Origin: a virus | Virus record (IMG/VR): IMGVR_UViG_3300037524_002067 | Span: 1-64,000 of that record | Direction: 5' to 3' (one strand) | DNA: 64,000 bases | In this document: in pieces, positions 1 through 64,000 of the stretch | How the letters are laid out: the number at the start of each line of letters is the position of its first letter | How positions within the stretch are numbered: the stretch's first letter is position 1 | The notes under the pieces: generated by a model | The model's database searches: none | What the model was told of the DNA's origin: nothing | The model's input: only the letters and a program-made list of their open reading frames with translations | Made by a program: the position numbers and the translations under genes

Positions 1-16
1 ATTCAATTTAATTTTG

Positions 17-112
17 TGGGGGAGTTTGGAATCGAACCAAGTGAGAAGTAACTTAAACAAGTGGCCTTCGAAGTGAAGAAGGAAATTTTGTAAGTAAAAA
101 CCCTTCTCCCCC
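17..112 (-). ncRNA. Y-RNA(Yrl)-like / tRNA-like RNA lacking a D arm
   Basis: Acceptor GGGGGAG/CTCCCCC-A, T arm TTGG-TTCGATT-CCAA, and internal GGCCACTTG...TTACTTCT motif shared with 219-350, 27017-27163 and 53557-53638. Confidence 0.55.
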
Positions 113-138
113 AATATTTTTATTTCAATGAACTTTTG

Positions 139-214
139 TGTGATCTATCGGAATCGAACCGATGTCAAGACCTGCCTCTTCAGGGCAGCGCTAAACCGTC
201 TCAGCTAAGATCAC
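139..214 (-). tRNA. tRNA-Phe(GAA)
   Basis: Cloverleaf; anticodon arm CTGCC-CTGAAGA-GGCAG. Confidence 0.85.
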
Positions 215-218
215 ATAG

Positions 219-350
219 TGGGGAAGGCATGGATTCGAACCAGCGACACAAAGTTTTTCAATAGAAGTATCTTAACAAGTGGCCTCCGTCAAGCGGATGT
301 AATTTTGCAAGTCATTACGACTTTTGCTCTACCAACTGAGCTACTTCCCC
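219..350 (-). ncRNA. tRNA-shaped Y-RNA-like RNA (anticodon arm replaced by a ~65 nt domain)
   Basis: Canonical acceptor, D (GCTC-AGTTGGTA-GAGC) and T arms; insert carries GGCCACTTG...ATACTTCT. Confidence 0.6.
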
Positions 351-357
351 AATTTTT

Positions 358-858
358 TTATTTCAATAAATTTCCATTATAGTTTTTAACTTCTTCTAAA
401 AAAATTTTTTCATCATGCTTTGAATGTTCTATACGATGACAATTAGAACACAACAACTCACATTTGTCAATTTCTTTTTTTATCACTATCCAACTTTTAT
501 TAGCAGCTGTTCCTATTCCAAACTCTTTATTATCATCTTTGTGATGAAATTCAAATGCTGCTACAGGACCTTTCCAATTACATCTATTACAAAATCCGCC
601 TTTATATTCTACTGCTGCAACTTTAGTTCTATATCTTCTAATTCTTGTATTACAAGAGTTACACCTTGAGCGATTTGCTTTGTTGTTTTCTATTTTGTTG
701 TTACAAATTTTACAATGAGTATAAATAAACTTTACACGATCTATAGAATATTTTTTAACCAACTTGCCAACAGTAGTTCTATGACATCCTACAATTTTAG
801 CAATTTCAGAATCATTTAAGCCCTCATTAATGTATTTTACCAACTCTTCTTTTTTCAT
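358..858 (-). CDS. HTH + HNH homing-type endonuclease
   Basis: N-terminal HTH (EIAKIVGCHRTTV); CxxC, EFHH and LCSNCH motifs. Confidence 0.85.
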   Translation of the reverse strand: MKKEELVKYINEGLNDSEIAKIVGCHRTTVGKLVKKYSIDRVKFIYTHCKICNNKIENNKANRSRCNSCNTRIRRYRTKVAAVEYKGGFCNRCNWKGPVAAFEFHHKDDNKEFGIGTAANKSWIVIKKEIDKCELLCSNCHRIEHSKHDEKIFLEEVKNYNGNLLK

Positions 859-945
859 AAGTTTTTATTAATAAATACTTATAAAAATTCTCTTTTGGTA
901 ACACATATAATGAGTTACTATAATTTTATCAAAGAACGTATCTTG

Positions 946-1018
946 TGGAAGGGGTCGGACTCGAACCGACATCACCAGATTTTCAGTCTGGCGCATTGAC
1001 CATCTTTGCTACCCCTCC
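946..1018 (-). tRNA. tRNA-Phe(GAA)
   Basis: Cloverleaf; CCAGA-CTGAAAA-TCTGG. Confidence 0.9.
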
Positions 1019-1143
1019 AAAATGCCTGAGATTCTCGCCCCAGGGCTTTATAACCGACTTCAGGCGTTCCTTCCTGATGATACCTGTAAATTCAGGTCTG
1101 CGATGCGCTCCTCTTTTCAATCGAGGGATGCGTTACGGGATTG

Positions 1144-1227
1144 TGTGACAGATCTGACTCGAACAGATGTCTCTGGTTTTTCAGACCAAGCGCTACAGGA
1201 TTTCTCCACCACCTCAGCTACTGCCAC
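1144..1227 (-). tRNA. tRNA-Phe(GAA) with expanded D loop
   Basis: Acceptor GTGGCAG/CTGTCAC, loop CTGAAAA, D loop about 10 nt longer than usual. Confidence 0.7.
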
Positions 1228-1351
1228 ATTTTAAAACATTGTGGGTTAGTTCTAACCTAACACGGACAATTGGGATCACCCACTCTGCCCTTTATGGATT
1301 CATCGTATTATCATTTGCATCCACAATGTTTTCAACAAAAAAAAAGAACAT

Positions 1352-1381
1352 AAAAAAACCCCGACTTTTTTGGTCGGGGTT
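1352..1381 (-). terminator. Attenuator terminator of tRNA array 1
   Basis: AACCCCGAC-CAAAAAA-GTCGGGGTT followed by a U tract. Confidence 0.85.
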
Positions 1382-1407
1382 CAAGTTTAAATTTCCTTAC
1401 AACGAAA

Positions 1408-1515
1408 TTAATTCATGACATACCCGACCTGGCTACTAAATAGCACAAACAACACTTGCACCAAAAAGAGTGCACGTAAGCTGCGAAGGTTAGATATGTT
1501 AGAATAATTTTTCAT
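1408..1515 (-). CDS. Attenuator leader peptide 1 (MKNYSNISNLRSLRALFLVQVLFVLFSSQVGYVMN)
   Basis: 35-aa ORF between promoter and terminator; GGTCGGGT in the ORF is complementary to the terminator 5' arm. Confidence 0.75.
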   Translation of the reverse strand: MKNYSNISNLRSLRALFLVQVLFVLFSSQVGYVMN

Positions 1516-1553
1516 TTGTTATAAATATACGTAAAAATTTGTTTTTCGATATT

Positions 1554-1582
1554 TTATACGTACAAAGGTAATATAAGTTTCA
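1554..1582 (-). promoter_or_regulatory. Composite promoter: TGAAAC-N16-CGTA with nested Bacteroidota -7 element TACCTTTG
   Basis: Same arrangement at 28950-28978 and 55032-55060. Confidence 0.7.
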
Positions 1583-2374
1583 GGTATTTGCAAGTTTATT
1601 TTTGAAATTTGACTTAAAGTGCTGAAAATCAATTTAAAAAATTTATTTAGTTTCCCAAAAATGATAGCATTTTAAGCAAGTGTACAAGGTGTAATATTCA
1701 CCATAGCTCATCAATTTACCTGGAACATGAGGTCCATTCACTCTTCTCATACGCTTTTCTATTCTCACATCCGATGATCCACATTTATGACAAGTTTTTT
1801 TATCTAACTCTTTTTCTTCTTGTTCAATCTTTCTAACTGCTTCACCCCAAGTGCAACGTTCCTTGAACATTACAAGCAATACCAATAATGTGTTCATATT
1901 TTACCCTCCTGTATTTCTTTTACAAAGTTTTCAAAATGCAAAATCAATGCTGGGTGATATCCATTTACAAGAAAAGGTGTTTGATTCACCTGATTCATTA
2001 TAACTGTTTTTGGATCAATATTCCAGATCTCATCCAATTTATGCACATTGTCTTTAAATTTCCCCTCAAGGTATATTTTAAAATCCTCACCTGCTTCAAT
2101 GAGTGTTTCATTAGATTCAGATCCTAAACTTGGATAATTAGCTCTGATAAAGTGTGGAAAATATTCTGTATTCATGTATTTTATTTTTTAAACTCTATTG
2201 TATCAACTTTCCACTCGACACATTCTTGTACAAAAAGTGGACCATAAAATTTATGAACCAATTCTTCTTTTACACAAACTTTTTTTGTCGTATAAAGTTT
2301 ATCATTAATTAAAAAAGTGTCTGGCTCAGACTTACAAGAACAAACAAATAGGACGATTATAAACAAAAACCTAT

Positions 2375-2674
2375 TCACTTTTTTCTATTATGTGTTTCGT
2401 TTCGATCATAAAAATCGCAAGGTTTTTTCTTAACCCACTCAATAAATTTTTGTATTTCTGGATGGACTTTTATTTTTTCTGGATCATTAAAATCTTTTTC
2501 AAGCTCTTTATTTGTCCAGATTGAATGCACTTTACGGTGGCAAATTTTGTGTAAAAACTCTGTTTCTTTTCCGCCACGAGATTTTGGAACCATATGATGC
2601 CTATCAATTGATGGGCCCTTCCACATATCTCTTTCACAAATTGGGCATTTATCTATAACAACTGGTTCACTCAT
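2375..2674 (-). CDS. Small HNH endonuclease
   Basis: CPIC, HHMVPKSRGG and HKICHRKVH motifs. Confidence 0.8.
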   Translation of the reverse strand: MSEPVVIDKCPICERDMWKGPSIDRHHMVPKSRGGKETEFLHKICHRKVHSIWTNKELEKDFNDPEKIKVHPEIQKFIEWVKKKPCDFYDRNETHNRKK

Positions 2675-3409
2675 AAGACTAAATTATTTATCAAACTTAA
2701 TTTTTAAGCCATGTGTTTCTTTAACCCTATCCAGTGGTGCCAATTTAAAAAACTTTGCAACATCAGCAGGATCTTCAAAAATCTCTGAAGTCCACCAAGT
2801 GTTTTTACCAAAAGAAATTTCATACACAGGTTCATTCTCTGTGTATCTCTTACCAGTCACAAGTCCAGCAACAATTCTGGCACCCCACATACCATTGTCG
2901 ATTATACCATATCGTGGTTGACCAATATGCTTATCTTCATTCATTTCTTTTTTAGTTTTTTACGCAATGAATCAATAGCTGGCTTCATATCTTTTATAAG
3001 CCAACGTTCAATATCTTTTGGGGAATAATTTTTATTACCCTCAAGCGATTCCCATGCCTCAATTAATTTTTTAACCTCTTTTCTCAATCGTAAATCTCTT
3101 TTGTCATTATGATTATAATATCTCCACGAACACTTAAACTTCGTCCGAATTGTTTTCCATCAAGCGCAACAGATACAGATTGACTCATTAAGTGTTGAAC
3201 CTGGAAGCCCTCTTTGATTTTTGCATCCATCCAGGTTTTTGCATAACTGGCTGTGTTGCATACAAAAGTTATTGTTTCAATCTTTTTGGTTTTTTGCTTT
3301 GCTGGAGTGCCAGACATAATGAGAACAACCAACAATACACTACCTATAAAAGCTACGGAATAAATAATTGCCTTTTTCATGATTCTATATGGATTATACG
3401 CAAAAAAAA

Positions 3410-4231
3410 TTAAATAGTTTCATATGGAACTGGTTCAATTCTTTTAATTGGTGCGTCATTTTGAAAATCGGTCTCAGCCAAAGCTTTTGTATCAATATAA
3501 GTGTCGTTGTTCAATTCATGACCTTTCATTTCTACATATCTGTATTTTCTTTTTTGGAGAAATTCTGGTACATTTTCGCCAAGCTCTATGTGTTCCAAAT
3601 AATACTTTCTGGTCATTGGCCCAGTGTGTTCATAAATGAAAGTGTGATCTACAGGGACCATACCGCCAACTTTTGGGGCTTTTCCATCATGAGCATCCAT
3701 TGTTGGAAAATAAATGAATCTACCACCACCAAATGGCTTGTATTCAAAAGCAATTGGTTGAGAAGATGAGGTTTCGTTTGTATCAAAAAAACAAACCGCA
3801 AAAGACCAACCAGCATATTTTTCTTGAAAAAAACTTTGTAATTCTTCTGAAATTTCAGGTCGTTTTTCCTCTGGAAATTCTGCTATGGCTTTTTTTACAT
3901 CATCAAAGTTTTTAGTTAAAACAATATCGTAAATTCCAAGTTTAAATCTTTCAACACTTAAACCTTTTGACAAAAACCCTCTTGATCTCATTCCGCACCA
4001 TTCATCCCACTCAGCTTTCTTGATAATGTCGTCAAGAAAATTTTTATAGTTTTCTGTGTTATGAAATAACGATTGTGTTGTTTCACCTGGAATCGGTAAA
4101 ATCATTGCATTTGGCTTTCCAGATTCATTTTTTACACTGTTGCTATAAGCAATAAAATGGTTTCCGTTCTCTAAAGGAAGAGATAGAATTTTTGTCTTTG
4201 ACAATGCGGCGGTGTTAACTGTGATGCACAT
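3410..4231 (-). CDS. Hypothetical protein
   Basis: 273-aa ORF in the co-oriented gene string; no function recognised. Confidence 0.6.
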   Translation of the reverse strand: MCITVNTAALSKTKILSLPLENGNHFIAYSNSVKNESGKPNAMILPIPGETTQSLFHNTENYKNFLDDIIKKAEWDEWCGMRSRGFLSKGLSVERFKLGIYDIVLTKNFDDVKKAIAEFPEEKRPEISEELQSFFQEKYAGWSFAVCFFDTNETSSSQPIAFEYKPFGGGRFIYFPTMDAHDGKAPKVGGMVPVDHTFIYEHTGPMTRKYYLEHIELGENVPEFLQKRKYRYVEMKGHELNNDTYIDTKALAETDFQNDAPIKRIEPVPYETI

Positions 4232-4718
4232 ATTTTTTTACTTTTTTTTACATATCAAAATCATCTATACAAGGACCCCCAGGCCACATCTGAGTGTGAA
4301 AAGGATCCACTTTACCACCTGGGTGGTTCCATTCGTCATACTTACACTTGCACATGCCATTGTGATAATTTTTACCATCACACATAGGGTTGTGCCCTGG
4401 TAAATATGGATAGCCATCATTTTCACTTCGCATATATGGCAATTCTTCTAATGATGGTCGTCCATATTCCTTTGCGTAATCACTAGGAAGTGGTCTACCA
4501 GTTAATTCCTCATACTGATCTAGTAATTTGTTTTCAATTAGAGCGGTAATAAATATTTTTTCATTTTCAGGTAATTGACATATCCAATTACGCACTTGGT
4601 TCGGATCATAATCCAATAAATCTTTACCATTTAATTTAATACCACATTTTAGTGGTGGTCCTTTATAAAGCATGACTTATTTTTTTTGATTAATATATTT
4701 TGGTAATTATATACTTAT

Positions 4719-4991
4719 TTACACTAATTCAAAATTTTTGAAAAAATCTTCAGCAATTATTCTCTTGCTATCAACATATACGTATTCAGAAAAGCAAGAA
4801 GTTAATATATCACCCTTAATTTCAATTAATACATTATAAGTTTTATCGCCCTCAAAGACATCATTATCATATAATGTTATATCTTTAAGGCACTTTGCAG
4901 TTGTTTTAATTATTTTCTCCACTTTACGACTTGTTAAATCAATTTTTATACTTTCTTTTTTATTTTCCATAAATTTATATTTTAATAGCAC
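4719..4991 (-). CDS. Hypothetical passenger protein
   Basis: ORF ending inside the left TIR. Confidence 0.5.
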   Translation of the reverse strand: MLLKYKFMENKKESIKIDLTSRKVEKIIKTTAKCLKDITLYDNDVFEGDKTYNVLIEIKGDILTSCFSEYVYVDSKRIIAEDFFKNFELV

Positions 4992-7900
4992 TAATATAGC
5001 TAAATTTTACTCCATTATCAATAGTTCCAACTATTTTAAATCCATTATGGATTAATTTGTTTACTATTTCGTTTTCGTCACCAAGCTCAAATAAAGGCTC
5101 TGCAATATAAATCATTCCCTTACGATTTAAAACCCTATAAGCTTCTCTTATGTAGTCTTCATAATTTGGTCCCCACAAAGCCAAACTAAATACACATACA
5201 TCAACACTTTTATCTTCCACATATGAACTTATATCTCTCATATCACAAGCTATTACTGTTTCATCAGCTGCTACGTGGTCAAAAGATATAACCTTATTGT
5301 CTGGAACACATGATTTAAATTCATTCATCCCACAACCAAAATCAATAATAACATCATTTTTCTCAGTTATTTTTTCGGCAATTTTCTTATATGGAATTTC
5401 TTCCCAATCTTTTATTGATTCTTTACGTAATGAATGATAGTGATGCCAAGAGTCTGGATTATCAATGAATTTTTTATTCATATTTTTTGACAACATGGTC
5501 TTACCAAGTCTATTGAATTCACTTAATTCTGACTCTATTTTTTGCCTACGAACTTCCTCATCAGTAATATCTGGATATAATCTGGTTTCTAATTCTTCAC
5601 GCTCTACTGTTAAGAATTCATTTTCTTTTAAACGTTTTAGCCATTCATCGAGATTGCTATTAGCATCTTTTTCTAACTTTTCTCTCTTAGGCATTAGTTT
5701 TTCTGGAATAATACCGTCTACAGCAGCATTAGCTATTGTGGCCTTATACATAACTTTTTCATATCTATCTTCGTCCCAATTAAAAGACTTTTTATCGTTA
5801 GAAATAGAAACAAGCGGAATAATAACATCCATTTCCTTGAAATTGGAACCTTTACGATTTACACGTTTTTCTAATTGATATAATTCCGCATTAGTCCAAG
5901 GTAACGAAAGTATAATTTCCCTATCAGATACTTTTTGTAAACCATCAACACCAGTTCCTATTGGTCGTGACCCAAGAAATACATCATACTTACCAGCAAT
6001 AAAATCAGAAATTGCTGGTTCTCTACTAAATTTAGCCGTACCGCCAGTATATACACCAACTTTAAAACCTAAGTTAGTCAAAAACTTATATATTCTTTCT
6101 TCCATACCAGAAACATAGTGAGTATAAATAACTGTTCTACCAATAGAAGTATTTATATATGGAACAATGGCCTCAAGTTTTTTATCAAGAACAAGAAGTT
6201 CTTTTGATGTAACGTCATCTTTATCAACTAAAGAAGCTTCCCCAAATAACTCATCAGCATTAACATTAATTATTGTGTGTTTATTGTCTTTTAATATATT
6301 GTCTTCGACATTTTTATGACGAATACCATAAGTAACCAATCTTCTAAATAGCTCTATACAATTAGAAATAGTTGCTCTGGTATTTACGTCATCTAATTTT
6401 CTAAATGTAATAAGTTCCAATAAGGATTTTGCTTCAGTTAAATCATTTATGACAGGTGTAGCTGACATTGCCAGTAAATAATAATCTGGATTTAATTTTC
6501 TAACTTCACCTATTAAACCAAGAATAACTTCTCTACGCTTACTTTCATCTCCATCACCACGTTGTTTTATACTATGAACTTCATCCAAAATTATGTAATC
6601 AAATTTATTTCTTTCCAATAAAGAAATAGCATAATTTGCAGCACCTTTTTGTTGAAAAGTTTCATAATTAAGAATAAGATAATTATGGTCTTTATCTTTA
6701 AACTTAATATTCTTCTGAAGTTTTGTATATATTTGCGTATCTGGAAATGCTTCTTTTATTTCTTTAGTCCAACCTCTGGTGTCAGATGTTCCTATTGTGG
6801 AATTAAATGTAATTACTAACACATTCTTTGCACCGATATATCTTCCAGCTAAAACAGCACCAATTGTTTTACCAGCACCAGCACCAGACCAATTCCCATA
6901 TCTCTTATTGGCTTTTAGTTTATAAGATATTAATTTTTGCATTAATAGAGGCTTATGAGGATATTCCCACCCTTTTGGTAGAGCCATATTCATAACTTCA
7001 TTATGCTCGCTTAAGAAGCGGTCTTTAATTGTATTTGGTAATGATTTATTTAAAACTAAATTCTCTATTTTGGTAACATCTAATTTTTCAGCCAATGTAT
7101 CATACCAAAGATTATTAATAGAATCATTAATTAAAAATTGAATTCTTTCATCATCTAATGATGCTGTAATAACATCATTATCCAATTCTTTTAATTGCTT
7201 AATATGAATCTCAGTGCTATCACATACTTTCTCTTTTTCATTTTCTTCATTTAGTAGTTCCTTTTCTTCTGACTCTGTTAATTCGTTCTCAATATCAGTG
7301 TGTATATGTTCAATCTCATCATCTGTTTTAGCAGTTATTTCTTTGATAATTTCTGCTGTCACATTTTCTCTTTCTTCAGAACCAGGCTCTGATTCTTGAA
7401 GTTTCTTTAATTGTTGTTTATTGATAAAATTGTATAAACCATTACTTTCAATAATAGTTAAAAGAACTGGAACTGAACATACATGAATAAAATTCTTTGT
7501 TTGTTCTAAATAAGAAATAAGAGCATTCTTAGACCATAAATGATTTCCAGTACCCAATGTGCCAATAAAATCAGCCAAACACTGCCATCCGTTATTTTTA
7601 TAAACTCTTTCTGGAGATGATGGAATATTATCTGGTTTATTACCAGAATTACAATAGTCAATCCACTCTTTATGTGATTTTAAACCAAGTTTTTGTATAA
7701 AAGTTTTCGCCTCTTCAAATGGTAAAAATAACTGTTCTATTTTTAATTGGTCAGCAATTCTACCTGTACCTAACCAATCACCAGCAGATATATATTGACC
7801 TTTATATTGCACCTCTGGTGATGCTGGTATGTTAAAAGGTTTATTTCCACTATTACAATACACTAACCATTCTGCTAAACTTTTCAATTTAAGACTATGT

Positions 7901-9306
7901 ACAATTTCTCTCGCTGTTTCAAATGGTAAATAACTTCCATCCCAACCTTTTGTTGTTCCAACCCAATCACCCATTGATAACCACCCGTCATTTTTGTAGG
8001 TATTGTTAGGGTTTGCTGGTATATTATTAGGTCGATTTTCTTTCCACCAAGATTTGTATTCATCAAAACTTTTTAAATTAAGTGTCCATACAAAAGCTCT
8101 TGCTTCTTTAAATGGTAAATATGTTTTTAATTGAGTTGCAACAACATTATTTCCCAACCAATCACCCATTGATACCCAACCTTTATCTTTGTAAATTTTA
8201 GCAGCATCAATTGGAACATTATGTGGTAATGTATTTGTTTTGTAATAATTCCTCCATTCAGTACCAGATTTTAAATTTAAACTACGTACATATTCTCTGG
8301 CTTCTTCAAAGCTTAACCAAGTTCCATCAAATCCAACTTTAGTACCCAAGAAATCATTCATTGAAATGAAACCAGAATCTTTATAAACTCTTCTAACATC
8401 AACTGGTATATTATTTGGACACTTATCTGTTTTACAAAAATTTTGCCACTCAGTATTTGACTTTAATTTTAATGAACGAACAAAAGAACGTGCTTTTTCA
8501 AATTCCATCCAAGTCCCATCAAACACAATTTTTGTACCAAGCCAATCTTGTGTAGAAATCCATCCTTTATTTTTATAAACACGTTCTGGCGTTACTGGTA
8601 TATTAAAAGGTTTTTTTCCAGATTTACAATAAGTTCTCCAGTCTTTTATATCTTTTAATTTCAAGTTTCTAACAAATGTTCTTGCATCTTCAAATGATAA
8701 ATACTCTCCATCCCAATCAATACCTAACCAATCATTAAAAGAAATCCACCCTTTATCTTTATAGGTTTTTTCTGGTATTGAAGGTATATTTTTGGGTTTT
8801 AAAGTTTTAGAATATTTCACCCATTCTGTTCTATTTTTGAGTGATTTATTTCTAACAATTTTCCTTGCTTCTTCAAATGATAAAAATTGTTTTTTGATAT
8901 CATGATTACTTATGGTATTTGAACCGAGCCAATCATTTAATGAAATCCATCCTTTATTTTTATAAACACGTTCTGGAGATGATGGAATATTATTGGGTAA
9001 CTTTTTACTTTTTAAAAATAATTGCCATTCTTTTTGATTGTTTAATTTTAGTGTATGTATATATTTTCGTGCTTCATCGTAATTAAGATAAACTCTGTTA
9101 AAGGTAGCAATATTTTTTGAACCTAAAAAATCAGCCCATGATAACCACCCATTGTTTTTATAAAACACATCTGGTGCTTTAGGTATTTTAGAATTATATT
9201 CTTTACTTTTACAATATTTTCTCCAGTCTATTGAATATGATTTAAAGCCAAACGTTCTAACGATTTTCTTCGCTTCTTCAAATGATAAGAAATCACTTTT
9301 ACTCAT
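4975..9306 (-). CDS. Repeat domain + SF2 helicase + SAM-dependent methyltransferase fusion
   Basis: Nine ~63-aa repeats (FEEAR..LKS..EW..P.NIP..P..YK..GW..DWLG); GAGAGKT, DEVH, SAT helicase motifs; C-terminal DFGCG...VFSLALWG (Rrp8-like MTase). Confidence 0.85.
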   Translation of the reverse strand: MSKSDFLSFEEAKKIVRTFGFKSYSIDWRKYCKSKEYNSKIPKAPDVFYKNNGWLSWADFLGSKNIATFNRVYLNYDEARKYIHTLKLNNQKEWQLFLKSKKLPNNIPSSPERVYKNKGWISLNDWLGSNTISNHDIKKQFLSFEEARKIVRNKSLKNRTEWVKYSKTLKPKNIPSIPEKTYKDKGWISFNDWLGIDWDGEYLSFEDARTFVRNLKLKDIKDWRTYCKSGKKPFNIPVTPERVYKNKGWISTQDWLGTKIVFDGTWMEFEKARSFVRSLKLKSNTEWQNFCKTDKCPNNIPVDVRRVYKDSGFISMNDFLGTKVGFDGTWLSFEEAREYVRSLNLKSGTEWRNYYKTNTLPHNVPIDAAKIYKDKGWVSMGDWLGNNVVATQLKTYLPFKEARAFVWTLNLKSFDEYKSWWKENRPNNIPANPNNTYKNDGWLSMGDWVGTTKGWDGSYLPFETAREIVHSLKLKSLAEWLVYCNSGNKPFNIPASPEVQYKGQYISAGDWLGTGRIADQLKIEQLFLPFEEAKTFIQKLGLKSHKEWIDYCNSGNKPDNIPSSPERVYKNNGWQCLADFIGTLGTGNHLWSKNALISYLEQTKNFIHVCSVPVLLTIIESNGLYNFINKQQLKKLQESEPGSEERENVTAEIIKEITAKTDDEIEHIHTDIENELTESEEKELLNEENEKEKVCDSTEIHIKQLKELDNDVITASLDDERIQFLINDSINNLWYDTLAEKLDVTKIENLVLNKSLPNTIKDRFLSEHNEVMNMALPKGWEYPHKPLLMQKLISYKLKANKRYGNWSGAGAGKTIGAVLAGRYIGAKNVLVITFNSTIGTSDTRGWTKEIKEAFPDTQIYTKLQKNIKFKDKDHNYLILNYETFQQKGAANYAISLLERNKFDYIILDEVHSIKQRGDGDESKRREVILGLIGEVRKLNPDYYLLAMSATPVINDLTEAKSLLELITFRKLDDVNTRATISNCIELFRRLVTYGIRHKNVEDNILKDNKHTIINVNADELFGEASLVDKDDVTSKELLVLDKKLEAIVPYINTSIGRTVIYTHYVSGMEERIYKFLTNLGFKVGVYTGGTAKFSREPAISDFIAGKYDVFLGSRPIGTGVDGLQKVSDREIILSLPWTNAELYQLEKRVNRKGSNFKEMDVIIPLVSISNDKKSFNWDEDRYEKVMYKATIANAAVDGIIPEKLMPKREKLEKDANSNLDEWLKRLKENEFLTVEREELETRLYPDITDEEVRRQKIESELSEFNRLGKTMLSKNMNKKFIDNPDSWHHYHSLRKESIKDWEEIPYKKIAEKITEKNDVIIDFGCGMNEFKSCVPDNKVISFDHVAADETVIACDMRDISSYVEDKSVDVCVFSLALWGPNYEDYIREAYRVLNRKGMIYIAEPLFELGDENEIVNKLIHNGFKIVGTIDNGVKFSYISAIKI

Positions 9307-9316
9307 ATATTTGTAT

Positions 9317-9547
9317 TTATTTCTTTTTTATAATTGTTTTTAACGCATCATTGAAGTCGATTTCAACTTCATTAAAAATGTCGTCCTGTAATTCTTTTAA
9401 AATCATTTTAAGCTTTACCAGCTCCGCATCACTGAACTGAGTCGTATGCTTTGATGATAATTTATTGCAGAATGTACCAAGAGGCATATTCATTTTTTTC
9501 GCCAGTAAACCCTTGTTGAGTTTCCATTTATTTATGAGTTTTTCCAT
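9317..9547 (-). CDS. Small HTH DNA-binding protein
   Basis: LAKKMNMPLGTFCNKL HTH-like segment. Confidence 0.6.
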   Translation of the reverse strand: MEKLINKWKLNKGLLAKKMNMPLGTFCNKLSSKHTTQFSDAELVKLKMILKELQDDIFNEVEIDFNDALKTIIKKK

Positions 9548-9590
9548 AGTGCAAAAATACTCATAATTTTTGATATTTGCAACTAAACTT

Positions 9591-10547
9591 TTAGCAATCC
9601 AGCACCAAATCCTTATATTTTATCTGGATAGAAATATTTCTAAGAAATCTATTAAATCTCTCGACTCCTGTCTCCATTCTTGTATTGTATCTAAATACAA
9701 ATTCATCAACATACCTCTGTAAATGCTTTTTACTGATGGTATGGTACACGCCAGATAATCCACGTTTCAATAATGACCAGAAGCCTTCCAAAGTGTTCGT
9801 ATGCACGTCACCTTGAACGTACTCACCAGTGTTATGTCTTACAAACTTATGGTCAAAGGTCTTAGATAATCCCTTGTATCCTTTCCATTCATCTGTATTT
9901 ATTCTACTGCCCTCTTCCAAATGTTTATTAATGAATATTTGTAGGTGCTTTCTGGTAGTGTTCGGGACAACCTCTGCTCTCAATTCGCCATCACGTTCTA
10001 TAATACCTACAATGGGAATTTTTGTTTTCACACTACGTCCTTGTGTACCAAAGATTCTTTTGTTTTTATGTTTGTTCTTTTCTTTACCGCCAATATATGT
10101 TTCATCAGCTTCGCATGTGCCTGTCAACTTATCTTTACCTGTATTTAAGCCAAACGCTGCTCTTATACGCTGTAACATAAACCAAGCAGTCTTCTGAGTA
10201 ACACCAAGGTCTTTGCTTAATTGTGTAGATGACATTCCTTTTTTATGAGATGTAACAATATAAATCGCAGCAAACCATTTCTGTAAAGATATCTTTGAGT
10301 CTTCAAAGATGGTTCCTACACGAACACTGTATATTCTTTCGCAGTTAACACATTTATATCTGCCTTTGCATTTATAAACTTTATCATGCTGACACTCAAG
10401 ATAAGGACAAGTAAGTTTACCTTCCCATCTAATCTTCTCCAGATACTTTTTACAAGTATCTTCTTTTTTAAAGTAAGTGAGCAATTCAAGTAGTGTATTA
10501 AATTTTTGTAGCTGAATCATATTATTCTGTTTATAAATAAATATCAC
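9591..10547 (-). CDS. IS1595-family DDE transposase
   Basis: Zn ribbon, EADETYIGG, TDEWKGY, HTNTLEGFWSLLKR and YVDEFVFRYN. Confidence 0.95.
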   Translation of the reverse strand: MIFIYKQNNMIQLQKFNTLLELLTYFKKEDTCKKYLEKIRWEGKLTCPYLECQHDKVYKCKGRYKCVNCERIYSVRVGTIFEDSKISLQKWFAAIYIVTSHKKGMSSTQLSKDLGVTQKTAWFMLQRIRAAFGLNTGKDKLTGTCEADETYIGGKEKNKHKNKRIFGTQGRSVKTKIPIVGIIERDGELRAEVVPNTTRKHLQIFINKHLEEGSRINTDEWKGYKGLSKTFDHKFVRHNTGEYVQGDVHTNTLEGFWSLLKRGLSGVYHTISKKHLQRYVDEFVFRYNTRMETGVERFNRFLRNISIQIKYKDLVLDC

Positions 10548-10642
10548 AGAATAATTGAAATGAATTATTTTATATTAAAATACTATGTAAATCATTGATT
10601 TTCAATATAATAAAGATTTATCTTGTATAAATAGATATATAG

Positions 10643-10918
10643 CTACCTATATTTTTTTACAAGCTCAATATTTGGAAGAACAAAAAGTCCTTTTGTGCCA
10701 CCATCTTCACTCCACACTGTACATTTTTCAACTGGAGACAACTTATCATACCAAGCCTTAAATTTGCACATTTCATCAATAAACATATCTTCCAACGTTG
10801 TAGTAAGACTTGGGTGATCAACAGCGTCACCACTTACATTTTCTCTTGGTATTTCTTTTACCTTATCAAAAATTTGATGCCATAGTGGGCTTCTTTTTAA
10901 GTTGCGAGTTTTTTCCAT
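10643..10918 (-). CDS. Hypothetical protein whose C-terminus was altered by the transposon
   Basis: Stop codon lies in the TIR; the reconstructed pre-insertion end is KKYINQKK*. Confidence 0.6.
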   Translation of the reverse strand: MEKTRNLKRSPLWHQIFDKVKEIPRENVSGDAVDHPSLTTTLEDMFIDEMCKFKAWYDKLSPVEKCTVWSEDGGTKGLFVLPNIELVKKYR

Positions 10919-11441
10919 AATTAAGCTTTAACTTCAAATCTTGATGGGTGGCACCAGTGAATTGTATCACCATTTGGAAGCTCTTCTCTACAATTGTAGC
11001 ATGTAATCCAATTGTGTTGAGATTTTAACCCAACATCAATGTGTTTTTGACCACATTTACACTCATACACTTCCTGAGCTGGATATTCTTTGTTCATTGT
11101 CAAATCTGGAGCTATTGTGTTTCCAGGTAAAAGTTGAACGTTTACACAAATGATTGTGTTGTCTTTTTCAATAGTTGTTTCTACAATTGCCATTTTATGT
11201 TGATTTTTAAAAAATTAAAAAATTGAGTCCCAAAATTTTGAACTGATAGCAGTCAAATGTTTTATTTTCGATTTTCCAATGCTCGGTATCTATGTTGTTA
11301 TCCAACAATTCTTTGAATATAGTTGATCTGGCTTCTTTTGAGCACCAAACGCTACAAATAAAGCCATCTGGTAATTCTTGTCCTTTTTTAAGCTTAATAC
11401 CAAGCTCAATAAGATCGTGTAAGTTGTTTATTTTTTCCATG

Positions 11442-12128
11442 TTATTGTAAGTCTTCAAATTGGCTTAAATCTATGTGTTGTTCATCTTCTCCAGCAACTT
11501 GTCTGTTTTGTATTTCACTATGTCTTTGAGTAGCATAAAACCAGTTTATAGATTTTGGTGGATTTAAAAAGTGATACAAAGCTAATGACATCATTTTTGC
11601 TGCTTCTTCAGCTGGCACCCTACCAGCATTTGTGCCAAGCCCAGGACAAACAACTGTATTTATTTTGCTTTGACCCATTGTGTTTGGCATCAAATACAAA
11701 TTATGTCTTTCTACAGCAATAAGCATAGCTTTCATAGCCATATAAACATAAGATGTTTTATTTATGTCCATTGGTATTCTCATTGTTGGGGTGTGAGCAA
11801 CATATTTATCTTTATGCCCAGGGTCTGCCATTTCATTTGCACGAACAATCATTGACGTGCCGATTGGTTGTTCACCCCAATATTCTTTAATAATTCTTTC
11901 TTGTACACGCTTCATCATTTGAATTCCGAAAAAGTCAGTGATACACTGATCCACACCGCCATCCATGAGCCCAAAAGAGTTGGCTGCGCTCACCACACAA
12001 TCTGATCGGTCCATAACCATTTCGAATGGCACATTTACAACTTCCACTTGAGGAAATTGTGCAAAGTGTTTTTTAAATGCCTCGAAAAGATCTGGTGTAA
12101 TTGCTGAGAGTATTAGTTTAAATGTCAT
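11442..12128 (-). CDS. Macro domain (ADP-ribose processing) protein
   Basis: VSAANSFGLMDGGVD, HTPTMR and PGLGTNAG motifs. Confidence 0.9.
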   Translation of the reverse strand: MTFKLILSAITPDLFEAFKKHFAQFPQVEVVNVPFEMVMDRSDCVVSAANSFGLMDGGVDQCITDFFGIQMMKRVQERIIKEYWGEQPIGTSMIVRANEMADPGHKDKYVAHTPTMRIPMDINKTSYVYMAMKAMLIAVERHNLYLMPNTMGQSKINTVVCPGLGTNAGRVPAEEAAKMMSLALYHFLNPPKSINWFYATQRHSEIQNRQVAGEDEQHIDLSQFEDLQ

Positions 12129-12416
12129 GTATCTTTTAGTTTTAAAACTTCTTCAAGTTGTGTTTTTACTTCTTCTAATTTTTTTCTATAAACAATAAGA
12201 GCGTTTTGAAAATTGTGTATAGCTTCAAGTTCTTTATTTATTTCCTCTGATCTTAGTTTATCTTTTTCAGTAACTGGCGGTTCAACCTCATATCCCATTT
12301 GCGAAATTCGAAGAACTCTACCACCAGCATTGTCGTGATAAGTAATTCCATCACTAACCGCTTTAATTTCTTTTTCAAGTGTCTCTTTAAATCCTTCCAT
12401 AATTTTTATCGTTCAA

Positions 12417-12839
12417 TTAATCTATTTTCATTCGTTTAAAACCCAGAGACTCTTTTTCTTTTCTTGCAATAACAAAAGCGAAGATACTTAAAAACAAACA
12501 AATTGCAAAATAAATGTTGGCCATAATTATCAACCATGGTCTTTCATAAAAATCTCCCAAAACCCAGCAAAAGCTCATCATAACCCAGAAAAATGCAGCT
12601 ACCAAAATAATGTGAACACTTTTCCGACCATCTTCATATGTTATTATAGAAAACAAAGACATCCACACCGCAAGAGCTCCACACAAAGTAGATGCATAAT
12701 TATAATTATTCATCCAAAAAAAATCCATCAAAAACCACATTAACGTAGCGCCAGTTTCAAACCTTTCATATGTTTTAAGCTTATGCATTTTCAATTGTTT
12801 CTTTGTGTGTAATTTTAGGGAATAAAACAACCTTCTCAA
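12417..12839 (-). CDS. Membrane protein
   Basis: About four hydrophobic segments; true start probably the Met at about 12788. Confidence 0.6.
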   Translation of the reverse strand: MRRLFYSLKLHTKKQLKMHKLKTYERFETGATLMWFLMDFFWMNNYNYASTLCGALAVWMSLFSIITYEDGRKSVHIILVAAFFWVMMSFCWVLGDFYERPWLIIMANIYFAICLFLSIFAFVIARKEKESLGFKRMKID

Positions 12840-14259
12840 GACTTCTTAAACTATTTAAAGCCTCATTTGCTTTGTTTGGTATCACTGGAAGATAATAAAA
12901 AGTAATCTCCAACAGAGCCTTGTAAAGCGTTCTAAGCACTAAAGCTCTCCTAAGAGGATCAACAGTTTTAACCCAGGGTTCGTTGGTTACAATGTACTGG
13001 TTAGCCTTTGTGCAAACATCATTTAAAGCACTCATTGCTGTTGTAAGGTCATAAACATCATAAAGAAAGCCCACCGATGTTAATTCACCAGCAAACACCT
13101 TTTCATATTCACTTGGAAGATGTTCATCAACACTAATCTCATACAAGTTTATAAGATGAATAACCCTGGCAATCAAATTTCCATAATTGTCGGCCAGATG
13201 TGAATTGTAAAGATTAACCAAGTGTTTCTCATCCCAAGAAGAATTTCCATAAAGTTGAATACCCGCTATGGTATAATACCTCACTGCATCAACACCAAAT
13301 TTATTAAGTTGATCAATTGGATCTGTTACATTGCCAACGCTCTTTGACTCTTTTTGCCCACTTTTATCTGTTATGGTTCCATGACACAATAAAACTTTGG
13401 TATGTGGCACTCCAGCAGCCAACAATAAACCTTGGAAAATTACAGCTTGAAACCTTAAATTGTCTGGGCCAAAAATCTGAACTGAGTTCTCCCAATACTC
13501 ATCAAAATTTTCTTTATCCAGATAATACCCAGCGATAAAAATGTAGTTACAAAGGGCCTCAAACCAGACGTAAATATTTTGAGAATCATCATTAGGTACT
13601 GGGATACCCCAAGGAACAACATTCTTATCTCTTGAGATTGATATATCCGCACATGACTCGATTAAGTTTTTCAATTCATTATGTTTGCTTAATGGACGAA
13701 GACCAGATCCAGAATCAAACCACTCAAGCAGTTGTGGCTTAAATTTGCTGAGAGCAAAAAAATAATTTTCCTCGTTTACATTTTGCAACTCTCTGTTTGG
13801 GTGATCCTGGCATTTGCCACCAACTAAATCTTTGTCAAATTTAAAAGCTTCACATCCTACACAATATTTTCCCTCATAACTTTTTTTGTAAATCAAACCA
13901 TTTTCTTTGCAATGATTCCAAAACTGCTTAACCTGCTTATGGTGTTTTGGGTGTGATGTTCTATAAAAAGAATTGTATTGAATATTGAACTTTAAACAAA
14001 ATTCTTTCCATTTAACTGCTAGACCATCCAAATACTCCTGTGTTGATATCCCAGCTGCAACAGAAGCATCATGTATTTTTTTACCATGCTCATCAAGACC
14101 AACATTAAAATGAACCTTGTTATCGCCAAGTTTTTCTTTAAAATACCTAGCCAATGTATCACCGACAACAAATTCAAACAGATGCCCTGCGTGAGGACTA
14201 CTGTTGGCGTAAGGCAAAGTACAAGTTATAATTTTTTTTCCTGTCTTACTTAATACCAT
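12781..14259 (-). CDS. metG: Methionyl-tRNA synthetase
   Basis: LPYANSSPHAGH (HIGH), GLDEHG, YCVGCE, ISISR, YVWFEAL and KESKS (KMSKS). Confidence 0.95.
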   Translation of the reverse strand: MVLSKTGKKIITCTLPYANSSPHAGHLFEFVVGDTLARYFKEKLGDNKVHFNVGLDEHGKKIHDASVAAGISTQEYLDGLAVKWKEFCLKFNIQYNSFYRTSHPKHHKQVKQFWNHCKENGLIYKKSYEGKYCVGCEAFKFDKDLVGGKCQDHPNRELQNVNEENYFFALSKFKPQLLEWFDSGSGLRPLSKHNELKNLIESCADISISRDKNVVPWGIPVPNDDSQNIYVWFEALCNYIFIAGYYLDKENFDEYWENSVQIFGPDNLRFQAVIFQGLLLAAGVPHTKVLLCHGTITDKSGQKESKSVGNVTDPIDQLNKFGVDAVRYYTIAGIQLYGNSSWDEKHLVNLYNSHLADNYGNLIARVIHLINLYEISVDEHLPSEYEKVFAGELTSVGFLYDVYDLTTAMSALNDVCTKANQYIVTNEPWVKTVDPLRRALVLRTLYKALLEITFYYLPVIPNKANEALNSLRSLEKVVLFPKITHKETIENA

Positions 14260-15556
14260 AATATTTTTTTAATTTATAATCAAACAAAACAAATCACTCT
14301 TATAATCATCACCATTTTCAATTTGTCTATACATGTTATACAAACCGACGCTGGTAATTGAATGTGTGAGCAATGTGTTTATGTCTTCTTTGGTTAATTT
14401 TATTGTTGCTGTGTATACATATGCCTTCTTCAACACATCTACAGCTTCTAAATATATTTCCGCATCCAGTTTTTCCATTCTTGTATTGTTGCTAAGAAAA
14501 ACCACAACGCCTTTTTTGTTCTGACACATCACGGAATCTTTGTGAAATATTACACACTCGTATGTAGAAGTATCTTTTGATATTTTTTTCAAAAAAAGAA
14601 TTTCTCCAGAGTGATCAGAAACACACACATAAGGTTTTCCATCAGAGTCCAAAAATGTTTTTATTGAACTTTCGCATTCAGTTATCGTCTGACTTCTAAA
14701 CAAAGAAGAAACAAACAAAAAAAACAATATGCAAGCAAATTTTTTCAATTTTTTAAACCCTCTCCTTTTTCGTTAACAATTTCAATTTTAATATTAAGAG
14801 CTTTTGTTATCTCTTTGAAACTTTCTATTAAAATATCTGGATCCTTTTTGTATCTATTTATTGCCAATCTGTAATATTCCTCTAGTTTGTTTTCATCTCC
14901 GTTGATGTATTTCATAGATCCTTTTTCGCACCAACCATCGGGAAAACAAATTGCTTCCCTAATGAAATCATCTATAAATCTATCAAACTTATGCCAAAAT
15001 AAAAACTTCATAATTTCCTCTCGCGTAGACCACTCCGTTAACCATTCATCAGAACTTTTCGACCAAAACCTATAAAGAGTTTCCTTGTTTTTCTTTTCTT
15101 TTATCTTTAAACTCCAACCCATATTTAGCTTAATGCAAATAATTTCATACCAGGAACAAATTTTAAATTACCAACAATTTCACCGATTTCATGACCCCAT
15201 TTATCCACAATAAACAAACGCTCATTTTTTACACGAATCAAATTAAGATAATGCAACCAATTAAGTTCAAATTCAAACGTTGGTTTCCATGGTAAAATTT
15301 CCCCACCAAATTTTTGTTCAATTTGTAATTTTGCGTTAAATACTATTTGCTCCATGACCATTTTATTCATTCCACACAAAACAGCAAAAACTTTATGATA
15401 CCAATAAATGTTGCTCCAATGTTGATGTGTAACTTTACAAAAAGGTATTTGTTCACCTTCGGCTGTTACCCAATTTTTTTCATAATATGTTGTCATTTTC
15501 GCTTTTTACATTTCTTTATACAAAATAAAATAAAAAAGGTTACAAAAACAATAAAA

Positions 15557-15770
15557 TGAGCTTAGCCGAGATTCTATTTTAACCTGCCATTTATCTCACC
15601 TTACGGTGGCCATCTTCTGATGGCTGCTCCAACCCGATCTCATAGACCCGCTCACCGTCTCGATCTGTTTGGATTGCTACCTCCTTGGTGATAACGGCTT
15701 TTTAGACCTCCCAAGTTAAGCGATGTAGTCTCGAACTTCTTCTAACATTGCTGCCAGCGACAAGTTCTCT
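15557..15770 (-). ncRNA. rnpB: Miniature RNase P RNA
   Basis: Conserved regions GAAGAAGTTCGAGAC, AGCAA, AGATAAATG and AATAGAATCTCGGCTA; P4 pairing; long flanking inverted repeat 15536-15794. Confidence 0.8.
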
Positions 15771-15830
15771 GTTTTGTTGTTTTTTGTAACCTTTTTAACT
15801 TATACGTTAAAAAAAAGAAAAGGTTTCTGA

Positions 15831-17735
15831 TTATGAAGTCCCTTTTATAAAGCTATGATAAATGCTTATAGCACCTTTAAGAGTTGGTCTGGATTGAAAT
15901 GCACGATGTGTGTTTGTCACATAGGTGATTTTGCCGTTTTTATCTTTGCTTTTCCACACCGCTGGTGTCGCCTCACCATTTGGACCATGATGCCAAACCG
16001 CATCAGCATCCATCACCTGTTTTCTCTCTTCATCGGTCAATGGCACTTTATTGTCTTTAAGTTTTTTAAACTTGGATTTTTTTGCTTCTTGAATATTGTC
16101 TTTTAAAAAACTTTGTCCTTTATAACCAACAATAACACCATATTCATCAATCATAAGACCCAGTTTTTTGGCGAGTTCATCTGCTTTATAATCATTTGGT
16201 AATTTACCAAACAAAGCCTCTCCTTCGCCAGGTGAATCTAATCTTTGGACTTGCCAATAATATCCGTTTAATTTTTTATCACCATATATTCTTTCGCTAT
16301 GGTATTTTTCGTTTGGAGCCTCGGAATCTGAATCAAATATAGCCCAACCTTGTTTTGACATATAATCACCATATTCTCTCTGGAACCAATCCACAAACTT
16401 CTTTATTTTATCATATGGATAAAATTGTTTAAACTCAAAATCAACTAAAGACCCTTCTGAATCAACACTTGCCACCTCTAAAAGTTTAGCTCTTACATAT
16501 CTTCTAAATTCTTTTAAATCTAATTTTGTCTGATTTGGATCTTGGTATGGCCATGGAGATTTTTCGCCTTGATGTCTTGCTAATATTTTATCCTGTGGGC
16601 TAAGTGGTTCTTCGCCAAATAAAAACAAATTATGTACGTTATCTAAACCAACCAACTTAGTTAATACACCAATTGCGTTGTAAGATTCTTCGTTAGCCAT
16701 ATTAAATAATTTGTTATCATTTGGGTCTCCTTCATTTCTATCAAAATCATAATCGAAGTCTATTGGCTTTATAAGAACATGCATAAAATCTGGCGAATCT
16801 GTTTGTTCAGAAAAATCTATAATTACATATACATATCCATTAGTAGAATGATTATTCCAATTTCTCCAAGCCCCATCAAACCCTGATCCATAAGTAAAAC
16901 ACCAAAGACTAGTACATCCTATATTTTTTATACCATCTGGACCAGTAACTTCCACAACCATCACATCACCTTTACTATATATTATTTCAAGTTCATCATT
17001 CTCGCTAACAACTTTTTTAATTTGATTTTTTGTAACTTTTGCTCCACCTAATAAATTTTCTTTTTCTTCAACAAAATTCATTAAATCTTCTAGTGAAACA
17101 TTTTTAGAACTAAACATTTTATCTGTAATAGACTGCTTCATTTTTTCGCTTCTATTACTTAAAAGTTGAAGGTGTGATAATACATATTCTAAATTGCTTT
17201 TATATTCTCTCAATTCGCCGCTATCTCTTTCAGTTCTGATATCACCCCTCATGTTTCTAGTAGCCACAGAAGGTAATTGTTTTATAAGCTCTAAAATAGT
17301 AGCTCTTTCTTTTAGCGCTCTAATAAAATCCCAAATATCACTTACTCCATTGATGTTAAAATTTTTAATTGGGAATACATTTTTATTATATTCTTTAAGT
17401 TGATTATGATAAAGCCTTATTGTTTTCCAATCATCCACTGATAACACATCGTTGTCAGTGTGAAGATGATCTTTTGTGTCTCTGGGGTCTATTTCCTCTT
17501 CATCATCTACACCAATTTGAGATAATGCCCAACGACCAGTTTTAATACTGCTTTGCAGCATAGCGTAATATATGTCAGTTATAATCTTTGTATAAGCATC
17601 TCCACCAGTTATGTGTGTAATGTACCTCTTTACTTCTGGAGATAGTTTACCAGGTTTAAAGTACACTTTTTCAGCTTGTTGAAGATTTTCAGCAAGAACT
17701 AAGGCTTCTTGTATTATTTTTCTAATTGATAACAT
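15831..17735 (-). CDS. Large acidic phage protein, possibly virion-internal
   Basis: R-x-x-I/V-x-x-x-L-x-E helix motif twice; TATTTAT motif upstream. Confidence 0.55.
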   Translation of the reverse strand: MLSIRKIIQEALVLAENLQQAEKVYFKPGKLSPEVKRYITHITGGDAYTKIITDIYYAMLQSSIKTGRWALSQIGVDDEEEIDPRDTKDHLHTDNDVLSVDDWKTIRLYHNQLKEYNKNVFPIKNFNINGVSDIWDFIRALKERATILELIKQLPSVATRNMRGDIRTERDSGELREYKSNLEYVLSHLQLLSNRSEKMKQSITDKMFSSKNVSLEDLMNFVEEKENLLGGAKVTKNQIKKVVSENDELEIIYSKGDVMVVEVTGPDGIKNIGCTSLWCFTYGSGFDGAWRNWNNHSTNGYVYVIIDFSEQTDSPDFMHVLIKPIDFDYDFDRNEGDPNDNKLFNMANEESYNAIGVLTKLVGLDNVHNLFLFGEEPLSPQDKILARHQGEKSPWPYQDPNQTKLDLKEFRRYVRAKLLEVASVDSEGSLVDFEFKQFYPYDKIKKFVDWFQREYGDYMSKQGWAIFDSDSEAPNEKYHSERIYGDKKLNGYYWQVQRLDSPGEGEALFGKLPNDYKADELAKKLGLMIDEYGVIVGYKGQSFLKDNIQEAKKSKFKKLKDNKVPLTDEERKQVMDADAVWHHGPNGEATPAVWKSKDKNGKITYVTNTHRAFQSRPTLKGAISIYHSFIKGTS

Positions 17736-17782
17736 CCTATATAAATATCATGTTTTTTAGGATATTTATAACAAAAATAATC

Positions 17783-18643
17783 ATGGGTAAAAAAATGACT
17801 ATATCAGAATTTAAGCAATTTGTAGTTGATGAAACTAAAAGGTTATATAAAATTAATTTGTTCAGAGAAGAAAGAAAAAGTTTAAGAGAAAACTTGGAGA
17901 CAGAAACCTCAATAGAACAAGAGGTCTATGATGAAATTGAGATGAGAATGCGACCAACTGATTCCAGATTACCATACGATGAAATTGTGGATATCGCCAA
18001 TGAATATGGAATGGATGAAGAAAATGTCGCCCAAATCATGTTTCAATATGTAGCCAAAAGAGAACAAGAAAAAGAGGAAGAACTTAAACAAACAATACAC
18101 TACATTATTAATCAAGATTTTGGTGGAGAAGCCCCAGATTTTAAAACATTTTATTCAATTTTTGTCAATTATGACGAATCTGCAAATTATGAAACAAATC
18201 AAGTACAACAAATGTATGACAAACTCACTAAAGACCCTAGTCAACTCTCTCTTTTTGAAAGGGTTTTTAAAAACGCTCTTTTGGAAATAAACACTAATTC
18301 TAACAACATATATTACAACAAATATCACACGCTCACAGTCAGAGAACCCATAATTACAGATGTAGTTAGTATTCTATCTAAAAACCCAAACGCTGTAAAA
18401 TTTACAAACAAGGCTGAATTTGATGCTTTTTCTGAAAAACAAAGATATTTTTCAGCCTCTCATTCACATTGTTTCTACACAAAAGAAGAATATGACAATT
18501 GGAGCAAATCTGGAAATAAACACAAAGATCCAGACTCAGAAGCATCTGTCATGGTGTTCGAAACTGGTAGAGAGCCAGTACAAATTTGGGATAACAAAAA
18601 CAGTATAGGCTATGTTGTACCAAGCGACAAAACATTAAAATAA
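17783..18643 (+). CDS. Hypothetical phage protein
   Basis: Acidic ORF; likely start MGKK after a TATTTAT motif. Confidence 0.55.
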   Translation: MGKKMTISEFKQFVVDETKRLYKINLFREERKSLRENLETETSIEQEVYDEIEMRMRPTDSRLPYDEIVDIANEYGMDEENVAQIMFQYVAKREQEKEEELKQTIHYIINQDFGGEAPDFKTFYSIFVNYDESANYETNQVQQMYDKLTKDPSQLSLFERVFKNALLEINTNSNNIYYNKYHTLTVREPIITDVVSILSKNPNAVKFTNKAEFDAFSEKQRYFSASHSHCFYTKEEYDNWSKSGNKHKDPDSEASVMVFETGREPVQIWDNKNSIGYVVPSDKTLK

Positions 18644-18711
18644 TTTTTGAAAGGGTGGTGTTTTTTAAAAAAGATCAATATTTATTATAAACAAACAAAA
18701 AACTAACAACT

Positions 18712-19062
18712 ATGGTACTTTTACTTAATTTAACAGCTCAACCACTAAAAGTTCAATATAATGTGGGCTCTAAAGTGTTTAATAAATCATTAAACCCAAA
18801 TGTTATAGTGGCAATGAAAAGCCTTACCACTGCAGAACAAATTATAAATCGTGGAGCCCTTGCAAATGAAGGTGTTACTATATACAACTTCGCTTCAAAC
18901 ACTTATTTTTCAAGAGGAGCTCAAGGAGGTTTTACATTTGGTACTGCAGCAGCACCATTTGGTTTTCAGTTTGTACCTAACAACACTAAAAAAGACGGCG
19001 TTACAAATATAACTTCAGCCACAATGAGTGGCGGAACAGCAATTCTTCAAGGATTTGTATAA
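18712..19062 (+). CDS. Hypothetical protein, paralog A
   Basis: Clearly similar to 19148-19501 (LNxxxxPLxVQY, NEGVTIY, FTFGTAA). Confidence 0.7.
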   Translation: MVLLLNLTAQPLKVQYNVGSKVFNKSLNPNVIVAMKSLTTAEQIINRGALANEGVTIYNFASNTYFSRGAQGGFTFGTAAAPFGFQFVPNNTKKDGVTNITSATMSGGTAILQGFV

Positions 19063-19081
19063 TTCAAACCCAAATAAACTC

Positions 19082-19111
19082 AAAAACCAGGACTAAAATC
19101 CTGGTTTTTTT
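19082..19111 (+). terminator. Intrinsic terminator
   Basis: AAAACCAGGA-CTAAAA-TCCTGGTTTTTT. Confidence 0.75.
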
Positions 19112-19147
19112 ATTTATCAAAGTATTTATTATAAACAAAAAAACAAT

Positions 19148-19501
19148 ATGGTAATCTTATTAAATCCAAAATCAACACCTTTAAGAGTACAATACTCTAT
19201 TGGTAACAAAGTTTATAACAAAGAAGTTAGACCTTATTTAATTACTGGAATGGAAGGTCTTGCTGTATCTGGTCAAATAATAAACAAAGCAGCTTTGGTT
19301 AATGAAGGAGTTACCATCTATGATTACGAACTAAACTCCTATTACAACAACGGAACCCTTGGACAATTTACTTTTGGAACAGCAGCTCCAGTTTATGCCT
19401 TCCAATATATTGGACACAATATGAAAAGAGAAGATTATACCACATATAACTCACCCACAATGAGCGCTGGCACCATTACATTGCAATCTTTAGTCGCTTA
19501 A
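19148..19501 (+). CDS. Hypothetical protein, paralog B
   Basis: Tandem paralog of 18712-19062. Confidence 0.7.
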   Translation: MVILLNPKSTPLRVQYSIGNKVYNKEVRPYLITGMEGLAVSGQIINKAALVNEGVTIYDYELNSYYNNGTLGQFTFGTAAPVYAFQYIGHNMKREDYTTYNSPTMSAGTITLQSLVA

Positions 19502-20110
19502 AACAGTCTTAATCTCAATTTTACTTTCTCGTATTTTTCCTGAGTTTTTTTATATTCAGCTGCAAATACTGCAGCTTTAAAGTTTTTTGAATCTAAGCGC
19601 TTTTTTAAAAACGCCATATATTCTTCCTCCTGTTTCCTGGTTGGTTTTTTATTTGCCATTAGTATTCTTTTTGAATAATTCCTGTATTCTTTCGATATAC
19701 ACACTAACATCTTCTTGGTTTAAATACTCAATATCTATTGTAAGATCTATTGCAAGCGCTCTCCTTCTTCTTTTAATGTAAGTTTTATCTACTTCTTGTT
19801 TTTTAAGCCACTCTTTTATAAATAAAACTTCTGTCATTGCTTACTTTTTATGAATTCTTTATATTTATTTTCGGCTTCTACAACACTTTGAGTATTGTCA
19901 AATTCTTTCATTAGAACAACCTTCTCTTCTTTTGTTAAATCAAACCCAGAAAGTATTTTGGTAACACATATAAGCTTTGAATTAAACAACTTAATTTGTT
20001 CCAATTCAACAATAAGTTCTTGATATTTCTGATCGCACCTATCATGTCGAGTTGTTTTTTGTAAATATAATAAAAAAAGAGCAATAATCAAATTGCTCTT
20101 TCTTAATTGG

Positions 20111-20181
20111 AGGCCCCGATTCGAATTTAACGAATCTAACAAGTTTTGCAGACCTGTGGTTAGTCTCTCACCCACGGGGCC
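20111..20181 (-). tRNA. Divergent tRNA-Cys(GCA) overlapping ORF ends
   Basis: Acceptor GGCCCCG/CGGGGCC-T, loop CTGCAAA, aberrant T loop. Confidence 0.6.
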
Positions 20182-20391
20182 ATATTATGTTTTTTTGCAA
20201 CGCGCTGATAAAACCGTGAAATTCTTGAAAAACCTTATTGATATTTTCTAAACCTGAACCTGAAACTGAAACCGATAATTCACCAAGAGCCTTTTGAGCT
20301 TCTATACACCCTTGTTTACTCAAATCTTTCAATTTTTTTAAGGACACTTTTCCATTTTTTATATCCAACCATTCTTTAACGTATAATACTA

Positions 20392-21147
20392 TCATTTAAT
20401 GTTATATTTTTTATTCCAAATTTCAATTTTTTGTTTTAATTCCTCTAGCGAAATAATTGATTTAGTTTTTTTCTTTTGATTATCAGTGTGAATTACTAAC
20501 CTACAATTAGCTGGGTGCTTAATTATATCAGGACTAACCTTGTTTTTAAAACCGTCATTTACACTATACATATGATCCCTACTTGCGCCACCCAAGTTAT
20601 TGTTTTTATTTGACGGGCTGTAAAATCCAAATTTGTTTATTAATGTTATATCAAACTCTTTAGGGTAATCATTAAAGCTAAAAACAAATTCACAAACTGG
20701 TCTATAATAATCATAATACTGTAATTTACATTCATCACATATAGTCTTTTTGCCAATCACTCTTTGATTTGAGCACTTGCTGCAAAATCTAATTTTTTCT
20801 TTTTTAAGTTTAATTTTTTTTACTTTTTTAGATGCAATTTCACGCAAAGAATCGCTAATTTTTTTTCTTGTTTCATCGCTGAGTATCCTCCCTCGATTAT
20901 TAAATGTTACAAAACAACTTCTAGAACAAAAAATTTTTTCAGAATAATTTTGAACTTTGAAGATCGTTTTACATTCTTTGCATTGCACTTCTTTATAATA
21001 TTCTTTTTCATCCTTAATACCTATTCTAAAGCATCTGTTGATTATGCTCCTATAAGATACATCAAAAATTTTAGCTATATCTTTACGTGCTTTTCCCTGT
21101 TTAGACAACTCTTTTAAAAGCTCATCTTTTTCTTTGCTCCATTTCAT
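20392..21147 (-). CDS. HTH/Zn-finger/HNH-like endonuclease
   Basis: N-terminal HTH, CKEC...FCSRSC, and SRDH...HPANC...N. Confidence 0.7.
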   Translation of the reverse strand: MKWSKEKDELLKELSKQGKARKDIAKIFDVSYRSIINRCFRIGIKDEKEYYKEVQCKECKTIFKVQNYSEKIFCSRSCFVTFNNRGRILSDETRKKISDSLREIASKKVKKIKLKKEKIRFCSKCSNQRVIGKKTICDECKLQYYDYYRPVCEFVFSFNDYPKEFDITLINKFGFYSPSNKNNNLGGASRDHMYSVNDGFKNKVSPDIIKHPANCRLVIHTDNQKKKTKSIISLEELKQKIEIWNKKYNIK

Positions 21148-21209
21148 AACTATAAATAGTATGAAAAAAAGACGATAATAACAAACGAGCTAATTGTGTG
21201 TTAGTTTTG

Positions 21210-21296
21210 AGAACATAGTCAGATTCGAACTGACGAACAAATTACTTTGTATAACGGTTTTGCAGACCGCTGACTTAACCACTCATCCATATGTTC
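21210..21296 (-). tRNA. tRNA-Cys(GCA) with long variable arm
   Basis: GCGGT-CTGCAAA-ACCGT; variable stem ACAAA-GTAA-TTTGT. Confidence 0.85.
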
Positions 21297-21300
21297 GTTG

Positions 21301-21373
21301 AGACACCTGAGAGATTCGAACTCCCGTAGCATGGGTTGCGACCATGAACCTGTAACCACTCGGCCAAGGTGTC
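21301..21373 (-). tRNA. tRNA-Cys(GCA)
   Basis: CATGG-TCGCAAC-CCATG (C33 variant); U73. Confidence 0.8.
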
Positions 21374-21405
21374 ATATTCAGGTGCCACTTCTGACACCTG
21401 AGATT

Positions 21406-22314
21406 TTAAGCAGCTTTTTTGTTTTTGTTCTTTTTGTACTTACCTGCTCTACGCGATTTCTTTTGTTTATCACAAACGAAGTCTGCAGCGCAATTAGCGG
21501 CCCAGCTGTGTGGCTTATACCTTACTCTGAAACCTTGACCTTCTAAAGCAGCCTTCGCTCCTTCGTAAACATATGAAGATTTATTCTTCACATCTTTGTT
21601 GGTCATAGAAGCAAGGTAGCTTCTAAGTTTAGCTGGTTGTGTAAGTTGAACATTCATTACATATTCCAACTCAGATTCGCTGATGTCATTCAACGAAAGA
21701 GTGTTTGTAGGATTTGTAACATTTATCAACCTGTCATTCTTTTCATCAATGAAGTATTGTCTTCCCTTGATAAGAACCTTGCCCTGAAGATCCTCTGGGA
21801 TTTTAAAACCAGGGTCGATGTTAATATCTACGTCAAGTCCAATCAACTTATTTTGGTGAGATGAATATCCAAGAGTTTGCAATTCTTCCATATTCAATCT
21901 CTTTACAAGACCATCCAATTCTTTTTCAAGGTAATTACCAAGATAAAGAACACGCTCAACTTCACCCCAGATCTTTCCATAGATGCTGGATTCTTTTGCA
22001 GCTTTTACAAGCGCCTTGTCTCTGTTTTTATCACCAGTCTTTTCAACCCATAATCTTTCGCTAGGTACAAGTTCTTTATTAAAGATGTAATGTACACCAT
22101 CACGTCTGAACTCGTCGTAAAACGCAACTACGGAAGCGTAAAGAGTATTTCTACCACGTTCAGAAGCATCAGCTCCTACGTAAACTTTTGTTCCAGGGAA
22201 CTTCTTTAAATAGCTCCGAACATATTCTCCAAGGTCTGGGATTAATTCACCACCAAACTTCTTGAACCCTTTTTCCATTGGAATTTTTTCTTCCATTTTT
22301 TCTACTGTTTTCAT
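21406..22314 (-). CDS. RNase H-like (YkuK/DUF458-type) protein
   Basis: VYVGADAS, DVDIN, KSS and KPHSWAANCAAD motifs. Confidence 0.7.
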   Translation of the reverse strand: MKTVEKMEEKIPMEKGFKKFGGELIPDLGEYVRSYLKKFPGTKVYVGADASERGRNTLYASVVAFYDEFRRDGVHYIFNKELVPSERLWVEKTGDKNRDKALVKAAKESSIYGKIWGEVERVLYLGNYLEKELDGLVKRLNMEELQTLGYSSHQNKLIGLDVDINIDPGFKIPEDLQGKVLIKGRQYFIDEKNDRLINVTNPTNTLSLNDISESELEYVMNVQLTQPAKLRSYLASMTNKDVKNKSSYVYEGAKAALEGQGFRVRYKPHSWAANCAADFVCDKQKKSRRAGKYKKNKNKKAA

Positions 22315-22323
22315 AAATATATC

Positions 22324-23139
22324 TCAATTTTTCACCATTTCCAATATTCCATAATTTTTGCACCACTTTCTTACAGCATTATCACTGACACCAAAATGTT
22401 TACCTACTTGTACAAAGTTTTTAAATTCTTCAAATGCTTTTAAAATTTCTGGCACCTTCGGAATTTTACTCTGTTCTTTTCTTGCATCTCCAACACAAGC
22501 AATACTACAATACAGTGATCCTATTCTTTTACAATCTTTACCACATTGTTTGCATTTGTTTTTTTCTTTAGGTGTTTTAGGCGTTTTTATTTTTGTTGTT
22601 TTTGCTTGTTTGTTTTTTAATACATTGTCTTTATTTTCAAAATTTTCTTTTCTCATCTCCGACTTAAAACTTAGCGTGTTTTTACCTCTATAGTTATCTT
22701 CCTGAGCGTGACAATTTGGGCAAAGTATCTTTAAGTTTTCAATTCTATTATCCGTGTTGTTTCCATTTTCGTGATGGAGTTCTGTTGGTATTTTTTTATA
22801 TTGCCACAAAGTCAATAAACAAGATTCACATTTTTCTTCTTTTAAACCTTCTATAATTAATCTATGTTTTAATTTGGTAGAATTTTTATAAGGAGAATTT
22901 TCAATTAAAATTTCTTCTAGTTTGTATTTCTTACCAAAATGTTTATAATTATCGCCATTGTTCCAACCTTGACCAGTGAAGTGAGAAATATCTACATTTA
23001 ATTCTTTAAATAAAAAATTTAAAGTCTTGTAGTTGCCTCCAGATGGTCGTATTTTTAATTCTCTACAAACTCCAGCAACTGATATATTATTTTTAATCGC
23101 TTCTCTTAATTGCTCTTCGTTGTATTTGTTTATTTTCAT
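22324..23139 (-). CDS. HNH homing endonuclease with HTH
   Basis: ELHHENGNNTDNRIENLKILCPNCH; C-terminal GVSDNAVRKW HTH. Confidence 0.9.
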   Translation of the reverse strand: MKINKYNEEQLREAIKNNISVAGVCRELKIRPSGGNYKTLNFLFKELNVDISHFTGQGWNNGDNYKHFGKKYKLEEILIENSPYKNSTKLKHRLIIEGLKEEKCESCLLTLWQYKKIPTELHHENGNNTDNRIENLKILCPNCHAQEDNYRGKNTLSFKSEMRKENFENKDNVLKNKQAKTTKIKTPKTPKEKNKCKQCGKDCKRIGSLYCSIACVGDARKEQSKIPKVPEILKAFEEFKNFVQVGKHFGVSDNAVRKWCKNYGILEMVKN

Positions 23140-23232
23140 GCTTTTTTATTATAAATAGTATGAAAAATCAAAAAAGAAGACTTAAGATTTAATATTATTT
23201 TTAAGTCTTCTTTTTTGATAAAACTCAACAAG

Positions 23233-23315
23233 TAGGGTAGGAGGGAGTCGAACCCTCACGGACTATGCCACAAATTTTTAAGATTTGCACGTGCTGCCTA
23301 TTTCGTCACTACCCC
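23233..23315 (-). tRNA. tRNA-Leu(TAA)
   Basis: CAAAT-CTTAAAA-ATTTG; class II variable arm. Confidence 0.9.
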
Positions 23316-23340
23316 ATAATTCAAAGAACATTTTATTTCA

Positions 23341-23374
23341 AAAAAAAAGGACCCAGATTTAAGTCTGAGCCCTT
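23341..23374 (-). terminator. Attenuator terminator of the Leu/Cys array
   Basis: AAGGGCTCAGA-CTTAAA-TCTGGGTCCTT followed by a U tract. Confidence 0.85.
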
Positions 23375-23402
23375 TTATCAAAAAAATACTTTTTATAGAT
23401 AC

Positions 23403-23516
23403 CTAAGAACTCAAACATAACGGTGCGCATAAACACAAAAAGCCATACCCTAGATCTGTTTTCACAGAAATAGATGGACTCATTGACCACGCTGTTATAT
23501 TTTGATTTCTTTTCAT
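23403..23516 (-). CDS. Attenuator leader peptide 2 (MKRNQNITAWSMSPSISVKTDLGYGFLCLCAPLCLSS)
   Basis: TTG TGT TTA TGC GCA CCG TTA TGT TTG run; GTTTGAGTTCTT can pair with the terminator 5' arm. Confidence 0.8.
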   Translation of the reverse strand: MKRNQNITAWSMSPSISVKTDLGYGFLCLCAPLCLSS

Positions 23517-23589
23517 CTTTTATAAATAAGCGGAAAAATTTCTTTTTCCAACACACAAATGTAATACTTTATTTTTTAATTTACAACAA

Positions 23590-23618
23590 TTATACGAAAT
23601 ATTTTTTAAAAGGTTGCA
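23590..23618 (-). promoter_or_regulatory. TGCAAC-N16-CGTA promoter (TACATTTG element downstream at 23556-23563)
   Basis: Recurrent motif pair in this window. Confidence 0.6.
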
Positions 23619-23821
23619 TTTTTTATTAATCCGTAAACGCTTTATAAGGTTCCCAACCCATTAACTCATAATGTTGCCTCATACAATCATCTATGTCTTT
23701 GCCAACAATTTCTCTAAGTTTTATAGCATCAGGTTCTAAAAGTTTTTTAGATCTTTCATCACCTTTTTCAACAACAGTTACACTATTGTTGGATTCTGCT
23801 GTGTAGATTTCTATTGTCATG

Positions 23822-24262
23822 TTATTGTTTTAAAATTGATTTTCTCTCAAAATCATCTTTTATTATTTGTTGTATTTTTTCTTTGGTGTAATCTTCGTTA
23901 TGTTCTTCAAGATGACAATTTGCACAAAGAATTATACATTTTTCCAATTCACTTAATAAAGTTGTTACCTTATTGTTACCCATGCTTCTAAGATCTAATT
24001 TTATTTTCTTTTCACTTGGATTCAGATGATGAAATTGTAACGCTGCCAAATTTTTATCATAACCACATTTCGAACAACAACCGCCTTTTAATTCTAACAT
24101 TTCGAGCTTTCTTCTATATGCTCTTATTGTTTGAGAATGATATGTATTGGTTTGCTCTTTAACTCTATGCCAATGATGTTTTTGCTTACATGTATTACTA
24201 CAATATTTTGTTTTTTGTCCATTAATTTCAACTGAACACACTACACATTTTCTAATATTCAT
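23822..24262 (-). CDS. Zn-finger + HNH endonuclease
   Basis: CSKCGY...LQFHH...LCANCH. Confidence 0.85.
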   Translation of the reverse strand: MNIRKCVVCSVEINGQKTKYCSNTCKQKHHWHRVKEQTNTYHSQTIRAYRRKLEMLELKGGCCSKCGYDKNLAALQFHHLNPSEKKIKLDLRSMGNNKVTTLLSELEKCIILCANCHLEEHNEDYTKEKIQQIIKDDFERKSILKQ

Positions 24263-24320
24263 AATTTTTCATTATAAATAGTTAGAAAATTATGAAGCTA
24301 TTCATAATCAACTAATTTTG

Positions 24321-24394
24321 TGCTCCAGCCGTGATTCGAACACGGGACCTCAGCCTTATGAGGGCTTCGCTCTAACCAACTGAGCTACAGGAGC
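24321..24394 (-). tRNA. tRNA(CAT), probably Ile2 (otherwise elongator Met)
   Basis: Loop CTCATAA; lies at the end of the Ile cluster. Confidence 0.8.
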
Positions 24395-24401
24395 TAGGAA
24401 T

Positions 24402-24653
24402 TTACTCTTTCCATTGAGTGTTTCTATTGTATTTCCAAGTTTTATATTCCCTGGTCTTGTACACATACACTGGCCTTCCACTTCCATGTCTTCCTTTTGA
24501 GCGCATGCTTTGAGGAGAACAGTCTATATAAAAAGAACCACTTCTTTTAGCACAAATGTAACAATAATCGTGATAATAATGTTTAGCGATTTTTGTATAC
24601 TCTCTGCTTGTTTTTGCTTTGTTCAGTTTAGCTCTGTTTCTGTTTATTGACAT
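24402..24653 (-). CDS. Small basic protein
   Basis: K/R-rich, CxxC, ends YKTWKYNRNTQWKE; start codon is sequestered in a hairpin. Confidence 0.65.
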   Translation of the reverse strand: MSINRNRAKLNKAKTSREYTKIAKHYYHDYCYICAKRSGSFYIDCSPQSMRSKGRHGSGRPVYVYKTREYKTWKYNRNTQWKE

Positions 24654-25294
24654 CGGTCATCGTTTTAGGGATTAACCTAACGACATCCAGATGCATATTT
24701 AAAAGTATTATTCATTTTTAAAAATTTATTTTTCACACTCAATTTCATGTTCTTCAATATCTTCAAAAGAAAATTTTTGATGGCATTTCAAACACATCGC
24801 AGAATTATTCCAATCCCAATCTGGTTGACCAAAACTATCTTCAAGCGGCTCTATTTTTTTCTTAGTTAAAGCTTTCAAGCACATCATAAAAAAATCAGCT
24901 TGCTCCTGGGTTTTGATCACCTTGCTAAGTGAAGTTTCTATTGGTTTTTCTTTTGACCAATCCACTTTTATCCCCTTAGTTTTTGCAAGCTCAATTATTT
25001 CATTAATCTTTTCTTGAACTTTTTGTTTGCTCAAATCTTTTTTCATGTTTCAAAGATACAAAAAAACTAGAACTTTAAGGTTTTAATGTAATATTTTCTT
25101 TTTTAGAATCACTGTAATAACTCACAGAATCCCCCTCAATTAATTTTTTAATTTGAGTAGCAGCGTCTTGAAAATCTTTTTTATAATGCTCAAGCTCAAT
25201 GCCACGTATAAATGTGGAACTCACAATAAGATCCACAATTTGTTCTTCTGTAATTTCTGTTTTCATAAAACAAATATAACAAATTATTTTCTTG

Positions 25295-25395
25295 TGAACA
25301 AGACGGGATTTAAACCCGTACATGGAGGTTGCAACTCATCCCTTTATCCATTCCAGCTATCCGTCTGGTGCGTCTGTCGTTTCCGCCACTTGTTC
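25295..25395 (-). tRNA. Atypical tRNA-like RNA (GAT in an 8-nt loop, very long variable region)
   Basis: Acceptor GAACAAG/CTTGTTC-A; T arm ACGGG-TTTAAAT-CCCGT. Confidence 0.5.
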
Positions 25396-25404
25396 TTTTA
25401 TTTG

Positions 25405-25482
25405 TGCGGATGGAGGGAATTGAACCCCCGACTGCTTCCCAAGGTATAAGCTTGGCGCTCTTGACCACTGAGCTACACCCGC
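25405..25482 (-). tRNA. tRNA-Ile(TAT)
   Basis: CCAAG-CTTATAC-CTTGG. Confidence 0.85.
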
Positions 25483-25488
25483 ATTTTG

Positions 25489-25572
25489 TAGTGACGGCGG
25501 GGATCGAACCCACGTTGACATTTCTGTCCCATCTTATCAGGATGGTGCCTCAAACCACTCGGCCACGTCACT
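25489..25572 (-). tRNA. tRNA-Ile(GAT) with long variable arm
   Basis: CCATC-CTGATAA-GATGG; variable stem GACA-GAAA-TGTC. Confidence 0.85.
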
Positions 25573-25652
25573 ATTTTTCCTATTAACTCTTCCACACTCT
25601 AACGTGAGTGGGTTGACAGAACTTCGGAGAGAATTTCTTCTCGTTCAGTTAG

Positions 25653-25726
25653 TAGTCATAGACGGACTCGAACCATCAACCTCCACGGTATCAGCGTGGC
25701 GCTCTAACCAATTGAGCTATACGACT
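25653..25726 (-). tRNA. tRNA-Ile(GAT)
   Basis: CCACG-CTGATAC-CGTGG. Confidence 0.9.
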
Positions 25727-26044
25727 ATGTGGGGGAAGCTTTGACATAGTGCATATGATATTGTCATCACTTTTTTATATTCCGCCCCTTCGGGTTTATC
25801 TCACATTTGTGAAAGAACGATATTTCTTAAGTTTTCAAGACTAAAATCTTGAACATTTTTTGCAAAAAACATTCTGTAGCTTTCGTTTTGATTCAAAGGA
25901 AACACTGTTATTACAACACTCCCAAATCTGGTGTGTTGTAACCAAACTCTTCTGAATCTATCTGCAAAAGAAGCAGCCAACTCCTTTTGTCTTTCATTCA
26001 TATTTACACTGTTCAAACTTTCCATTTTATTCCTTTATTTTAAG

Positions 26045-26130
26045 TCCCCCTGGTTGGATTCAAACCAACGATGGATTTTTACATCTCCATGTTAAAAGCA
26101 TGGTGCTATCGGTCACTAAGCGACAGAGGG
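26045..26130 (-). tRNA. tRNA-Lys(TTT) with long variable arm
   Basis: CCATG-CTTTTAA-CATGG. Confidence 0.85.
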
Positions 26131-26145
26131 TTATTTTATTTTTAG

Positions 26146-26218
26146 TTCCCCTGTCGTGAATCGAACACGACCAATCGCCTTAAGAGGGCGGAGCATACAG
26201 CCAGTTTGCTACAAGGGA
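26146..26218 (-). tRNA. tRNA-Lys(CTT)
   Basis: CGCC-CTCTTAA-GGCG. Confidence 0.85.
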
Positions 26219-26232
26219 ATATTTATTTTATG

Positions 26233-26305
26233 TTCCCCCGCTTGGAATCGAACCAAGCCTGAACGGGTAAAAACCGTTTGCCTACAGCCAGTTTGCTACG
26301 AGGGA
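26233..26305 (-). tRNA. tRNA-Lys(TTT)
   Basis: AACGG-TTTTTAC-CCGTT. Confidence 0.85.
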
Positions 26306-26408
26306 ATAATGATGAGATCATTGAACTCGTAGTTTACTGTACGAGCTCTTATCTTTTCTTCTGTTTATATTTGAACATTTTTTTCATTTTTATTTTTTTA
26401 TTTTCTAG

Positions 26409-26481
26409 AGCTGTAGTTCGGGCTCGAACCGAAAACCTTCTGATTACAAATCAGAGGCACCACCAATTGTGCTACTACAGC
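26409..26481 (-). tRNA. tRNA-Thr(TGT)
   Basis: TCTGA-TTTGTAA-TCAGA. Confidence 0.9.
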
Positions 26482-26491
26482 GTGTTTTTTG

Positions 26492-26576
26492 AGCCTATGG
26501 AGAGATTCAAACTCCCGATGGATTATTAGTCTCCTGCTTACAAGGCAGGTGCAATCGTTCACTATGCGACATAGGC
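26492..26576 (-). tRNA. tRNA-Thr(TGT) with long variable arm
   Basis: CCTGC-CTTGTAA-GCAGG. Confidence 0.85.
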
Positions 26577-26599
26577 AATATTTTATTTTAAAGAACTTG

Positions 26600-26670
26600 A
26601 GCCCGTAACGATTATGACATCGTGACCTTCAACGTACCAAGTTGATGCTCTCCAACTGAGCTATACGGAC
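26600..26670 (-). tRNA. tRNA-Thr(GGT) with aberrant T loop
   Basis: TCAAC-TTGGTAC-GTTGA. Confidence 0.75.
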
Positions 26671-26673
26671 TTT

Positions 26674-26767
26674 TGGGTGTACGATGGGATTTGAACCCAT
26701 GTTGTTTGCTTACGCTCTTCCTGCTTCACAGGCAGGTTCCTTCGACCATACTCGGACCACGCACACC
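26674..26767 (-). tRNA. tRNA-His(GTG) with long variable arm
   Basis: CCTGC-CTGTGAA-GCAGG; G-1:C73; encoded CCA. Confidence 0.85.
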
Positions 26768-26852
26768 ATGTTTGCCTGTTCCCGTTTCCAGTTAGAGGAC
26801 TTTGGCCAGAGTTTTTATGATGAGGAAAACTCGTAGGCAATTAAAACCAATC

Positions 26853-26930
26853 GGGGCAACAAAGAGGAGTCGAACCTCAAGCAACTAGTATATGGTACCA
26901 CTAAGGTACCTGCGCTCCACAGCTGCTGCC
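26853..26930 (-). ncRNA. Atypical tRNA-like RNA
   Basis: Acceptor GGCAGCA/TGTTGCC, T arm GAGG-TTCGACT-CCTC, GGTAC-CTTAGTG-GTACC hairpin; non-standard D region. Confidence 0.45.
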
Positions 26931-26936
26931 ATAACG

Positions 26937-27012
26937 GGTAACATATCGGGTTCGAACCGATTACCTCTTGAACCACAATCAAGCGCTCTAAACCAATTGA
27001 GCTAATGCTACC
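26937..27012 (-). tRNA. tRNA-His(GTG)
   Basis: CTTGA-TTGTGGT-TCAAG; G-1. Confidence 0.9.
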
Positions 27013-27016
27013 ATAT

Positions 27017-27163
27017 TTGTTGACGGAAATCGCACCAGCGATACGTGCTCTACCTTTGAGCTACACCCCCATTGTGAATTATTTGTGGGGGCGACGGGAC
27101 TCGAACACCGCAACCACGACTTTATAAGAGTATAGAAGTAGCATGACACATGGCCGTCAACAA
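27017..27163 (-). ncRNA. YrlA-type Y RNA (circularly permuted tRNA module)
   Basis: Terminal stem TTGTTGACGG/CCGTCAACAA; order is T arm, loop-closed acceptor CGCCCCCA...TGGGGGTG, then D arm. Confidence 0.75.
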
Positions 27164-27204
27164 TTTTTTCAATATTTTAATTTACAAAGAACGTTTTCTT
27201 TTTG

Positions 27205-27295
27205 CTCATTGGGTTGGATTTGAACCAACTTCTTCCTAGTCTAATGTTTCAAGACCAACCGACCATTCCTGCAGGGACCTTGGCCTAACCAATGA
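27205..27295 (-). ncRNA. Atypical tRNA-like RNA
   Basis: Acceptor TCATTGG/CCAATGA-G, T arm GTTGG-TTCAAAT-CCAAC, enlarged D and anticodon loops. Confidence 0.5.
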
Positions 27296-27303
27296 ATTTT
27301 TTG

Positions 27304-27375
27304 CTGCTCTGACAGGACTTGAACCCGTATTTATCTGTCTAACAAACAGTCGTTTTCCATTATTACTACAGAGCA
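27304..27375 (-). tRNA. Divergent tRNA-Asn(GTT) overlapping the HNH stop codon
   Basis: CTGT-TTGTTAG-ACAG; G73; weak D stem. Confidence 0.6.
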
Positions 27376-28139
27376 ATGTTTTTTATTTTTTCACTTACAC
27401 CTTTTTCTCTTAACTCTTCATGTATTTCTATGTGACAATTAGCGCAAACCAAAATACATTTATCTACTTCAATTTTTAATTTTTCAAAAGAATACGATTT
27501 ACCACCAATGGTGAAATCTTTTTCTTCTGGGTTTTTATGATGAAACTGCAAAACATTTGTAGACTTATTATATCCACAACATTCACATTTGCCACCTTTG
27601 TATTCTACTAACTTTATCTTAGTACGTTTACGCCATTCAATTACAGTCTGACTTTTTGTAACTGTTGGTTTTCGCACTATAATATTTTCTTCTCCAATTA
27701 TTTTCCTTACAGTTTGAACCGCTAGGCCAAAATAATAAGCTGTTTTTTTTAAAGATCTACTTTCAAAATAATGCCTTTTTAAAACATCGCTGTCAATTGT
27801 GGTTGCGTTGATATTTTTTGAAGACGCATTTAGTCTAAGGTGTGCACATATTTTTCTTAATTTATCATCTACAATTGATACTTTTTTTGAAATGCTGTTG
27901 TAAGAATCTCCAGAAATTCTCATTGCACGTATTTCACAGATAGTATCTTCTGATATATTTTTTAAAAAAACATCTTCTTTTACTTTTTTTAACCAACCTA
28001 ATGTGCCACCCAAATTTTCGTTGTTGACATGATACGAAACAGTAGATTTAGAACAACCTATTTGTTTAGAAATCTCATCAATAGAAAAACCATTTTTTCT
28101 AAGGTGTATTATTTTTTCTTTTTTAGAACCTTTTCCCAT
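27366..28139 (-). CDS. HTH + HNH endonuclease
   Basis: IGCSKSTVSYH HTH; CECCGY...LQFHH...VCANCH. Confidence 0.9.
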   Translation of the reverse strand: MGKGSKKEKIIHLRKNGFSIDEISKQIGCSKSTVSYHVNNENLGGTLGWLKKVKEDVFLKNISEDTICEIRAMRISGDSYNSISKKVSIVDDKLRKICAHLRLNASSKNINATTIDSDVLKRHYFESRSLKKTAYYFGLAVQTVRKIIGEENIIVRKPTVTKSQTVIEWRKRTKIKLVEYKGGKCECCGYNKSTNVLQFHHKNPEEKDFTIGGKSYSFEKLKIEVDKCILVCANCHIEIHEELREKGVSEKIKNIAL

Positions 28140-28199
28140 AATATTAACTTTTTATATTAATAAATAGAAAGAAAATTCTAATTTTCAATGAACGTTTTG

Positions 28200-28286
28200 C
28201 GTACCCTCCTGGATTCGAACCAGGGATGGAGATTTCCTCACGGCAGATTAACAGTCTGCTGCCTTTAACCACTCAGCCAAAGATAC
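28200..28286 (-). tRNA. tRNA-Asn(GTT) with long variable arm
   Basis: GCAGA-CTGTTAA-TCTGC. Confidence 0.85.
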
Positions 28287-28291
28287 TTTTG

Positions 28292-28364
28292 CGGGGGTGG
28301 GGAATTTCGAAATCACCGACCTCGATCTTAACAGGATCTTGCTCTGCCTCTGAGCTACACCCCC
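28292..28364 (-). tRNA. tRNA-Asn(GTT)
   Basis: GATC-CTGTTAA-GATC; G73. Confidence 0.85.
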
Positions 28365-28443
28365 ATGCATCGAGAGACTTTCACTCCCCCTTGTCTGGGT
28401 TGGAGGTCCATTCCTCCAACCCGTACATACTTTTTTCATTACC

Positions 28444-28677
28444 TTAAAGAACATCGCCAAGTTCATTTCGCAAATCTTTTTTGAGTTGTTGTCTTACTCC
28501 TTTTTTTAGTGAGCGATTTGCGTTTCTCACTTCTTCTTTTTTACTTTTACTCTTCAAGTTGCTTGGCACATCTTGAGAGTGATCTATTGACCATTTTCTT
28601 TCCTGGTTTTTCGAGAATGGGGTCATTTTTTTATGTTTACCCTCTTTCTTTACTATTACACCTTTTTGCTTACTCAT
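28444..28677 (-). CDS. Small basic protein, first gene of array 3
   Basis: K/R-rich 77-aa ORF directly after the attenuator terminator. Confidence 0.6.
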   Translation of the reverse strand: MSKQKGVIVKKEGKHKKMTPFSKNQERKWSIDHSQDVPSNLKSKSKKEEVRNANRSLKKGVRQQLKKDLRNELGDVL

Positions 28678-28707
28678 AATTTTAAAACTTTTTTGTCGAA
28701 CCTATAG

Positions 28708-28745
28708 AAAACAAGAAGGCCCGTTACTTGGTGGTAACGGGCTTT
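28708..28745 (-). terminator. Attenuator terminator of the Asn/His/Thr/Lys/Ile array
   Basis: GCCCGTTAC-CACCAA-GTAACGGGC followed by CTTCTTGTTTT. Confidence 0.8.
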
Positions 28746-28782
28746 CGGAAAATCTTTTAGCTCAAGTTTTAAATTATGCGCC

Positions 28783-28884
28783 TCATGATGTGTATCCTAC
28801 ATACCCGTATACCAACGTTTTATTAATGCATATATTATGCTTAATCGTTGTTGTTTTGGTTGTATGTAAGTTATTCATTAACAT
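28783..28884 (-). CDS. Attenuator leader peptide 3 (MLMNNLHTTKTTTIKHNICINKTLVYGYVGYTS)
   Basis: 18 of 20 core codons are N/H/T/K/I; ACGGGT can pair with the terminator 5' arm. Confidence 0.85.
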   Translation of the reverse strand: MLMNNLHTTKTTTIKHNICINKTLVYGYVGYTS

Positions 28885-28949
28885 GATTTCTTATATTTTT
28901 GTTTTTTATTGTTTCTTTTAAATAGTTAAAAAAATTTGTTTTCGAAGTT

Positions 28950-28978
28950 TTATACGCACAAAGATATATAAAGTTTCA
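28950..28978 (-). promoter_or_regulatory. Composite promoter: TGAAAC-N16-CGTA with nested TATCTTTG
   Basis: Recurrent motif. Confidence 0.7.
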
Positions 28979-30030
28979 GGTAAACACAAATATTTTTTCA
29001 ATTTTTATTTTAACTCTCTGATTAACAGATTGATATTTTTCCATCATTAGGTTCCAAAACAATGAAAATTCTACCGTCTTTATCCTTGTTCATTTGTGAA
29101 TCATAGTGATAGGCATTGTGTAAATAGGCAACATCATAAACATCTACACGCTCTGTGTCGCCTCCATTTGGTGGGATCGCGAAGTAGTGATATTCACCCT
29201 TATTATTGTGCATTTTTACTGCTTTGCGATTGTCTGGGAAAAAATCAAACTTAATTTCCATCCATTGAATCTCATATGGTTTACCAGTTGAACTGGGGTC
29301 ATTATATGAGTTGCCAGTCATGTGATGGAATGGAACAAAATCTTTATCCCTTGCATAGCCAGAATTTGGTTCAGACATTCTAAAATAAGCTAAATGATTT
29401 GCTTTAGAATCTGTATAATGTTCTTTTGGATAATAAAACAATTCCTCAAACAATGTTGTTTTAGCATCTTTTGGTCGTGGCAAAGAGTGATCAAGATGGT
29501 ATGGCTTGGCATAATAGAGAAGCATTGTGTTTTCGAGATACACAAACTTATCATCAATCCTTAACAGTGTAGAATAAGTAACTGTTTCATTTTTTTTGTT
29601 TATTTTTACATGTATCATCTTGTCACAATTATACGCCAAATTTGTGACAAGGTTACAATTTTTAGCCAATACTTTCTAAAAGATTATCTATTTCTTTTTG
29701 TGCGCAATCAGCGTTTTCAAGCAAAACATAAAGTTTGTTGATAACTCTTTTTCTATAGCTTTCCAGGGTGGACTTGTATGGCTTTGTAATTCGAAGAAGC
29801 ATTACATGTGAGTCAATAGAAAAATCTTGTTTCATGAATAAGTCGAAATACGTTTTTGTTGTATCATAATCCCTCATAAGAAGAGTTGGGACCATAGAAT
29901 CACAAATTCTATCCATTGCTGCGTCGCTATTTCCAGATAAATCAAAAATAACCGCTTCTTCTATTTCTCTGTTAATGTCAATCATAAAATTGTTTATAAA
30001 AACATAAACAAACATGGATAAAAACGAAAG

Positions 30031-30750
30031 TTATTCTATAATTTTTATTTGATCTTTGTTGAAAACGACATATTCATTGCCATTTGGCACTGTACTGTTT
30101 GGTGCTATAACACCATCATACCCATTTTCTTGCAATATTTTTGTAAAAGAATATGGGTTTAATATTTCGCTTATTCTAATTGGTAAGCCAGATATACCAT
30201 ACACTTCATATAATATTTTTGAAATTATCATGCTTTTTACATGTTTTTTGTTGGCTAATTCAGCTTCAGTTCTGTTATAAATTGTATAATCTTCTCCGTC
30301 ATATTCGAAATACACATGTTGGAAAGGTTCAATTGATCCTTTCATGAATTCCGCAGGAATATTTTTTGATTCTAGCTCTAAAACAATCTCATTTAGTTCC
30401 GACATTGTTTTACCCTCAAACTTAACATCTTTTAAACCACTTGTATTTGCAAACAACCTTACGATCCCACTACCTCCAATTGAAGTGTCTTTTACAATGT
30501 CTAATCTAAATGGTTTATTTAATTCTATTATTGCTTTTACTATTTTGTTTCCATATAAACCAGCTTCAATTTTTGAATCGCTGAAATAAAAACCATAGCC
30601 ATTCCAAGCGCCATCCGTGTTACTCCCTATGTAGTCGTTGCTAAAATCTTTAAAATTACTATTGGTTCCATGGAAAACAGTGAATTCTTCTTCGCTAATA
30701 ATTCCAGCAAGAGATTTTAAACGATTCTTATAGGTCTCTGATAAAATCAT
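30031..30750 (-). CDS. ADP-ribosyltransferase-like (ART-PolyVal type) protein
   Basis: FHGT...GFYFS...GYDGVI...EYVVF. Confidence 0.7.
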   Translation of the reverse strand: MILSETYKNRLKSLAGIISEEEFTVFHGTNSNFKDFSNDYIGSNTDGAWNGYGFYFSDSKIEAGLYGNKIVKAIIELNKPFRLDIVKDTSIGGSGIVRLFANTSGLKDVKFEGKTMSELNEIVLELESKNIPAEFMKGSIEPFQHVYFEYDGEDYTIYNRTEAELANKKHVKSMIISKILYEVYGISGLPIRISEILNPYSFTKILQENGYDGVIAPNSTVPNGNEYVVFNKDQIKIIE

Positions 30751-31955
30751 TATTGCATTCCCTTGTTTTTTTGCGCTATGAAATCATCATAAGACACATG
30801 TTTTGTGTCACTTATCAAATTTGGAGTTAATGGCTTTTTAAGAGCAAACCATTTTGAATCGTTGTTTCTATCATATGGTGGCCAAAAATATGGATCTCCT
30901 TCCCAACGTCTATTTTCCACAGGAACAACAAATTCAAACACAACAACTTCATCGCCTGGTTCCATAGCTGTAGCGTGAAATAAAGCGCTGGCAAAATCCG
31001 TAGAAACCATATACCAACCAGCGTTATCATAGCCCATAGCTCCAGATGTAAGACCATGTTGTTTAATGCCAGATTCTTTTTTTAAAGAAGTGCCATGATA
31101 TACTTTTATTGTTTTCTCTTTTGAAGACTCTTGTATTTTATTTTTTTTTGTAAAACCACATTTGCGCATAAATTTAACTTCATCAATCTCAATGTTCTCT
31201 TCTTTAAAATTTTTTAATTGATTTAAGGCCATCTTCTTTCTATTGTTCATGTCTTTTACTTGACACAATAAATCAATAATACCAGAAATCATCTCTTTAT
31301 TTTCTTCAGTTTCTCCATCCGCTGATTCATTAACGCCTTTGCTATGATCAAACATATTATAATCAGAAATCTTATCGCCAGGTTTAATCTGAATGGTATT
31401 TACAATCTTTTTCATATTATAAAGAACCATCATTTTTTCACCCCAACCAAATGGATTATCCACAATTTCATAATCAATTCCATTATTAATATAAAAAGAT
31501 CTTAAATATTGAGTATTGGTGGATTTAATTGCTTTCTCGTTTAATATAATGTTGTTAAATGCATAAGCTACTATTTTGCCATCAACAATAAATTTTGGAT
31601 TGGTTATTCTTTCCCAAATTTTTTTTCTTAAATGTTTAATAATATATGTATCAACAAACTGCTTTGCTTTGTCAATATCAATAAAAGCATCATTTATGTC
31701 AACACCTTTTTCAACTGTTACGATATAAAGTTTACGGCTACCTCTTGCATATTTTGCAGCAACATCATATTTTGTAATAAGATAAAGACCAGCTCCCCAC
31801 TCATATCTTCCATTCTTCTGAGCAATAATATCATCATAATCATCAAGATTTCCTCCATGCCAAAAATTCATTGTGTTTGGAATTGATGGTGGGACAATCT
31901 CTTCTCCGCGTAAATGCTCAGATAAAACTTTTTGTATATATTTTCTAAAATCCAC
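30750..31955 (-). CDS. Protein with two ART-like domains
   Basis: WHGG...GAGLYL and YHGTS...GL...WYMVSTD. Confidence 0.55.
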   Translation of the reverse strand: MDFRKYIQKVLSEHLRGEEIVPPSIPNTMNFWHGGNLDDYDDIIAQKNGRYEWGAGLYLITKYDVAAKYARGSRKLYIVTVEKGVDINDAFIDIDKAKQFVDTYIIKHLRKKIWERITNPKFIVDGKIVAYAFNNIILNEKAIKSTNTQYLRSFYINNGIDYEIVDNPFGWGEKMMVLYNMKKIVNTIQIKPGDKISDYNMFDHSKGVNESADGETEENKEMISGIIDLLCQVKDMNNRKKMALNQLKNFKEENIEIDEVKFMRKCGFTKKNKIQESSKEKTIKVYHGTSLKKESGIKQHGLTSGAMGYDNAGWYMVSTDFASALFHATAMEPGDEVVVFEFVVPVENRRWEGDPYFWPPYDRNNDSKWFALKKPLTPNLISDTKHVSYDDFIAQKNKGMQ

Positions 31956-32136
31956 TATTTTAATTCTATGTTATAAACGTCTTTCAAATATTTAACAAGA
32001 TCTTTCTTTTTCATGGTTAATTCTGGAAGATGAATTTCTTGATCTGACTTCTTCTTTGTTACTTCCAATAATGTTTGTCTAACGATTTTTCTAACTTCAT
32101 AAAAAACATTATTTTTGTCTATGTTCGTTTTTAAAC

Positions 32137-34926
32137 TCATCTACTAATACCTTTACCTTGATTTACATAATATCCTATATTATCTGCGTTTTTAAGCTGT
32201 TCTGAAACTGCTTTAAATAAGGCTTTGCCAGCGACGCTTAAATTGCCACCTGGTTTTCCATCTCGCATGTTTTGACAATAAATTCTAACTTCTTTTACTG
32301 CTTTAGCTGTTTGAAATTTATCTGTTGCGTTGTTCACAATATCTCTTGCATAAACATCAAGGTATCCAAGAATTGCCGAATGAACTTGCGCACTTTGAGA
32401 TTGCTCTATATTTGGTTTAACCTGATTATCTATTGGCTTATTTTGACCCATGGCAATAGAAGTCACTAAGGAGAGAGCTGCAATCAAATTCTGCGCCCAA
32501 CCCTCTTCAATCTTTTTTTTCTTTTCAGGTAAAGCAACAAACGCCTCAACTTCTGTTTCTCCATTTGCAAGCCTAACCGAACATCTGTTATATCCATCGA
32601 GCAATATTCCATCAACAACCACTGGCTCATTGTGTAAATCGTCTTCGTGTGGCCCCTCATTATTTTCGATATCGGAATCATATCTACCACCTTCTTTTTG
32701 GTATGCCTCATAGTATTCTTTAAAACTTGCATCGCTATTTAATAAATCAATCAAAGATATTTTTTGTATTTTAAAACTTCTGTGAGCTATCAAATTTTTC
32801 ATAAAATAATCTGGCAGATCATTAGAGTCTGGTGTAATATTTCTTATATGGTTATTTACATCTCTACCTGAAAAAATCCAATCGCCGTTAATTTGCTTTG
32901 CTTCTCTTAAACTAACTTTATGATAATGATTAGAGTAAACATCTTCAGTAAGACCAAAATCAACTAAAACAATTGCGTCTTGTCCACCTCTTTTTACAAT
33001 TCCATATGAGTTTAATCTTTGTAAATCTCCAATTGGAAGATCATAGCCTCTTATAAAATTAAAAATAGAATATACAAACTCATCTTCCCACATTTGTTTT
33101 ACAATCTCAGGGTCAACATCCATTTCATAATTTGGTTTACCTTTTGCTTTAACCTGATTGCCATAATTATTTATTGCAGCACAATAATCCTTAAAAGAAA
33201 AACCAACAATTCTTTCGAAATCTTCTTTAGATGCTGGTCTTGCTAATTCCATTTCCACCCACAAATTATCTTCATCGTATTCAAACACTTGTGCCAAAAC
33301 ATCTTTAATGTCATAATAATTAGAATATTGTATTTCGACTTCATTTTGAGCTATACCCTTACCATTCTTTGCTAGTTTCAACACCTTATCGTTATCAATT
33401 TTATAAACTATCCTTGAAGAGCCTGCTGCTAACCTCTGTAAATTGCTTTGACAATACTGAATACGCTGCTTAAAAGTTTTAAGAGCTTTAAAATAATTCA
33501 TGTCAAAATGTTGCGGATATTCTTCGTCTATTACAATTTCGTTTACTGTATCTATTTTTTTGAGCAAATGTTTTTCAATAAAATTTATAACTCTTTTTAT
33601 ATCATTCACAGAATAAAATTCGCCAATTATATTTCCATCTGCATATAACAAGTATGAATTTTTATTCATTCCAGTTTTTGTATCTTTTCTAATTAAACCT
33701 ACGGCAACTCTTAAATCAATACCATTTAAATTTTTTCTAGCAACAGGATTATCATAATTGAACAGGTTTGTTCTTATATCTTTGTTGGCATTTCCAAAAC
33801 GTACAACACCTGGAGGAAGATAATTTGATTCTATTTCTTTTTTTAAATCCAACGCTTGTTGTTTATTTAAAAACCCACCCTCAATTCCATTCTTATTTAA
33901 AACACTATTAATTTTGTCAATATTTGCCGCAACAACATTTTGTAAAACAAAAGATTCTTTAATTGTGTTTTTTACTATATCTCTTAACTCGTTTTTGCTT
34001 TCAACATAATGCTCGTAATGTTGTATCAATTGATTGTCATTTAAATAATATTTTACATTTTCAGGAGTAAAATTTACAATTTCCCTACCCTTAATTTCTA
34101 TACCATCATAACCAAGTTTAAGCATTTCTTGTTCAATAGAAGTATTGGCTTTAAATTCTCTTGCGTCTTTGTATTTTTTAAAAATCAAATTTTGTTGAAT
34201 CCATATCTCGGCAATATTGGCATCTCTAAAAACCATAGGGTTCTTTGGTTTTCCATTAACAACATAATAAACTGTTCCATACCCTTTTGCCATTGTTTTG
34301 TTGCTAAGCGGTACCATATATAAACCTCTACCAAATCTTGCACTTGAACCGTTGGCGACATCTAGTGTAGAATCTGAAGATATGCCTCTATAAGTCACAT
34401 TTTTTCTTTTCCATTTTTTATATTCAGCCATGCTAGGATCATATTCCTCTTCTTTGAATATGTTTTTATTCGATGAATCCCACTCACCTTTATTTTTTAC
34501 AGATTTCAACTGATTTGGTTCAAACACAAAACCGTCGAAATGACCATCTTTACCTGACAATATCGCCCCATCATAACCTAAACCTTTCAATTGACCAAGA
34601 CCATACTTTTCATATTCTTCCCAGCCAGCTGGATTTTGAATTGATGCGTATAGCTCCATGATATGACCACTACCTGCAGCCCCAACTTCTCCAGCTTCAA
34701 TTGCTGACTTGTTTGATGTGAACCATATGATCGGCTGGACCGACTTTTTTATGTTAAATTTACTGAACTTTTTGCTGGTGCCATGATAAACAACAATGGG
34801 CACCCCACCAGAGGAAACCTTACTACTGCCAAACCAAGCCTTAAAATTGTCATTTAGATTATTTAATACTGGTTCAACTGCTTCTTTTAAAATTTGATTT
34901 ATGAATTTTCTAAGTTCAAATGACAT
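32137..34926 (-). CDS. Polyvalent protein (two ART-like domains, kinase-like domain, ParB-like domain)
   Basis: YHGTS..GYDG; YRG..GRGLY..GYDG; GSSRIVY..LKLAKN..GDL..VLVDFG; PVVVDGILLDGYNR. Confidence 0.65.
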   Translation of the reverse strand: MSFELRKFINQILKEAVEPVLNNLNDNFKAWFGSSKVSSGGVPIVVYHGTSKKFSKFNIKKSVQPIIWFTSNKSAIEAGEVGAAGSGHIMELYASIQNPAGWEEYEKYGLGQLKGLGYDGAILSGKDGHFDGFVFEPNQLKSVKNKGEWDSSNKNIFKEEEYDPSMAEYKKWKRKNVTYRGISSDSTLDVANGSSARFGRGLYMVPLSNKTMAKGYGTVYYVVNGKPKNPMVFRDANIAEIWIQQNLIFKKYKDAREFKANTSIEQEMLKLGYDGIEIKGREIVNFTPENVKYYLNDNQLIQHYEHYVESKNELRDIVKNTIKESFVLQNVVAANIDKINSVLNKNGIEGGFLNKQQALDLKKEIESNYLPPGVVRFGNANKDIRTNLFNYDNPVARKNLNGIDLRVAVGLIRKDTKTGMNKNSYLLYADGNIIGEFYSVNDIKRVINFIEKHLLKKIDTVNEIVIDEEYPQHFDMNYFKALKTFKQRIQYCQSNLQRLAAGSSRIVYKIDNDKVLKLAKNGKGIAQNEVEIQYSNYYDIKDVLAQVFEYDEDNLWVEMELARPASKEDFERIVGFSFKDYCAAINNYGNQVKAKGKPNYEMDVDPEIVKQMWEDEFVYSIFNFIRGYDLPIGDLQRLNSYGIVKRGGQDAIVLVDFGLTEDVYSNHYHKVSLREAKQINGDWIFSGRDVNNHIRNITPDSNDLPDYFMKNLIAHRSFKIQKISLIDLLNSDASFKEYYEAYQKEGGRYDSDIENNEGPHEDDLHNEPVVVDGILLDGYNRCSVRLANGETEVEAFVALPEKKKKIEEGWAQNLIAALSLVTSIAMGQNKPIDNQVKPNIEQSQSAQVHSAILGYLDVYARDIVNNATDKFQTAKAVKEVRIYCQNMRDGKPGGNLSVAGKALFKAVSEQLKNADNIGYYVNQGKGISR

Positions 34927-35346
34927 ACCAATAAATAGTTTTTAAAAGCAAAAAGCCGACCATCACAGATCGGCTTTAAGCTTCTTTTTTAGGACTTTTC
35001 TCTGTTCTTAACCCAGATGCCATCCTTAAGTTTGTAAACCCCTTGTTTAACCCATTTTCCATTTACCTGGAACATGTTTTCAAGGTGTATTACTGTAATT
35101 TTCCAAACTTTTGGAAAACGGCTCAATGCCGTATATTCCTTAGCCAGTTGGATGGCTTCTTGTTCTGCGATCTCTCTGTCTTTGTTACCAGGAGTACTGG
35201 TTTCAACCCAGAAAGAGGGGGCGTTAGCGCCAGTAACACTGGTTAGCTGTACCCTCCATAGGCGTGTTTTGTTGTTCATAAGAACATTGTTGACAATTAA
35301 TCAACAACGACCTAAGAACTATTAATATGTGTATTTCTTTTCATTA

Positions 35347-36030
35347 TTATTTCTTCAGCAATTCTAATTTACCTTTCATGAATTGTTTAAGACTTGTTTC
35401 TTTTCCAGTTTCATGATCAATAACTCTATCGTCTTTTTCACGATACGTTCTTTTTTTGTCTGACCTTTCACCACTTCCTATTTGAGAATTACGTAAATAG
35501 TTCTGATTCTTAACTCGATTATCTTCAAAAATTTTTTTCAGTTTTTCAGTTAATCTTTCCCAAGCGATTACTTCATTTTTTTCACGATCTCTAGAACCTT
35601 CAGATCTTATTACAATTCCAGAAGGGTGATGTATTAGTTGAACACATGATTCGACTTTGTTCACATTTTGTCCTCCTTTACCTCTACTTCTTACATAATT
35701 TACTGTAACTTGATTTTTATCTAAGAAAAATTTTTCTTTCTCGTCAGTTGATAAAATTGCTACACTTAAAGTAGAAGTATGAATTCTACCACCTCTTTCA
35801 TTTGGCGGAATTCTGCACCAAGAATGAACCCCGATTTCATTTTTAAAGAACTCTTTTACACCATTTCCAGTCAGTCAAATTGATACTAAACCAGGAGTTC
35901 AGTGCTCACTGCTAACAACAAAATTATTGTTTTTGGCTGCTTTAATATACATAGCCGCCATATCCTTAACTAACATTTTCGAATCGTCACCTCCCGTGCC
36001 AATGCGAATTTCAAAAACAATGGTTTCCAT
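35347..36030 (-). CDS. prfA: RF1-like class I release factor (no N-terminal domain) with two in-frame UGA codons
   Basis: One frame: EIRIGTGGDDS ... TGA (35899-35901) ... TGA (35875-35877) ... NEIGVH..RIPPNERGGRIHTS ... GKGGQNVNKVES ... GSGERSDKKRTY. Confidence 0.85.
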
Positions 36031-36137
36031 AGCTATAAATATACATCTTTTTTAAATAAAAATCAAATTATTTATATAGTCTTTATGTTGACCATCGAGA
36101 CAATTTTTCAACTATGTATATTTAAAAAACACATAGT

Positions 36138-36884
36138 ATGAAAAAAGAACTAACCGAAGAACAAAAAGAGTTACGCAGAGCATATAAAAGAAAGTGGGAA
36201 AAAGAAAAAAAAGAAAAAATGAGTCCAGAAGAAAGGGAAGTCAGAAGAATTTATATAAACAATTGGAAAAAAGAAAAAAATAAAAAATTAACTCCAGAAG
36301 AGAAAACTAATCGTAAAGAATATCAAGAAAAATGGCGCAAAGAAAACAGGGAACATCTCGCTCAATGGCATCGTGATTATAGAAAGAAAAATCCAGAATC
36401 CAATAAGATAAACACTAAAAACTATCGAAAAAATAACCCAGAAAAATCCAAACAGAGCACTAAGAAATACAAAGATCGCAACAAAGATAAAGTAGAAGCC
36501 TATAGAAAAAAATACAAAACCAGAAAAAATGAATTGCAGAAAATAAAAAAAACAACCGATCCGCTATTCGCTCTTTCAACTAAAATTAGACAAACTATTC
36601 TAAAGTCTTTGGGGAGAAAAACAAAAGGTAGTTCCAGAACAGAAGAAATTTTAGGTTGTTCGTTCTCTGAATTTAAAAAATACATTGAGTCAAAATTTCA
36701 ACCCTGGATGTCATGGGATAATCGTGGCAAATATAATGGAGAATTAAATTACGGATGGGATCTTGATCATATTATGCCTTTAGCCTCTGCAAAAACAGAA
36801 AAAGAAATTATTGCCCTAAATCACCATACAAATTTTCAGCCACTTTGCAGCAAAATAAACCGAGATATAAAACGAAACAATTAA
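36138..36884 (+). CDS. HNH-like endonuclease with a charged N-terminal helix
   Basis: LGCS..F..YIE, MSWDN, WDLDHIMPL, NFQPL; it reads on the + strand (ATG AAA AAA GAA at 36138) although the track labels it -. Confidence 0.8.
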   Translation: MKKELTEEQKELRRAYKRKWEKEKKEKMSPEEREVRRIYINNWKKEKNKKLTPEEKTNRKEYQEKWRKENREHLAQWHRDYRKKNPESNKINTKNYRKNNPEKSKQSTKKYKDRNKDKVEAYRKKYKTRKNELQKIKKTTDPLFALSTKIRQTILKSLGRKTKGSSRTEEILGCSFSEFKKYIESKFQPWMSWDNRGKYNGELNYGWDLDHIMPLASAKTEKEIIALNHHTNFQPLCSKINRDIKRNN

Positions 36885-37330
36885 CCAAAGACATTTTTTA
36901 AAACTTTTTCAACCAACTCCTTCTTCAGCTCTTTTTTTAAATCCTCTATAGATTTTAATAGTTTCTTTTCGGTCTCATCAAAATTTGAATCTCCATCATA
37001 TAGTTGAATACATGTGGTTAAAATATCGTAACCAACTTTTTTATATCCACCAATGCGATCTATTGCGTTTGAAAAATCACTATCCCCTGGTTTAACCAAA
37101 CGAATCATTTCCCAGTAATCATCCATTAATACTCTGGAATCTTTTACCAACGGGTTTACAGCTATAATAGCACTTTCAATTTTTTTAAAAACTTGTTTTT
37201 CTTCATCTCTCAGTCTTGTTGCTTCTTCATACTTTTGAGATCGTATAACATCGTTTTTTTTGATTTTTATATCTTCAAGTTGCTTAACAAGTTCGAAAAT
37301 TTCTTGTGGTAGATATAGATAGTGTTTCAT
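36881..37330 (-). CDS. UvrB/UvrC-motif protein
   Basis: KNDVIRSQKYEEATRLRDEEK. Confidence 0.6.
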   Translation of the reverse strand: MKHYLYLPQEIFELVKQLEDIKIKKNDVIRSQKYEEATRLRDEEKQVFKKIESAIIAVNPLVKDSRVLMDDYWEMIRLVKPGDSDFSNAIDRIGGYKKVGYDILTTCIQLYDGDSNFDETEKKLLKSIEDLKKELKKELVEKVLKNVFG

Positions 37331-38069
37331 GTCATTTATACGTATTAAATTAAAAAAGATTGCATCAAAGCTGCCTTTTTGGGTGGACTGTTGGTAAATC
37401 TTGGGCTATAGTCTTGGCAGAAATATTTTTTATAACTGGAAATTGGATATCCTCAAATTTTATTTTTGTTGGCTCATAGACAATAACTGGTCTTTTTATA
37501 AAGACATCATTTTTATAATCGTAATCTTCCCCATTTATAACCCAATATCTAGAATATTGAGTTGCTGTAACTCCTTTTTTGGTTACATATTTATTAAAAA
37601 ATCCATGCACAAAATCATGCCCACCTCCAACGTGATAAAAATATTCATTTCCAAATTTAAAATCAGTTTTTTGCTTTTCCTTTAAATTTGCAATCGCTTC
37701 TCTTAATTCTCTTTCAGTGTCTTCTTGATATTTATAATCAAGATGAAAAGTTGGTTTATCATTTTTATTATCTTCCATTATACAAAATTTGCTTTGTTCT
37801 TAGTTATAATATAATGACTTTGACATCCATGTCTATGCGCTAAAGAAGGTGCCACTGTAACCCTTCCGCTATTGTCTGTTTCAATAGTCCAACCATCATT
37901 TTTTCCATCACCCACTCCATTAATAGAATTAAGATTAATATAGGTATCCATGCCGCACCCGCAAAAACACTTGTGTTTAGCCCCCATAAATTCTTTGCTA
38001 ATATAAAGTTTCCCTTCTTCGCACAAATCATTTGCTGGAAGATATTCTTCACACCACACTGGCTCTATT

Positions 38070-38765
38070 TCAACTTGTTTTATTGTTTTCATTCATTATT
38101 TTTTCTAAAATATCCGTTTCTTTCAGAATCTGATCCCATTTTTCTTTTTTCATTTTCTTTCCATAATCAGATGTAAATTCTGCAGCTGCAAGAAACTTTT
38201 TTTGACCTTGTATAAAATCTTGGACGCTAATATTGAGTTCGCTTGATAACCCCATAATAGCTTGTTGGAACCAATTGTATTCTAACACTTGCATTATATC
38301 TGCGTCACGAATAATTCTTTGATATTTGTCTAAATCTTTCGATTCAATGATATAAGGATACTGAGTTGCATCAAGAAGATTGTCCACAAATTCAATGTTT
38401 TCATCTGTAACATCAATATTTTCATCTTTTATAAATTTTTTGATACCAGTTTTTGCGTCGGCCACATTTTTATCATCTTTGTGTTTACCAGCAGAATGGT
38501 TATAATCATGCATGATCGCGGCAATCATTGTCCACTTTGCATTTCTACCATCTAACAACCCTTCTGTTTTTAAGCCATAATAAACATGCCTCAATACAGT
38601 TAATAAGTGGTTTAAGTTGTGATAAGGAGCATAATTAGAGGTGTTGTTCTTCACAATATATTTTAAGGCTTTTTTTAGAAAGTCATATTTATCTATAATT
38701 TCCAAAACAGATAATTCTTGTTCTTCCAAACCAGCAAGATTTTGCATTTTATTTTTTTCGTTCAT
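38070..38765 (-). CDS. HD-domain phosphohydrolase
   Basis: YHNLNH, MHDYNH and RDAD motifs. Confidence 0.8.
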   Translation of the reverse strand: MNEKNKMQNLAGLEEQELSVLEIIDKYDFLKKALKYIVKNNTSNYAPYHNLNHLLTVLRHVYYGLKTEGLLDGRNAKWTMIAAIMHDYNHSAGKHKDDKNVADAKTGIKKFIKDENIDVTDENIEFVDNLLDATQYPYIIESKDLDKYQRIIRDADIMQVLEYNWFQQAIMGLSSELNISVQDFIQGQKKFLAAAEFTSDYGKKMKKEKWDQILKETDILEKIMNENNKTS

Positions 38766-39342
38766 TTTTTTTTAATTCAGAAATACATACTTGTAAAGGA
38801 TCCACTCCATATTCAAAAATTACTTCATATAATTTAGAATAATCAAATAACTTGTTTTTTAAAACACCTTTTTGAATTTTAGATTTATATAAACATCTTA
38901 ACAAATTATCATTTAAGGCAAATTCAAAATCTCTATTTATAATAGCTACCGATTTTTTGTGCCAACGTTCTTCCCAATTACTTTCCATTGTAACTAAACA
39001 ACCTATTTTGTGTATCAATTAAAATCTTCGTCATACTCTTTAGCTTCTTCTCCAGGTAAATAAAAACGATCTTTATCGTAATTCCAATGCCTACCATCAT
39101 ATATGCTCAAAGCAATCCAAAAGCCTAAAAGTTCTAGATTTAAATAAAAACCCGCATGATCACATTTGCGAGTTAATTTTAAAACAATAAAAAACCAACT
39201 CCAGTCCTTGTGGATTCCACCTTCAAATTCAATTGCCTTGTTTTTTCCTAACTTATTATAAAAACAAAAGTGATTATCCATAAAAGGACTCTTAAAAAAT
39301 TTCATATCACAAAGATAAGAAACCCAGACGAAATTTCAAAAT

Positions 39343-39609
39343 CTATTTTCCGTATGTATCTTTTAAAAATGTAAATAGAACTCGTTGATCAACAAGCTCT
39401 GCGCCAGCACTAATAGCTATTTGTATTTGTTCACCACGAAGATCGTAGTGAGGCTGATTTTTAGATTTGCCAGTGCGTTTATTTCGTTTATTGTTGTACC
39501 AACATTTATTTACTCCTATTTTTTCAGCGAAGGCATGCAAATTAGGAATTGTGTCGGCCACCAAATGGGACCAACCATCTGCACCAGGAGGATCAATTAA
39601 TACTTTCAT
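39343..39609 (-). CDS. DUF4031-like protein
   Basis: WSHLVAD...LHAFA..IG...HYDL. Confidence 0.7.
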   Translation of the reverse strand: MKVLIDPPGADGWSHLVADTIPNLHAFAEKIGVNKCWYNNKRNKRTGKSKNQPHYDLRGEQIQIAISAGAELVDQRVLFTFLKDTYGK

Positions 39610-39623
39610 AAATGTCTAAAAAT

Positions 39624-39653
39624 AGAAAAGCCCCCAGAATTTCTTCCAGAGGC
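39624..39653 (-). terminator. Terminator after the large ncRNA
   Basis: GCCTCTGGAA-GAAA-TTCTGGGGGC followed by TTTT. Confidence 0.75.
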
Positions 39654-39662
39654 ATCTAATAC

Positions 39663-40488
39663 CAGCCTGAGATTACAGCTAAGTGTCCCGATCTTTGTGT
39701 TGCAGATTACTGTCTCCTGCAGTTGTCCAGCCACCTTTCGATGCGCTATTCGGTAATTCCGATTGCTTACGGCAATCAATCTTTTCGACTCATCAACTCT
39801 GCAGCTACTCATCCTACACCTGTATGCCTACCGATATAAAACTTTGTTCTACAATACAACATTCCTTGTGGGTTTGTTGCTCCTGGTTCATCTCGCGATG
39901 CCAGGACATGAGGAACCTTTTGACTCTATCGTCCACAAGTCTTTTACTTTTTGTCTTTTTCAAAATAAAAGTGTCGGGCTATGAACCCAACCATCATTGG
40001 TTGCGCTGGAAGACGGGCTCATGGATGACAATTCCGATTTTTGCAAATCAGTATATTGTTCCGCCTCCCTGGAGGTTTTGGCAAACCTCACTATTAATCT
40101 CGACAACTCTTTCACTTGTGCGTTTCTCAACACACAGAGGTTTTTAATTACCTAAATTAATTGACTTATCGCATTTGCCTTGCCTGGCTCACACTAATTA
40201 AGTCTCGACTTTTCCTTACAGCTTTACGCTTTCAGCTACCCAAATTTTTAAGTTGGATAGCAGGCCCTGAGATATTAATCCATTGGTACCTGTACTAGTC
40301 TCGTGCCTGGGTATTCTATTTAGAGCAAGCTCTAACAAGACGGAAGTTTAGCAATCTCCCTTTATTCACCATTACTGGGTTTATTTTTTCCCAAAAACCA
40401 GGTTCCAAACCTGACTTTTGTTTAGATCATCCGCAAATGATCCAGAACTTCACCAACCTTATGGTTGGGAGCGACTCCATGCAGCCGC
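39663..40488 (-). ncRNA. Large structured ncRNA, GOLLD-like
   Basis: ~830 nt, GC-enriched, no credible ORF, many hairpins; 3' GAGTAG...GTAATCTCAG; promoter TATATTTG and boxA-like motif upstream, terminator downstream. Confidence 0.6.
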
Positions 40489-40785
40489 AAAATTTTTCAA
40501 TAAGTTTAAAGAACGTTTTCTTTTGTGTTGCAAATATATAAACTCTTTGCGCAATTTCAAAACGTTTTTTTCAAAAAACTTAAATTTTTTTATAAGCATT
40601 TGATTATCAACCTTTGTTTTTTATCTAGACAAAATCTAGACGTTATAAATAACATGAAATGGGAAGCCAGTCTTCCTACACGGCTGGGTAAAGCAAGTAC
40701 ATTTAGACATTACTGTCGCCTTGGATTTGCCCCGCCCTGGGTTCGAACCAGAATTTAACAAACACACTTCAATATTTTATAAAAT

Positions 40786-40948
40786 AGAACTAATGAATGG
40801 TATGGGGAGATGTTGAATCAAGACTTATGCCCACTCACCTCAGCATTACCTGTAAGTAGAGATTGGAGTTAACCAATTAACCTTTTACCTGTTCTCAATT
40901 GCGGCTCTCTAAGCATCAAACAGGAATTGCACCACTTTCAATAGTTCA
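40786..40948 (-). ncRNA. Putative structured ncRNA
   Basis: Closing stem GAACTATTGAA/TTCATTAGTTC; GC-enriched and non-coding. Confidence 0.4.
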
Positions 40949-41136
40949 TTTTCAATATTCAAAGAACAAAACTAAGTGTGGGATTCGATTTTTATATCCC
41001 TACCCACATTTCTTATGTTTCATCTGACTAAAAGCAGGAAACAAATGGTCGATTAGTTTTTTACGATCTAACTTAGTTTCTAAACCCAAGGGTTATTGTT
41101 GAGTTATACGCAAAGATATTACAAAGGTTACAAAAA

Positions 41137-42048
41137 TCAAATATTTTTTTCATCCAAATCTTCATTTGAACCAAATTCATCATTGTCAATCAAATCAGAA
41201 TCCTCTAATATCATACCAATTTGTGGTTTTTCTTGTGGAACTTCAGTGGTATCTTTTTTTTCTACAACTGGTTTATCCTTTGAATCAAGTAAGATTAGGT
41301 TTTTAATGTGAGACAAAACCCTATCACCACTTTCTTTAAATCTTATATCTGCAAAACCTTTATCAACTTTTATAACAAAAGCCATATCGTCTATATATTT
41401 ACCAAGATATCTATGATCTTGCGAAGTCATTGCTTTTTCATCCAAACGTACCCAATCTCCATGTTTTAAATCTTTTAACAAAGATATTTTTTGAGTAGCC
41501 AAACGATTTTGGTAATAATTTCTAAAAAACTCTACCATAATTAGCTTACGATCATTAGAAAGAGGTTTTAATGGTTCGTCACTTTTTATTTCTTCTCTGT
41601 CCCACTTAGGACCTATCAACATAGCTGTAACACATATTTCTCCTATTGGACGAACATAATGCCATCCATCAATATGGGTCATATCATAATAAGCACCACC
41701 GTTTTCCAAAACAATTGTACATATTTTTGACGGTTCCTCAAGTCCTTTTCCATAACCAAGACCCATCTCATATTTTCCAGAAATTACATGCATAGCACTT
41801 GGCCAAGGATGCGGATGAAATAAAGCTTCTTCAGTTTTACATGCATGAATCCAATGTAAAAGCACTCTATAATTACCTATTTGAGCCCAAATGCGTTCTA
41901 CAATTGGCGGATGATAATCAATCATGATTGATTGCCAATTATTTGGGTCTTGTAAAAGCCCAAGCAAAACTTTATCTTCAATTTGTTGTAGTTTTTTTAT
42001 CATTTTTTTATTGTAACTTTGTGTCATAAATTTCGTATAAAGATACAA
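41137..42048 (-). CDS. Cupin-fold protein
   Basis: HPHPWPS...GKYEM...WHYV. Confidence 0.6.
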   Translation of the reverse strand: MYLYTKFMTQSYNKKMIKKLQQIEDKVLLGLLQDPNNWQSIMIDYHPPIVERIWAQIGNYRVLLHWIHACKTEEALFHPHPWPSAMHVISGKYEMGLGYGKGLEEPSKICTIVLENGGAYYDMTHIDGWHYVRPIGEICVTAMLIGPKWDREEIKSDEPLKPLSNDRKLIMVEFFRNYYQNRLATQKISLLKDLKHGDWVRLDEKAMTSQDHRYLGKYIDDMAFVIKVDKGFADIRFKESGDRVLSHIKNLILLDSKDKPVVEKKDTTEVPQEKPQIGMILEDSDLIDNDEFGSNEDLDEKNI

Positions 42049-42299
42049 ATAACTGAGCTAAAATGGAACAATTGCTAAATAAAAACTATGATTTTGTTAT
42101 TTTTGCTGATCAAAAATCACTAGATAGAATCAGTAAAAAAATAGCTTTTTCATGCGCTAAAATAACTCTTGTTGAAGATAATTTTTTACACATAAAAACA
42201 GTTTTTAATTTCAATGAAATACTTGATAATTTAAATGACGAAAACTGTAAAATACAGATGGTTGGAGAAAAAACTGGAATTGCTATTGATGCTCCGTGT

Positions 42300-42944
42300 T
42301 TAAATTAAACTCATTATTTTATCTTGAGTTTGCACATCTACAGTATCCATAAAGGATAACAAACCCATTTCAACAGATGGGTTATTTTTTTTGTAAACCC
42401 TTTCTTGTTTGGCATCAACCACCCATTGTGTGCCATTAACATTCACAGTTGGCAACACATTTTTTTCTTGAGTTGAAACTTGTTTTGGTGGTGCTGAGGT
42501 TAGCTTTTTCAAATCTTTATCAGTAAGATTAAAATCGCCATTTTTATCTTTTTCAATGTAGTCTTTTAATCTGTCTATATTCAAATGTATCTGTGTGTTT
42601 TTTGGTCTATATGTACTATCGCCAAAAACAATAGTTTCCATATCATTTGCCCTTATAACTACCCACACGAAACTACCCTCAGAATGCTCTGTTTTTCCAT
42701 TAACCTCTTGATGATAAACATATTTGTTTGGGCCTTTCATAAGTAAAATGCCAACATTATCTTGTCCAGGAAAATTAACCTTGTTAACAAATTCAATCAT
42801 TGACTTTATTTTTGATTGAATTTCTGGTTTTTCGTTATTGAAATTTGTAAACGTGCTTTGTAATCTATCATACACCCTTTCTTTAAAGTGTGGAGTTGCC
42901 ACAGCCTCTTTCAAGATGTTTCTTATGTATAAACGCAAGTTCAT
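42300..42944 (-). CDS. Hypothetical protein
   Basis: N-terminal LRLYIRNILKE motif. Confidence 0.55.
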   Translation of the reverse strand: MNLRLYIRNILKEAVATPHFKERVYDRLQSTFTNFNNEKPEIQSKIKSMIEFVNKVNFPGQDNVGILLMKGPNKYVYHQEVNGKTEHSEGSFVWVVIRANDMETIVFGDSTYRPKNTQIHLNIDRLKDYIEKDKNGDFNLTDKDLKKLTSAPPKQVSTQEKNVLPTVNVNGTQWVVDAKQERVYKKNNPSVEMGLLSFMDTVDVQTQDKIMSLI

Positions 42945-43004
42945 TTTTGTTTATAAATAGGTCAAAAACAAGAAAATAACACCTATTTATAAACAAAAAA
43001 GATA

Positions 43005-44780
43005 ATGGAACTTAATTTTGACCCAGAAAAAATAAAAAAACTTCTTGAAAACATGGAAACTAGGCAATTAAAAAAGCTTAGTGAAAAATTTGAAGATGAT
43101 GATGAGGAAAATCTAGGCGTTTATTCAAGTGGTTTTGATGCTTCTGAAATGGATGGCGATGCTTTAGCTGCTGCTATGGCAGATTTCAAAAAAGATAACA
43201 TAGATTTTGTACCATTAGGGAAAAGTAAATTCGAAAAAAATCTTGACATTGATCAAATGAAGTCAGATCTTTCTGCTGACAATTTAAATTTACCAAAACG
43301 TAAAGCTGAGTTATCAAAACACCAAAACACTCTAGATAAAAGATATAAACATGAAAAAAGATTTGGCGTTGGTTCTTTAAATGAGTGGGAAGGACCTCAA
43401 CCTGGAGATTCAGAATATCACAATCCAGGTCCAAATAAAAAACAACATGGCATAAGCAGATTTAACGAAATAGACTGGCAAGTACTCCACGAAACTTTGG
43501 TTGCAAATGAAGAGTTTATGAATACTGGCAAAGTAGAAGGTAATCCAAGATTCTATAAAATATACGCCAGCGATCTTACAGATTCTGATGAGGGAATGTT
43601 GACAAATGAAGACTTAAATCTTTTAGTTGCACATGATATTGTTAATGTATATAAAAACAATATAGAACTTGTTGATGATAAATTTTTAGATTACAATACA
43701 TTTTATCAAGCAGTTCAAGATGCGTGGGCTAAAGGATTTCCTCCAGTTCACAATGATAACAGTTCCGAGATGCCTTTTTTAAGAGGTAGAGAACTTGATG
43801 AGGAAGTAAGTGATGAAGAAGAAAAGGAGTTTAATTTTGATCAAAAATCTCTTTATCATTTTCTACAAGATGCATTTGATCAACTTTCCATTTACAACGA
43901 AGCTGAAGCAGCTAAAATTTTAGAAGCTGAACTTTTAAAGTATTATGATATCAAACCAAAAAAAATGTTTGAAGGTGCTGGCTTGATTAGGCCAAAAGAT
44001 GCTAACGGTATTGATATTACAAATAAAGCAAGAGTTAAACACCTAGAAAGTGGCGCTGTTGGACACGTTTTACACCCTGGATACAACAATGGAGAACAAA
44101 CAATTCATGTAGCTTGGCTAGACAATTCATTATCACAAATGCCACCAAAAGAAGTTCTTCCGTCTGAAATCGTTGTAGATGACGATACAAGAGTTGTTAG
44201 AGAAGCAACAGCTCGCACTATTTCTAATGGTAGAGCTGCAAACGCTAGACCAGAAACTTACCCAGCGTATTTTGAAAGAGATGTAAACAACAAAAATTTA
44301 GCTTACACTGGTGTACCAGAAATGTCTCTTGCAAATAAAATTTCAAACACAGAACTTGATATTATGGCAAACGTTAAAGCTATGAACGCTCAAAAAGAAG
44401 ATCCACTTATGAATCTTGTACCAAAACCAGCTGTTGAAACTATAAAATACACAATGTATGAAAAAGAAAGACTTGAAGAAGGTTATGATTTTGCAGCAGA
44501 TGAAAGACAATTTTTTAACCAATTAAATCAACAAGAGCTTGATCAATATGTTGGAAAAGAAATAAAAATTATAAATTCTGATATAGTCATAGATCTTGCT
44601 AATAATAGCGAAAAAAGATTGAACTCTATAATGGATGATCTTAAAAATGAATTAAACTCTCAAAGAATTAAAAACAACAGAGTTGTGGCTAGTGATTATT
44701 TAGATACACAGTGGGTATTTAACATAAACAAAGTTGATGACAACAGCGTGTATTTAGAATTTGAAGGTACTGCAAAATAA
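43005..44780 (+). CDS. Large acidic phage protein
   Basis: 591-aa ORF after CTATTTAT. Confidence 0.6.
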   Translation: MELNFDPEKIKKLLENMETRQLKKLSEKFEDDDEENLGVYSSGFDASEMDGDALAAAMADFKKDNIDFVPLGKSKFEKNLDIDQMKSDLSADNLNLPKRKAELSKHQNTLDKRYKHEKRFGVGSLNEWEGPQPGDSEYHNPGPNKKQHGISRFNEIDWQVLHETLVANEEFMNTGKVEGNPRFYKIYASDLTDSDEGMLTNEDLNLLVAHDIVNVYKNNIELVDDKFLDYNTFYQAVQDAWAKGFPPVHNDNSSEMPFLRGRELDEEVSDEEEKEFNFDQKSLYHFLQDAFDQLSIYNEAEAAKILEAELLKYYDIKPKKMFEGAGLIRPKDANGIDITNKARVKHLESGAVGHVLHPGYNNGEQTIHVAWLDNSLSQMPPKEVLPSEIVVDDDTRVVREATARTISNGRAANARPETYPAYFERDVNNKNLAYTGVPEMSLANKISNTELDIMANVKAMNAQKEDPLMNLVPKPAVETIKYTMYEKERLEEGYDFAADERQFFNQLNQQELDQYVGKEIKIINSDIVIDLANNSEKRLNSIMDDLKNELNSQRIKNNRVVASDYLDTQWVFNINKVDDNSVYLEFEGTAK

Positions 44781-45621
44781 AACGATAAACATATGAAGTT
44801 TTTTAGTAACGATCCAAAAAAAACAAGAACTTACTCAGGTAAGCTCTCAAAACAATCTAGTTGGTTTAAAGTAGATAAAGATATTATCTTTGAAGATTCT
44901 TTTAAATATTGGTTTGCTCTTATGTGGCAAAACAAATATTTACATATAGGTGTTGTTGGTTTTATAGCTACAATAATTGAATTATTTAAATATAATGACC
45001 TGGTAGATACCTTTTACAAAAACATGCATGCAGATGGTTTCTTGGGTGGTTTATTTACATTTTTTGGGTGCATTATATTACCAGCAATGTTTCTTGTAGT
45101 TTTATACAAGGGATGGTGGCAATATTTTGACGACATGAAAAAGGGTATATCTAGATAATGGAAGTATATATAAATAGAGAATCCACAGGTCAAAAAATAG
45201 TTCTGAAAAATGGGCATGAAAAAACTTGTATTTCTCAAACAAGATCTGCTTTATTAATCGCCCCAAACAAATTAGAAATCGGACTTCTTTCACCAGATTT
45301 TATTTTACATATTGGTGAAATCGCTTATGAAGTTTATAACAGAGGTTATTTGTTAAAAGTGAACGATAACGAATATGCCTTTTTTCAATATGGAAATGTA
45401 TTATATGAGATCTTGAATTCTGAACTTAAAAAAGAACTTGAAAATGATCCAAAAATATTTCTTGAAGGTGGGGGTATAAAACCAAAAATATTGAGTTAAA
45501 TGCTCAAAAAAATACGACCTAGGGCCGTGGCTAGCGAAATCTAGTCGAAACCTCACCTAAATCGCTATCAGGTGGGGTTTCTTTTTTTGTTTTTCTATTA
45601 ATATTTATATAAAAATAATTC

Positions 45622-46818
45622 ATGATAACACCATATAAAAAACCTTCTCAAACATCTACAAAACCAACATCAAAAACGCAGCCAAAAAGCAGAGATAAAG
45701 ATGTAAATGATGTTTTAAAAAGAAAAATAGATAATATGCTTTCTTTCTATACGAGAAGATACCCATATAATTTTATAGAGTCTGCTAGTGAACAATTAAA
45801 ACACTATATAGATTCTGGTCAAATAAAACAATTTCGTTTTGATCTTGGTGGAAACTCTAAATTAAACACATTGCTCACAGCTGGTTTAATGACAATTGCA
45901 ATTAATAACAATGATGATAATGCTAAAAAAATTGTTGAGAAATCTCTTTTACCTTCAGAAAATCCAATTTTTAGAGACAGAATAATAAGGAGCTACAACA
46001 GTAGTGGAAGTGCTGAATTTCCTATTGAAAAACTTACTAACGATGTAATTAAAATAGTTGATGATTCATTTCATTATGCATTTAATGATGCCTGGAAACA
46101 ATGGATCCACGATAACACCAGGGAAAACAAAATTATTCTTGGTGGTTTTATCGGAGAAATTGACAGCAGACTCACTGGAAAACAGGGAAAATTTACAGGT
46201 AGTGGATTTCCACACCGATGGAATTCTTATAATAAAAGCCCAAACAAATTCAAACAAGAGCCCGCTGGACCTCAAAAAATAGATCAATCTAAACACACAA
46301 TAAGCGATATTGTTAAATACATTTATGGTAAAAAAGATAATGAGGGTTTTGCTAGAATGGATGCATTTAATAAAGCAAATGCTGAAATATACAAGCTTTT
46401 ATTTACCAATATAAAAAACCCATTAATTGCAAAAGCATTTGATGGAGTTGTGGGTTCTAAATTAGATTATGATGAGATAGCGAGCTCAAGCAAAGATTTC
46501 AAAAAAGATCCAAAATTTGTAAAAAGTGTTTTTCAAAATTTACAAAAAAGTGCCCAAGCTGTAAACTTCATTAATAATACATACAAAAAATTTGGTCTTA
46601 AATTACCAAGTTTTAACACATGGACGGCTTCAGACTTAAATAAAGGACCTTCAGATAGAGGAGAGCTCACGCCAGAAAAACCAGAAATTGGTAGGGATCC
46701 AAAAGGAAATCTTGCAAAAATAAAATACGACAAATATGGTGAAAAATCTTATATACCACTTCAAGAATTAAGAAATATCATCAAAGAGATATTACAAAAA
46801 CTATTAATAAACAACTAA
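45622..46818 (+). CDS. Hypothetical protein
   Basis: C-terminal ELRNIIKEIL motif. Confidence 0.55.
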   Translation: MITPYKKPSQTSTKPTSKTQPKSRDKDVNDVLKRKIDNMLSFYTRRYPYNFIESASEQLKHYIDSGQIKQFRFDLGGNSKLNTLLTAGLMTIAINNNDDNAKKIVEKSLLPSENPIFRDRIIRSYNSSGSAEFPIEKLTNDVIKIVDDSFHYAFNDAWKQWIHDNTRENKIILGGFIGEIDSRLTGKQGKFTGSGFPHRWNSYNKSPNKFKQEPAGPQKIDQSKHTISDIVKYIYGKKDNEGFARMDAFNKANAEIYKLLFTNIKNPLIAKAFDGVVGSKLDYDEIASSSKDFKKDPKFVKSVFQNLQKSAQAVNFINNTYKKFGLKLPSFNTWTASDLNKGPSDRGELTPEKPEIGRDPKGNLAKIKYDKYGEKSYIPLQELRNIIKEILQKLLINN

Positions 46819-46830
46819 AAATCCAACATT

Positions 46831-46983
46831 ATGGCAGCAGCAACAGCAAAAAAACAAACCGCTTCACCAACTCTTAGAGTAAAGTCAAAGAAAAAAAGAC
46901 CTGGGGTTCATAGCAAAAAAAAGCAAGCTAATTTGAAATCTTCTAAGAATTATTCTAAGAAGTATGTTGGTCAGGGTAGATAA
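46831..46983 (+). CDS. 50-aa basic protein not in the ORF track (…RPGVHSKK…KKYVGQGR)
   Basis: Clean ORF between two + strand genes. Confidence 0.65.
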   Translation: MAAATAKKQTASPTLRVKSKKKRPGVHSKKKQANLKSSKNYSKKYVGQGR

Positions 46984-47013
46984 AAAATTAAATCATCATA
47001 AAAATAAAAGAAT

Positions 47014-47736
47014 ATGACACAAAATGAGTCAAAAGGTTTATGGGCCAACATACACGCCAAAAGAGAAAGAGGAGAGTCTCCAGCAAAACCTGGAGATAAA
47101 GATTATCCAAAAAAAGACGCTTGGGAAAAGGCTAAAAACGAAAACAACAACTATGTAGAAGATAACGAAAAAGAAGGTGGTTATTATAAAATGACTCTCT
47201 TGAATATAAAAAGCATGTCAGAAGATATTAATGATTTAGTTGGCGAAGATGATGATTTACCATCGTGGATTCAAGATAAAATTACAATAGCTGAACACAA
47301 CATGGATGCTATTTTGGGCTATCTAATTTCCAAAAACCCAGATGCTTTTGAATACGCTTCAGATGATGAAGACGAATTAGACGATGAAGAGCTGGAGGAA
47401 GCTTGCAATTATTTAAAAAAATCAAACAAATTCAAATCAAAAGATGGCAATTTTGAATTATACGAACTAGATGAGAACAGCAATTCCGACTTAAACGAAG
47501 CAGAGTATCAAGGGAGAAAAGTTAAGTTGGGAAAAATAATGAGAGGTGATGTAAAAAAATTTAAAGTATTCGTAAAAAAACCAAACGGAAAAATTGTAAA
47601 AGTTAACTTTGGTGATCCCAATATGAGAATTAAAAAAAATATTCCAGCAAGAAGAAAGTCTTTTAGAGCAAGACATCGTTGTGATAATCCAGGCCCAAGG
47701 TGGAAAGCTAAATACTGGGCATGCAGAACTTGGTAA
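47014..47736 (+). CDS. Conserved phage protein
   Basis: GLWANIHAKR N-terminus; KVNFGD...RRKSFRARHRC...YWAC C-terminus. Confidence 0.65.
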   Translation: MTQNESKGLWANIHAKRERGESPAKPGDKDYPKKDAWEKAKNENNNYVEDNEKEGGYYKMTLLNIKSMSEDINDLVGEDDDLPSWIQDKITIAEHNMDAILGYLISKNPDAFEYASDDEDELDDEELEEACNYLKKSNKFKSKDGNFELYELDENSNSDLNEAEYQGRKVKLGKIMRGDVKKFKVFVKKPNGKIVKVNFGDPNMRIKKNIPARRKSFRARHRCDNPGPRWKAKYWACRTW

Positions 47737-48233
47737 AATTAAAAATGAAATTCTTTGTTTATATACTACTTTTTTTCAACCTCAACCTGATTGCGGCGCA
47801 AGAGTTTTGCGACTATTACGAAGACACAACAAAAATGCAATTGGTAAGAGTGGACATGAAAGAACAAATGAGAAACACTCTATTTGAGTGTTTAAAAAAT
47901 GGTGACATAAAAGATATCATGATATTTTTAGATCCTAGTCTAAACTTCATTTATGTAAAAGACACTTCAGTTATAAAAAATCAAATTGTCACCGAATATG
48001 AAGCTATAGAAATATTAAAAAATGTTGAAAAGGTTGATTACAATTTTTTTAAAATACAATATGATCTATATCATGATGGAAATTATATGATCATAGCTAG
48101 ATTATATAAATCAGATATGGAAATTATTCCACTAATGAACATTTACTTCATTTTCTCAAAATATAGCTTCGTTAAAGCCATTGCAGTGCAGTGGGGAATT
48201 ACAAAATAAACATACTGGGAAATTAAAAACTAG

Positions 48234-48318
48234 AAGCGGGGGTCAGATTCGAACTGACGTTCTCTTTCGAGTTAAAGGTTATGAGCCTTCGCTGGATCCA
48301 ACTCCAGTCGACCCCGCA
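48234..48318 (-). tRNA. tRNA-Met(CAT), initiator-like, with long variable arm
   Basis: 1:72 mismatch; loop CTCATAA. Confidence 0.75.
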
Positions 48319-48323
48319 ATTTG

Positions 48324-48468
48324 TTGCAATGGTTGGAATTGCACCAACTTTCTCTGACTTAGCGCCAGCGAGTTTTAGGTAGATAAATCCACAAACTACA
48401 AACACATATTACGTAATTCTATGTTTGCTAAAAGGATTCCATATAACCTTCTGTCTCTCTCCATTGCG
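48324..48468 (-). ncRNA. tRNA-shell RNA (acceptor and T arm with a large insert)
   Basis: CGCAATG/CATTGCA-A; T arm GTTGG-TGCAATT-CCAAC. Confidence 0.45.
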
Positions 48469-48481
48469 AGAGTTTGTTCTG

Positions 48482-48565
48482 TACCAGCGGTGGGACTCAA
48501 ACCCACAATACCACAGGGTATCCGCTTATGAGGCGGACGCAATTATCACATCTGCTCACACTGGC
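48482..48565 (-). tRNA. tRNA-Met(CAT) with long variable arm
   Basis: TCCGC-CTCATAA-GCGGA. Confidence 0.8.
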
Positions 48566-48606
48566 ATATTTATAGACACCATTATAATGTCTATAAATTT
48601 TTCTTG

Positions 48607-48877
48607 TTGAATAGACAGGATTTTAACCTGTGAACACGTTATGTGATCTGTGTTACACACAGACGGTTTTAACACTTACCTACTATCCATGACATGATTT
48701 CTCATTTACTAATACTGTTTCAATTAGATCGAGCGTTGCATGCCACGCCGAGAGAGTTCGTGTTTGGCGGATGTTATCTCACTCACAACTATCAACACTA
48801 TGTTTAGATGCTGGGATGTTTTGCATCCATCTTATCAATTACACTGAATGGTGAAGCACCAATTCCAGCATACTCAA
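48607..48877 (-). ncRNA. tRNA-shell RNA with a ~200 nt insert
   Basis: TTGAGTA/TATTCAA stem, D-like GCTGGAATTGGT, T arm ACAGG-TTAAAAT-CCTGT. Confidence 0.45.
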
Positions 48878-49025
48878 TATTTTCAAAACCATTTTCTTTG
48901 GTTATCAAAGACTCACTCTCGCTAATAGCTCCAGTAAATTTATCAAACCCTTTTTTGTTTTCAATCTTGCCAGTTGAAGGATTGTAATAAAATTAATTTT
49001 TACCTATTTATAATAAAACAATTTT

Positions 49026-49709
49026 ATGAAACCACTTTACACTACTAAAGAATTTAATTTAGCTAAATCTTTTGATAAATTACCTTGTGAATGCTATCAT
49101 TGTAAACAGCCATTTTTAATTTATAAAACTCGAATTGTTGATGTTTTAAGACCAAATAATAAAGTTAAAACAAAAGCAAAATATTGCTCAAAAGAATGCT
49201 CTTCAAAAGCTAGGAGTTTAAAAATAACCTATCAATGCCATCATTGCGGAAAGGAATGTGTTAAAAAAGCATCTCAAATCAAACTATCAAAATCAGGGTT
49301 TAATTTTTGTTCAAAACATTGCACATCTTCTTATCATATTAAACATAAAAACTACGGAACTAATCGTTCAAAACTAGAACAATGGATTGCTGAACAATTA
49401 ATTATAAAATATCCAGATCTTAATATTAAATACAACGATACTGAAACACTTAACGGATTAGAATTAGATATTTATATCCCATCCTTACAGATTGCTTTCG
49501 AATTAAATGGCGTTTTTCATTATGAGCCAATTTTTGGACAAGACAAACTTGACAAAACAATAAAAAAAGATAAGAACAAAATGAGCCTTTGTTTAGAAAA
49601 CAAAATTGATTTATGCATAATTGATACTACGTCACAAAAATATTTTAAAGAACATACTTCACATAAGTTTTTAGACATTATATTAAACATAATCCAACAG
49701 CGTTTATAA
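49026..49709 (+). CDS. Zn-finger + PD-(D/E)xK-type endonuclease
   Basis: Repeated CxxC and YCS..C; ELDIYIPSLQIAFELNGVFHY. Confidence 0.75.
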   Translation: MKPLYTTKEFNLAKSFDKLPCECYHCKQPFLIYKTRIVDVLRPNNKVKTKAKYCSKECSSKARSLKITYQCHHCGKECVKKASQIKLSKSGFNFCSKHCTSSYHIKHKNYGTNRSKLEQWIAEQLIIKYPDLNIKYNDTETLNGLELDIYIPSLQIAFELNGVFHYEPIFGQDKLDKTIKKDKNKMSLCLENKIDLCIIDTTSQKYFKEHTSHKFLDIILNIIQQRL

Positions 49710-50228
49710 TTTATTGAATTGAATTCTTAAATCATGGATCTTTCTTTGATAATCTGAAACACTGATTTCTTTGGTGTTTGACGTTTTCTTCGTCAACTCA
49801 CTACGCATTTCATCTTCCAAAAATTTAATCCTCTCCTGAAGTTTTAACTTCTTCTTTTCTTGATTTACCATCACGTTCTTTTTTTAGCTCATTAATTATT
49901 TCTTGTAACACAATTGCATGTCGAGCATACACAGTCATTTGTGCTTTTATTTTTTCTATATGATCTATGGTTGTTAATTTTGATTTTAATCTATAACCGT
50001 CTCCATCATCATTGTTTTGATTTTGCATTTGTTTCTCTTTCTTCTTTCTACCGCATTGTTATAATCTACAACACACGTATCAATGTCATCTTCATATATA
50101 CGACATTTAATTTTTAAATTGCTTATTACATAAAACATTGACATAAACATCAAAGCTACAATAAGCGTTTTTTCCTTTTTTCAATTTCAATTTTTCATTT
50201 TTTTGTTTTTTTTTATTTGTTTTTCTTG

Positions 50229-50301
50229 AGCAGAAGAGGAGAATCGAACTCCCGTCCACGACTTGGCAAGCCATTGTAATAAGCCACTATACGACTTCTG
50301 C
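50229..50301 (-). tRNA. tRNA-Gly(GCC)
   Basis: Loop TTGCCAA; U73. Confidence 0.85.
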
Positions 50302-50375
50302 AGGAACAACCTCAGTCAACATTTTGCTACGAGTTACTGACGTAGTTTGGAGTTAACCTCTGGTTGCATTTTTTG

Positions 50376-50446
50376 AGCAAAGTATCGGATTCGAACCGCA
50401 CCCCGACATTGGAAGTGTCGTGCTCACCCTTCGAGCTCTACCTTGC
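50376..50446 (-). tRNA. tRNA-Gly(TCC) overlapping the HNH 3' end
   Basis: CGACA-CTTCCAA-TGTCG. Confidence 0.8.
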
Positions 50447-51059
50447 ATTTATTTATGTTTCTATTTCTTCCTCCGTGTGTATCTAAAGTCGCATTACAAT
50501 TTGGACATAATATTCTTAAATTTTCTAATCTATTATCGTTGTGAACGCCGTTTTCATGATCCAAAATTAAACTCATATGTGCACCATTCCATTCCTCCCC
50601 TTGCCCACACATTTCACATTTATTTTGTTTCAACCCCTCCCTATATAATCTATTTTTTAAAGATACAGTGTTGTTATAGGTTGAATTTTTAATTAATACA
50701 TTTTTTAAATCTATTTTTTTACTAAAAATAACTTGTTCTCCTTTATAATCAAAATGAGAAATATCAACCTCATATAAATTTATGTATTTTATAACTGTTT
50801 TACGATTCCCGTGCCCATCATTTAATTGTAATTTTCTAACAGCATCAGAATAACTTCTTGAATTTTTTATTATTTCAATAAATTCTTCTTTTACATATCT
50901 TTTGCTCCTCAAGTTTAATTTTAACTCTTTTGCTTTGTGTTTTACTGAATCTTTACTTCTATTAAGATTAACCATACAATAATTGACCCCGTATTCAACA
51001 TAATTAGAAATAACAAACTCAATTTCTTTTTCACTCCATTTTTTTGGTATTTTTTTCAT
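50424..51059 (-). CDS. HNH homing endonuclease
   Basis: LDHENGVHNDNRLENLRILCPNC. Confidence 0.9.
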   Translation of the reverse strand: MKKIPKKWSEKEIEFVISNYVEYGVNYCMVNLNRSKDSVKHKAKELKLNLRSKRYVKEEFIEIIKNSRSYSDAVRKLQLNDGHGNRKTVIKYINLYEVDISHFDYKGEQVIFSKKIDLKNVLIKNSTYNNTVSLKNRLYREGLKQNKCEMCGQGEEWNGAHMSLILDHENGVHNDNRLENLRILCPNCNATLDTHGGRNRNINKCKVELEG

Positions 51060-51120
51060 TGCTCTTTACTTTTATTATAAATATTGCCAAAAAAAGCAAA
51101 GTGCAATAAAAATGTTTTTG

Positions 51121-51203
51121 AGCGAGTTGGGGTAGTCGAAACCCCATATATGCATTGGAAGTGCATCATAATACGCCTTTAAGCTCCGTTATACTAAACT
51201 CGC
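51121..51203 (-). tRNA. tRNA-Gly(TCC) with expanded D loop
   Basis: ATGCA-CTTCCAA-TGCAT. Confidence 0.75.
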
Positions 51204-51456
51204 AGTTTACACATTTTCCTTTAATTTTCAGAGGGCGGCAATGTGTTAGCCTTTCTGCTACTCTTTATAAAACACATCCTGCATATTCGTCCCTAAGGAT
51301 AATGTTATTTTGCAGTGCATCCCCTTAAAGGAATGACGGAGGATATCCGTTTCTTGTGCTTCAATTGGTATGGGCATTGTAAAAAACAAGACTACAAACC
51401 CATCTTTACAGCGTTACACATCTACCCGTAGCTAGGTCACAGACATGGCGCAGTCG

Positions 51457-51575
51457 TGGGGAGAGCTAGACTCGAACTAGCATAGCCATTTAAGGCAGCG
51501 TGGTTACGACCACACAATGCTTACCGTACCGAGCTTCGATGATCAGTCGAAAAGCGTGTACATTGCCACCTCCCC
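51457..51575 (-). tRNA. Atypical Tyr-like tRNA with a ~40 nt D-loop insert
   Basis: Acceptor GGGGAG/CTCCCC, loop TCGTAA, Tyr-type variable arm, normal T arm. Confidence 0.45.
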
Positions 51576-51601
51576 AAATAATTTTTTTGATTTAAATACG
51601 A

Positions 51602-52063
51602 TTAATCGTCTTTTTTGCTGTTAGCGTATTTAACGCCCATTATCGTTCCAATAATACTGAAACTGTTTGTAAGCAAGATGCTAAACATATTGCTCCATGT
51701 TGATTCTATGATTTTTACCTCATAACCTTTTACAAGAGCTAGAACATATAACCCTGTTGTAATTAATCCAACTCCAAGTATAATCCCAAGAGCAACTTTT
51801 ACAATTTGACCAACCAATTGATTTTGAGTTTTCTTTTGTAAAACTTCAAGTTCATGAAGCGCATCTTCTTTTTCTTGAGCGTTTTTTTGGCTTTGCTCCA
51901 AATGCCACTTGTTTATTCTTCCAACACTTGTGCCAAGTTCACGAGCAACAGCAAATTGATTTTCAACATCTTTACCATTAAGTTTCCCTGTTCTTAAATA
52001 CTCTTCATAAAGCTTTATTTTGTCAGGTGTAAATTCATTGCCAGATGTTTCTTCTTTTGCCAT
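51602..52063 (-). CDS. Two-TM membrane protein
   Basis: Two hydrophobic helices; likely start MAKEE. Confidence 0.6.
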   Translation of the reverse strand: MAKEETSGNEFTPDKIKLYEEYLRTGKLNGKDVENQFAVARELGTSVGRINKWHLEQSQKNAQEKEDALHELEVLQKKTQNQLVGQIVKVALGIILGVGLITTGLYVLALVKGYEVKIIESTWSNMFSILLTNSFSIIGTIMGVKYANSKKDD

Positions 52064-52135
52064 TGTTCGTTGTTTTTTTACTATTATAAATAATAACAAA
52101 AAAACTTCGGGCACAGGTTTTTAAAAAATAATTTG

Positions 52136-52221
52136 TGGAAATGACGGGACTCGAACCCGCATTAGAACTTTCGTCCGTCCTGATTGCAAATCAGGTGCCT
52201 AACCAATTAGACTACATCCCC
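52136..52221 (-). tRNA. tRNA-Ala(TGC) with long variable arm
   Basis: G3:U70; loop TTTGCAA. Confidence 0.85.
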
Positions 52222-52226
52222 ATTTG

Positions 52227-52300
52227 TGGAGGTAAACGGATTCGAACCGATGACCCCCTGCGTGCAAGGCAGGTGCTCTAGCCAGCTGAGCTATACCCCC
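52227..52300 (-). tRNA. tRNA-Ala(TGC)
   Basis: Canonical cloverleaf; G3:U70. Confidence 0.95.
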
Positions 52301-52421
52301 AATTTAAAAAAATATGGCCTGGCATTGTGTTGATCAACCATGTATATCTCTTGTATACACAGCCAAGTTCGCCAATTTGTGTTACCGTAAAGAGAATGAA
52401 TAGGTAACCACCATATTTTTT

Positions 52422-52946
52422 TTATTTCCACATTCCACCTGAATTCAATCTTTCGATTTCTTTTTCAAGTTTCTTTTGTTTTTTCTTTTCAATGAAATCA
52501 TCAAATTCTTTTAAAAGAGATTCTGGAATCTCAATTCCTTTATCTGAAAATTCTTTCAAAATCTCTTCTCTTGTAAAAGTGTGCTCAACAATTCCATCTG
52601 TCCACTGATCACGCCATAAACCCCAACCTCTTTTTCCAACCAACAAAGATTTCATGATGTTTGGATGTCTTGTAATGATTGGTTTTCCACCACCATACTG
52701 ACCATTTTCAAATTTTCTGAAACAGTTTTTTACTTCTGGACCATTCACATCAAACTCTATTTCTTTATCCACTTGTGAACCACAAAACGTTATCAATCCT
52801 TTTCGATTGATATCTAAGAAAAATTTAAACATCTTGTTGAAATTATCGGAATACTTCTGAAGTTTTCTGTCTAATTGTGTTCCAATTTCTTTTTTTCTTT
52901 GCTCAATTCTTTTGAGTCTTTCATTGGTTAGCTTCTCGCTCCCCAT
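52422..52946 (-). CDS. Hypothetical protein
   Basis: Start trimmed to MGSEK to avoid overlap with tRNA-Tyr. Confidence 0.55.
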   Translation of the reverse strand: MGSEKLTNERLKRIEQRKKEIGTQLDRKLQKYSDNFNKMFKFFLDINRKGLITFCGSQVDKEIEFDVNGPEVKNCFRKFENGQYGGGKPIITRHPNIMKSLLVGKRGWGLWRDQWTDGIVEHTFTREEILKEFSDKGIEIPESLLKEFDDFIEKKKQKKLEKEIERLNSGGMWK

Positions 52947-52988
52947 CGCTCTTTCTCGCCTTTCATAGATTTTGTTTTTAATTGTTTG

Positions 52989-53070
52989 TTGGGGTGATCG
53001 GATTCGAACCGACTCAGCCAAGGCAACAGTTTTACAGACTGTCCTAACTCTCCAGCGTTAGCGCACCCCA
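52989..53070 (-). tRNA. tRNA-Tyr(GTA)
   Basis: ACAGT-CTGTAAA-ACTGT. Confidence 0.85.
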
Positions 53071-53078
53071 ATTTATTC

Positions 53079-53156
53079 TGGTGGGATAGAAGGGACTTGA
53101 ACCCTATGCGGTTGAGTTTTACAGACCCTCCGACTCTATTGCCTTGGCATTATCCC
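53079..53156 (-). tRNA. Divergent tRNA-Tyr(GTA)
   Basis: Loop CTGTAAA; encoded CCA; weak D stem. Confidence 0.65.
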
Positions 53157-53275
53157 AGTTGTAATTTTTGTCTAGGTTTTCTTCCTAACAATTGCTTTTA
53201 GAAGCTGACACATCCTCTGACGTGCCATCCCATGTACTTAGGGTAGCCTTTCAGCAACTTCTAAACTTTTTAATG

Positions 53276-53362
53276 CGGGACTGAAGGGAGTCGAACCCTC
53301 TACGAGATTTTCATCTGCACCACATAGACAGTGTGGCATACCAGCCGTTATACGCCAGCCCC
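53276..53362 (-). tRNA. tRNA-Asp(GTC) with long variable arm
   Basis: CCACA-CTGTCTA-TGTGG; G73. Confidence 0.85.
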
Positions 53363-53393
53363 AATTTGATTTTTATCTAGGTTTTCTCCTAGT

Positions 53394-53469
53394 TGGCAGT
53401 GCATACGGGGGTCGAACCCGCTCCTCAACCGCAGACAACGGCGCATCTTAACCATTTGACCTATGCACT
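53394..53469 (-). tRNA. tRNA-Asp(GTC)
   Basis: GCCG-TTGTCTG-CGGT; GCCA end. Confidence 0.85.
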
Positions 53470-53482
53470 ATTTTTATTCTTG

Positions 53483-53551
53483 TCATCAAGGCTGGATTTC
53501 CACCAACAACCTCCCTGTGCACGGGACTCTTAGATGTTGAGCTACTTGATG
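53483..53551 (-). ncRNA. Degenerate tRNA-like RNA
   Basis: Acceptor CATCAAG/CTTGATG, D and T arms, shortened anticodon arm. Confidence 0.45.
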
Positions 53552-53556
53552 AAGTA

Positions 53557-53638
53557 TGATGGTAATTGTGAAGCTATGTTTTTCGATTGGAAGTCAAATG
53601 CCCTAACGGGCTAGAAGTAAGCAAACACATGGCCATCA
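53557..53638 (-). ncRNA. Minimal Y-RNA-like RNA
   Basis: Terminal stem TGATGG/CCATCA with GGCCATGTG...TTACTTCT motif. Confidence 0.5.
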
Positions 53639-53643
53639 ATAAG

Positions 53644-53723
53644 TACGCTGCAGTGGGATTTTCACCCTCGGTTACATCTCATTCCTCACGTGGAATGTAT
53701 CTTAAAAGTTAGACGACACAGCG
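53644..53723 (-). ncRNA. Degenerate tRNA-like RNA
   Basis: Acceptor CGCTG/CAGCG; CATTCC-ACGTGA-GGAATG arm. Confidence 0.4.
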
Positions 53724-53802
53724 ATTTAATTTCCTACGGGGTTGAAACTTGCGTATGAAGAGCGACTTCACAGAGACAAATAACAACTCACCCGTTTATG
53801 TG

Positions 53803-53876
53803 TCGAGTAGACTGGAATCGAACCAGCTAACTGATGCTTCCAGGGCACCCGTGCTTATAACCTTAGTCACTACTCG
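53803..53876 (-). tRNA. Divergent tRNA-Pro(TGG) overlapping the HNH stop codon
   Basis: GGTGC-CCTGGAA-GCATC; C1:G72, A73. Confidence 0.7.
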
Positions 53877-54508
53877 TTTTTTTTATTATTTTTACCAGCA
53901 TAAGTTTTTGTTTGACTGTGACAATTAGGACAAAGAAATCTTAAATTTTCTATTCTATTATCGTTATTCACCCCATTCTTATGATCAAGTTGTAATACTA
54001 TTTTTTCATTCATCCACTCTCCTCTATTTTTGCATTTTTCACATGCATATTCTAATAATTCTTCTTTTAACAATCTTCTTTTTAAAGCGTGTTGACTGTA
54101 ACTTGAATTTATGATTAATATCTCATTTATATCTTTTCCTTTTTGTCCAGTTCTTTCTCTTCTAATGCCTTTAAATTTTTGACCTTCAAAATGAGAATTA
54201 TCTAAGTTGTTTTCAACAATTCTTTTTTTTATAGTTCTTATATTAGAACCTGTTGTTTTAATTTTAAATCCTCTACATATTTCAGAATATGTTGTTGATG
54301 TTTTTACCAATTCTTTTAATTTAGTTACATCATATTCTCTTCCAAGTCTTATTTTAAAATGTTTTAAATTTAAATTTAATTCTAATGCTATTTCTTTTAT
54401 TTTATTAAAAGTATAACCATTGTTTTTTAAACTCATTTTAGAACATACCTCACTCAAAGAAGTACTATTTTTTATTGCACGTTTTAATTTATCTTTATCT
54501 ATTTTCAT
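53870..54508 (-). CDS. HNH homing endonuclease
   Basis: LQLDHKNGVNNDNRIENLRFLCPNCHSQT. Confidence 0.9.
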   Translation of the reverse strand: MKIDKDKLKRAIKNSTSLSEVCSKMSLKNNGYTFNKIKEIALELNLNLKHFKIRLGREYDVTKLKELVKTSTTYSEICRGFKIKTTGSNIRTIKKRIVENNLDNSHFEGQKFKGIRRERTGQKGKDINEILIINSSYSQHALKRRLLKEELLEYACEKCKNRGEWMNEKIVLQLDHKNGVNNDNRIENLRFLCPNCHSQTKTYAGKNNKKNE

Positions 54509-54634
54509 ATATTTTATTTATAAAAAAATACGAAAAATAAAAGTATTAAACAAATTATTTCAATCAATTAGACCAACTCACGCAACTCCTGATATGAAGT
54601 TTTTGATTTAAAACAAAAGCAACAAAACAAATCG

Positions 54635-54707
54635 TCAGGGTGACAGGGGTTGAACCTGCGACCTCCTGGTCCCAAACCAGGCGCTCTCCCAACTGAGCTA
54701 CACCCTG
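54635..54707 (-). tRNA. tRNA-Pro(TGG)
   Basis: CCTGG-TTTGGGA-CCAGG. Confidence 0.95.
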
Positions 54708-54789
54708 AAGTGCTGTGGGTTTTGGAGTACCCACAGCTAAATTTCCCAATATGTCAAAGATCTCATGTTATTTTTTAACTGAAATAACC

Positions 54790-54825
54790 AAAACAAAAAA
54801 CCCGCTCTTTTTAGGGAGCGGGTTT
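54790..54825 (-). terminator. Attenuator terminator of the Pro/Asp/Tyr/Ala/Gly/Met array
   Basis: AAACCCGCTC-CCTAAAAA-GAGCGGGTTT followed by a U tract. Confidence 0.85.
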
Positions 54826-54855
54826 GTTAATTCCTTTTGTTTGTATCACTTGTTT

Positions 54856-54984
54856 TTATCCAAGCTTTCTAAAAGTCAAAACATATCCGCTCCCATAGCT
54901 ATAATCATAAGCTGGGGCATACCCTGCACCGCCCATCATCGGGGCTGCTGGAGTAGTTGCTGAATATGTAGTTACTGTTTTCAC
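54856..54984 (-). CDS. Attenuator leader peptide 4 (MKTVTTYSATTPAAPMMGGAGYAPAYDYSYGSGYVLTFRKLG)
   Basis: 17 consecutive P/A/M/G/Y/D codons; GGGAGCGG is complementary to terminator CCGCTCCC. Confidence 0.85.
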   Translation of the reverse strand: MKTVTTYSATTPAAPMMGGAGYAPAYDYSYGSGYVLTFRKLG

Positions 54985-55031
54985 CTGTATTGTTTCTTTT
55001 AAATAGTTAGAAAAAATGTTTTTCTGAAAAT

Positions 55032-55060
55032 TTATACGTACAAAGATATGTTAAGTTTCA
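55032..55060 (-). promoter_or_regulatory. Composite promoter: TGAAAC-N16-CGTA with nested TATCTTTG
   Basis: Recurrent motif. Confidence 0.7.
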
Positions 55061-55115
55061 AGAATACGCAAGTTTTTTTTGAAAAAATCTTCTAAGTGAT
55101 TAAAAATCAGCTGAA

Positions 55116-55706
55116 TTAATTTTTTGTACTCAACATTAAATCCTTCACGTTCTGTACACAAAATCCATGACCTTCCCTTCTGATCAGCTCATAAATCACA
55201 CCTGTAAGCTCAGATGGTTTTGTGAATACCTGCTCTAATCCTGGGCATTTCAATGGTTCTTTAGAAAGAAATTCTCCATATCCTTTATCGGCCCACTCTT
55301 GCATTGTAGCTGCCACATCATCCACCTGGAAGGCCATGTGATGAATTCCTCCTACACCATCTCTAGCTTTAACCCAGTCTCCAACAATAGAACCTTCTTC
55401 GCCATCAGATATAAATATCTCTGGTGCCACATGATAAACCTGGTTAATATCACCGAATGGAAAGTTTATTGCCCAAGGCAAATTCTCGCTCACCTTTTCA
55501 GATGGCACAAGCACAAGACAATTGGCCTCTGTACCATCATCAAATTGCAATTTAAAGCCATCTGGAAGATCTTCAGCAATTCTATACCCAAGGCAATCAA
55601 TAAAGAACTGAGCTGTTTTATGACGGTTTTTGACCCTATAGGCCACATGGTCTAATCTCATTTTTTGCGTTTTTTGAATAAATAGGAATAAAAAAACCCC
55701 AGACAA
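55116..55706 (-). CDS. VOC/glyoxalase-family protein (HPPD C-terminal-like)
   Basis: LDHVAYRV, GIHHMAF, QVFTKP and YELIRR; real start probably MRLDH. Confidence 0.8.
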   Translation of the reverse strand: MSGVFLFLFIQKTQKMRLDHVAYRVKNRHKTAQFFIDCLGYRIAEDLPDGFKLQFDDGTEANCLVLVPSEKVSENLPWAINFPFGDINQVYHVAPEIFISDGEEGSIVGDWVKARDGVGGIHHMAFQVDDVAATMQEWADKGYGEFLSKEPLKCPGLEQVFTKPSELTGVIYELIRREGHGFCVQNVKDLMLSTKN

Positions 55707-55735
55707 GTCTGAGGTTTAAATTTCTAAAAGTGGTC

Positions 55736-55927
55736 TTACCAACCCTCTTTTTTTACTCCTGCTGCAACAGCTGCTTCTGCAGTTTCTTTAGACATTATAA
55801 GGGACATTTTATGACCATCTTTCGACGCGCCCTTACAAATGTATCCACCTTTTGATGTTAAGCTAATAATGGGATCTACCATTGCTTCTTTTTGTTTAGT
55901 CTTAAGACAATACGCTTCAATAATCAT
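55736..55927 (-). CDS. Small DUF5679-like protein
   Basis: AYCLKTK...KG...G.KMS. Confidence 0.55.
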   Translation of the reverse strand: MIIEAYCLKTKQKEAMVDPIISLTSKGGYICKGASKDGHKMSLIMSKETAEAAVAAGVKKEGW

Positions 55928-56010
55928 AATTTATAGTTTTAATTGGTTTAGTATAAATATAGTCACTTTTTATATAAGTACACAATATTTAAAAAGAAAA
56001 ACGTTGATAG

Positions 56011-56889
56011 TCAGGTGTTTTCTTTGTAGAACTTAAAATAATACGCTTCCATTGGGTTTTTACTCATTGTTTCAAAATTACCTTTTCCTAAAAAAAGCTC
56101 GTCTTTTCTAATACCAGTACCAATAATATTAATCATTTTTTTATTTTTAAACCACTTCATATCGTTTGGATTTCTAATCCATCTAACCAAAAAATCGTTA
56201 TAATAAATTTTAATAAATTTTTCAGAATATATACATTTTATATTTAATGTTTTATCTTGATCGACTATTTTGCCGTGTTTGCCAGCTTTTAAATCATAAT
56301 GTAAACCTGGTTTTATTTTAGAATCCCCTAGGTGTATATTTGTCTCTATTCTTTCTTCGTATCGACCATATTCATTTGACAAACCCTCCATTGGATCTAT
56401 TTCTGGTGGCCAAGAATCTTCGGCAGATAACCATGTAGCTGGCCACAAAATAGCGCCACCTGGCATTTTTATACTCCACTCATAAAGACCATATCCATAA
56501 GAATTTCGTGAAGCTATTAAACCTATACCAAAAGGAATTGTGACTGGTGTCAAATTATCTTTTGGTTGTTCTCCAGGATTTACAATATAAGTGGTAACTG
56601 TTTTTGTGTTATTGGTAACTTTACAAAACAAACCATTTTGATTAATTTCTATTGCTTCTGGGTCATACCACTGTTGTAAATCCCCAGGATGATAATCTCC
56701 CCAAGCTTGATTTTTTCTGTAATGATTTTCAAGTTCAACCATAGTCATGTTTTTAAAATCATGGTGTGTGTCAAGTTTAAATTTTTCACAACTTATTTTA
56801 AAAAATCCTTTTTTGATTTTAAAAATATTATAAAGAACAAAATTTTTAAAACCTAGTATTTTGTTACACAATTTATCACTTATAATCAT
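56011..56889 (-). CDS. GH16 family glycoside hydrolase
   Basis: YGLYE...LWPATWL...WPPEIDPMEG (ExDxxE). Confidence 0.85.
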   Translation of the reverse strand: MIISDKLCNKILGFKNFVLYNIFKIKKGFFKISCEKFKLDTHHDFKNMTMVELENHYRKNQAWGDYHPGDLQQWYDPEAIEINQNGLFCKVTNNTKTVTTYIVNPGEQPKDNLTPVTIPFGIGLIASRNSYGYGLYEWSIKMPGGAILWPATWLSAEDSWPPEIDPMEGLSNEYGRYEERIETNIHLGDSKIKPGLHYDLKAGKHGKIVDQDKTLNIKCIYSEKFIKIYYNDFLVRWIRNPNDMKWFKNKKMINIIGTGIRKDELFLGKGNFETMSKNPMEAYYFKFYKENT

Positions 56890-57396
56890 ATTTTTTTCTT
56901 ATAAATAGATTGTGTTTTTAAAATCAAGTGTTTACTAATTATTTCTTATTTTTAAAACTAGGTTCCATCACATTCTCAACCACAACAAATGGTAAACGTT
57001 TACCATCAATAAGATAATCTCTTTTATCGTGTATTGTACTTTTAGTATGTGTTTTATCAACTTTAGTAACAGTTATTTTAAGACGCGGACCTTTTGCTGA
57101 TTTAATCCTATGAATTTGAAGGTCGCCAGGTCCACCGCCATACCAAATATCTTGACTTCCCCAACCATGCTTTTTTCTATACCATTCTCTACCACCATTC
57201 TCTTCGATAAGATATTTGAATGTTTCATCAAAAAATGGGTTTGGAATTCCTAAAATATCGCAATCCCCCCCAACGGTTGCAGTCATTAAATCAACATTGT
57301 ATTGACCTCCACATGATTTACACTCACACATTCTCCATTTTGTATGAATTAGTCTAACAACATCGTGACATTTTTTACAATGAATGAGTTTCATAT

Positions 57397-57840
57397 TTAT
57401 TTATTTCCAGTGCTGCCAAATCCGCCAGTTCCGCGATCCGTAGACCCCAATTCTTCTACGGTTTCAACCACTTCAAATTCGGCTACTTCATGTTTAGCAA
57501 AAACCATTTGAGCAATACGCTCACCATGTTCAATTTTTTGATGATCCGTTGATGAGTTGAATAAAATAACTTTTATCTCACCTCTATAATCGGCATCTAT
57601 CGTGCCTGGTGTGTTAAGTACCGTAATTCCTCTTTTTGCTGCCAAACCGCTACGAGGTCTTACTTGTCCTTCGAAACCCAAAGGAATTTCCATAAAAAGA
57701 CCTGTGGGTATAATTTCTCTTCCGCCTGGGGTTATCATTATTGACTCTTCAAGGTTTGCTTTTAAGTCAAATCCAGCAGCACCAGCAGTTGCATAAGCTG
57801 GTAATTCATTTTTTGATTTGTTTACAATTTTTATTTTCAT
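57397..57840 (-). CDS. dut: dUTPase
   Basis: [22 protein letters not shown] and [10 protein letters not shown]. Confidence 0.97.
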
Positions 57841-57855
57841 ATGCAGTATTTATTT

Positions 57856-59298
57856 TTAAAAAGGTAAATCTTTATTTGGGCCATTTCCACTTTTGGATGT
57901 TTTTGGATTCATAATTTCATTCCAATCTAATCCTTGCGAGCTTTTTCTCGAATTGTTGTTGATTTCAAATCCAACTGGGGTCATTCTTTCTTTTGATATG
58001 CTTTCTTCATCAGCCATATCATATACTTCTTGCAAATCTTTGTTAAGTGTTTCTACAACTGATTTAAGAGTATCAACAGTTATTTTTTCAACTTTTTTTG
58101 AAACGGCGTAAGACATTATTGCTTCAGATAAGTTTTTTATTTGGGCACCAGTCATTGTGCCACCATCTTTATCGAGAATAATTTTATCATAGACCTGCTT
58201 CAAAACTTCTTCAACTACTTTTGGTTTATCTTTTTTTGAATCGAATAATATTCCATCAAAATAATGCTTCACACATAAAATTGAATTTATTTCATCGAGC
58301 GCTCCAAATTTTACAACTTTATCAATACGCCCTGGACGTTTTAGAATACGTGGTTCAATTCTTTTTGGGTGATTTGTTGTAAAAATAGAATAACAACCCT
58401 TCTCTGTTTTTGGCTGATTTATTCCATCAAGATAATTAAGAATTCCAGAATCGCTCCATGGAATTGTGCTTTCAGCGTCTTCTAGTATTATAAGTGTTGG
58501 CATTTTAGCTTTAGATACATTATATGTGTGCATCATAACAGCTTTTAAATCTGTTGCAATTACAACACACATTCTTTTAGAATACTCCTGAGCAATCAAC
58601 ATTGCAGCGCTTGTTTTTCCTCCACCAGGCTCACCAACAAGAAGCATTCTCCTTGATCCTGGTTGAGAAAATCTTGTATAATAATCGACGTTATCAAAAA
58701 ACTGTTTTATATCTTCTTCTACCAACTTTATATTTTGATGAAAGACCACATTTTTTTTAAAATCTTTTGGTTTAATTTCTTCATAATTCAACACAGCACC
58801 AATTGATGGTGCTATGGTTACATGTATTTTATAAAGACCTATTTTTGGTTTAGAATTTATTTTGGCTTGTTGATGTAGGTACCTATAATAGTTATTTATT
58901 GTTTCTTTAGATCCAACTCCATAAGTTTCAACTATAGAGTTTCTACCAAAACCAACAACTCGTTGCGAGTAAATTAAAAAACTCTCATCGCTAAAACTCA
59001 ATTTAAATATACCAGATTCTGCATCGAATTTAACAGCTCTTGTTTTTTGATCAAAGCTGTGAGATAAAACCATATTTGGCAACACATCGTTTTTTATTGA
59101 CTCTATTTTTATAGGTTTAAAAACTTTTGAGTCTTTGTTTTTTGATTTGGAGTTTTTATAAATTTCTTCTCTTATTTTAGAAGGGCTTATTGCAAAGTCT
59201 AAAACAGCAACAGCAAACTCATCTTGTTTGCTCATTTCTTTAAAATTTGATCTAAGAACTTTGATTATTTGATCTCTTTGGTTTTTCGATTCAGCCAT
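57856..59298 (-). CDS. AAA+ ATPase
   Basis: GEPGGGKT, ILED, TTNHP and RPGRID. Confidence 0.9.
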   Translation of the reverse strand: MAESKNQRDQIIKVLRSNFKEMSKQDEFAVAVLDFAISPSKIREEIYKNSKSKNKDSKVFKPIKIESIKNDVLPNMVLSHSFDQKTRAVKFDAESGIFKLSFSDESFLIYSQRVVGFGRNSIVETYGVGSKETINNYYRYLHQQAKINSKPKIGLYKIHVTIAPSIGAVLNYEEIKPKDFKKNVVFHQNIKLVEEDIKQFFDNVDYYTRFSQPGSRRMLLVGEPGGGKTSAAMLIAQEYSKRMCVVIATDLKAVMMHTYNVSKAKMPTLIILEDAESTIPWSDSGILNYLDGINQPKTEKGCYSIFTTNHPKRIEPRILKRPGRIDKVVKFGALDEINSILCVKHYFDGILFDSKKDKPKVVEEVLKQVYDKIILDKDGGTMTGAQIKNLSEAIMSYAVSKKVEKITVDTLKSVVETLNKDLQEVYDMADEESISKERMTPVGFEINNNSRKSSQGLDWNEIMNPKTSKSGNGPNKDLPF

Positions 59299-59370
59299 GT
59301 GAAAATATTTGGTTTATGCGAATATACGAAAAAAAATAAAAACCCAGACTTTTTTATTAACCTGAGTGTG

Positions 59371-60183
59371 TTATTTATTTTCAACTATGTGTTTTTTAAG
59401 CTCTTTAACGCAGTCTTTAAGCTCTAAAATCTGTTGTTTCAATCCCTTAACCTCTTCATTTAAATTATCATTATTATCACTAACCATTGCATCTACAAAT
59501 ATTGAATTGGTTATAGAAAGACCTATTATACCGCCAAAAAACATTAACAAGGAAAAATATAGCTTTGAAAATAGCCCAACAATATGACTACTTCTACTAG
59601 CAATAAGATCTGGGATTGTATTCCAACCTTCAACAGAAAAAACTTGAAATGTTGAAAATATTGCATCTATTGGCGTTGAAAAATACTCTGGGGCAAGATT
59701 TTTAAAAATTGCACAAGATAACATTGAAAATATAAATAGAAGAGTAAAGAAGCCAAAGAACACCAAATAAGAAGAGTTAATAGCTCTTCTTAAACCTGGT
59801 AAAATACTGTCAACTTGTGGAAAATATTTAAGCAATCTAAAAAACTTAAACACTCTAAAGACCCTAAAGATAAGCAAAATCTCAAGATCAAAAACAAAAA
59901 CTGAAAACAAAGATGGAATAGAAACCAAAATAAGAACAAAATCCATCTTATTCCAACCAGTACTAATATAGACTTTAAAACTTCTAGTCTTAATCTTTAA
60001 ATACATTTCGCAAATAAATGCAATCGTAAACAGTGTTTCAAAAAAATTCAGAGCTGGTATTTCAACTCTGAATTCTTGTATAAATATTACAATTGCATTT
60101 AACACGATCATTGCCAAAATAATATTGTTATTTAGCAATAATGTCTCAATATGTTTTTTAAATTTTTTGAGTTTTTTTAGCAT
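59371..60183 (-). CDS. Voltage-gated ion channel (BacNav/Cav-like)
   Basis: 6 TM; S4 RVFRVFKFFR; filter FQVFSVEGW; C-terminal coiled coil. Confidence 0.9.
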   Translation of the reverse strand: MLKKLKKFKKHIETLLLNNNIILAMIVLNAIVIFIQEFRVEIPALNFFETLFTIAFICEMYLKIKTRSFKVYISTGWNKMDFVLILVSIPSLFSVFVFDLEILLIFRVFRVFKFFRLLKYFPQVDSILPGLRRAINSSYLVFFGFFTLLFIFSMLSCAIFKNLAPEYFSTPIDAIFSTFQVFSVEGWNTIPDLIASRSSHIVGLFSKLYFSLLMFFGGIIGLSITNSIFVDAMVSDNNDNLNEEVKGLKQQILELKDCVKELKKHIVENK

Positions 60184-60202
60184 TAAATTTCATGTGGATT
60201 AT

Positions 60203-60682
60203 TTAAAAAGTTTTAGTGAGCCCTAAACTCACATAGTTGGTTCTTGACCAATTGCTATATTGGACAAAATATCCCAGGTTGTTTGGCATATAACAAAAAC
60301 CTGCGCCGTATTCAATAAACATCGGCAATCCACTTTCTCCATAAACGCCAACACCAAATAAACCATATAAACTAACAACATCAGTTATAGATTTTGACAC
60401 AGATGTTTTAAATTCAAAGAATGACCTGGTAGAAGAAGTTACAAGAAAATTTTCATATCCTAGAACAAGACCAAGATTTACGTTTTTGCCCACGACACCA
60501 ACTTCAACTGAGGGGTATGAAGCCTTGCTAAAATTGTTTATGGATTCATCATTTGGATCCACATGTCCAATAGATACTCCAATTGAAGCATAGGGTTTCA
60601 ACTTTGTTTTTGTTGAGTCTGTTTGTGCATATGAGCACAGGCTGATCAGAATAGCCACCATGATTGTAATTGTTTTTTTCAT
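60203..60682 (-). CDS. Secreted beta-barrel-like protein
   Basis: Signal peptide, alternating strands, C-terminal Phe. Confidence 0.55.
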   Translation of the reverse strand: MKKTITIMVAILISLCSYAQTDSTKTKLKPYASIGVSIGHVDPNDESINNFSKASYPSVEVGVVGKNVNLGLVLGYENFLVTSSTRSFFEFKTSVSKSITDVVSLYGLFGVGVYGESGLPMFIEYGAGFCYMPNNLGYFVQYSNWSRTNYVSLGLTKTF

Positions 60683-61808
60683 TTGTTGTTTTTTTTATTT
60701 GTTTTTATTTTCTTCAAATTCTGTAAGTATTTTAGCAAATTCTAATAAACCAATTTGATCATCTATGTGATAACAATCCACATATCTATCAACTTTTAAT
60801 TTGCCAGACTTACAAAGCTCGGCCATTTCTCCACGATTGATTGGAATATACTCTTTTTTTAATATTTCAGAATATTCTTTTTTATAACCAAGTTCAATTA
60901 ATTTTTCGTCCAATTCTTCGTTATACACTGGTTGAGATACATAATCATCTGGAGAAATACCGCCACCATCTCCACCAGCTCTTACAGTTACACCAAGCTT
61001 TTGTACACGTGTAGGATGCGGTTTGTTATATAGTTCAAGAGCAACATCCAAAGGTAAACCATTTTGATCTTCTTCTACTCTAGCGCTCCAATAATACCAA
61101 CGCCTTGAAAATGTCCAGCGACCAATTTTGCCAACATAAGAATAAGGTACCTCAGTGTTGCCTTTATTTATTTTTATTGCTGGTATACCAGCTAAATACA
61201 ATTCTTCTAAAATTGTTTTATCGGCTGTTGGTTCTCCTGCTAAATTTATCATTGTTATTTTATTAAGCTATATCTACGAACACCTGAAGCTATAGTTTTT
61301 GGAACCCCAGATTTCCCCACAATCAAATCACCTTCAAGCAACACAATAGTCGAATCATCACATTCAACATTATAGAAGGTATCAACGTCTCCATTGTTAT
61401 ATGTAACTGTAATGTTTAAAACCGTGTTGTTTCTGTTGCAAGATACTAACAAAAACACAAACAATATAATCAGTATTTTTTTCATCATTATTATTTATTA
61501 AGACAAGCCAACATGCGCCAATTCATCCATGCTTTTATACCTTGATTTATTTTGCCAGGTTGGTGCGTAAAAATCTTTTTTTCTTTGTAACATAGCATCT
61601 GGTATTAAATTTGGGTGTCCACCATTTATTAAGTGATAATAAAAACTCAATCTATGAACATCAAATGCACCAACGGTAAGATGATTTCTGTTGTCCATAT
61701 ACCATGTTTCATACAATTTTCTATTAGGAAATTTATAATGAAAAGAAACTTGATAGAAATATTTTTCTACCCATTGTTGAAAACCTATTGGATCATCTTT
61801 TTTCATTT

Positions 61809-62693
61809 TTAAAGTGTTGGGAATAAACCATAAATTTCATCTACCAGAGACCTAAAAGCTTGCGACAAATGAATATCTGGTCTCCAAGCCAAACCTCTTT
61901 CCATTAGATCATATTCTCTTACGATGTTTGCTCCTGGGATTATATCACCATTACTTGCGCGTTGTCTACCCATAACCCAAATGGTATCTGATACAACACA
62001 AGTTGCAAAAATATCATGCGATACAATAATGATCGTATTCAACTCGTGCATATTAGCAACTTTAAGAATAAAATTAGAAACTTTTTTGATCATGACTGGA
62101 TCCAAACCAGAAAATGGTTCATCCATCAACAAAAAGTTGTTTGAACACAATATCTGTTGAGCGATTGCCACTCTTTGTTTTTGTCCACCAGATAATTGAG
62201 CTGGGTAAAAATTTTTTCTTTTATCCATGTCAAACTCTTTAAGAATGTGTGTGATTCGATCTTCTCTTTCAGTTTTGTTTTTAAACTTAATTGCTGCTGC
62301 AACTTGCAAATTACCATAAACTGTTCTGTGTTCAAACAGTGGATAAGACTGTTGAATCACTCCGACCCTTCCAAGTTTAACTGGTTCCTGTTCTTCGCCA
62401 ACAAGAATTTTTCCAAAGGCGTGTTCTTTGTTGTCAAGCGGCAATATACCAGAGAGCAATTCAAAAAATTTAGTTTTTCCAACGCCTGATGGTCCTAACA
62501 TACCAACAATTTGCCCTTGTGTCATGTCAGGTCTAACAATGTTTTTTATTTCAATGTTTACGTTTTTCAAAATGTTGGTTCCACCAACAGATTCAATTTC
62601 TCCAGTCTCTTTATTTTTTCTCATTGTGTTTCCAAGAGTGAGAGAAACATTTTCCACCTTTAATATGGTGCCTTCTTTTTTATAGCTATACAT
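61809..62693 (-). CDS. ABC transporter ATP-binding subunit (NitT/TauT-like)
   Basis: GPSGVGKT, LSGGQKQR, MDEPFSGLD and SHD. Confidence 0.95.
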   Translation of the reverse strand: MYSYKKEGTILKVENVSLTLGNTMRKNKETGEIESVGGTNILKNVNIEIKNIVRPDMTQGQIVGMLGPSGVGKTKFFELLSGILPLDNKEHAFGKILVGEEQEPVKLGRVGVIQQSYPLFEHRTVYGNLQVAAAIKFKNKTEREDRITHILKEFDMDKRKNFYPAQLSGGQKQRVAIAQQILCSNNFLLMDEPFSGLDPVMIKKVSNFILKVANMHELNTIIIVSHDIFATCVVSDTIWVMGRQRASNGDIIPGANIVREYDLMERGLAWRPDIHLSQAFRSLVDEIYGLFPTL

Positions 62694-62695
62694 AA

Positions 62696-63514
62696 TTAAG
62701 ATTTTTTGGTTTGAAGGTTGCCGTATGGGAAAAATATATTGTACAATACCCCAAACATGTAATCAATTAAAATTCCAAAAATAAACAAACTCAATTGAGC
62801 GGCGAATAAACCATCTAATTTTAAATGTTTACTGGCGTTTAGCATCATTACTCCAATACCGCCTTCTGAGCGAACAAGACCCTCAACAAATGTAAGCATA
62901 GTCCAAACTATTGCAAAATTTGATTTTACAGCTATCCACATTTCATGTGCCTTACCAAGTATCACCCTTTCATAAAATATTCTCCACTCGAAACCAAATA
63001 TAGTTCCTGCGTGGTTATATTCAACTTTCGTGACACTGTTAACAACATTAACCATAGAATTTACAATAAAAGATGTCATACCAAAAACCAATAGCTTTAC
63101 TTTGAGGTCATGACCAGTGGTTGACATTAATGTAAAAATAAAAGAAAGTCCTATCATTGGAAGAAATCTTGTTTTTTCAGCAACAAAAGAAAATGATTTG
63201 AAAAAATTAAGACTACTGGCATAAGCCAAAATTAAAGAAATTAATACAGATATCCCAAGAGCTTTAAAACATAATGCTGCGCTAATAAAAAGGTCTTGCA
63301 TAAGACCTTGTGTTCTAACCATCTCAACCCAAGCAGAAAGAATTTCGCCTGGTCTTGGAATAATAGGTGTAGATATATAAATCCAATACCAACAAACAAT
63401 TAATAATTGAGAAACAACCATCATTGTCATAGCACTCTTACTAATTGCTCTGTAAGGTGTAAACATGTTTATAAAAGTTTGAGTGATGTTATTTTTTTGT
63501 GCTAAAGATTCCAT
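62696..63514 (-). CDS. ABC transporter permease (NitT/TauT-like)
   Basis: Multi-TM; IPRPGEI and EGGIG motifs. Confidence 0.85.
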   Translation of the reverse strand: MESLAQKNNITQTFINMFTPYRAISKSAMTMMVVSQLLIVCWYWIYISTPIIPRPGEILSAWVEMVRTQGLMQDLFISAALCFKALGISVLISLILAYASSLNFFKSFSFVAEKTRFLPMIGLSFIFTLMSTTGHDLKVKLLVFGMTSFIVNSMVNVVNSVTKVEYNHAGTIFGFEWRIFYERVILGKAHEMWIAVKSNFAIVWTMLTFVEGLVRSEGGIGVMMLNASKHLKLDGLFAAQLSLFIFGILIDYMFGVLYNIFFPYGNLQTKKS

Positions 63515-63616
63515 TATTTTTTTGTGTTATATAATTTATACGCATTACAATATAAAAGGTTACAAATAAAAAAGGAGAGATAATATTACCTCTCCTTTTA
63601 AAAAATTATATACCCA

Positions 63617-64000
63617 TCATTTTACCATAAGGATCTCAACCCTACGGTTTTTTGCTTTTCCAGCACTTGTGTTGTTATCAGCTATAGGTTCACTTGGACC
63701 TTTACCAACAACTTGAACGAAGCGGTTATTTGGATAATTTTCGTATGATTTATTTTGCAACCATTTTTTTACAGCATCAGCTCTAGCTTGAGAAAGCTCT
63801 CTATTTACGTCAGCACTTCCAGTGTTATCTGTGTGGCCAAAAATTTCTACTTGTAAACCACTTGCAATATTCAACTCATCGAACAATTGATTTAGTGTTT
63901 GTTCAGCCGCAGGAGTAAAGTTTGCGCTGCCAGTTTCAAATTCAATTTTCCACACACGCTTAGCGATTGTTTCTTTGTTCTCGCTGGTATTCGAGTACTC
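63617..64000 (-). CDS. OmpA-domain protein (5'-truncated by the window)
   Basis: FETGSA, GHTDNTG, LSQARA and KNRRVEI. Confidence 0.9.
   Translation of the reverse strand, partial: EYSNTSENKETIAKRVWKIEFETGSANFTPAAEQTLNQLFDELNIASGLQVEIFGHTDNTGSADVNRELSQARADAVKKWLQNKSYENYPNNRFVQVVGKGPSEPIADNNTSAGKAKNRRVEILMVK

Follow-up and report, generated by a model that had tools for sequence, protein, structure and literature searches.

Candidate ribosome-mediated attenuators with tRNA genes as output in Bacteroidota phages

Enterobacterial attenuators include the multivalent thrL (Thr/Ile) and ilvGMEDA leader (Ile/Leu/Val), and also trpL, hisL, and pheL. In E. coli, pheST is controlled by the pheM attenuator, and other aminoacyl-tRNA synthetase genes are leader-controlled as well. 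The phage units described here resemble thrL and ilv in their short, putatively translated leader with control codons, their predicted 1:2, 2:3, and 3:4 pairings, their intrinsic terminator, the readthrough expected from a stall, and the several amino acids addressed by one leader. They differ in that the output is tRNA genes, the units are phage-borne, a leader covers up to ~10 isotypes, and the codons are chosen by isoacceptor. As with pheM and pheST, feedback would act on charged tRNA supply, and one unit contains trpS. While pheM controls a charging enzyme, here the tRNA genes themselves would be controlled. The units would thus be attenuators of the trp/thr/ilv type put to a new output.

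In Firmicutes, a few T-boxes lie 5' of tRNA genes. T-box riboswitches sense tRNA charging and control termination, as the units described here are proposed to do, but they work without a ribosome and through a conserved structure. An Rfam search found no T-box Stem I, specifier loop, or antiterminator bulge at our leaders. Unlike the amino-acid leaders in Rfam, ours have no Rfam match, and the downstream genes are tRNAs, with trpS in one unit only. The Bacteroid-trp motif is a candidate cis-regulatory leader, a putative Trp attenuator, from the same host phylum as our candidates. It is listed as Rfam RF01692 (PMC2864571), and it is cellular and serves one amino acid and trp genes, unlike the units here. 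The Anabaena trn operon is a silent tRNA array induced by translational stress under TrcR (PMC10272220). There, a protein repressor acts at initiation on one array, without codon specificity.

Why phages carry tRNA genes has been an open question for more than 50 years (PMC10264068). Three papers describe phage tRNAs that counter host anticodon nucleases (PMC10264068, PMC11464382, PMC11555353). This counter-defence supplies a likely selective reason for replacing particular tRNAs, although it concerns tRNA function and not control. PMC10264068 does not mention attenuation or promoters, and the huge-phage paper PMC7162821 does not mention attenuation or leaders. Our literature search, which covered papers outside subscription, turned up no description of tRNA genes under the control of a leader peptide, in agreement with a preliminary description that knew of none for phage tRNA arrays.

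A common unit at each tRNA array

The window is the whole stretch of DNA analysed, positions 1 to 64,000 (64,000 nucleotides) of IMGVR_UViG_3300037524_002067; the preliminary description marked 1352-55060 for the units. One layout recurs at every tRNA array of the window, four in number, and at a fifth array outside it in the same genome. A Bacteroidota-type promoter is followed by an ORF of 29-42 codons with an internal antiterminator, an intrinsic terminator, and then tRNAs. The preliminary description had proposed this unit for the four window arrays, and its coordinates, open frames, promoters, and hairpins are confirmed. The four leader ORFs are open, and they and the other unit parts given below lie on the minus strand. 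A TTG-N-TAnnTTTG promoter lies 5' of each, so that a short ORF separates promoter from regulated genes; we take TTG ... TAnnTTTG to be the Bacteroidota sigma-A-type consensus. A GC hairpin with a U-tract, the 3:4 terminator, sits 28-40 nt past each leader stop, with the array next.

Unit F (Phe/Val/Leu/Arg) has its sigma-A-type promoter (TTG ... TAnnTTTG) at 1562..1593. The phage-wide motif TATTTATAA, a possible second promoter, is found at 1519..1527, 3 nt 5' of the start codon. The leader ORF (1408..1515, 35 aa) contains region 1 (1499-1492), control codons 10-26 for Leu/Arg(CGN)/Phe/Val (1488-1438), and region 2 (1418..1429), in which the antiterminator (1429-1423) overlaps the 1:2 partner (1425-1418). 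The terminator and U-tract span 1352..1379. The array (16..1227), truncated by the contig end, holds Phe(GAA) genes together with two tRNA-like genes that carry inserts. An ARAGORN Tyr call at 1143-1227 was rejected, as the gene is Phe(GAA) by eye. This leader had been credited with Phe codons, which are present, but Phe is not its only target. In relative G007, an identical peptide, with two synonymous changes in its gene, precedes a complete array of Phe, Val, Leu, and Arg(ACG) tRNAs. This matches the L/R/F/V codons of the leader and points to a Phe/Val/Leu/Arg sensor.

For the other three window leaders, the control codons and array isotypes agree as previously described. Unit L (Leu/Cys) has a promoter at 23555..23586 and a 37-aa leader (23403..23516; region 1, 23500-23490; region 2, 23422-23405), with control codons 27-35 for Leu (TTA/TTG) and Cys at 23438-23412. 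A terminator with U-tract (23340..23372) precedes Leu(TAA) and three Cys(GCA) genes with interspersed protein genes (20108..23315). This is the weakest leader, with 7 of 10 codons matched in its best window and control codons that overlap the antiterminator.

Unit N (Asn/His/Thr/Lys/Ile) has a promoter at 28958..28989 and a 33-aa leader at 28783..28884 (region 1, 28867-28859; region 2, 28814-28796). Control codons 4-23 (28875-28816) specify Asn/His/Thr/Lys/Ile. Beyond the terminator and its U-rich tail (28708..28746), the array (24320..28364) encodes Asn, His, Thr, Lys, Ile(GAT, TAT), and a CAT tRNA. The last, at 24320, called Met(CAT), carries C4-G69/C5-G68. We take these pairs to be TilS determinants, and the tRNA is probably Ile2 rather than Met.

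Unit P (Pro/Ala/Met/Gly/Tyr/Asp) has a promoter at 55040..55071 and a 42-aa leader with a GTG start at 54856..54984 (region 1, 54969-54962; region 2, 54894-54881). Control codons 12-28 (54951-54901) cover the six amino acids. The terminator and U-tract (54790..54822) lead into an array of Pro, Asp, Tyr, Ala, Gly, and Met tRNAs with HNH and other genes between them (48233..54707). A low-threshold ARAGORN Ile call at 51120 was rejected in favor of Gly(TCC) by eye.

The fifth unit (Arg/Ser/Trp, then trpS) lies outside the window in the same genome (G000 77431-77342). trpS occurs in this unit only, and a search of genome contigs found no cellular relative of the phage TrpRS. A handful of units share out the genetic code in this phage and cover most of it.

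Leader codons and array content

The decisive computational test set by the preliminary description was whether leader codons and array content covary in related phages, against shuffled controls. Eleven related phage records, among which the arrays are regrouped, supplied 46 leader-array pairs for it. The match score is the best 10-codon window of the leader, and the null is within-genome shuffles. Leaders match their own arrays at 0.79 versus 0.40 in within-genome shuffles, with a permutation p ≤ 1e-5 both overall and within genomes. For 46 of 46 arrays, no other leader of the genome fits better than the array's own. A set of 35 units picked automatically and blind to composition gives the same covariation. 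A search requiring TATTTATAA overlooked leaders of other clades; a looser automatic rule included two false units and lost some true ones, and was retained as a conservative test. The match is frame-specific, as shifted reading frames of the leaders show none (p 0.25-0.73). Where arrays have been regrouped between phages, leaders follow, with Ser joining Arg, Arg+Trp, Leu, or His/Lys/Phe/Trp.

The matching extends to isoacceptors. Arrays can read 134 of 192 informative codons versus 90.8 expected (z 6.9). Arg codons AGR versus CGN split 10:1 and 0:14 by array isoacceptor (Fisher p 3e-6), and Ile codons ATA versus ATY split 11:2 and 0:22 (Fisher p 2e-7), bearing in mind that codons of homologous leaders are non-independent. 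Permutation, frame, and isoacceptor tests alike show control codons cognate to the tRNA supply downstream. Exact complements of an anticodon number 230 among the control codons, below the 259 expected. Therefore, we rejected the idea that they were copied from anticodons.

Alternative RNA structures

In each window leader, part of the ORF can base-pair with the 5' arm of the terminator that follows it, at -14 to -19 kcal/mol. For ordinary terminators in these phages the median of the same pairing is -6.5, indicating that they lack an antiterminator. The duplex is specific, at -13.5 for own versus -10.0 kcal/mol for within-genome pairs (p ≤ 1e-5). A compensatory G-C to A-U change in the 2:3 stem distinguishes G000 from G005. 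The antiterminator starts a median of 7 nt 3' of the control codons, and region 2 begins 0-14 nt past the control block in 40 of 47 leaders (null mean 20.7, maximum 34). With the antiterminator just 3' of the control codons, stalling should give readthrough.

The early ACATA element and the Gly-Tyr-Val segment first noticed in three leaders occur in those of units F, N, and P. The antiterminator overlaps this segment, rather than being contained in it. The 1:2 pairing, claimed for three leaders, is predicted for every one of the five, two of which use different letters. As a candidate protector or pause hairpin, the 1:2 duplex within a leader is stronger than duplexes formed across leaders (p 2e-5) and is seen in full-length folds, but 2:3 is often the stronger on ribosome-free nascent RNA.

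Folding of alternative structures, also suggested at the outset, gave a split result. Ribosome-masked folding yields the switch, with a mean 2:3 probability of 0.86 mid-block and 0.27 at the stop. The computed antiterminator is mutually exclusive with the terminator and free when a ribosome stalls at the control codons. Equilibrium folding of the whole leader yields no switch. There, a stalled ribosome does not keep the terminator from winning in the full transcript, and switching therefore has to be kinetic. In the static model, the 2:3 probability of unit N at the stop is 0.48, and in unit P, where the stop is 28 nt past region 2, 2:3 is able to re-form at the stop.

Proposed mechanism and competing readings

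Each unit is very probably a ribosome-mediated transcription attenuator that controls the very tRNAs by which its control codons are read. The view of these arrays as attenuator-gated is supported: leader codons covary with array content, and the specificity and placement of the antiterminator are what readthrough upon a stall would call for. Leader translation, its coupling to transcription, regulated readthrough, feedback, and the trigger are inferred. Host RNA polymerase would initiate at the Bacteroidota-type promoter and a ribosome would translate the leader. With cognate charged tRNAs plentiful, the ribosome would cover region 2, or 1:2 would refold, and the terminator would keep the array off. 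If any listed tRNA were scarce, the ribosome would stall in the control block, region 2 would pair with the terminator 5' arm, and polymerase would read through into the array. Fresh tRNA would relieve the stall, closing a negative feedback loop. Promoter-like motifs inside arrays, TATTTATAA at 52092, 51083, 24280, and 23157 and a host-type one at 25301, may let distal tRNAs bypass the gate.

More tentatively, and somewhat short of probable in our estimation, the units may give Bacteroidota phages, from the 72-kb phi38:1 to 735-kb huge phages, an isoacceptor-resolved feedback, spanning most of the code, that detects tRNAs destroyed by host anti-phage nucleases and transcribes replacements on demand. 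The same switch could instead be tuned to amino-acid starvation or a general slowing of translation, which we consider unlikely. In trp and his attenuators, a stalled ribosome is blind to whether a tRNA is uncharged or missing, and trpS within the Arg/Ser/Trp unit would suit such tuning. However, synonymous codons chosen to fit the isoacceptors behind the leader are needless for an amino-acid sensor, and a shortage of amino acid would not be remedied by extra tRNA. The polarity could also be reversed, such that a stall silences the array, or the effector could be the leader peptide. The final control codons of unit L overlap region 2, and a stall there would mask the antiterminator. Elsewhere, region 2 is left free by a stalled ribosome in the 40 leaders where it lies just 3' of the control block, and the peptides are not conserved beyond composition, which makes either version barely credible.

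Reading of the leader RNA without a ribosome, by T-box-like tRNA-codon pairing or a protein antiterminator, is very improbable. All these mechanisms employ alternative terminator and antiterminator structures, but no T-box or other cis-regulatory Rfam family is found at the leaders, only the frame set by the start codon shows the codon match, and the spacing fits a ribosome leading edge. In relative L057, a one-codon insertion in the unit P leader keeps the frame (one event). We give equally little credence to terminators that end upstream transcripts or leak in front of constitutive tRNAs, with the codon match a by-product of anticodon-loop copies or base composition. AT-richness does favor N/K/I codons, and the promoter-like motifs inside arrays would suit this view. 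Against this, every terminator sits between a dedicated promoter and its array, shifted frames of the same bases show no match, exact anticodon complements are depleted, and ordinary terminators are without an antiterminator.

Under the attenuator reading, there is a sensor on each array, and tRNAs would be made in response to shortage of those same tRNAs. This would extend attenuation to phage and to tRNA-gene output, and explain the sorting of arrays by amino acid. Readthrough at each terminator would report which tRNA species limit during infection, making the units natural in vivo reporters of isoacceptor supply. If nuclease damage is what is sensed, one could read off from the leaders which tRNAs are being attacked.

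No such unit was found in the tRNA regions of Vibrio 2.275.O, Bacillus G, and Ochrobactrum OC phages, a small sample of three non-Bacteroidota phages. A cultured close relative of our phage was looked for and not found. The cultured Cellulophaga phage phi38:1 carries three such units, in NC_021796.1 at 35283-35420, 36744-36920, and 37987-38140, so the system is bench-testable. For phi38:1 and Cellulophaga baltica, strand-specific infection RNA-seq exists, and six phi38:1 ncRNAs are reported in Supplementary Table S4 (PMC5335546).

Anatomy of the tRNA units and known attenuators

The linear 154-kb virus record G000 (32% G+C), whose first 64 kb form the window, is a fragment of a large phage that encodes MetRS, TrpRS, a sigma-70 factor, DNA polymerase III alpha and Pth2. 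Its TrpRS shares 68–76% identity with those of 480–735 kb phage contigs, LR756501-3 among them. Genomes above 634 kb in PMC7162821 fall in the Mahaphage clade, with hosts predicted to be Bacteroidetes.

The window tRNA genes form four blocks, all of them minus-strand, and each block opens with a promoter, a short ORF (the leader) and a terminator. Promoters in G000 have the form TTG-N-TAnnTTTG, which fits Bacteroidetes as host phylum. A fifth unit (G000 77431-77342) carries 13 consecutive Arg/Ser/Trp codons, and downstream of them lie tRNA genes for Ser, Arg and Trp together with trpS. At the five unit terminators of G000, the energy of pairing between an upstream segment and the 5' arm is -14 to -19 kcal/mol; at terminator-like hairpins ending ordinary genes such pairing is mostly -2 to -9 kcal/mol. 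Over twelve segments, the medians are -12.7 for unit terminators and -6.5 for ordinary ones (p = 6e-13).

The units have the leader ORF, control codons, terminator and predicted antiterminator of thrL and ilvGMEDA. They would also work like these multivalent attenuators, differing in that the output is tRNA genes. An Rfam search gave no match to leader families or T-box at the units. The nearest regulated tRNA array in print (PMC10272220) uses a protein repressor, and the literature searched held no description of leader-peptide control of tRNA genes. We conclude that the units are a real system, most likely attenuation of a known type with a new output.

The window has two other features of note. 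The MetRS gene (12781-14259, minus strand), which has the Leu/Cys array ~6 kb upstream, shows no obvious leader control. A large structured non-coding RNA (39650-40560, minus strand) has its own promoter and terminator, and its 3' part (39664-40069) just misses the Rfam GOLLD gathering score of 150 (145 bits, E = 3e-40).

Leader codons and the tRNAs that follow

Array groupings vary among the phages, and leader codons change with them. Alternating Leu/Ser codons precede a Leu/Ser array, Gln runs precede Gln arrays and a Lys run precedes a Lys array; Asn/Gln/Tyr and Asp/Cys/Glu/Ala leaders likewise follow their own arrays. We scored 46 pairs among 47 units from G000 and related phage records or segments (G001-G005, G007, G009, G010, L010, L055, L056). 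In the best 10-codon window, the own-array match was 0.79; global shuffles gave 0.32 and within-genome shuffles 0.40, and 0 of 100,000 shuffles reached the observed value under either null. Read in the +1 and +2 frames, this leader DNA gave no codon–array signal. Since this curated set was picked after the sequences were seen and some leaders are homologous, the weight is carried by the within-genome result and by an automatically chosen set of 35 units, false picks included (0.76 versus 0.44). The covariation in relatives that the preliminary description proposed to test was borne out.

Matching extends to isoacceptors. Leaders of Arg(TCT/CCT) arrays use AGR 10:1 and those of Arg(NCG) arrays CGN 14:0; Ile(TAT) arrays go with ATA (11:2) and Ile(GAT) arrays with ATY (22:0). 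The arrays can read 134 of 192 informative codons, compared with 90.8 expected from genome codon use. Matching at this level points to sensing of tRNA species over amino acids.

The leader at 1408-1515 (minus strand) had been described as having Phe codons. These are present but few; Leu, Val and Arg codons are numerous, and its array is truncated by the contig end. In the related record G007 an identical peptide, with two synonymous changes in the DNA, precedes an array that matches: Phe, Val(TAC, GAC), Leu(AAG, CAA, TAG, CAG) and Arg(ACG). Both Arg codons of the leader are CGN (CGC and CGT). Leu(TAA) is absent from the called part of the G007 array and is served by a separate window unit with TTA/TTG as its control Leu codons.

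Two tRNA-like genes (219-350 and 16-112, minus strand) carry a ~60-nt insert in the anticodon arm, with a shared GGCCA(C/T)TTGT-TAAG-TACTTCT motif. The pair is conserved in G007 (about 1870-2000 and 2200-2290), the first ending in a Phe-like loop. The inserts may be introns, or the genes may encode a new tRNA-like RNA.

The predicted RNA switch and its possible trigger

Pairing of a leader with the arm of its own terminator (the antiterminator, 2:3) is predicted to be stronger than with other arms, at a mean of -13.5 kcal/mol against -10.0 for the within-genome null. The putative protector pairing (1:2) is also own-specific (p = 2e-5). Among orthologues 2:3 is kept despite letter changes, for example G-C to A-U between G000 and its relative G005, and partners swapped between diverged orthologues mostly pair more poorly. 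Region 2 starts a median of 7 nt past the control block (0–14 nt in 40 of 47 units). The ribosome footprint extends ~5–6 nt past the A-site codon, so region 2 would be just free during a stall in the block. In masked folding of the nascent RNA, the mean 2:3 probability is 0.86 with the ribosome mid-block and 0.27 at the stop, zero probability under a ribosome-covered region 2 being a model assumption and no result. The switch model has weaknesses. The terminator prevails in full-length equilibrium folding. In the unit led by 54856-54984, masked folding allows 2:3 to form again when the ribosome has reached the stop, and in that led by 23403-23516 control codons overlap region 2.

The units very probably work by ribosome-mediated attenuation with negative feedback on tRNA supply. 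The layout, codon matching, pairing and spacing can be read from the sequence; we infer that the leaders are translated, with transcription and translation coupled: when a cognate tRNA runs short, the ribosome would stall in the control block, leaving region 2 free and allowing readthrough into the array. The tRNA so produced would close the feedback loop. The shortage could be caused by host anticodon nucleases (PMC10264068, PMC11464382, PMC11555353), by general tRNA decay or by phage demand; these are inseparable by sequence. Gating may be partial, because HNH and other genes within the arrays have their own TATTTATAA motif. This motif lies upstream of many genes and 3 nt ahead of the start in three of five leaders, making a putative second, possibly leaderless, start conceivable there.

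The HNH endonuclease genes between tRNA genes (358-858, 50424-51059 and 53870-54508) differ among close relatives. A TATTTA(T/A)AA motif lies 3–17 nt ahead of many starts genome-wide (for example window 56907, 52092, 51083, 24280 and 10539) and probably serves as a phage promoter read by the sigma factor that the genome encodes (G000 100669-101562). In other clades TAATATATA takes its place.

Occurrence in other phages and unusual tRNA genes

Three units are present in phi38:1 (NC_021796.1), a Cellulophaga phage in culture, and all have a promoter, a predicted antiterminator and a terminator. The unit at 35283-35360 precedes Lys/Ile/Gly/Met/Asp/Thr/Val/Arg tRNAs (and, by eye, an Ala gene). That at 36744-36833 has 16 consecutive codons matching Tyr/Ser/Asn/Trp/Phe/Cys, and that at 37987-38076 has 12 matching Pro/Glu/Gln/His/Leu/Arg(ACG). 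At least the first two units are also found in Calle_1. Units also occur in LR756504 and LR745206, with a candidate in Lak-B1; the tRNA regions of three phages of other host phyla, a small sample, held no such unit. The system is thus open to direct test in a cultured phage.

Several tRNA genes are unusual. Arg-like genes lacking a normal D-arm (CCT and TCT at G000 about 76010-75840, minus strand; TCG at G007 about 3330-3410) were missed by ARAGORN and sit in arrays whose leaders have matching Arg codons. Ochre (TTA) anticodon tRNAs were called in the His/Lys/Trp/Phe array of the relative G001 (407620; segment L017) and in Bacillus phage G (segment L068, 11932). A YrlA (Y RNA-like) match in the Asn/His array (window 27044-27118, minus strand) is weak, at 27.8 bits far under the gathering score.

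The Pth2 gene (G000 82391-81480; segment L001 18391-17480, minus strand) has an in-frame TAG at codon 3, the promoter type of the units in front and a CUA-anticodon tRNA downstream, a layout in which amber-readthrough feedback is possible. CUA tRNAs are present in the relatives G001 and G002 too. Directly past trpS and ahead of another gene, a ten-codon ORF ending Lys-amber (G000 73928-73860, minus strand) lies within a relative of the terminator hairpin of the Arg/Ser/Trp unit.

Follow-up and report, generated by a model that had tools for sequence, protein, structure and literature searches.

What purpose the dozens of tRNA genes found in large phages serve, and how they are put to use, is an open question, and the locus at 1582..1349 (minus strand) allows it to be asked of a single array: does a short ORF lying ahead of the tRNA genes take part in their control? 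The window analyzed here consists of bases 1-64000 of a linear virus contig of 154,343 bp with a G+C content of 32% and no terminal overlap. The cassette at this locus is interpreted as a leader-peptide transcription attenuator which gates a giant phage's array of Phe, Val, Leu and Arg tRNA genes, a reading to which a probability of roughly 0.8 is given in the absence of transcript or experimental data. On the level of sequence alone it was possible to establish the ORF, the terminator, the alternative pairing, the match between codons and tRNAs, and the conservation and covariation of these features over paralogous cassettes and related phages.

The observation behind the original prediction was confirmed, with small corrections. 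The cassette comprises a conserved promoter/5'UTR motif, an ORF of 35 codons, an intrinsic terminator and an antiterminator segment within the ORF, all on the minus strand. An 84-aa ORF (1897..1643, minus strand) lies 5' of the leader and is followed by an intergenic stretch of 127 nt holding the promoter module. This promoter/5'UTR module (1516..1597, minus strand) is made up of AAACTTG, TGAAACTT-N7-CTTTGTACGTATAAA, GAAAAACAAATTTTT and TATTTATAA, the last of which immediately precedes the ATG. The core promoter motif was found in exactly four copies in the 154-kb contig (at 1582, 28978, 55060 and 77498, in contig coordinates), with one more copy at position 11625 of L007, a metagenome contig of the same phage described below. 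Each copy is located directly 5' of a tRNA block, with a short ORF and a terminator coming after it. A scan of IMG/VR for the motif also returned five loci without tRNAs, which were rejected as being unrelated or as having only the promoter type in common.

The ORF of this cassette, termed leader 1 (1515..1408, minus strand; 35 codons plus a stop codon), encodes MKNYSNISNLRSLRALFLVQVLFVLFSSQVGYVMN. Codons 10-26 (1438..1488, minus strand) form a 17-codon core that is proposed as the regulatory codon run, reading CTT CGC AGC TTA CGT GCA CTC TTT TTG in its first half and GTG CAA GTG TTG TTT GTG CTA TTT in its second. The earlier description of three TTT codons in the core, together with Leu (CTT, CTC, CTA and TTG), Val (three GTG), Gln and Arg codons, is accurate: the quoted core lies within the leader 1 ORF, and all of the quoted codons are found there (TTT ×3, GTG ×3, CTT, CTC, CTA, TTG ×2, CGC, CGT, CAA and CAG), although the core additionally has one TTA. 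Translation of this ORF is inferred; no Shine-Dalgarno sequence precedes it, and there is no ribosome-profiling evidence. No Rfam family matches leader 1. A small hairpin of 6 bp, UGCAC-UCUUUUU-GGUGCA (1474..1457, minus strand), followed by a U-rich stretch, is located within the codon run; it was detected as a terminator-like match during scanning and is present in minimum free energy (MFE) folds. It may be a pause hairpin for RNA polymerase, although this is inferred only.

Between the ORF and the tRNA genes, beginning 25 nt past the leader 1 stop codon, lies the intrinsic terminator GAACCCCGAC-CAAAAAA-GUCGGGGUUU (1382..1349, minus strand; hairpin 1382..1356 plus a U-tract). Its stem has 10 bp, six of them G-C pairs in the terminator scan, and its hairpin energy is -15.8 kcal/mol. 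The strand AGGUCGGGU (1430..1422, minus strand), which falls in codons 29-32, is a near copy of the 3' arm of this terminator and can form a helix of -15.3 kcal/mol with CCCCGACC in the 5' arm, a value reached by only 1.4% of shuffled upstream sequences (p 0.014). The pairing of GGTCGGG with terminator CCCGACC, which had been proposed from inspection, was thereby borne out, GGTCGGG being located at 1429..1423.

The effect of ribosome position on this pairing was modelled by placing a mask the size of a ribosome on the RNA as it exists before synthesis of the terminator 3' arm and folding the rest; the model is static and entirely in silico. With the ribosome at codon 10, 18 or 26, 7-8 of the 10 bases of the terminator 5' arm were predicted to be sequestered, with their partners lying within nt 88-99. 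With the ribosome at the stop codon none of the 10 bases was sequestered and the arm was left free. Within the limits of this model, leader 1 would have the geometry of a classical attenuator, in which a stall permits the antiterminator and a ribosome at the stop codon blocks it. A clear anti-antiterminator (1:2) helix was not found. In the full-length MFE fold the antiterminator strand is paired with nt 17-29, a pairing that is absent from the pre-terminator fold.

Taken together, these elements would allow ribosome-mediated attenuation of the trp/ilv type by the following sequence of events, in which stalling of the ribosome and the transcriptional, regulatory outcome are inferred. A transcript started at the phage promoter would carry the 35-codon ORF as its first element, codons 10-26 of which are almost entirely those decoded by tRNAs encoded downstream. 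If decoding is fast, the ribosome would reach the stop codon and cover AGGUCGGGU, the terminator would form, and transcription would stop before the tRNA genes. Should any of the listed tRNAs be scarce or uncharged, the ribosome would stall in the codon run and leave AGGUCGGGU free to form the antiterminator with the terminator 5' arm, so that polymerase could proceed into the array of ~5 kb. The predicted result is a negative feedback, in which slow decoding gives read-through, more tRNA and faster decoding, and in turn termination. Attenuation presupposes an RNA polymerase that obeys intrinsic terminators; the polymerase which transcribes the arrays has not been identified and its response is not known.

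The array itself (array 1) begins within the window. The terminator is separated from the first tRNA gene by a structured spacer of 113 nt (1340..1228, minus strand) that is closed by a stem of 12 bp (AACAUUGUGG / CCACAAUGUU), contains internal hairpins and folds at -31 kcal/mol (z = -2.76). The following spacer (1142..1019) folds no better than shuffled sequences, and no Rfam family was found for either spacer. The first gene (1227..1143, minus strand) encodes a tRNA-Phe(GAA) whose D-loop carries an insert of ~12 nt (Infernal, 28.5 bits). ARAGORN calls this gene Tyr because of the insert, an identity that is ruled out by its anticodon loop, CUGAAAA, which is that of Phe(GAA). It is followed on the same strand by a canonical tRNA-Phe(GAA) (1018..945, 71 bits), a 166-aa ORF (858..358), a tRNA-Phe(GAA)-like gene (350..219) with an insert of ~60 nt 5' of the anticodon loop (43 bits, 64-nt insertion), another tRNA-Phe(GAA) (214..138) and an aberrant tRNA-like gene (112..14) whose insert is related to the one in 350..219. 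The 166-aa ORF is similar at the DNA level to a gene annotated as an HNH endonuclease, and its product resembles an HNH homing endonuclease. The first tRNAs downstream had been described as three Phe(GAA); the identity stands, but their number within the window is four. Downstream of leader 1 the tRNA genes are interspersed only with HNH and small ORFs, and genes for amino-acid biosynthesis or for aminoacyl-tRNA synthetases are not among them. When window positions 1-4300 were compared with the DNA of GenBank phages, no close relative was identified, and there were only short matches of 68-74% (to HNH-type sequences and one other ORF).

As the contig begins at base 1 of the window, nothing lies to the left of this position in its own assembly, and the remainder of the array had to be sought in another. 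Other assemblies were found by means of the exact product of the HNH-like ORF. One of these, L007, is a JGI metagenome contig of 46 kb whose bases 1-4224 are 100% identical to window positions 4224..1 and which extends 9.6 kb further; an NCBI metagenome contig (L006) was 99.98% identical. In L007 the array continues over positions 4405-8070, with Val(UAC) at 4405, Leu(AAG) at 5119, Val(UAC) at 5222, an odd Arg-like gene (probably UCG) at 6722, Arg(ACG) at 6814, Leu(CAA) at 7005, Leu(CAG) at 7092, Leu(UAG) at 7535, a weak intron-bearing tRNA-like gene at 7625 and Leu(CAG) at 7983. The array is followed by 3.7 kb of small ORFs on the same strand and then by a sixth cassette, that of Gln, with its promoter motif at 11625, a leader (leader 6) encoding MNVNVNTQQQQQQPSHEGCPSIVCK, a terminator at 11792-11824, and three Gln(UUG) genes and one Gln(CUG) gene. 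In the 10 kb past the Gln array no further tRNA was found, and no Glu tRNA. Apart from the promoter motif of the Gln cassette, no more array-type promoter motif was found from the leader 1 terminator to L007 position 11792, and no convincing terminator either. Array 1, at ~5 kb, is regarded as one transcription unit solely on this absence of detectable promoters and terminators.

The original prediction had been that Leu, Val, Gln and possibly Arg or Ser tRNAs would be found to the left of position 1 in the same transcription unit, and that unrelated isotypes without any Leu, Val or Gln tRNAs would refute it. The tRNA content of L007 showed no such refuting outcome. The forecast was met for Val (two UAC genes) and Leu (AAG, CAA, UAG and two CAG genes). 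It was met in part for Arg/Ser, with Arg(ACG) and the Arg(UCG)-like gene present but no Ser tRNA in the array, and also for Gln: four Gln tRNAs do lie downstream, but they have a promoter, a leader (QQQQQQ) and a terminator of their own and so are not simply in the unit for which they were predicted. The interpretation offered with the prediction is supported. It must be noted that part of the forecast came easily, since Val and Gln, together with most of the Leu and Arg tRNAs, were just what the contig lacked; Glu was the other isotype missing. What was not trivial is that Val, Leu and Arg genes directly continue this particular array, that Glu is absent from it, and that the match extends to isoacceptors. 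Glu tRNA is missing from the contig as well, Glu codons are absent from leader 1, and array 1 contains no Glu gene.

The correspondence between leader 1 and its array was assessed quantitatively. The tRNAs of array 1 read 13 of the 17 core codons, compared with 12.5% of codons genome-wide (95 long ORFs of the contig; binomial 2.8e-9), and the four core codons without a reading tRNA in the array are AGC, TTA, GCA and CAA. Since the core window had been chosen after viewing the sequence, all 943 ATG-initiated ORFs of at least 20 aa in six frames were scanned to remove this bias; leader 1 alone contains a window of 17 codons of which at least 13 are read by tRNAs of array 1, and no other ORF exceeds 11. 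The synonymous choices in leader 1 are unusual for this genome. Its Arg codons are CGC and CGT, which account for 3% and 10% of the Arg codons of the genome (AGA accounts for 69%) and fit Arg(ACG), and its three GTG codons, representing 15% of genomic Val codons, fit Val(UAC). The Leu codons CTT, CTC, CTA and TTG ×2 fit Leu AAG, UAG, CAG and CAA.

At least six such leader-array cassettes are present in this phage, leader 1 among them. All share the core promoter motif with the exception of the cassette at 23516..23403, which has a different promoter. Leader NNLHTTKTTTIKHNICINKT (MLMNNLHTTKTTTIKHNICINKT...) precedes Asn, His, Thr, Lys, Ile and Met tRNAs; leader YSATTPAAPMMGGAGYAPAYDYSYGSGY ((V)KTVTTYSATTPAAPMMGGAGYAPAYDYSYGSGY...) precedes Pro, Asp, Tyr, Ala, Gly and Met; leader 5, RSWSWRRSSSSSR (MKTVTNNRSWSWRRSSSSSR...), precedes five Ser, Arg(UCU) and two Trp; leader FLCLCAPLCL (...GFLCLCAPLCLSS) precedes Leu(UAA) and three Cys; and leader 6, with its six consecutive Gln codons, precedes the four Gln genes. 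In the 6x6 table of leaders and arrays the true pairing was the single best of 720 permutations, with 88 amino-acid matches against a mean of 37, while codon matches numbered 80 against a permutation mean of 31. The specificity of leader for array reaches the level of the isoacceptor within one genome: leader 1 has CGC/CGT before Arg(ACG), whereas leader 5 has AGA/AGG before Arg(UCU).

Matching leaders were also found in related phages. The complete IMG/VR phage G001 (518,809 bp, with terminal repeats and 55 tRNA genes) encodes a homolog of the neighbouring ORF at 4231..3410 with 56% aa identity. Its arrays differ in composition from those described above, and each again has a matching leader. 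The leader 1 ortholog, MKNVNTYTVNTLRQLVLEQLIES..., precedes Leu, Arg(UCU), Met, Glu and Ile tRNAs; a ...QQQQQQQ... leader precedes four Gln; MRTNTSHNHFNKSTFSNKS... precedes Phe, Ser, Asn, His and Thr; ...KKKKK... precedes five Lys; and ...TYTTKTSTTWPVMPTTVGAICIIMAGDY... precedes Gly, Met, Val, Trp, Tyr, Pro, Ile, Asp, Ala, Thr and Arg. For these five leader-array pairs the true pairing was the unique maximum of 120 permutations. In GenBank record LR756502.1 (an uncultured phage of 642 kb) seven leader-array pairs were identified, among them KHKHFSKLNKWF before Phe/His/Trp/Lys and QQQQQQQ before four Gln, and the true pairing was the unique maximum of 5040 permutations. A 10.5-kb contig (L011) has SLSLSLLSLSL before three Leu and three Ser tRNAs.

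The G001 ortholog has two features in common with leader 1, its N-terminus (MKN.N...N.LR.L) and its terminator (AACCCCGrC/GUCGGGGUU). It lacks Phe codons and carries Glu and Ile codons (GAA, ATA) where leader 1 has Phe and Val, as well as AGA and TTA where leader 1 has CGY and CTN, both exchanges agreeing with the contents of the respective arrays. As the DNA alignment of the two leaders is unreliable outside the terminator, their antiterminator helices were compared directly. The helix was found to be kept by two compensatory changes, GGUCGGG:CCCGACC in leader 1 corresponding to AGCUGGG:CCCGGCU in G001. The cognate helices have energies of -15.3 (leader 1) and -13.1 kcal/mol (G001), and one of the two cross pairs falls to -5.9 kcal/mol.

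These comparisons bear on the question of whether a leader that senses decoding would act through termination at all. The terminator layout is common to the sister cassettes, and in all six leaders a segment towards the 3' end of the ORF, immediately past the codon run, can pair with the terminator 5' arm (-13.8 to -18.8 kcal/mol; shuffle p from 0/500 to 0.06). In the static mask model, however, the antiterminator of leaders 3 and 4 stays exposed when the ribosome has reached the stop codon, because it lies 17-28 nt before the stop, and on this modelling the two leaders would need kinetic coupling. This failure could be taken to suggest that the output is stall-dependent RNA cleavage or processing, transcript stability, or translation of the array ORFs, and such an output would also be in keeping with the structured spacer after the leader 1 terminator and with the protein ORFs lying between leader and tRNAs in several arrays (a 77-aa ORF after leader 3; the HNH and small ORFs of array 1). 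Nevertheless, it is considered improbable, given that a canonical G+C-rich hairpin with a U-tract is found within 20-40 nt of six of six leaders here and of six further leaders in relatives, that the 5' arm is complemented from within the ORF in all six leaders here and in the majority of the relatives' leaders (Gd has a shuffle p of 0.28), and that the alternative helix covaries between orthologs.

A further proposal is that the product of the ORF is merely a small hydrophobic membrane peptide of the phage, followed by a terminator of its own, that the array is expressed independently of it, and that the codon likeness is a by-product of a helix rich in Leu, Phe and Val. Small membrane peptides are frequent in phages, and the proposal would account for the hydrophobic core: LRALFLVQVLFVLFSSQVGYV in leader 1, a stretch of ~21 mostly hydrophobic residues, could equally be taken for a membrane helix. 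A hydrophobic appearance is no objection to a leader, however, since ilvL, leuL and pheL, the classical leaders for Leu, Val, Ile and Phe, share it. Hydrophobicity does not explain a match at codon level which involves rare synonymous codons (CGC/CGT, GTG, CTC and CTA). Neither does it account for sister leaders that are hydrophilic (QQQQQQ, RSWSWRRSSSSSR and NNLHTTKTTT), share promoter and terminator layout with leader 1 and each match their own array, nor for the replacement of Phe/Val by Glu/Ile in the G001 ortholog in step with its array, and a membrane peptide is thus thought very unlikely. That the likeness of leaders to arrays is due to chance or is a composition artefact of an AT-rich genome is scarcely tenable, for even though AT-richness favours Asn, Lys and Ile in some sister leaders and the core window was picked after inspection of the sequence, leader 1 stands alone among the 943 ORFs, the true pairing ranked first by permutation in three genomes, and the forecast beyond the window was met in L007.

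If leader-peptide attenuation does operate on these arrays, it could provide the giant phage with tRNA on demand, each block being on only while ribosomes stall at the codons that its tRNAs read, isoacceptor by isoacceptor. Control may in addition be nested. Gln codons occur as well in the leader of whichever array lies next upstream of the Gln array, in three of the three genomes that were compared, and therefore transcripts passing that leader could reach the Gln attenuator. Supply on demand with the possibility of nesting is, taken as a whole, favoured only slightly. Phage tRNAs would, if this is true, be a regulated and self-limiting answer to shortage and not a constitutive supplement, and the phage would find and mend gaps in the host tRNA pool (arising from codon-usage mismatch, host shut-off or anticodon-nuclease defence) without a protein sensor. 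Textbook attenuation would thereby be extended from amino-acid supply to the tRNA pool, with isoacceptor resolution. The rule linking leader to array is predictive, a 17-codon stretch having forecast tRNA genes past the end of a contig, and could be used for the annotation of arrays, for spotting missing parts of assemblies and for the design of switches that respond to tRNA. In size the cassettes lend themselves to direct testing with reporters.

No published account of leader-peptide control of phage tRNA genes was found in a full-text literature search, outside of which most subscription journals fall. Among known systems, T-box riboswitches are similar in that the choice between terminator and antiterminator depends on the state of one particular tRNA, which is recognized down to its anticodon. 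A T-box, however, binds the tRNA directly through a specifier loop and the T-box sequence without translation, whereas the sensor here would be an ORF. No T-box (RF00230) or other cis-regulatory Rfam family was detected in the window at the gathering threshold, nor in positions 1-1700 at E ≤1, and on account of this and the presence of the ORF the leader cassette is not a T-box.

The cassette is closer to the multivalent leaders of the enterobacterial amino-acid operons ilvGMEDA (Ile/Leu/Val) and thr (Thr/Ile), which likewise have a short 5' ORF mixing regulatory codons for several amino acids, a terminator soon after the stop codon, an alternative helix that uses the terminator 5' arm, and a peptide of hydrophobic appearance when Leu, Val or Phe is sensed. 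It differs from them in that codon choice follows isoacceptors (CGY versus AGR, CTN/TTG versus TTA), that sister leaders list up to about ten isotypes, and that no Shine-Dalgarno sequence or clear 1:2 helix was found. The targets are moreover phage tRNA genes and not those of biosynthetic enzymes, and since synthetase genes are not targets either, the cassette is placed as a variant, and not as a plain member, of the leader-peptide attenuators. Runs of codons for one amino acid also gate a downstream gene via ribosome stalling in pheST (pheM), pheA (pheL) and hisL (Phe in the first two, seven His in the last), and pheM gates a gene of the translation apparatus, that of PheRS. Leader 6, whose QQQQQQ run precedes the four tRNA-Gln genes, is built like hisL. 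Unlike in pheM, pheL and hisL, the product that would be controlled here is the tRNA, so that the loop would close directly on decoding capacity and not on amino-acid supply or the charging enzyme.

In all three genomes, Gln codons are also present in the leader that precedes the array next upstream of the Gln array (four tRNA-Gln genes behind a leader of their own), though tRNA-Gln is absent from that upstream array in each. Two such codons were found in leader 1 of the window, two in the corresponding leader of the complete phage relative G001 (L012 1828-1929) and five in that of the uncultured phage LR756502.1 (L021 959-1066). These codons may reflect nested control, with read-through transcripts reaching the Gln attenuator. 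Immediately 3' of the four tRNA-Gln genes, and still downstream of the Gln leader, is an ORF with a GatB/YqeY domain (12972-13646 of L007, a metagenome contig of the same phage), which could encode a factor connected with Gln-tRNA and controlled by the attenuator of this array.

The leader-1 region was also found in a strain variant that is 98.2% identical overall (L009 1-330, compared with window 1330-1650). The promoter flank is strongly diverged between the two, but the blocks TGAAACTT, CTTTGTA, CGTATAAA, GAAAAACAAATTTTT and TATTTATAACAAATG are kept despite this divergence, and the leader ORF differs from that of the window in three places only, namely by N3T, one synonymous Ser change and TTG to TTA. 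The leader-1 terminator is separated from the first tRNA by a structured element of 113 nt (window 1228-1340, minus strand), which is closed by a 12-bp stem and contains internal hairpins (z = -2.76). No Rfam match was obtained for this element, a possible processing signal or small RNA.

The sister leader preceding the Leu(UAA)/Cys tRNA block (23516..23403) has TAG as its stop codon (window 23403-23405), and a suppressor-type tRNA with the anticodon CUA, called 'Pyl' by ARAGORN, is encoded on the minus strand at contig 81480-81552. If TAG were read through at some stage, a ribosome on the Leu/Cys leader would continue across the terminator.

At the contig edge, two tRNA-like genes on the minus strand (window 219-350 and 14-112) carry inserts of ~60 nt, which have in common GGCCACTTGTT(T)AAG(A/T)TACTTCT. 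One of these genes is Phe(GAA), with its insert 5' of the anticodon loop. Group I introns were rejected, the inserts being too small. A 31-bp indel separates the metagenome contigs L006 and L007 at the site of these genes, and coincides with the end of the window's contig. An RtcB RNA-ligase gene is encoded ~8 kb past the Gln array (L023 17764-19164).

Nearly all isotypes are paired, a canonical tRNA of 72-77 nt being accompanied by a copy of 84-92 nt whose variable arm is long (class II shape). This pairing was seen for Cys, Lys, Asn, Ala, Asp, Ile, Thr and Trp, and likewise for Gln, Val, His and Met. Class II-shaped copies are located at window 21209-21296, 25488-25572, 26044-26130, 26491-26576, 28199-28286, 52135-52221 and 53275-53363, and at contig 74684-74769. 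To our knowledge, this shape is confined in bacteria to Leu, Ser, Tyr and Sec tRNAs, and the identity or charging of the long phage copies is therefore undecided.

Follow-up and report, generated by a model that had tools for sequence, protein, structure and literature searches.

A putative leader-peptide attenuator ahead of tRNA-Leu(UAA) and tRNA-Cys(GCA) genes in an IMG/VR virus record

A short open reading frame (ORF) that runs out in leucine and cysteine codons and is followed by an intrinsic terminator and then by genes for tRNA-Leu and tRNA-Cys raises two questions: whether translation of the ORF governs transcription of the tRNAs and, if it does, whether the quantity sensed is a tRNA species or an amino acid. 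The ORF, termed Leader 2, lies in a 154,343-base IMG/VR virus record of 32% G+C and an estimated completeness of 59%; the window analyzed here is the first 64 kb of that record. ARAGORN detects 37 tRNA genes, 37/37 on the minus strand, and several extra tRNAs are gained with relaxed settings and Rfam. Homing-endonuclease genes are interspersed among them. DNA similarity to deposited phages, near or distant, is confined to tRNA and HNH fragments.

Judged from its sequence, Leader 2 is very probably a ribosome-mediated leader-peptide transcription attenuator that would gate tRNA-Leu(UAA), a YkuK-like gene, and three tRNA-Cys(GCA). The parts of the device, their mutual exclusivity, their conservation, and the codon–gene match come from computation, and it is from these that we infer translation, termination, and response.

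Layout of the Leader 2 unit

The unit spans 3.5 kb and is read in the order promoter, 37-codon ORF, intrinsic terminator, and tRNA-Leu(UAA); it also carries further tRNAs and four protein ORFs (HNH, 302, 251, and 75 residues). Its features are as follows.

23590..23618, minus strand: promoter belonging to the class that recurs in this phage, in which a conserved −10 element follows a −35-like hexamer after a spacer of 16 bases
23532..23549, minus strand: 5′-UTR hairpin with a 7-pair stem and a 4-base loop, aligning with an element in leaders a, c, and d
23403..23516, minus strand: leader ORF of 37 codons with an ATG start and a TAG stop
23427..23438, minus strand: probable sensing codons 27–30 (Leu UUG, Cys UGU, Leu UUA, Cys UGC)
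23405..23416, minus strand: 5′ strand of the antiterminator (region 2), overlapping codons 34–37 and the first base of the stop codon
23337..23375, minus strand: intrinsic terminator, with its 5′ arm (region 3) at 23374..23363, its 3′ arm at 23358..23347, and its T-tract at 23345..23337
23232..23315, minus strand: tRNA-Leu, anticodon UAA, class II, 84 bases (ARAGORN; Rfam 49.7 bits)
23166..23218, minus strand: A+T-rich 18-pair hairpin followed by a T-run, −20 kcal/mol, in this genome only
22324..23139, minus strand: HNH homing-endonuclease gene (phrog_10822, E = 1.7e-52), an insertion specific to this genome
21406..22314, minus strand: 302-residue YkuK/DUF458 RNase H-like protein (PF04308) with an insertion of ~140 residues, its family assigned via homologues
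21373..21300 and 21296..21209, minus strand: two tRNA-Cys(GCA), the first of 74 bases and the second of 88 bases with a long variable arm
20168..21147, minus strand: two ORFs of 251 and 75 residues, the former with an N-terminal helix-turn-helix and a match to phrog_23051
20108..20181, minus strand: third tRNA-Cys(GCA), whose T-loop is unusual and whose CCA end is encoded (ARAGORN; absent from Rfam matches at E up to 1)
20073..20104, minus strand: strong intrinsic terminator, predicted from sequence, that closes the unit

The initial annotation of this locus held that the downstream unit has exactly one tRNA-Leu(UAA) and three tRNA-Cys(GCA). ARAGORN bears this out for the interval between the leader terminator (23375..23337) and the next strong one (20104..20073), where it finds these four tRNAs and no others; Rfam confirms 3/4 and misses the third Cys.

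A motif of the recurrent promoter class, built by coordinates from the leader-a site (see below), has 12 minus-strand sites in the record versus 0.015 expected in shuffles, and one of them starts at 23618. No further site of this class lies inside the Leader 2 unit, and sigma-70-type promoters there amount to 30 matches versus 32 in shuffles, giving no sign of an internal promoter. An earlier 15-base promoter pattern was dropped, its matches being mostly due to chance. The T-tract of the leader terminator and tRNA-Leu are 21 bases apart here and only 9–10 bases apart in relatives, a gap so short that it leaves no room for a promoter of the tRNA's own.

Further downstream the unit is less uniform. 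The A+T-rich hairpin (23218–23166) and the HNH gene that follow tRNA-Leu are absent from this position in the relatives L150, M, and G4, described below. Together they may end part of the transcripts before the Cys tRNAs are reached, and because they intervene, it is less certain in this genome than in the relatives that the gate also controls the Cys tRNAs.

The last twelve codons of Leader 2 encode Phe-Leu-Cys-Leu-Cys-Ala-Pro-Leu-Cys-Leu-Ser-Ser and are followed by the stop. They contain the nine-codon run UUG UGU UUA UGC GCA CCG UUA UGU UUG (23438..23412), which had been noted previously at the leader's end and is found there. The Leu codons of the run are UUA and UUG only, again as noted; the one further Leu codon of the ORF, CUA at codon 22, lies outside it. 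Since 64% of all Leu codons in the phage are UUR, four of four UUR in the run is weak when taken alone (P = 0.17). Amino acid composition is more telling: Cys and Leu constitute 0.9% and 7.9% of the residues in 95 long ORFs of the record, and three or more Cys in 36 residues has a probability of 0.004 at the phage's own Cys frequency. For 7/9 residues being Leu or Cys, P = 1.3e-6, in a window picked post hoc. A comparable Leu/Cys run occurs in only 7 of 3931 stop-to-stop frames of 20–80 codons record-wide; the other such frames are mostly antisense, and none lies ahead of tRNAs. A degenerate pattern for the nine-residue run returned 0 matches in IMG/VR.

Small Cys-containing peptides occur in phages, and Leader 2 might simply be an ordinary gene for one of them (e.g., a membrane or modified peptide) that has its own terminator and adjoins tRNAs by accident. 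The loose conservation of an N-terminal Met-Lys start and a Trp is in keeping with such a gene. It is nonetheless highly improbable, as the peptide has no protein family match, only the Leu/Cys codons and the pairing segment are conserved, the tRNA is without any other promoter, and four sister ORFs of other compositions each match their own tRNAs.

Competing hairpins and the proposed gate

The terminator consists of a stem at 23375..23346 (9–13 pairs) followed by nine T. Upstream of it, 23416..23405 (region 2) pairs with 23374..23363 (region 3) through 12 pairs, 3 of them G-U, to give a duplex of −15.8 kcal/mol. Equivalent duplexes between an ORF segment and the 5′ arm of the terminator in five leaders of the record, Leader 2 included, range from −15.3 to −18.8 kcal/mol. 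As controls, the best partner within 100 bases upstream was determined for each of 23 other terminators in the same record; these duplexes have a mean of −6.5 kcal/mol (sd 2.3) and a best value of −11.0 kcal/mol, which places the antiterminator pairing 4 sd beyond the control terminators. The leader–terminator pairing that had been proposed from the letters is thus real and exceptional, and it is also conserved in relatives.

The antiterminator (2:3) hairpin and the terminator have region 3 in common and are nearly isoenergetic in Leader 2, at −16.4 versus −17.0 kcal/mol. When the RNA is folded in the order of its synthesis, the antiterminator forms first and persists until the 3′ arm of the terminator is complete. 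At equilibrium the slightly more stable terminator wins every time, and with a masked ribosome footprint the antiterminator never appeared. Since the terminator prevails at equilibrium, the switch must be kinetic, like classic attenuators.

Region 2 ends on the first base of the stop codon, so that a terminating ribosome would cover it. A search for a trp-type 1:2 anti-antiterminator or pause hairpin found none; region 2 has at best an A+U-rich upstream partner, at −9 kcal/mol. Because region 2 has no convincing upstream partner, an untranslated leader should be ON, i.e., read through.

The ribosome footprint reaches about 12 bases past the A-site codon. Codons 27–30 start 22, 19, 16, and 13 bases 5′ of region 2, and at these distances a ribosome paused on any of them would leave region 2 free, which makes them the probable sensors. 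The final Leu-Cys-Leu codons start 4, 1, and −2 bases from the 5′ end of region 2. As this triplet abuts or overlaps the antiterminator segment, it is probably retained for pairing more than for sensing. The likely sensor is therefore confined to the first four codons of the nine-codon run.

The gate would operate in four steps. (i) Transcription would start at the promoter (23618), with a ribosome translating the 37-codon ORF close behind the polymerase. (ii) Where UUR and UGY codons are read fast, the ribosome would reach the stop and cover 23416..23405, and the terminator would form before the tRNA is transcribed. (iii) Where the ribosome waits at codons 27–30 for charged UAA-type tRNA-Leu or tRNA-Cys, region 2 would be free to pair with the 5′ arm of the terminator, permitting read-through. 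(iv) The new tRNAs, charged by host synthetases, would speed leader translation and close the gate, a negative feedback on supply. The structural elements of an attenuator are present at this locus, namely a promoter, a short conserved ORF, a cluster of cognate codons, a terminator, and an antiterminator exclusive with it, with the exception of the trp-type 1:2 hairpin.

The enterobacterial leader-peptide attenuators include those of trp, his, and leu and the multivalent ones of thr and ilvGMEDA. Leader 2 shares with them a short ORF, a run of regulatory codons, and a terminator with an exclusive antiterminator that overlaps the end of the ORF and, with the thr and ilv leaders, the sensing of more than one amino acid. 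It differs in that (i) its targets are tRNA genes and not biosynthetic enzymes, such that the output would feed back directly on the sensed quantity, (ii) the lack of a detected anti-antiterminator or pause hairpin predicts an ON state without translation, and (iii) it has a phage-specific promoter class and is one of five gates that together cover most amino acids. Modelling of the enterobacterial attenuators is available for comparison (PMC1183508).

The closest parallels by target and by specificity differ in other ways. A translation-apparatus gene under leader-peptide attenuation is also found at pheST, which is cellular, controls a synthetase, and senses one amino acid, whereas Leader 2 is viral and would control tRNAs. 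In the pheST attenuator of E. coli, the pheM leader peptide reports a charged tRNA. T-boxes, in turn, resemble Leader 2 in exerting tRNA-specific, anticodon-level control of read-through by a choice between terminator and antiterminator; a T-box binds uncharged tRNA directly and without a ribosome, while Leader 2 has an ORF in place of the specifier loop, and tRNAs themselves are regulated. T-box (RF00230) matches are absent from Rfam scans of the whole window at the gathering score and of 20000–23700 with E up to 1. Rfam models for the leaders of amino-acid operons (Leu, Thr, His, Trp, and the like) yield sub-threshold, terminator-like matches only, overlapping 23333–23411. To our knowledge, the described cases of leader-peptide attenuation concern amino-acid biosynthesis and a small number of synthetase genes, none of them tRNA genes, and full-text searches of the literature found no account of leader-peptide control of tRNA genes, in cells or phages. 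The mechanism is textbook; the target, tRNA genes, and the direct feedback on the sensed quantity are new.

Paralogous leaders and related lineages

When the region ahead of each tRNA block was surveyed, five instances of this architecture came to light in the record. The family plan comprises a conserved promoter, a small UTR hairpin, an A-rich start context, an ORF of 29–42 codons, an intrinsic terminator, and tRNAs. The five leaders are listed below.

Leader a, 1515–1408: peptide rich in Leu, Arg, Phe, Val, Gln, and Tyr; tRNAs in the record Tyr and Phe
Leader b (Leader 2), 23516–23403: peptide rich in Leu and Cys; tRNAs Leu(UAA) and Cys
Leader c, 28884–28783: peptide rich in Asn, His, Thr, Lys, Ile, and Met; tRNAs for the same six
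Leader d, about 54983–54856: peptide rich in Pro, Ala, Met, Gly, Tyr, and Asp; tRNAs for the same six
Leader e, 77431–77342 of the record: peptide rich in Ser, Arg, and Trp; tRNAs for the same three

The a-type units of relatives that reach past the end of this contig also have Val, Leu (CUN, UUG), Arg(ACG), and Gln tRNAs. With the amino-acid frequencies of the phage as background, each peptide shows enrichment only for the set of its own tRNA block (P = 4e-4, 1e-2, 7e-4, 2e-5, and 1e-6), and the true leader–tRNA pairing ranks 1/120 among permutations. The five terminators are unlike in sequence, and each has its own matching segment in the 3′ part of its ORF. In orthologues of the sister leaders, e.g., leaders c and d, terminator and ORF segment have changed together.

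By alignment, Leader 2 is a paralogue of its sisters, with which it shares promoter class, UTR hairpin, start context, a Gly-Tyr codon motif, and the terminator/antiterminator logic. Its working promoter is displaced upstream by 34 bases and adjoins a decayed copy of the family −10 region. Its sensing run has been added after the Gly-Tyr motif, and its antiterminator strand overlaps the stop codon, in contrast to a position 12–28 bases upstream of the stop in the sisters. Among the five it is alone in using TAG as its stop and would sense the fewest amino acids. A YkuK-like protein directly behind the gate is missing from the four sister units.

Related loci were reached in three ways. (i) A neighboring 64-residue protein led to the syntenic phage contig G4. 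(ii) A pattern made from the present and the G4 versions recovered from metagenomes a third lineage, M (L152–L154), and a near-identical relative (L150/L151). (iii) An alignment of the 302-residue protein used as the query retrieved 19 loci, where the same protein as a single query retrieved none, and revealed a fourth lineage, N (L156, L157). One further candidate, L149, was rejected as a chance match, as it is without tRNAs and differs in base composition.

The Leader 2 design is kept in G4, M, and L150. Downstream of each leader lie, in order, the terminator, tRNA-Leu(UAA) at a distance of 9–30 bases, the 302-residue gene, and Cys tRNAs. Each leader has three Cys codons and a Leu-Cys pair 13–22 bases upstream of region 2, and a Leu-Cys or Cys codon stands 12–22 bases before the antiterminator in every lineage. 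The ORF has 35–39 codons in four lineages; its frame is kept in three lineages besides this one, and the indels within it are all multiples of three. Region 2 is the same and ends at the stop in G4, M, and L150, and in three lineages the stop keeps a constant place with respect to the pairing segment. Elsewhere the peptide has diverged, and so has the spacer that separates region 2 from region 3.

The helices are likewise maintained. An RNAalifold consensus of four sequences returned the antiterminator helix with 9/9 pairs kept, two of them with one-sided changes and none with a double compensatory change, both helices being nearly invariant. In the terminators of the relatives, an indel in one arm is matched by an indel in the other, and in L150 a U-G pair is replaced by U-A. 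The antiterminator is weaker than the terminator in G4 (−12.5 versus −19.4 kcal/mol) and in M (−14.6 versus −15.3 to −17.2 kcal/mol).

Lineage N offers a natural experiment. Its b-type leader (L157:3253–3363) and terminator (3388–3418) are followed directly by the gene for the 302-residue protein and two Cys tRNAs, and neither ARAGORN nor Rfam finds a tRNA-Leu in the unit; the tRNA-Leu(UAA) of this phage is located in its a-type unit. The leader has 3 Cys codons, which precede its antiterminator by 39, 21, and 12 bases. Of its only two Leu codons, one is a CUG that precedes the antiterminator by 33 bases and the other a UUG within the pairing segment, leaving zero UUR codons upstream of the antiterminator. 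As the N unit lacks both these codons and the tRNA, UUR codons of the sensing zone appear to come and go with their tRNA. This lineage is the strongest single argument for a functional codon–gene match at Leader 2.

The comparison also bears on what the gate serves. It could chiefly serve the YkuK-like RNase H-fold gene and the Cys tRNAs, with tRNA-Leu(UAA) as a movable passenger. All four lineages have the leader, the YkuK-like gene, and the Cys tRNAs as constant parts, while the number of tRNA-Leu(UAA) genes is 1, 2, 2, 1, or 0. The 302-residue gene is invariably placed after the leader (or tRNA-Leu) and before the Cys tRNAs, and its product, with 64–95% identity in L150, M, and G4 and 51% in N, is far better conserved (51–95%) than its neighbors. 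(An AlphaFold model of the protein has a pLDDT of 41, too poor for a structure search.) On the other side, the sensing zone has 3–4 UUR codons where tRNA-Leu(UAA) is present in the unit and none where it is absent, which argues that the leader tracks the tRNA, and none of the four sister gates has such a protein directly behind it. This reading is unlikely; it is compatible with, and not opposed to, the attenuator reading.

The same data weigh against a hairpin that senses nothing. In that case the ORF would be untranslated or its translation irrelevant, and the hairpin would be a constitutive, partly leaky terminator, a processing signal, or a small-RNA end that sets tRNA dosage. Leader 2 has no Shine–Dalgarno sequence, and the missing 1:2 pairing and a terminator that always forms at equilibrium also agree with this. 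But across lineages the reading frame, the start context, and the place of the stop with respect to the pairing segment are preserved, and the length of indels is a multiple of three; composition follows the tRNAs in five paralogues and shifts with tRNA content in N; and the antiterminator pairing stands well outside the controls. Such a static element is accordingly quite unlikely.

Isoacceptor level versus amino acid

With attenuation as the preferred reading, the remaining question is what the gate would measure. The initial annotation placed the codon match at the isoacceptor level and took this to mean that a tRNA species rather than an amino acid is sensed. The Leu codons are indeed linked to tRNA-Leu(UAA), as lineage N indicates; selection at the isoacceptor level is not established, and neither is the sensing of a tRNA as opposed to an amino acid, because a ribosome stalled at a codon responds to the charged tRNA that decodes it, and a deficit of that tRNA would look to the gate just like a deficit of Leu or Cys. 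Only one of the two deficits, the lack of tRNA, can be cured by the output. UUA is readable only by UAA-type tRNA, and in this sense the sensor would be isoacceptor-specific in what it physically measures. The leu leader of Salmonella reportedly contains rare CUA codons and loses sensitivity when these are replaced; it would be a precedent for codon-level tuning.

A more ambitious reading, advanced here tentatively, is that of a closed-loop, codon-resolved controller in which five gates would each gauge in real time how fast ribosomes read a chosen set of codons and transcribe exactly the matching tRNAs, and in which Leader 2 would have been tuned by selection to the UUA/UUG isoacceptor and Cys. 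If so, the phage would replace, only when and where needed, host tRNAs that are in short supply given its A+T-rich codons or that host defense nucleases destroy. Depletion of tRNA is a recurrent antiviral strategy, to which phage tRNAs offer a way around (PMC13462974 and work cited there), and a link between the gate and tRNA-depleting defenses would give it a plausible use (PMC13462974). If the gate is real, these phage tRNA genes are expressed on demand and not constitutively, with a product that removes its own inducing signal, and the grouping of tRNAs in large phages acquires a testable reason. Such leaders could also be used as small sensors that report how fast particular codons are decoded. 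With two amino acids and a single Leu isoacceptor, Leader 2 is the smallest and cleanest of the five, and this makes it the best construct on which to separate tRNA species from amino acid.

It is also quite possible that the attenuator is the same and its codon choice is unselected at the isoacceptor level, the gate reporting Leu and Cys charging generally, starvation included. The prevalence of UUR in the phage, with its P = 0.17 for the run, fits this, as does the contrast of all Leu codons between b-type and a-type ORFs, which is not significant (P = 0.23). The a-type leaders have 1 to 4 UUA codons, yet their unit is without a UAA tRNA in G1 (a close relative) and in G4, and isoacceptor matching for Leu is not evident there. 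What speaks for finer tuning is the position of the codons. Within the sensing zone, up to 34 bases upstream of region 2, the Leu codons of this genome, G4, and M are 10/10 UUR (nine UUA and one UUG), for which P = 0.012 if they were independent; the lineages are related, and these are not ten independent trials. CUN codons in the three occur only further upstream or within region 2, and the sensing zone differs from the a-type leaders (6 CUN, 7 UUR) with a Fisher P of 0.019. Taken together, the codon counts are only suggestive of isoacceptor-level selection on Leader 2. The Arg codons of the sister leaders split likewise: those of leader a are CGY, ahead of tRNA-Arg(ACG), in a phage where CGN accounts for only 17% of Arg codons (P = 0.03), and those of leader e are AGR, ahead of tRNA-Arg(UCU).

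Elements within the Leader 2 unit

Leader 2, the 37-codon reading frame and terminator ahead of tRNA-Leu(UAA) and three tRNA-Cys(GCA), is followed by protein genes and short elements.

Features of the Leader 2 unit (window coordinates)
23403-23405: TAG stop of Leader 2
23316-23336: short motif between the Leader 2 terminator and tRNA-Leu (also in L128, a locus in a related record, at about 1204-1230)
23166-23218: A+T-rich 18-pair hairpin flanked by runs of A and T, inserted after tRNA-Leu
22324-23139: HNH homing-endonuclease gene, inserted after tRNA-Leu
21406-22314, minus strand: gene for an RNase H-like protein of 302 residues (YkuK/DUF458 family, PF04308)

In four lineages, the YkuK-like gene invariably follows the leader or tRNA-Leu and precedes the Cys tRNAs; across these lineages the protein retains 51-95% identity. 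It carries an insertion of ~140 residues, and its AlphaFold model is poor (pLDDT 41). The HNH gene and the 18-pair hairpin are confined to this genome; at the same site, close relatives carry a second tRNA-Leu(UAA) instead. The short motif downstream of the terminator recurs 3′ of a tRNA-Phe in a relative and 3′ of tRNA-Leu in the related phage G4, and could act as a signal for processing or as the target of a homing endonuclease.

Among the five leaders, only Leader 2 has a TAG stop. The phage also encodes a tRNA with a CUA anticodon, i.e., an amber suppressor (record position 81480-81552). Beyond the TAG, the frame runs on without a stop through the terminator and into tRNA-Leu; this holds for this genome and lineage M, but not for G4. 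If the TAG were read through, the ribosome could, speculatively, block the terminator.

Leader and promoter variants in other units

In a related record (G002, about 24657-25186), the same promoter and UTR hairpin are followed directly by tRNA-Met and two tRNA-Glu, and no leader ORF separates the hairpin from tRNA-Met; therefore, the promoter module also occurs ungated. The Ser/Arg unit of lineage N (record G005, 80165-81246) also includes a tRNA-Cys, and its leader contains one Cys codon, near its end, and keeps two Trp codons, even though the tRNA genes called in that record do not include tRNA-Trp.

Additional reading frame in the leader c unit (window coordinates)
28444-28677, minus strand: Lys-rich 77-residue ORF between the leader c terminator and the first tRNA-Asn

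This ORF matches no family and is kept in the G4 relative (L142/L147) as an 86-residue ORF.

Paired and atypical tRNA genes

Same-anticodon tRNA pairs are frequent, with a gene of normal length (73-76 bases) adjoining one of 84-89 bases.

Same-anticodon pairs of normal and long tRNA genes (window coordinates)
21209-21373
25404-25726
26044-26305
26408-26576
52135-52300
53275-53469

The 88-base tRNA-Cys of the pair at 21209-21373 carries a long variable arm resembling that of class II tRNAs, an uncommon feature for Cys. In the third tRNA-Cys (20108-20181), the T-loop is non-canonical and the CCA end is encoded in the gene; it has no Rfam match, even with E up to 1, although ARAGORN draws it as a full cloverleaf.

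What the first reader, a model, noticed from the sequence alone, without database searches (positions are those of the whole stretch)
28708..28978. Leader 3 lists Asn/His/Thr/Lys/Ile ahead of the Asn/His/Thr/Lys/Ile array
Codons 4-23 (NNLHTTKTTTIKHNICINKT) contain 18 of 20 from the five isotypes found at 24321-28364: Asn x3, His x2, Thr x3, Lys x3, and Ile GAT/TAT/CAT. Synonymous codons are sampled (ACA/ACC/ACG, AAA/AAG, ATT/ATA, AAT/AAC), largely mirroring the anticodons supplied. ACGGGT can pair with terminator GCCCGT. AT-richness favours N/K/I, so the six Thr and two His codons are the most informative.
Basis: partly seen in the sequence, partly recalled or inferred. Interest (0 to 1): 0.85.

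Follow-up and report, generated by a model that had tools for sequence, protein, structure and literature searches.

The report
Leader-peptide switch gating phage tRNA genes
A large uncultured phage places its Asn/His/Thr/Lys/Ile tRNA genes behind a tiny test gene written almost entirely in those five amino acids and joined to a switchable transcription stop, so it probably makes these tRNAs only when ribosomes read those codons slowly; I found no published account of this trp-operon-style control for tRNA genes.

Summary

- **The leader.** A 33-codon ORF (28884..28783, minus strand) has 18 of 20 codons (codons 4-23) for Asn, His, Thr, Lys or Ile. The downstream array (28364..24320) holds only tRNAs of those types plus one CAT tRNA.
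- **Not chance.** Among 111,290 stop-free 20-codon windows in the 154-kb genome, this is the only one reaching 18.
- **The switch.** The ORF lies between a promoter-like block shared by paralogous units and a terminator. Leader bases 28813..28803 can pair with the terminator's 5' arm. In a stalled-ribosome fold model, stalling at codons 4-20 yields this antiterminator, and stalling from codon 24 onward does not.
- **Paralogues and relatives.** The genome carries four paralogous units: Phe/Val/Leu/Arg, Leu/Cys, Pro/Asp/Tyr/Ala/Gly/Met and Ser/Arg/Trp. In 36 non-redundant units from this genome and related contigs, leader composition predicts the array class in 33. These include Gln and Glu units. 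The antiterminator segment co-varies with each terminator.
- **Best reading.** This is a leader-peptide attenuator that gives feedback control of tRNA supply.
- **Gaps.** There are no RNA or experimental data. Six literature searches found no description.
- **Earlier scan notes.** This scan has already noted the same kind of system on other phage genomes.

The parts
28949..29001 (-). Promoter-like conserved block (core AACTT-N8-TTTGT-N-CGTATAAA at 28975..28949)
   Evidence: Paralogous copies lie at 54988-55083, 1515-1586 and G000 82390-82537 and G000 77495. The same block stands before leaders in related contigs. It is not a sigma-70 consensus match. Its promoter function is inferred.
28885..28948 (-). 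A-rich 5' untranslated leader without a Shine-Dalgarno sequence
   Evidence: The genome as a whole lacks SD motifs: 0 of 74 long ORFs have one, and upstream regions are 50% A.
28783..28884 (-). Leader ORF, 33 codons plus TGA
   Evidence: Orthologous ORFs are found in L142, L031, L104, L121 and L135.
28816..28875 (-). Regulatory codon run (codons 4-23): 18 of 20 are Asn/His/Thr/Lys/Ile
28862..28873 (-). Region 1: 5' strand of the protector helix P1 (contains UUACAUAC)
   Evidence: Minimum-free-energy folds. The ACAUA motif recurs in the paralogues in different reading frames.
28793..28806 (-). 3' strand of P1 (GG + GUAUGUAGGAUA), overlapping region 2
   Evidence: The GGGUAUGU motif is shared by units A, C and D.
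28803..28813 (-). Region 2: antiterminator strand GGUAUACGGGU (codons 24-28)
   Evidence: It forms a duplex with the terminator 5' arm at -14.0 kcal/mol. It is the best of all terminator arms tested for this leader. Only 6 of 300 shuffles match it.
28734..28742 (-). Region 3: terminator 5' arm GCCCGUUAC
28719..28727 (-). Region 4: terminator 3' arm GUAACGGGC
28708..28718 (-). U-rich tail after the hairpin, interrupted by C and G
   Evidence: The same tail is present in L142.
28444..28677 (-). 77-codon Lys-rich ORF between the attenuator and the first tRNA
   Evidence: It is conserved as an 85-codon ORF in L142 and has no Pfam match.
28397..28422 (-). 10-bp GC-rich hairpin without a U-run, just upstream of the first tRNA
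   Evidence: Read. Its function is unknown.
24320..28364 (-). Regulated array: Asn x3, His x2, Thr x3, Lys x3, Ile x3 and one CAT tRNA, interspersed with an HTH/endonuclease-like ORF and small ORFs
54801..55057 (-). Paralogous unit D: leader 54984..54856, terminator 54822..54801, then the Pro/Asp/Tyr/Ala/Gly/Met array
1359..1579 (-). Paralogous unit A: leader 1515..1408, terminator 1379..1359, then the Tyr/Phe array, which is cut by the contig end
   Evidence: The full array (Phe, Val, Leu, Arg) is seen in G011.
23349..23575 (-). Paralogous unit B: leader 23516..23403, terminator 23372..23349, then Leu(TAA) and Cys x3

Best explanation
This is a ribosome-mediated (leader-peptide) transcription attenuator in front of a phage tRNA operon.

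Proposed mechanism:
1. Transcription starts at the shared promoter-like block.
2. A ribosome translates the 33-codon leader.
3. If Asn, His, Thr, Lys and Ile codons are decoded quickly, the ribosome reaches codons 24-34 and covers region 2. If no ribosome is engaged, helix P1 sequesters region 2 instead. Either way the terminator 28742..28719 forms and transcription stops before the array.
4. If any of these codons is decoded slowly, the ribosome stalls inside codons 4-20 and P1 is kept open.
5. Region 2 (28813..28803) then pairs with the terminator's 5' arm, and RNA polymerase reads on into the 77-codon ORF and the tRNA genes.

Because the product is the tRNAs for the codons being tested, the circuit is a negative feedback on decoding capacity. 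Each of the phage's isotype-grouped arrays has its own matched sensor.

Shown here: the sequence anatomy, its statistical significance, and its conservation and co-variation. Inferred: the promoter activity, translation of the leader, the stalling response, and the physiological signal.
For: 1. Codon run. 18 of 20 codons match the array's five isotypes, and this is the only such window among 111,290 in the genome.

2. Terminator. An independent scan finds one terminator in the region, at the expected place.

3. Antiterminator. Region 2 pairs with the terminator 5' arm at -14.0 kcal/mol. The next-best pairing among the other units' arms tested is -8.8. It ranks first among 30 arms of other classes. 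Only 6 of 300 shuffles are as good.

4. Fold model. With the A site at codons 4-20, all 9 bases of the terminator arm pair with 28812..28803. Pairing is partial at codons 21-23 and absent from codon 24 to the stop. The codon run therefore ends where stalling stops being productive.

5. Leader fold. The leader RNA forms a long helix enclosing the run (z = -4.8).

6. Paralogues in this genome. Four other units share the promoter block and architecture, but their leaders match their own arrays. The prediction from leader A (Leu/Arg/Phe/Val) was fulfilled by the complete array in relative G011.

7. Related contigs. Composition of the longest ORF before the terminator predicts the array class in 33 of 36 non-redundant units. 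These include poly-Gln leaders before Gln arrays and Ser/Arg/Trp leaders before Ser/Arg/Trp arrays.

8. Co-variation in unit C orthologues. Region 2 and the terminator arm differ between contigs yet stay complementary:
- AUACGGGU:GCCCGUAU in L142
- GUCGGGCU:AGCUCGAC in L031
- GGUUGGGUU:AACCCAACU in L104
- UGAGAAUGGGU:GCCCAUUCUCA in L135
.

9. Co-variation in the Ser/Arg/Trp class. GAGCCAGG:CCUGGCUC, GAAUCAGG:CCUGAUUC and GAACCAGG:CCUGGUUC.

10. Permutation test. At class level, only 1 of 5040 permutations reaches the cognate duplex sum.

11. Pooled stall model. Across all units, cognate codons are enriched at productive stall positions (odds ratio 4.0). Orthologues are not independent.
Against: - No RNA, ribosome or reporter data exist.
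- The host is unknown, and nothing here measures how tightly its transcription and translation are coupled.
- The U-tract of this unit is interrupted (CUUCUUGUUUUC), unlike the clean U-runs of the paralogues.
- The 2:3 duplex has a bulge and a modest shuffle z of -2.5.
- One orthologue (L121) has only a weak 2:3 pairing (-7.4, z = -0.6). The Gln class is weaker, and two Phe/Val-class units fail my simple stall model.
- About 350 nt lie between the terminator and the first tRNA. They include a conserved 77-codon ORF and a strong hairpin, so an unrecognised internal promoter for the tRNAs cannot be excluded.
- Extra tRNA does not relieve amino-acid starvation, so the sensor's signal is ambiguous.
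- Orthologous units share ancestry, so the pooled p-values overstate independence.
Confidence: 0.8

Rival explanations
1. The same RNA switch operates, but the natural signal is not tRNA abundance. It reports amino-acid starvation or a general slowing of translation late in infection. It then acts as a timer or stress response rather than a tRNA homeostat.
For: A leader-peptide attenuator senses the supply of charged tRNA and cannot tell missing tRNA from missing amino acid (established for the trp, his and thr leaders). The architecture is compatible with either signal.
Against: Each leader is matched to the isotypes of its own array across seven classes. That match is needless for a general slowdown sensor. 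Making more tRNA does not help when the amino acid is lacking.
Confidence: 0.12
2. The hairpins are constitutive, translation-independent elements. They would be a partial terminator or insulator, or a processing and stability structure that sets tRNA precursor levels. The short ORF is not translated.
For: The P1 helix and the ACAUA/UAUGU motifs are conserved as RNA, in different reading frames in the paralogues. No translation data exist.
Against: This does not explain why the enclosed frame spells the array's amino acids in 33 of 36 units. It does not explain why that frame is the only one of its kind in the genome. It also does not explain why residues drift within the set among orthologues while their composition is kept.
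Confidence: 0.05
3. This is a chance ORF in AT-rich spacer DNA next to the ordinary terminator of the upstream gene.
For: The genome is about 32% G+C, which favours Asn, Lys and Ile codons.
Against: The window is unique among 111,290. It holds six Thr and two His codons. The ORF is conserved in five related contigs with the same bias. A promoter-like block lies between the upstream gene and the leader.
Confidence: 0.01
4. The short ORFs encode functional small peptides, and the terminator merely ends their transcription units.
For: The ORFs are conserved and share an N-terminal Met-Lys start.
Against: Within a class the order of residues is not conserved, only the composition. Composition tracks the neighbouring tRNA genes. 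The 3' part of each ORF co-varies with the terminator as RNA.
Confidence: 0.02

Closest known systems
Multivalent leader-peptide attenuators of enterobacterial amino-acid operons (thr leader with Thr + Ile codons; ilvGMEDA leader with Ile/Leu/Val codons)
   Same: Both have a short translated leader with a run of codons for several amino acids and a protector helix. Both have antiterminator and terminator structures that exclude each other, and the run is placed so that a stalled ribosome frees the antiterminator. The comparison with thr and ilv rests on textbook knowledge.
   Different: The regulated genes here are tRNA genes of a phage, not biosynthetic enzymes. Five isotypes are listed at once. 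The unit is one of a paralogous set that partitions the phage's tRNA genes. There is no sequence or Rfam similarity.
Single-amino-acid leaders (trpL, hisL, pheL, leuL)
   Same: The three-helix logic is the same. The poly-Gln leaders before Gln arrays in relatives resemble hisL or pheL in form.
   Different: The target is the tRNA itself, so the loop feeds back on decoding capacity rather than on amino-acid synthesis.
Leader peptides before translation-apparatus genes (pheM-pheST; His leader before hisS paralogues, PMC2965389)
   Same: A leader peptide controls a gene that acts on the same amino acid's tRNA (for hisS; pheM from general knowledge).
   Different: Those control aminoacyl-tRNA synthetase genes of bacteria. 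I found no report of one before tRNA genes.
T-box riboswitches
   Same: Both are terminator/antiterminator switches that report the state of a particular tRNA.
   Different: T-boxes bind uncharged tRNA directly through a specifier codon and the T-box motif and need no translation. No T-box or any other Rfam family matches here at E <= 1.
Phage tRNA gene clusters (for example T4-type and large vibriophage clusters)
   Same: The tRNA genes are clustered, with homing-endonuclease-like ORFs between them.
   Different: To my knowledge, and in the library searched, no codon-matched leader and attenuator has been described for them.

Membership tests
Ribosome-mediated (leader-peptide) transcription attenuators | Short ORF in the 5' leader carrying a run of regulatory codons | tested here: met
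   The ORF is 33 codons, and 18 of codons 4-23 come from five amino acids. The window is unique in the genome.
Ribosome-mediated (leader-peptide) transcription attenuators | Intrinsic terminator between the leader ORF and the regulated genes | tested here: met
   A 9-bp stem at 28742..28719 with a U-rich tail. The tail is interrupted, so its strength is uncertain.
Ribosome-mediated (leader-peptide) transcription attenuators | Antiterminator pairing that excludes the terminator and involves the 3' part of the leader | tested here: met
   28813..28803 pairs with 28743..28734 at -14.0 kcal/mol. The pairing is cognate-specific and co-varies in orthologues and paralogues.
Ribosome-mediated (leader-peptide) transcription attenuators | Protector (1:2) helix that sequesters the antiterminator strand when no ribosome is stalled | tested here: met
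   P1 pairs 28873..28862 with 28804..28793, plus inner helices (z = -4.8). The same helix is seen in units A and D.
Ribosome-mediated (leader-peptide) transcription attenuators | Regulatory codons placed so that stalling frees the antiterminator, while a ribosome reaching the end of the ORF masks it | tested here: met
   In the fold model, codons 4-20 are productive and codons 24-34 are not. The pooled odds ratio over 36 units is 4.0.
Ribosome-mediated (leader-peptide) transcription attenuators | Regulated genes serve the amino acids named in the leader | tested here: met
   The array holds only Asn, His, Thr, Lys and Ile tRNAs plus one CAT tRNA. Class prediction is correct in 33 of 36 units.
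Ribosome-mediated (leader-peptide) transcription attenuators | The leader is translated, and read-through rises when the cognate codons are decoded slowly | not testable with these tools
Rfam amino-acid leader families (Thr, His, Leu, Trp leaders) and T-box | Match to the family covariance model | tested here: not met
   Only tRNA hits appear in the window at gathering score. Nothing matches in 28380-29050 at E <= 1.

The most novel reading that the evidence does not exclude
The phage carries a complete, modular monitor of decoding capacity. Nearly all of its tRNA genes are split into at least seven isotype groups, each behind its own codon-matched attenuator. The phage would then replace only those host tRNAs that become limiting during infection, for example after host shut-off or after cleavage by host anticodon nucleases. 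On this reading the signal is tRNA abundance rather than amino-acid supply, and the system doubles as an on-demand counter-defence.
Probability: 0.45. Interest if true: 0.9.

Novelty: new variant of a known kind. Interest (0 to 1): 0.85.

Why it matters
Leader-peptide attenuation is a classic mechanism, known for amino-acid biosynthesis and a few synthetase genes. Here the same logic appears to be applied to tRNA genes themselves. It occurs in a virus, as a family of paralogous sensors that together cover most of the genetic code.

If it works as read, it would have three consequences:
- It gives a regulatory reason for the isotype-grouped layout of large phage tRNA arrays.
- It suggests that phages measure the host's decoding capacity codon by codon and top it up on demand.
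- It offers compact natural sensors for the availability of individual tRNAs.

It also makes a long-standing question testable, namely why phages carry tRNAs and when they use them. The leaders state which codons the phage expects to become limiting.

Tried and rejected
- **Neighbouring proteins as markers.** Searching viral contigs with the 215-aa and 929-aa proteins next to the leader found no relatives.
- **Terminase relatives.** L008-L013 are fragments without tRNA genes.
- **First promoter pattern.** My first promoter pattern was too strict and found nothing. Two looser patterns worked.
- **Unrelated hits.** L033 and L034 matched the pattern but look unrelated, and L052 carries the promoter block before an ordinary protein gene. 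The block is therefore a general promoter class, not part of the sensor.
- **The copy at G000 82.4 kb.** This promoter block is followed by a PTH2 gene, not by a leader.
- **Formal pair counting.** I did not run it on the MAFFT alignments, because the terminator arms were misaligned by one column. I used anchored duplex energies, permutations and shuffles instead.
- **Pfam.** It gave no function for the 77-codon ORF or the small ORFs inside the array.
- **AT-richness.** I considered chance from AT-richness and rejected it.

Full report
**Setting**

The window is the first 64 kb of a 154,343-bp IMG/VR virus record estimated 59% complete. It is about 32% G+C. It carries 37 ARAGORN tRNA genes plus several seen only by Rfam, all on the minus strand and grouped by isotype. 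Its terminase is distantly T4-like. None of 74 long ORFs has a Shine-Dalgarno motif, and upstream regions are 50% A. That pattern is typical of Bacteroidota and their phages, but the host assignment is an inference.

**Observation**

- The ORF 28884..28783 (minus strand) has 33 codons.
- Codons 4-23 hold 4 Asn, 2 His, 6 Thr, 3 Lys and 3 Ile, which is 18 of 20.
- The array from 28364 down to 24320 holds Asn GTT x3, His GTG x2 and Thr GGT plus TGT x2. It also holds Lys TTT/CTT/TTT, Ile GAT x2 plus TAT, and one CAT tRNA.
- The tRNA set defines the amino-acid set independently of the leader. With that set, only one of 111,290 stop-free 20-codon windows in all six frames of the genome reaches 18, and it is this leader.
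- The same holds for the Pro/Asp/Tyr/Ala/Gly/Met leader at 54984..54856, which reaches 19 of 20.
- AT-richness is therefore not the explanation.

**Anatomy of the unit**

- *Promoter-like block.* The block at 28975..28949 has the form AACTT-N8-TTTGT-N-CGTATAAA. It recurs before the other leaders of the genome, and also before some ordinary genes.
- *Untranslated leader.* An A-rich leader without a Shine-Dalgarno motif follows.
- *Protector helix.* The leader RNA folds into a long helix (z = -4.8). In it, 28873..28862 pairs with 28804..28793 and encloses the codon run.
- *Terminator.* An independent scan finds one terminator in the region, stem 28742..28719, followed by a U-rich but interrupted tail.
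- *Antiterminator.* Leader bases 28813..28803 (GGUAUACGGGU, codons 24-28) are a near copy of the terminator's 3' arm. They pair with its 5' arm at -14.0 kcal/mol. The next-best pairing among the other units' arms tested is -8.8. Only 6 of 300 shuffled ORFs do as well.
- *The two off-set codons.* The two codons in the run that fall outside the set sit in structured parts. UUA lies in the 5' strand of the long helix, and UGC lies in an inner hairpin.

**Stalled-ribosome model**

I masked the RNA up to 13 nt past the A site and folded what has been transcribed before the terminator's 3' arm exists.
- With the A site at any of codons 4-20, all nine bases of the terminator's 5' arm pair with 28812..28803.
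- At codons 21-23 the pairing is partial.
- From codon 24 to the stop there is none.

The biased run thus ends where stalling ceases to be productive. Over 36 units, array-cognate codons are enriched at productive positions (odds ratio 4.0). Orthologues are not independent, so the p-value is only indicative.

**Paralogues in the same genome**

| Unit | Leader (minus strand) | Array behind it |
|---|---|---|
| A | 1515..1408, Leu/Arg/Phe/Val-rich | Tyr, Phe, Phe, then cut by the contig end |
| B | 23516..23403 | Leu(TAA) and Cys x3 |
| D | 54984..54856 | Pro/Asp/Tyr/Ala/Gly/Met |
| E | G000 77431..77342, Ser/Arg/Trp-rich | Ser x3, Arg, Trp x2 |

Each unit has its own terminator and a cognate antiterminator segment of -14 to -16 kcal/mol.

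Unit A gave a real prediction. In the close relative G011, the identical leader is followed by Phe, Val, Leu and Arg tRNAs.

**Relatives**

A neighbouring ATPase led to contigs with an orthologous unit D. The promoter pattern then recovered about 100 loci from viral and metagenome contigs.

An automatic pipeline processed these loci without using composition. It took the first terminator after the promoter that had tRNAs behind it, and the longest ORF ending just upstream of that terminator. This gave 36 non-redundant units in seven classes. Examples:
- Runs of six or seven Gln codons stand before arrays of Gln tRNAs only.
- Leaders with motifs such as SRWSWRSSSSS stand before Ser/Arg/Trp arrays.
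- Glu-rich leaders stand before Glu arrays.

Whole-peptide composition predicts the array class in 33 of 36 units. Two of the three misses come from over-extended starts, and the third is a weakly biased Glu leader.

**Orthologues of this unit**

L142, L031, L104, L121 and L135 all have Asn/His/Thr/Lys/Ile-rich leaders before Asn-His-Thr-Lys-Ile arrays. The order of residues differs between them while the composition is kept.

Their region 2 and terminator arms differ yet stay complementary:

| Contig | Region 2 : terminator 5' arm |
|---|---|
| L142 | AUACGGGU : GCCCGUAU |
| L031 | GUCGGGCU : AGCUCGAC |
| L104 | GGUUGGGUU : AACCCAACU |
| L135 | UGAGAAUGGGU : GCCCAUUCUCA |

These come, with shuffle z-scores from -2.5 to -6.4. 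L121 is weak.

In the Ser/Arg/Trp class two base pairs change on both sides: GAGCCAGG:CCUGGCUC, GAAUCAGG:CCUGAUUC and GAACCAGG:CCUGGUUC. With one representative per class, only the cognate assignment among 5040 permutations reaches the observed duplex sum.

**Mechanism**

The simplest reading is classical attenuation. Fast decoding, or no translation, leads to termination. A stall on any listed codon leads to antitermination and transcription of the tRNA genes for those codons. That is a negative feedback on decoding capacity.

Still inferred:
- promoter activity;
- translation of the leader;
- the stalling response;
- whether the natural trigger is loss of host tRNAs, codon-usage mismatch or amino-acid shortage.

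**Comparison with what is known**

The closest known systems are the multivalent thr and ilv leaders. Next come the leaders before synthetase genes (pheM; hisS paralogues in PMC2965389). No Rfam family matches. Six full-text searches found no account of leader-peptide control of tRNA genes. The library does not hold most subscription journals.

This scan's own notes show the same kind of system reported on at least eight other phage genomes, and sibling notes exist for this genome. I treated them as leads, not as evidence.

**Caveats**

- There are no expression data.
- This unit's U-tract is interrupted.
- A 77-codon ORF and a strong hairpin lie between the terminator and the first tRNA.
- A few related units pair weakly.
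- The fold model is thermodynamic and ignores kinetics and pausing.

**Verdict**

This is a new variant of a known mechanism, and it is of high interest.

Noticed in passing
G000 82392..82003 (L007:10393..10004, minus strand); also L037 8137-8530: The promoter block at 82.4 kb is followed by a PTH2 peptidyl-tRNA hydrolase gene (Pfam E = 2e-8). Its third codon is an in-frame TAG (ATG AAG TAG). A relative has ATG AAA AAG TAG. A tRNA with anticodon CTA (amber suppressor) lies about 0.9 kb downstream in the same orientation. This may be a stop-codon gate tied to the suppressor.
   Followed up: partly
G000 77495..77278 (outside the window; L007:5496..5279): A fifth leader-attenuator unit of this genome lies here. 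The 29-codon leader is rich in Ser, Arg and Trp. It has a terminator and a matching antiterminator segment (-15.6 kcal/mol). Ser x3, Arg and Trp x2 tRNAs follow.
   Followed up: yes
window 28444-28677 (-): A 77-codon ORF with 23% Lys lies between the attenuator and the first tRNA. It is conserved as 85 codons in L142 and has no Pfam match. It would be the first gene under the switch.
   Followed up: partly
window 28397-28422 (-): A perfect 10-bp GC-rich hairpin without a U-run sits about 30 nt before the first tRNA-Asn. It may be a processing or pause signal.
   Followed up: no
window 26676-26766, 28199-28286, 26491-26576, 26044-26130, 25488-25572 (-): Each isotype has an ordinary tRNA copy and a copy of 84-91 nt with a long extra arm. 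An example is the His GTG tRNA, found only by Rfam. Long arms are unusual for these class I tRNAs.
   Followed up: partly
window 27366-28139 (-): A 257-codon ORF with N-terminal helix-turn-helix matches and a C-terminal Cys/His-rich region sits between two tRNA-Asn genes. Similar ORFs interrupt the other arrays. They look like homing-endonuclease-type insertions.
   Followed up: partly
L059 1008-1081, L072 and L079 (same position relative to the promoter): In the Glu units of relatives, a tRNA with anticodon CAT lies directly after the promoter and before the Glu-rich leader and terminator. This tRNA would therefore escape the attenuator.
   Followed up: partly
L084 (minus strand): unit coordinates 281-400, array from 1597: One relative has a Gln tRNA at the head of its Phe/Val/Arg/Leu array. 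Its leader carries five Gln codons, against two in the other leaders of that class. This hints that leader content follows array content.
   Followed up: partly
whole genome G000: No Shine-Dalgarno motif occurs upstream of any of 74 long ORFs, and upstream regions are 50% A. This points to a Bacteroidota-type host.
   Followed up: partly
L052 1560-1600 (G011 about 125,070): The same promoter-like block also precedes ordinary protein genes. It is therefore a general promoter class of this phage group rather than part of the tRNA sensor.
   Followed up: partly

Follow-up and report, generated by a model that had tools for sequence, protein, structure and literature searches.

A virus genome codes for an RF1-like class I release factor (RF) whose full-length product can be obtained only if two UGA codons are passed in frame 0, at codons 44 and 52 of the gene. 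We analysed the first 64 kb of that genome (this whole stretch of 64,000 nucleotides is called the window hereafter), the record being a single virus contig of 154,343 bp, with a GC content of 32%, genes mostly on the minus strand and a completeness of 59% as estimated by CheckV. The reading that we favour, at a probability of about 60% in view of the comparative sequence data, is that programmed readthrough of both UGAs gates a working RF1-type factor made of domains 2 to 4, and ties its synthesis to poor termination. Comparison of related genes indicates that the gate is under selection, and that it can be exchanged for a frameshift device known to respond to termination. Because the corresponding site of relatives contains either a stop or a prfB-style frameshift, we see there an expression gate rather than a broken gene. 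The features of the locus, and the arrangements of in-frame stops in related genomes, are collected in Table 1.

Table 1. Features of the release factor locus (positions in the window), followed by the in-frame stops of the readthrough-type genes and the genomes that carry them
Feature	Position	Strand	Remarks
RF1-like class I release factor gene without domain 1	35347..36030	-	227 codons + TAA
In-frame UGA, codon 44	35899..35901	-	context CAC TGA ACT
In-frame UGA, codon 52	35875..35877	-	context ATT TGA CTG A
Recognition tripeptide PPN, residues 75-77	35800..35808	-	position of RF1 P184-x-T186
GGQ catalytic motif, residues 119-121	35668..35676	-	GKGGQ = residues 117-121
Promoter-like site TTGATT-17-TATATT	36038..36066	-	just upstream of RF start; consensus match only
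Hairpin, terminator-like, weak T tail	35285..35309	-	between RF gene and next ORF
96-aa ORF, no assigned function	34989..35279	-	downstream of RF gene; syntenic in L002
Strong terminator-like hairpin	34952-34977	-	after 96-aa ORF
TGA44 + TGA52			window, L001-L003, LR745206
TGA44 + TAG52			L004-L006, three samples
TGA52 alone			L007, L008, LR756502
TGA39 + TGA52			L017/18, LR756501, L060
TGA44 alone			LR756504
TGA at codon 44			L001-L006, L056, L059

Minus-strand translation of the gene yields a frame in which TGA44 and TGA52 are the only lesions. This confirms the description given by an earlier, sequence-only reading of the same DNA (an RF1-like frame with GGQ, PPN, two TGAs and nothing else amiss), which had further noted that domain 1 is absent. 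That observation is borne out by the NCBIfam prfA model, to which the product aligns over positions 105-333 of 347: as the match begins at position 105, domain 1 is missing. Pfam matches are to RF-1 and to PCRF, the latter in its C-terminal part. The product scores 182 bits with prfA, below both curated equivalog cut-offs (400 and 423), against 107 bits with prfB, 58 with prfH and 42 with ArfB. Its AF2 model (pLDDT 83) finds its best structural matches, according to Foldseek, in ribosome-bound RF1, with a TMq of 0.87 to Thermus thermophilus RF1 on the 70S ribosome. In this model both stops fall in a hairpin of domain 2, one where strand 38-45 ends and the other within strand 48-55. Aligned with the T. 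thermophilus protein, the product has D at E119, Cys at Q181 and PPN at P184-V-T186, which is not the PxT tripeptide of RF1 type. Homology to release factors crosses both stops in frame 0 with no gap, and an uninterrupted match of this kind is, on the alignments, beyond chance. The gene is also a mosaic (window 35350-36030): identity to the relative L001 amounts to 71% in the N-terminal third and 82% in the C-terminal third, but to only 26% in the GGQ domain, which is 62% identical to that of L003, a pattern that suggests a domain swap through recombination among sub-lineages.

Relatives were sought in IMG/VR, in a phage collection and in metagenome contigs, with frames checked by tblastn, and the comparative set consists of 31 clade members readable as DNA. 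All 31 display a recoding signal within codons ~36-54, and none of the 29 other rows of the alignment (canonical RF1, other short RF1 forms, RF2) does. In the corresponding 60-row IQ-TREE phylogeny, a quick search with RF2 as outgroup and SH-aLRT as its sole support measure, all the recoded genes fall into a single clade on the RF1 side, with an SH-aLRT of 100 and a branch length of 1.0. Two forms of the gate are found within this clade. The readthrough type belongs to an AT-rich subclade of huge phages devoid of Shine-Dalgarno (SD) signals (support 98), where frame-0 homology continues beyond one or two in-frame stops located at codons 39, 44 or 52. Codon 52 is a stop in 13 of the 14 lineages of this type, mostly TGA, with TAG in L004-L006. 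The sequence-only reading had proposed to check homologues for conserved TGA or Trp at the two positions; the stops are conserved in the readthrough-type lineages, and where sense codons stand there they vary (Q, D, I, L or K at 44; S, R, Q, H, T or F at 52) and are never Trp. The remaining members, with a GC content of 42-68%, make a single switch from frame N to frame N+1. In 16 of them we find GGAGG-N3-CTT-stop, with TGA (10), TAG (5) or TAA (1) as the stop and the remainder of the product encoded in frame +1. A hybrid, L090, combines a TGA39 read in frame with a CTT TAG C +1 frameshift at codon 52, and the prfB-type frameshift feature is present in 17 relatives, not in the window. On a separate branch, L172 has an in-frame TGA near codon 36. 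SD usage is 20% at frameshift-type loci vs 7% at readthrough-type loci, a contrast weakened by spurious ORFs in GC-rich sequences.

Further afield, the top matches of a profile search of 1.8 billion representatives are dominated by canonical RF1. They include predicted genes truncated at codons ~37 and ~52-59, together with some apparently uninterrupted full-length short forms in protein libraries; several of these have W at 44 or 52, which at the protein level may stand for TGG or TGA, and come from Logan/ENA contigs of 1-2 kb. A second, uninterrupted RF1 family without domain 1 is visible in metagenome contigs (L067, L069, L092, L104, L111, L113, L118, L121); it is nearer to canonical RF1, with 307-352 bits to prfA, and some of its members lack the loop that bears the stops in the window's clade. 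In L017/L018 an extra -1 frame change occurs just before GGQ (CGC GGA AGG GTG GCC, around 6345-6354), with no obvious slippery site, and may reflect error, decay or further recoding.

The three segments delimited by the stops have low dN/dS values: 0.08-0.20 ahead of the gate (codons 1-43), 0.24-0.28 between the two stops (codons 45-51) and 0.06-0.18 beyond them (codons 53-95). From these ratios, the codons N-terminal to the stops are under purifying selection like the rest of the gene. Synonymous differences reach 0.5-0.9 per site; silent sites being near saturation, the gate stops have outlasted that saturation. The sequence-only reading had allowed for a pseudogene, to be betrayed by varied non-Trp sense codons at 44 and 52 together with relaxed selection: the varied codons are there, but selection is not relaxed. 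It had also allowed for assembly errors, an idea that we discard, as the same internal stops recur in independent assemblies, manually curated complete genomes included.

What follows the stops is distinctive. The next base is A in 13 and C in 12 of 25 internal stops, against T in 8, G in 6, A in 3 and C in 1 after the genuine TGA stops of the window's genome (Fisher p = 4e-8). When leucine comes after a gate stop, its codon is CTG or CTA in 11 of 11 independent cases, these two making up 9% of the leucine codons of the window's genome vs 65% for TTA and TTG. In Escherichia coli the leakiest stop signals are UGA-C and UGA-A, and UGA-CUA is a classic viral readthrough context. The gate stops sit in weak contexts. 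No conserved RNA structure was detected by RNAalifold near the stops (energy 0.0, z = 0.3). Other recoding routes were considered for the window's gene and rejected. A frameshift or a hop disagrees with a frame 0 that runs gap-free while frame +1 closes immediately, and a hop would further lack a matching landing codon and would skip the seven codons between the stops, which are conserved. Selenocysteine is rejected as well: no conserved structure of the SECIS kind follows the UGA, and TAG replaces TGA in one lineage.

The mechanism that we infer, with its readthrough, its inserted tryptophan, its sensing role and the later action of the factor, would run as follows. Host RF2 would normally terminate at codon 44 or 52, freeing a useless short peptide. 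Full-length factor would arise when a near-cognate tRNA beats RF2 at both UGAs, the likeliest reader being tRNA-Trp(CCA), encoded twice by the phage, presumably with insertion of Trp. With two stops in series, output should depend roughly quadratically on how often UGA is read through, so that the factor would be made when the termination capacity of the infected cell is poor. It would then probably supplement termination at UAA, which ends ~70% of phage genes. A release factor deprived of domain 1 keeps release activity and codon specificity, and loses stimulation by RF3 (PMC1586002); domain 1 being dispensable for the former yet needed for the latter, the product should be an RF3-independent release factor. 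The sequence-only reading had already proposed a termination sensor requiring passage of two UGAs: conserved stops, TGA/TAG interchange, weak contexts and prfB-type cassettes at the same site now lend it comparative support, with sensing itself as the interpretative step.

The readthrough gate would be the counterpart of the prfB-type +1 frameshift gate of the GC-richer relatives. In the window's genome, an SD-like core is found upstream of just 2 of 100 genes, and leaders are A-rich. This combination is in the style of Bacteroidota, in keeping with the predicted host of those huge phages in which the closest RF homologues occur (PMC7162821). In Flavobacterium johnsoniae, where the anti-SD sequence is sequestered, prfB frameshifting is ~7% efficient (PMC10798248), and such sequestration may be a reason why the SD-less subclade has plain stops. 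This suggests that SD-less, Bacteroidota-type systems might choose readthrough where others use SD-driven frameshifting. To be sure, several points weigh against double readthrough. The yield would be very low without a severe shortage of RF2; the product looks RF1-like, so that UGA would offer no direct self-feedback of the prfB kind; and the mix of TGA, TAG and TAA in the family is not what sensing of RF1 alone, or of RF2 alone, would lead one to expect. The apparently uninterrupted short forms of the protein libraries, the incomplete state of the window's genome, in which a tRNA(UCA) may have escaped notice, and the lack of a conserved RNA structure able to promote readthrough count against it as well.

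The recognition tripeptide of the 31 clade members is PPT in 26, PPN in 3, PDT in 1 and PST in 1 (PxT in 28 altogether), and Gln stands at the 181 position in 23, with a hydrophobic residue there in several relatives. The tripeptide rule, which reportedly goes back to work by Ito and colleagues in 2000, is the basis for predicting that PPT with Gln181 reads UAA and UAG; this prediction is uncertain, TGA being the commonest gate stop and the window's copy having PPN with Cys181. The clade might consist of RF1-scaffold factors with altered or broadened stop recognition, with which the phage could take over termination while host RF1 or RF2 is disabled, in which case the gate would be a true self-feedback. 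We regard this as doubtful; if true, it would provide the first autoregulated RF1-type factor.

The gate might also have a key, a UGA-reading tRNA of the phage that would translate the two TGAs at a defined moment, making the device a timer, not a sensor. ORFs of at least 100 aa under table 11 cover 86% of the 154-kb contig, and the 75 genes of at least 200 aa end with TAA (52), TGA (17) or TAG (6). Among the stretches left uncovered, in-frame TGA explains the RF gene alone. The use of TGA as a stop in neighbouring genes, claimed from the sequence at the outset, holds for five of them (32137-34926, 37365-37778, 38070-38765, 39015-39305 and 41137-42048), two of which have homologues in related phages that stop at the same place with TAA. 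In the 318-kb genome G004, 96% complete, table-11 ORFs cover 93.5% and long genes end with TAA (135), TGA (18) or TAG (17); this standard-code genome nonetheless has TGA44 and TAG52 in its RF gene. Both genomes use the standard code apart from their gated genes. For the window's genome, at 59% completeness, code 4 or any other reassignment is rejected on account of coding density, of genes ending in TGA, of an internal TGA restricted to the RF gene and of the failure to detect a tRNA(UCA). The sequence-only reading had envisaged a trigger or relic of code switching; in the face of the standard code of both genomes, of 17 TGA ends among 75 genes and of the lack of a detectable tRNA(UCA), that idea finds no support.

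ARAGORN and Rfam detect ~41 tRNA genes in the window's genome, among them two for tRNA-Trp(CCA) and one for tRNA(CUA). The search for tRNA(UCA), TCA in DNA letters, which the sequence-only reading had advised, returned none among these ~41 in a 59% complete genome, none in the closest relatives, G002 (38 tRNAs) and G001 (18 tRNAs), and no suppressor of any kind, tRNA(UCA) included, among the ~26 of G004. In the D arm of the phage tRNA-Trp, inspected for a Hirsh-type change, the 74-nt copy has an ordinary C11-G24 pair, which says little either way. The UGA-reading tRNA may of course lie in the 41% not covered by the contig, or be too unusual for tRNA finders. There is also a precedent in TGA-recoded Jade phages, in which RF1, TrpRS and a suppressor tRNA occur together (bioRxiv 10.1101/2021.08.26.457843), and a parallel in the same genome, where a gene gated by TAG lies close to the tRNA(CUA) gene (see below). 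However, the frameshift cassettes of the relatives require no suppressor, and a strong UGA suppressor would also lengthen the products of phage genes terminated by TGA, ~20% of the total. A timer of this kind strikes us as unlikely.

The tRNA complement has oddities of its own. Many species are paired, a copy of normal length being accompanied by a second one, 84-91 nt in size, whose variable arm is long, a feature unexpected for the amino acids concerned; tRNA-Trp comes in 74 and 86 nt. These genes lie at 20108-28364 and 48233-54707 in the window and 74684-76864 in the genome, and one gene, His(GTG) at 26676-26766, is overlooked by ARAGORN. At 219-350 of the window (minus strand), a 132-nt tRNA-like gene has an insert of ~58 nt after the anticodon arm; it reaches 43 bits in Rfam and is called Phe(GAA) with an intron by ARAGORN. 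G004 (L040, L044) has four tRNA-like elements (14840-14939, 15058-15158, 15385-15459 and 84518-84613), with common acceptor and T arms (AGTCAGG...CCTGACTA) and odd interiors that differ.

Stops could also act as a constitutive throttle, holding a potentially toxic release factor at a very low fixed level, with no sensing. In Bacillus subtilis fitness is lowered by RF2 overexpression, less so by RF1 overexpression (PMC12421855), and the weak stop contexts described above would allow a small steady leak. Yet a throttle based on stops inherently responds to release factor activity, and a weak start site would be a cheaper one; moreover, that relatives have converged on the cassette of prfB, whose role in feedback is known, favours regulation. 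We consider a fixed throttle improbable. The same must be said with more force of a factor that would itself read UGA, or all three stops, through altered decoding residues, and feed back on its own gate. The PPN and the Cys at the Q181 position of the window's copy, and the interchange of TGA, TAG and TAA in the gate among close relatives, speak for this; the prevalence of PPT and of Gln at the 181 position among the members, from which reading of UAA and UAG is predicted, and the lack of correlation between the type of gate stop and the decoding motif across the 31 members make it very unlikely. As for a decaying pseudogene, an error of sequencing or a product synthesized as several distinct polypeptides, two nonsense codons are the usual mark of the first, but the recurrence of identical stops, purifying selection on three segments all in one frame, a middle segment of 7 codons and the absence of any start codon for ~70 codons after the stops leave this hardly credible.

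Programmed readthrough thus remains our preferred account of the RF gene, which is not the only gated gene of this phage. Outside the window, TAG is the third codon of a gene for a PTH2-like peptidyl-tRNA hydrolase (genome 82392..82000, minus strand), and the tRNA(CUA) gene (genome 81480-81552, minus strand) lies 447 bases downstream of that gene. The pair is repeated in G002 (58503-58856 and 58020-58091). A UAG-gated PTH2 in addition to a gated release factor suggests that huge phages monitor several steps of host translation and switch on replacement parts of their own when required. Around the RF gene, the order RF, 96-aa ORF, 401-aa ORF and ART-PolyVal protein is common to L001 and L002, not to more distant relatives. 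Two proteins with ART-PolyVal ADP-ribosyltransferase domains are encoded just downstream of the RF unit (32137-34926 and 30031-30750, both on the minus strand).

How does this gate compare with known systems? Recoded phages have modules made of RF1 or RF2, a suppressor tRNA and an aminoacyl-tRNA synthetase, the module being in standard code while late genes are recoded (Borges et al., bioRxiv 10.1101/2021.08.26.457843). The window's phage likewise has a release factor and tRNA-Trp genes, as well as a UAG suppressor tRNA; by contrast, its genome is in standard code, with internal stops in the RF (UGA) and PTH2-like (UAG) genes only. Papers on huge and recoded phages cite phage RF1 and RF2, not interrupted RF genes (PMC7162821; bioRxiv 10.1101/2021.08.26.457843), and our literature search found no description of an interrupted RF1-like phage clade. 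PrfH and ArfB, which rescue stalled or damaged ribosomes, resemble the product in having a GGQ domain and no domain 1. It differs from them by its scores (58 bits against a cut-off of 167 for TIGR03072, 42 against 100 for ArfB) and by keeping an RF1-type codon-recognition loop, and RtcB, the partner of PrfH, was not found among the neighbours of the RF gene.

Viral UGA readthrough is another parallel. The A1 protein of phage Q-beta is made via tRNA-Trp, and alphaviruses and plant viruses use UGA-C and UGA-CUA contexts. As in these cases, the window's gate would rely on a leaky UGA followed by C or CUR and on a near-cognate tRNA as its reader. However, the known stops end one protein and give a minor extended form, whereas the two stops of the window lie early inside the sole functional frame.

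A close counterpart is bacterial prfB, the RF2 gene, which is autoregulated by a +1 frameshift at CUU UGA C, three nucleotides after an SD-like element. Here too, an early in-frame stop interrupts a class I release factor gene, and in both cases this means that product yield should drop when termination is efficient; in 16 relatives of the window's gene this very cassette occurs, as GGAGG-N3-CTT-stop. The differences are no less telling. The window's factor is RF1-like and devoid of domain 1, its gate sits in domain 2 at codons 44 and 52 and not in domain 1 at codon 26, two stops would be read in frame 0 with no frameshift, and the gate stop of the clade can be TGA, TAG or TAA, whereas TAG is absent from 8,164 prfB motifs (PMC12421855). 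The same 2025 survey, covering more than 12,000 genomes, knows programmed recoding for prfB and judges it not used by prfA (PMC12421855). Feedback through an internal stop, so far the textbook peculiarity of prfB, would thus extend to a whole clade of phage RF1-type genes, with gates of two interchangeable forms (in-frame stop or +1 frameshift) and all three stop codons, which makes this clade a natural series for studying how termination efficiency is sensed.
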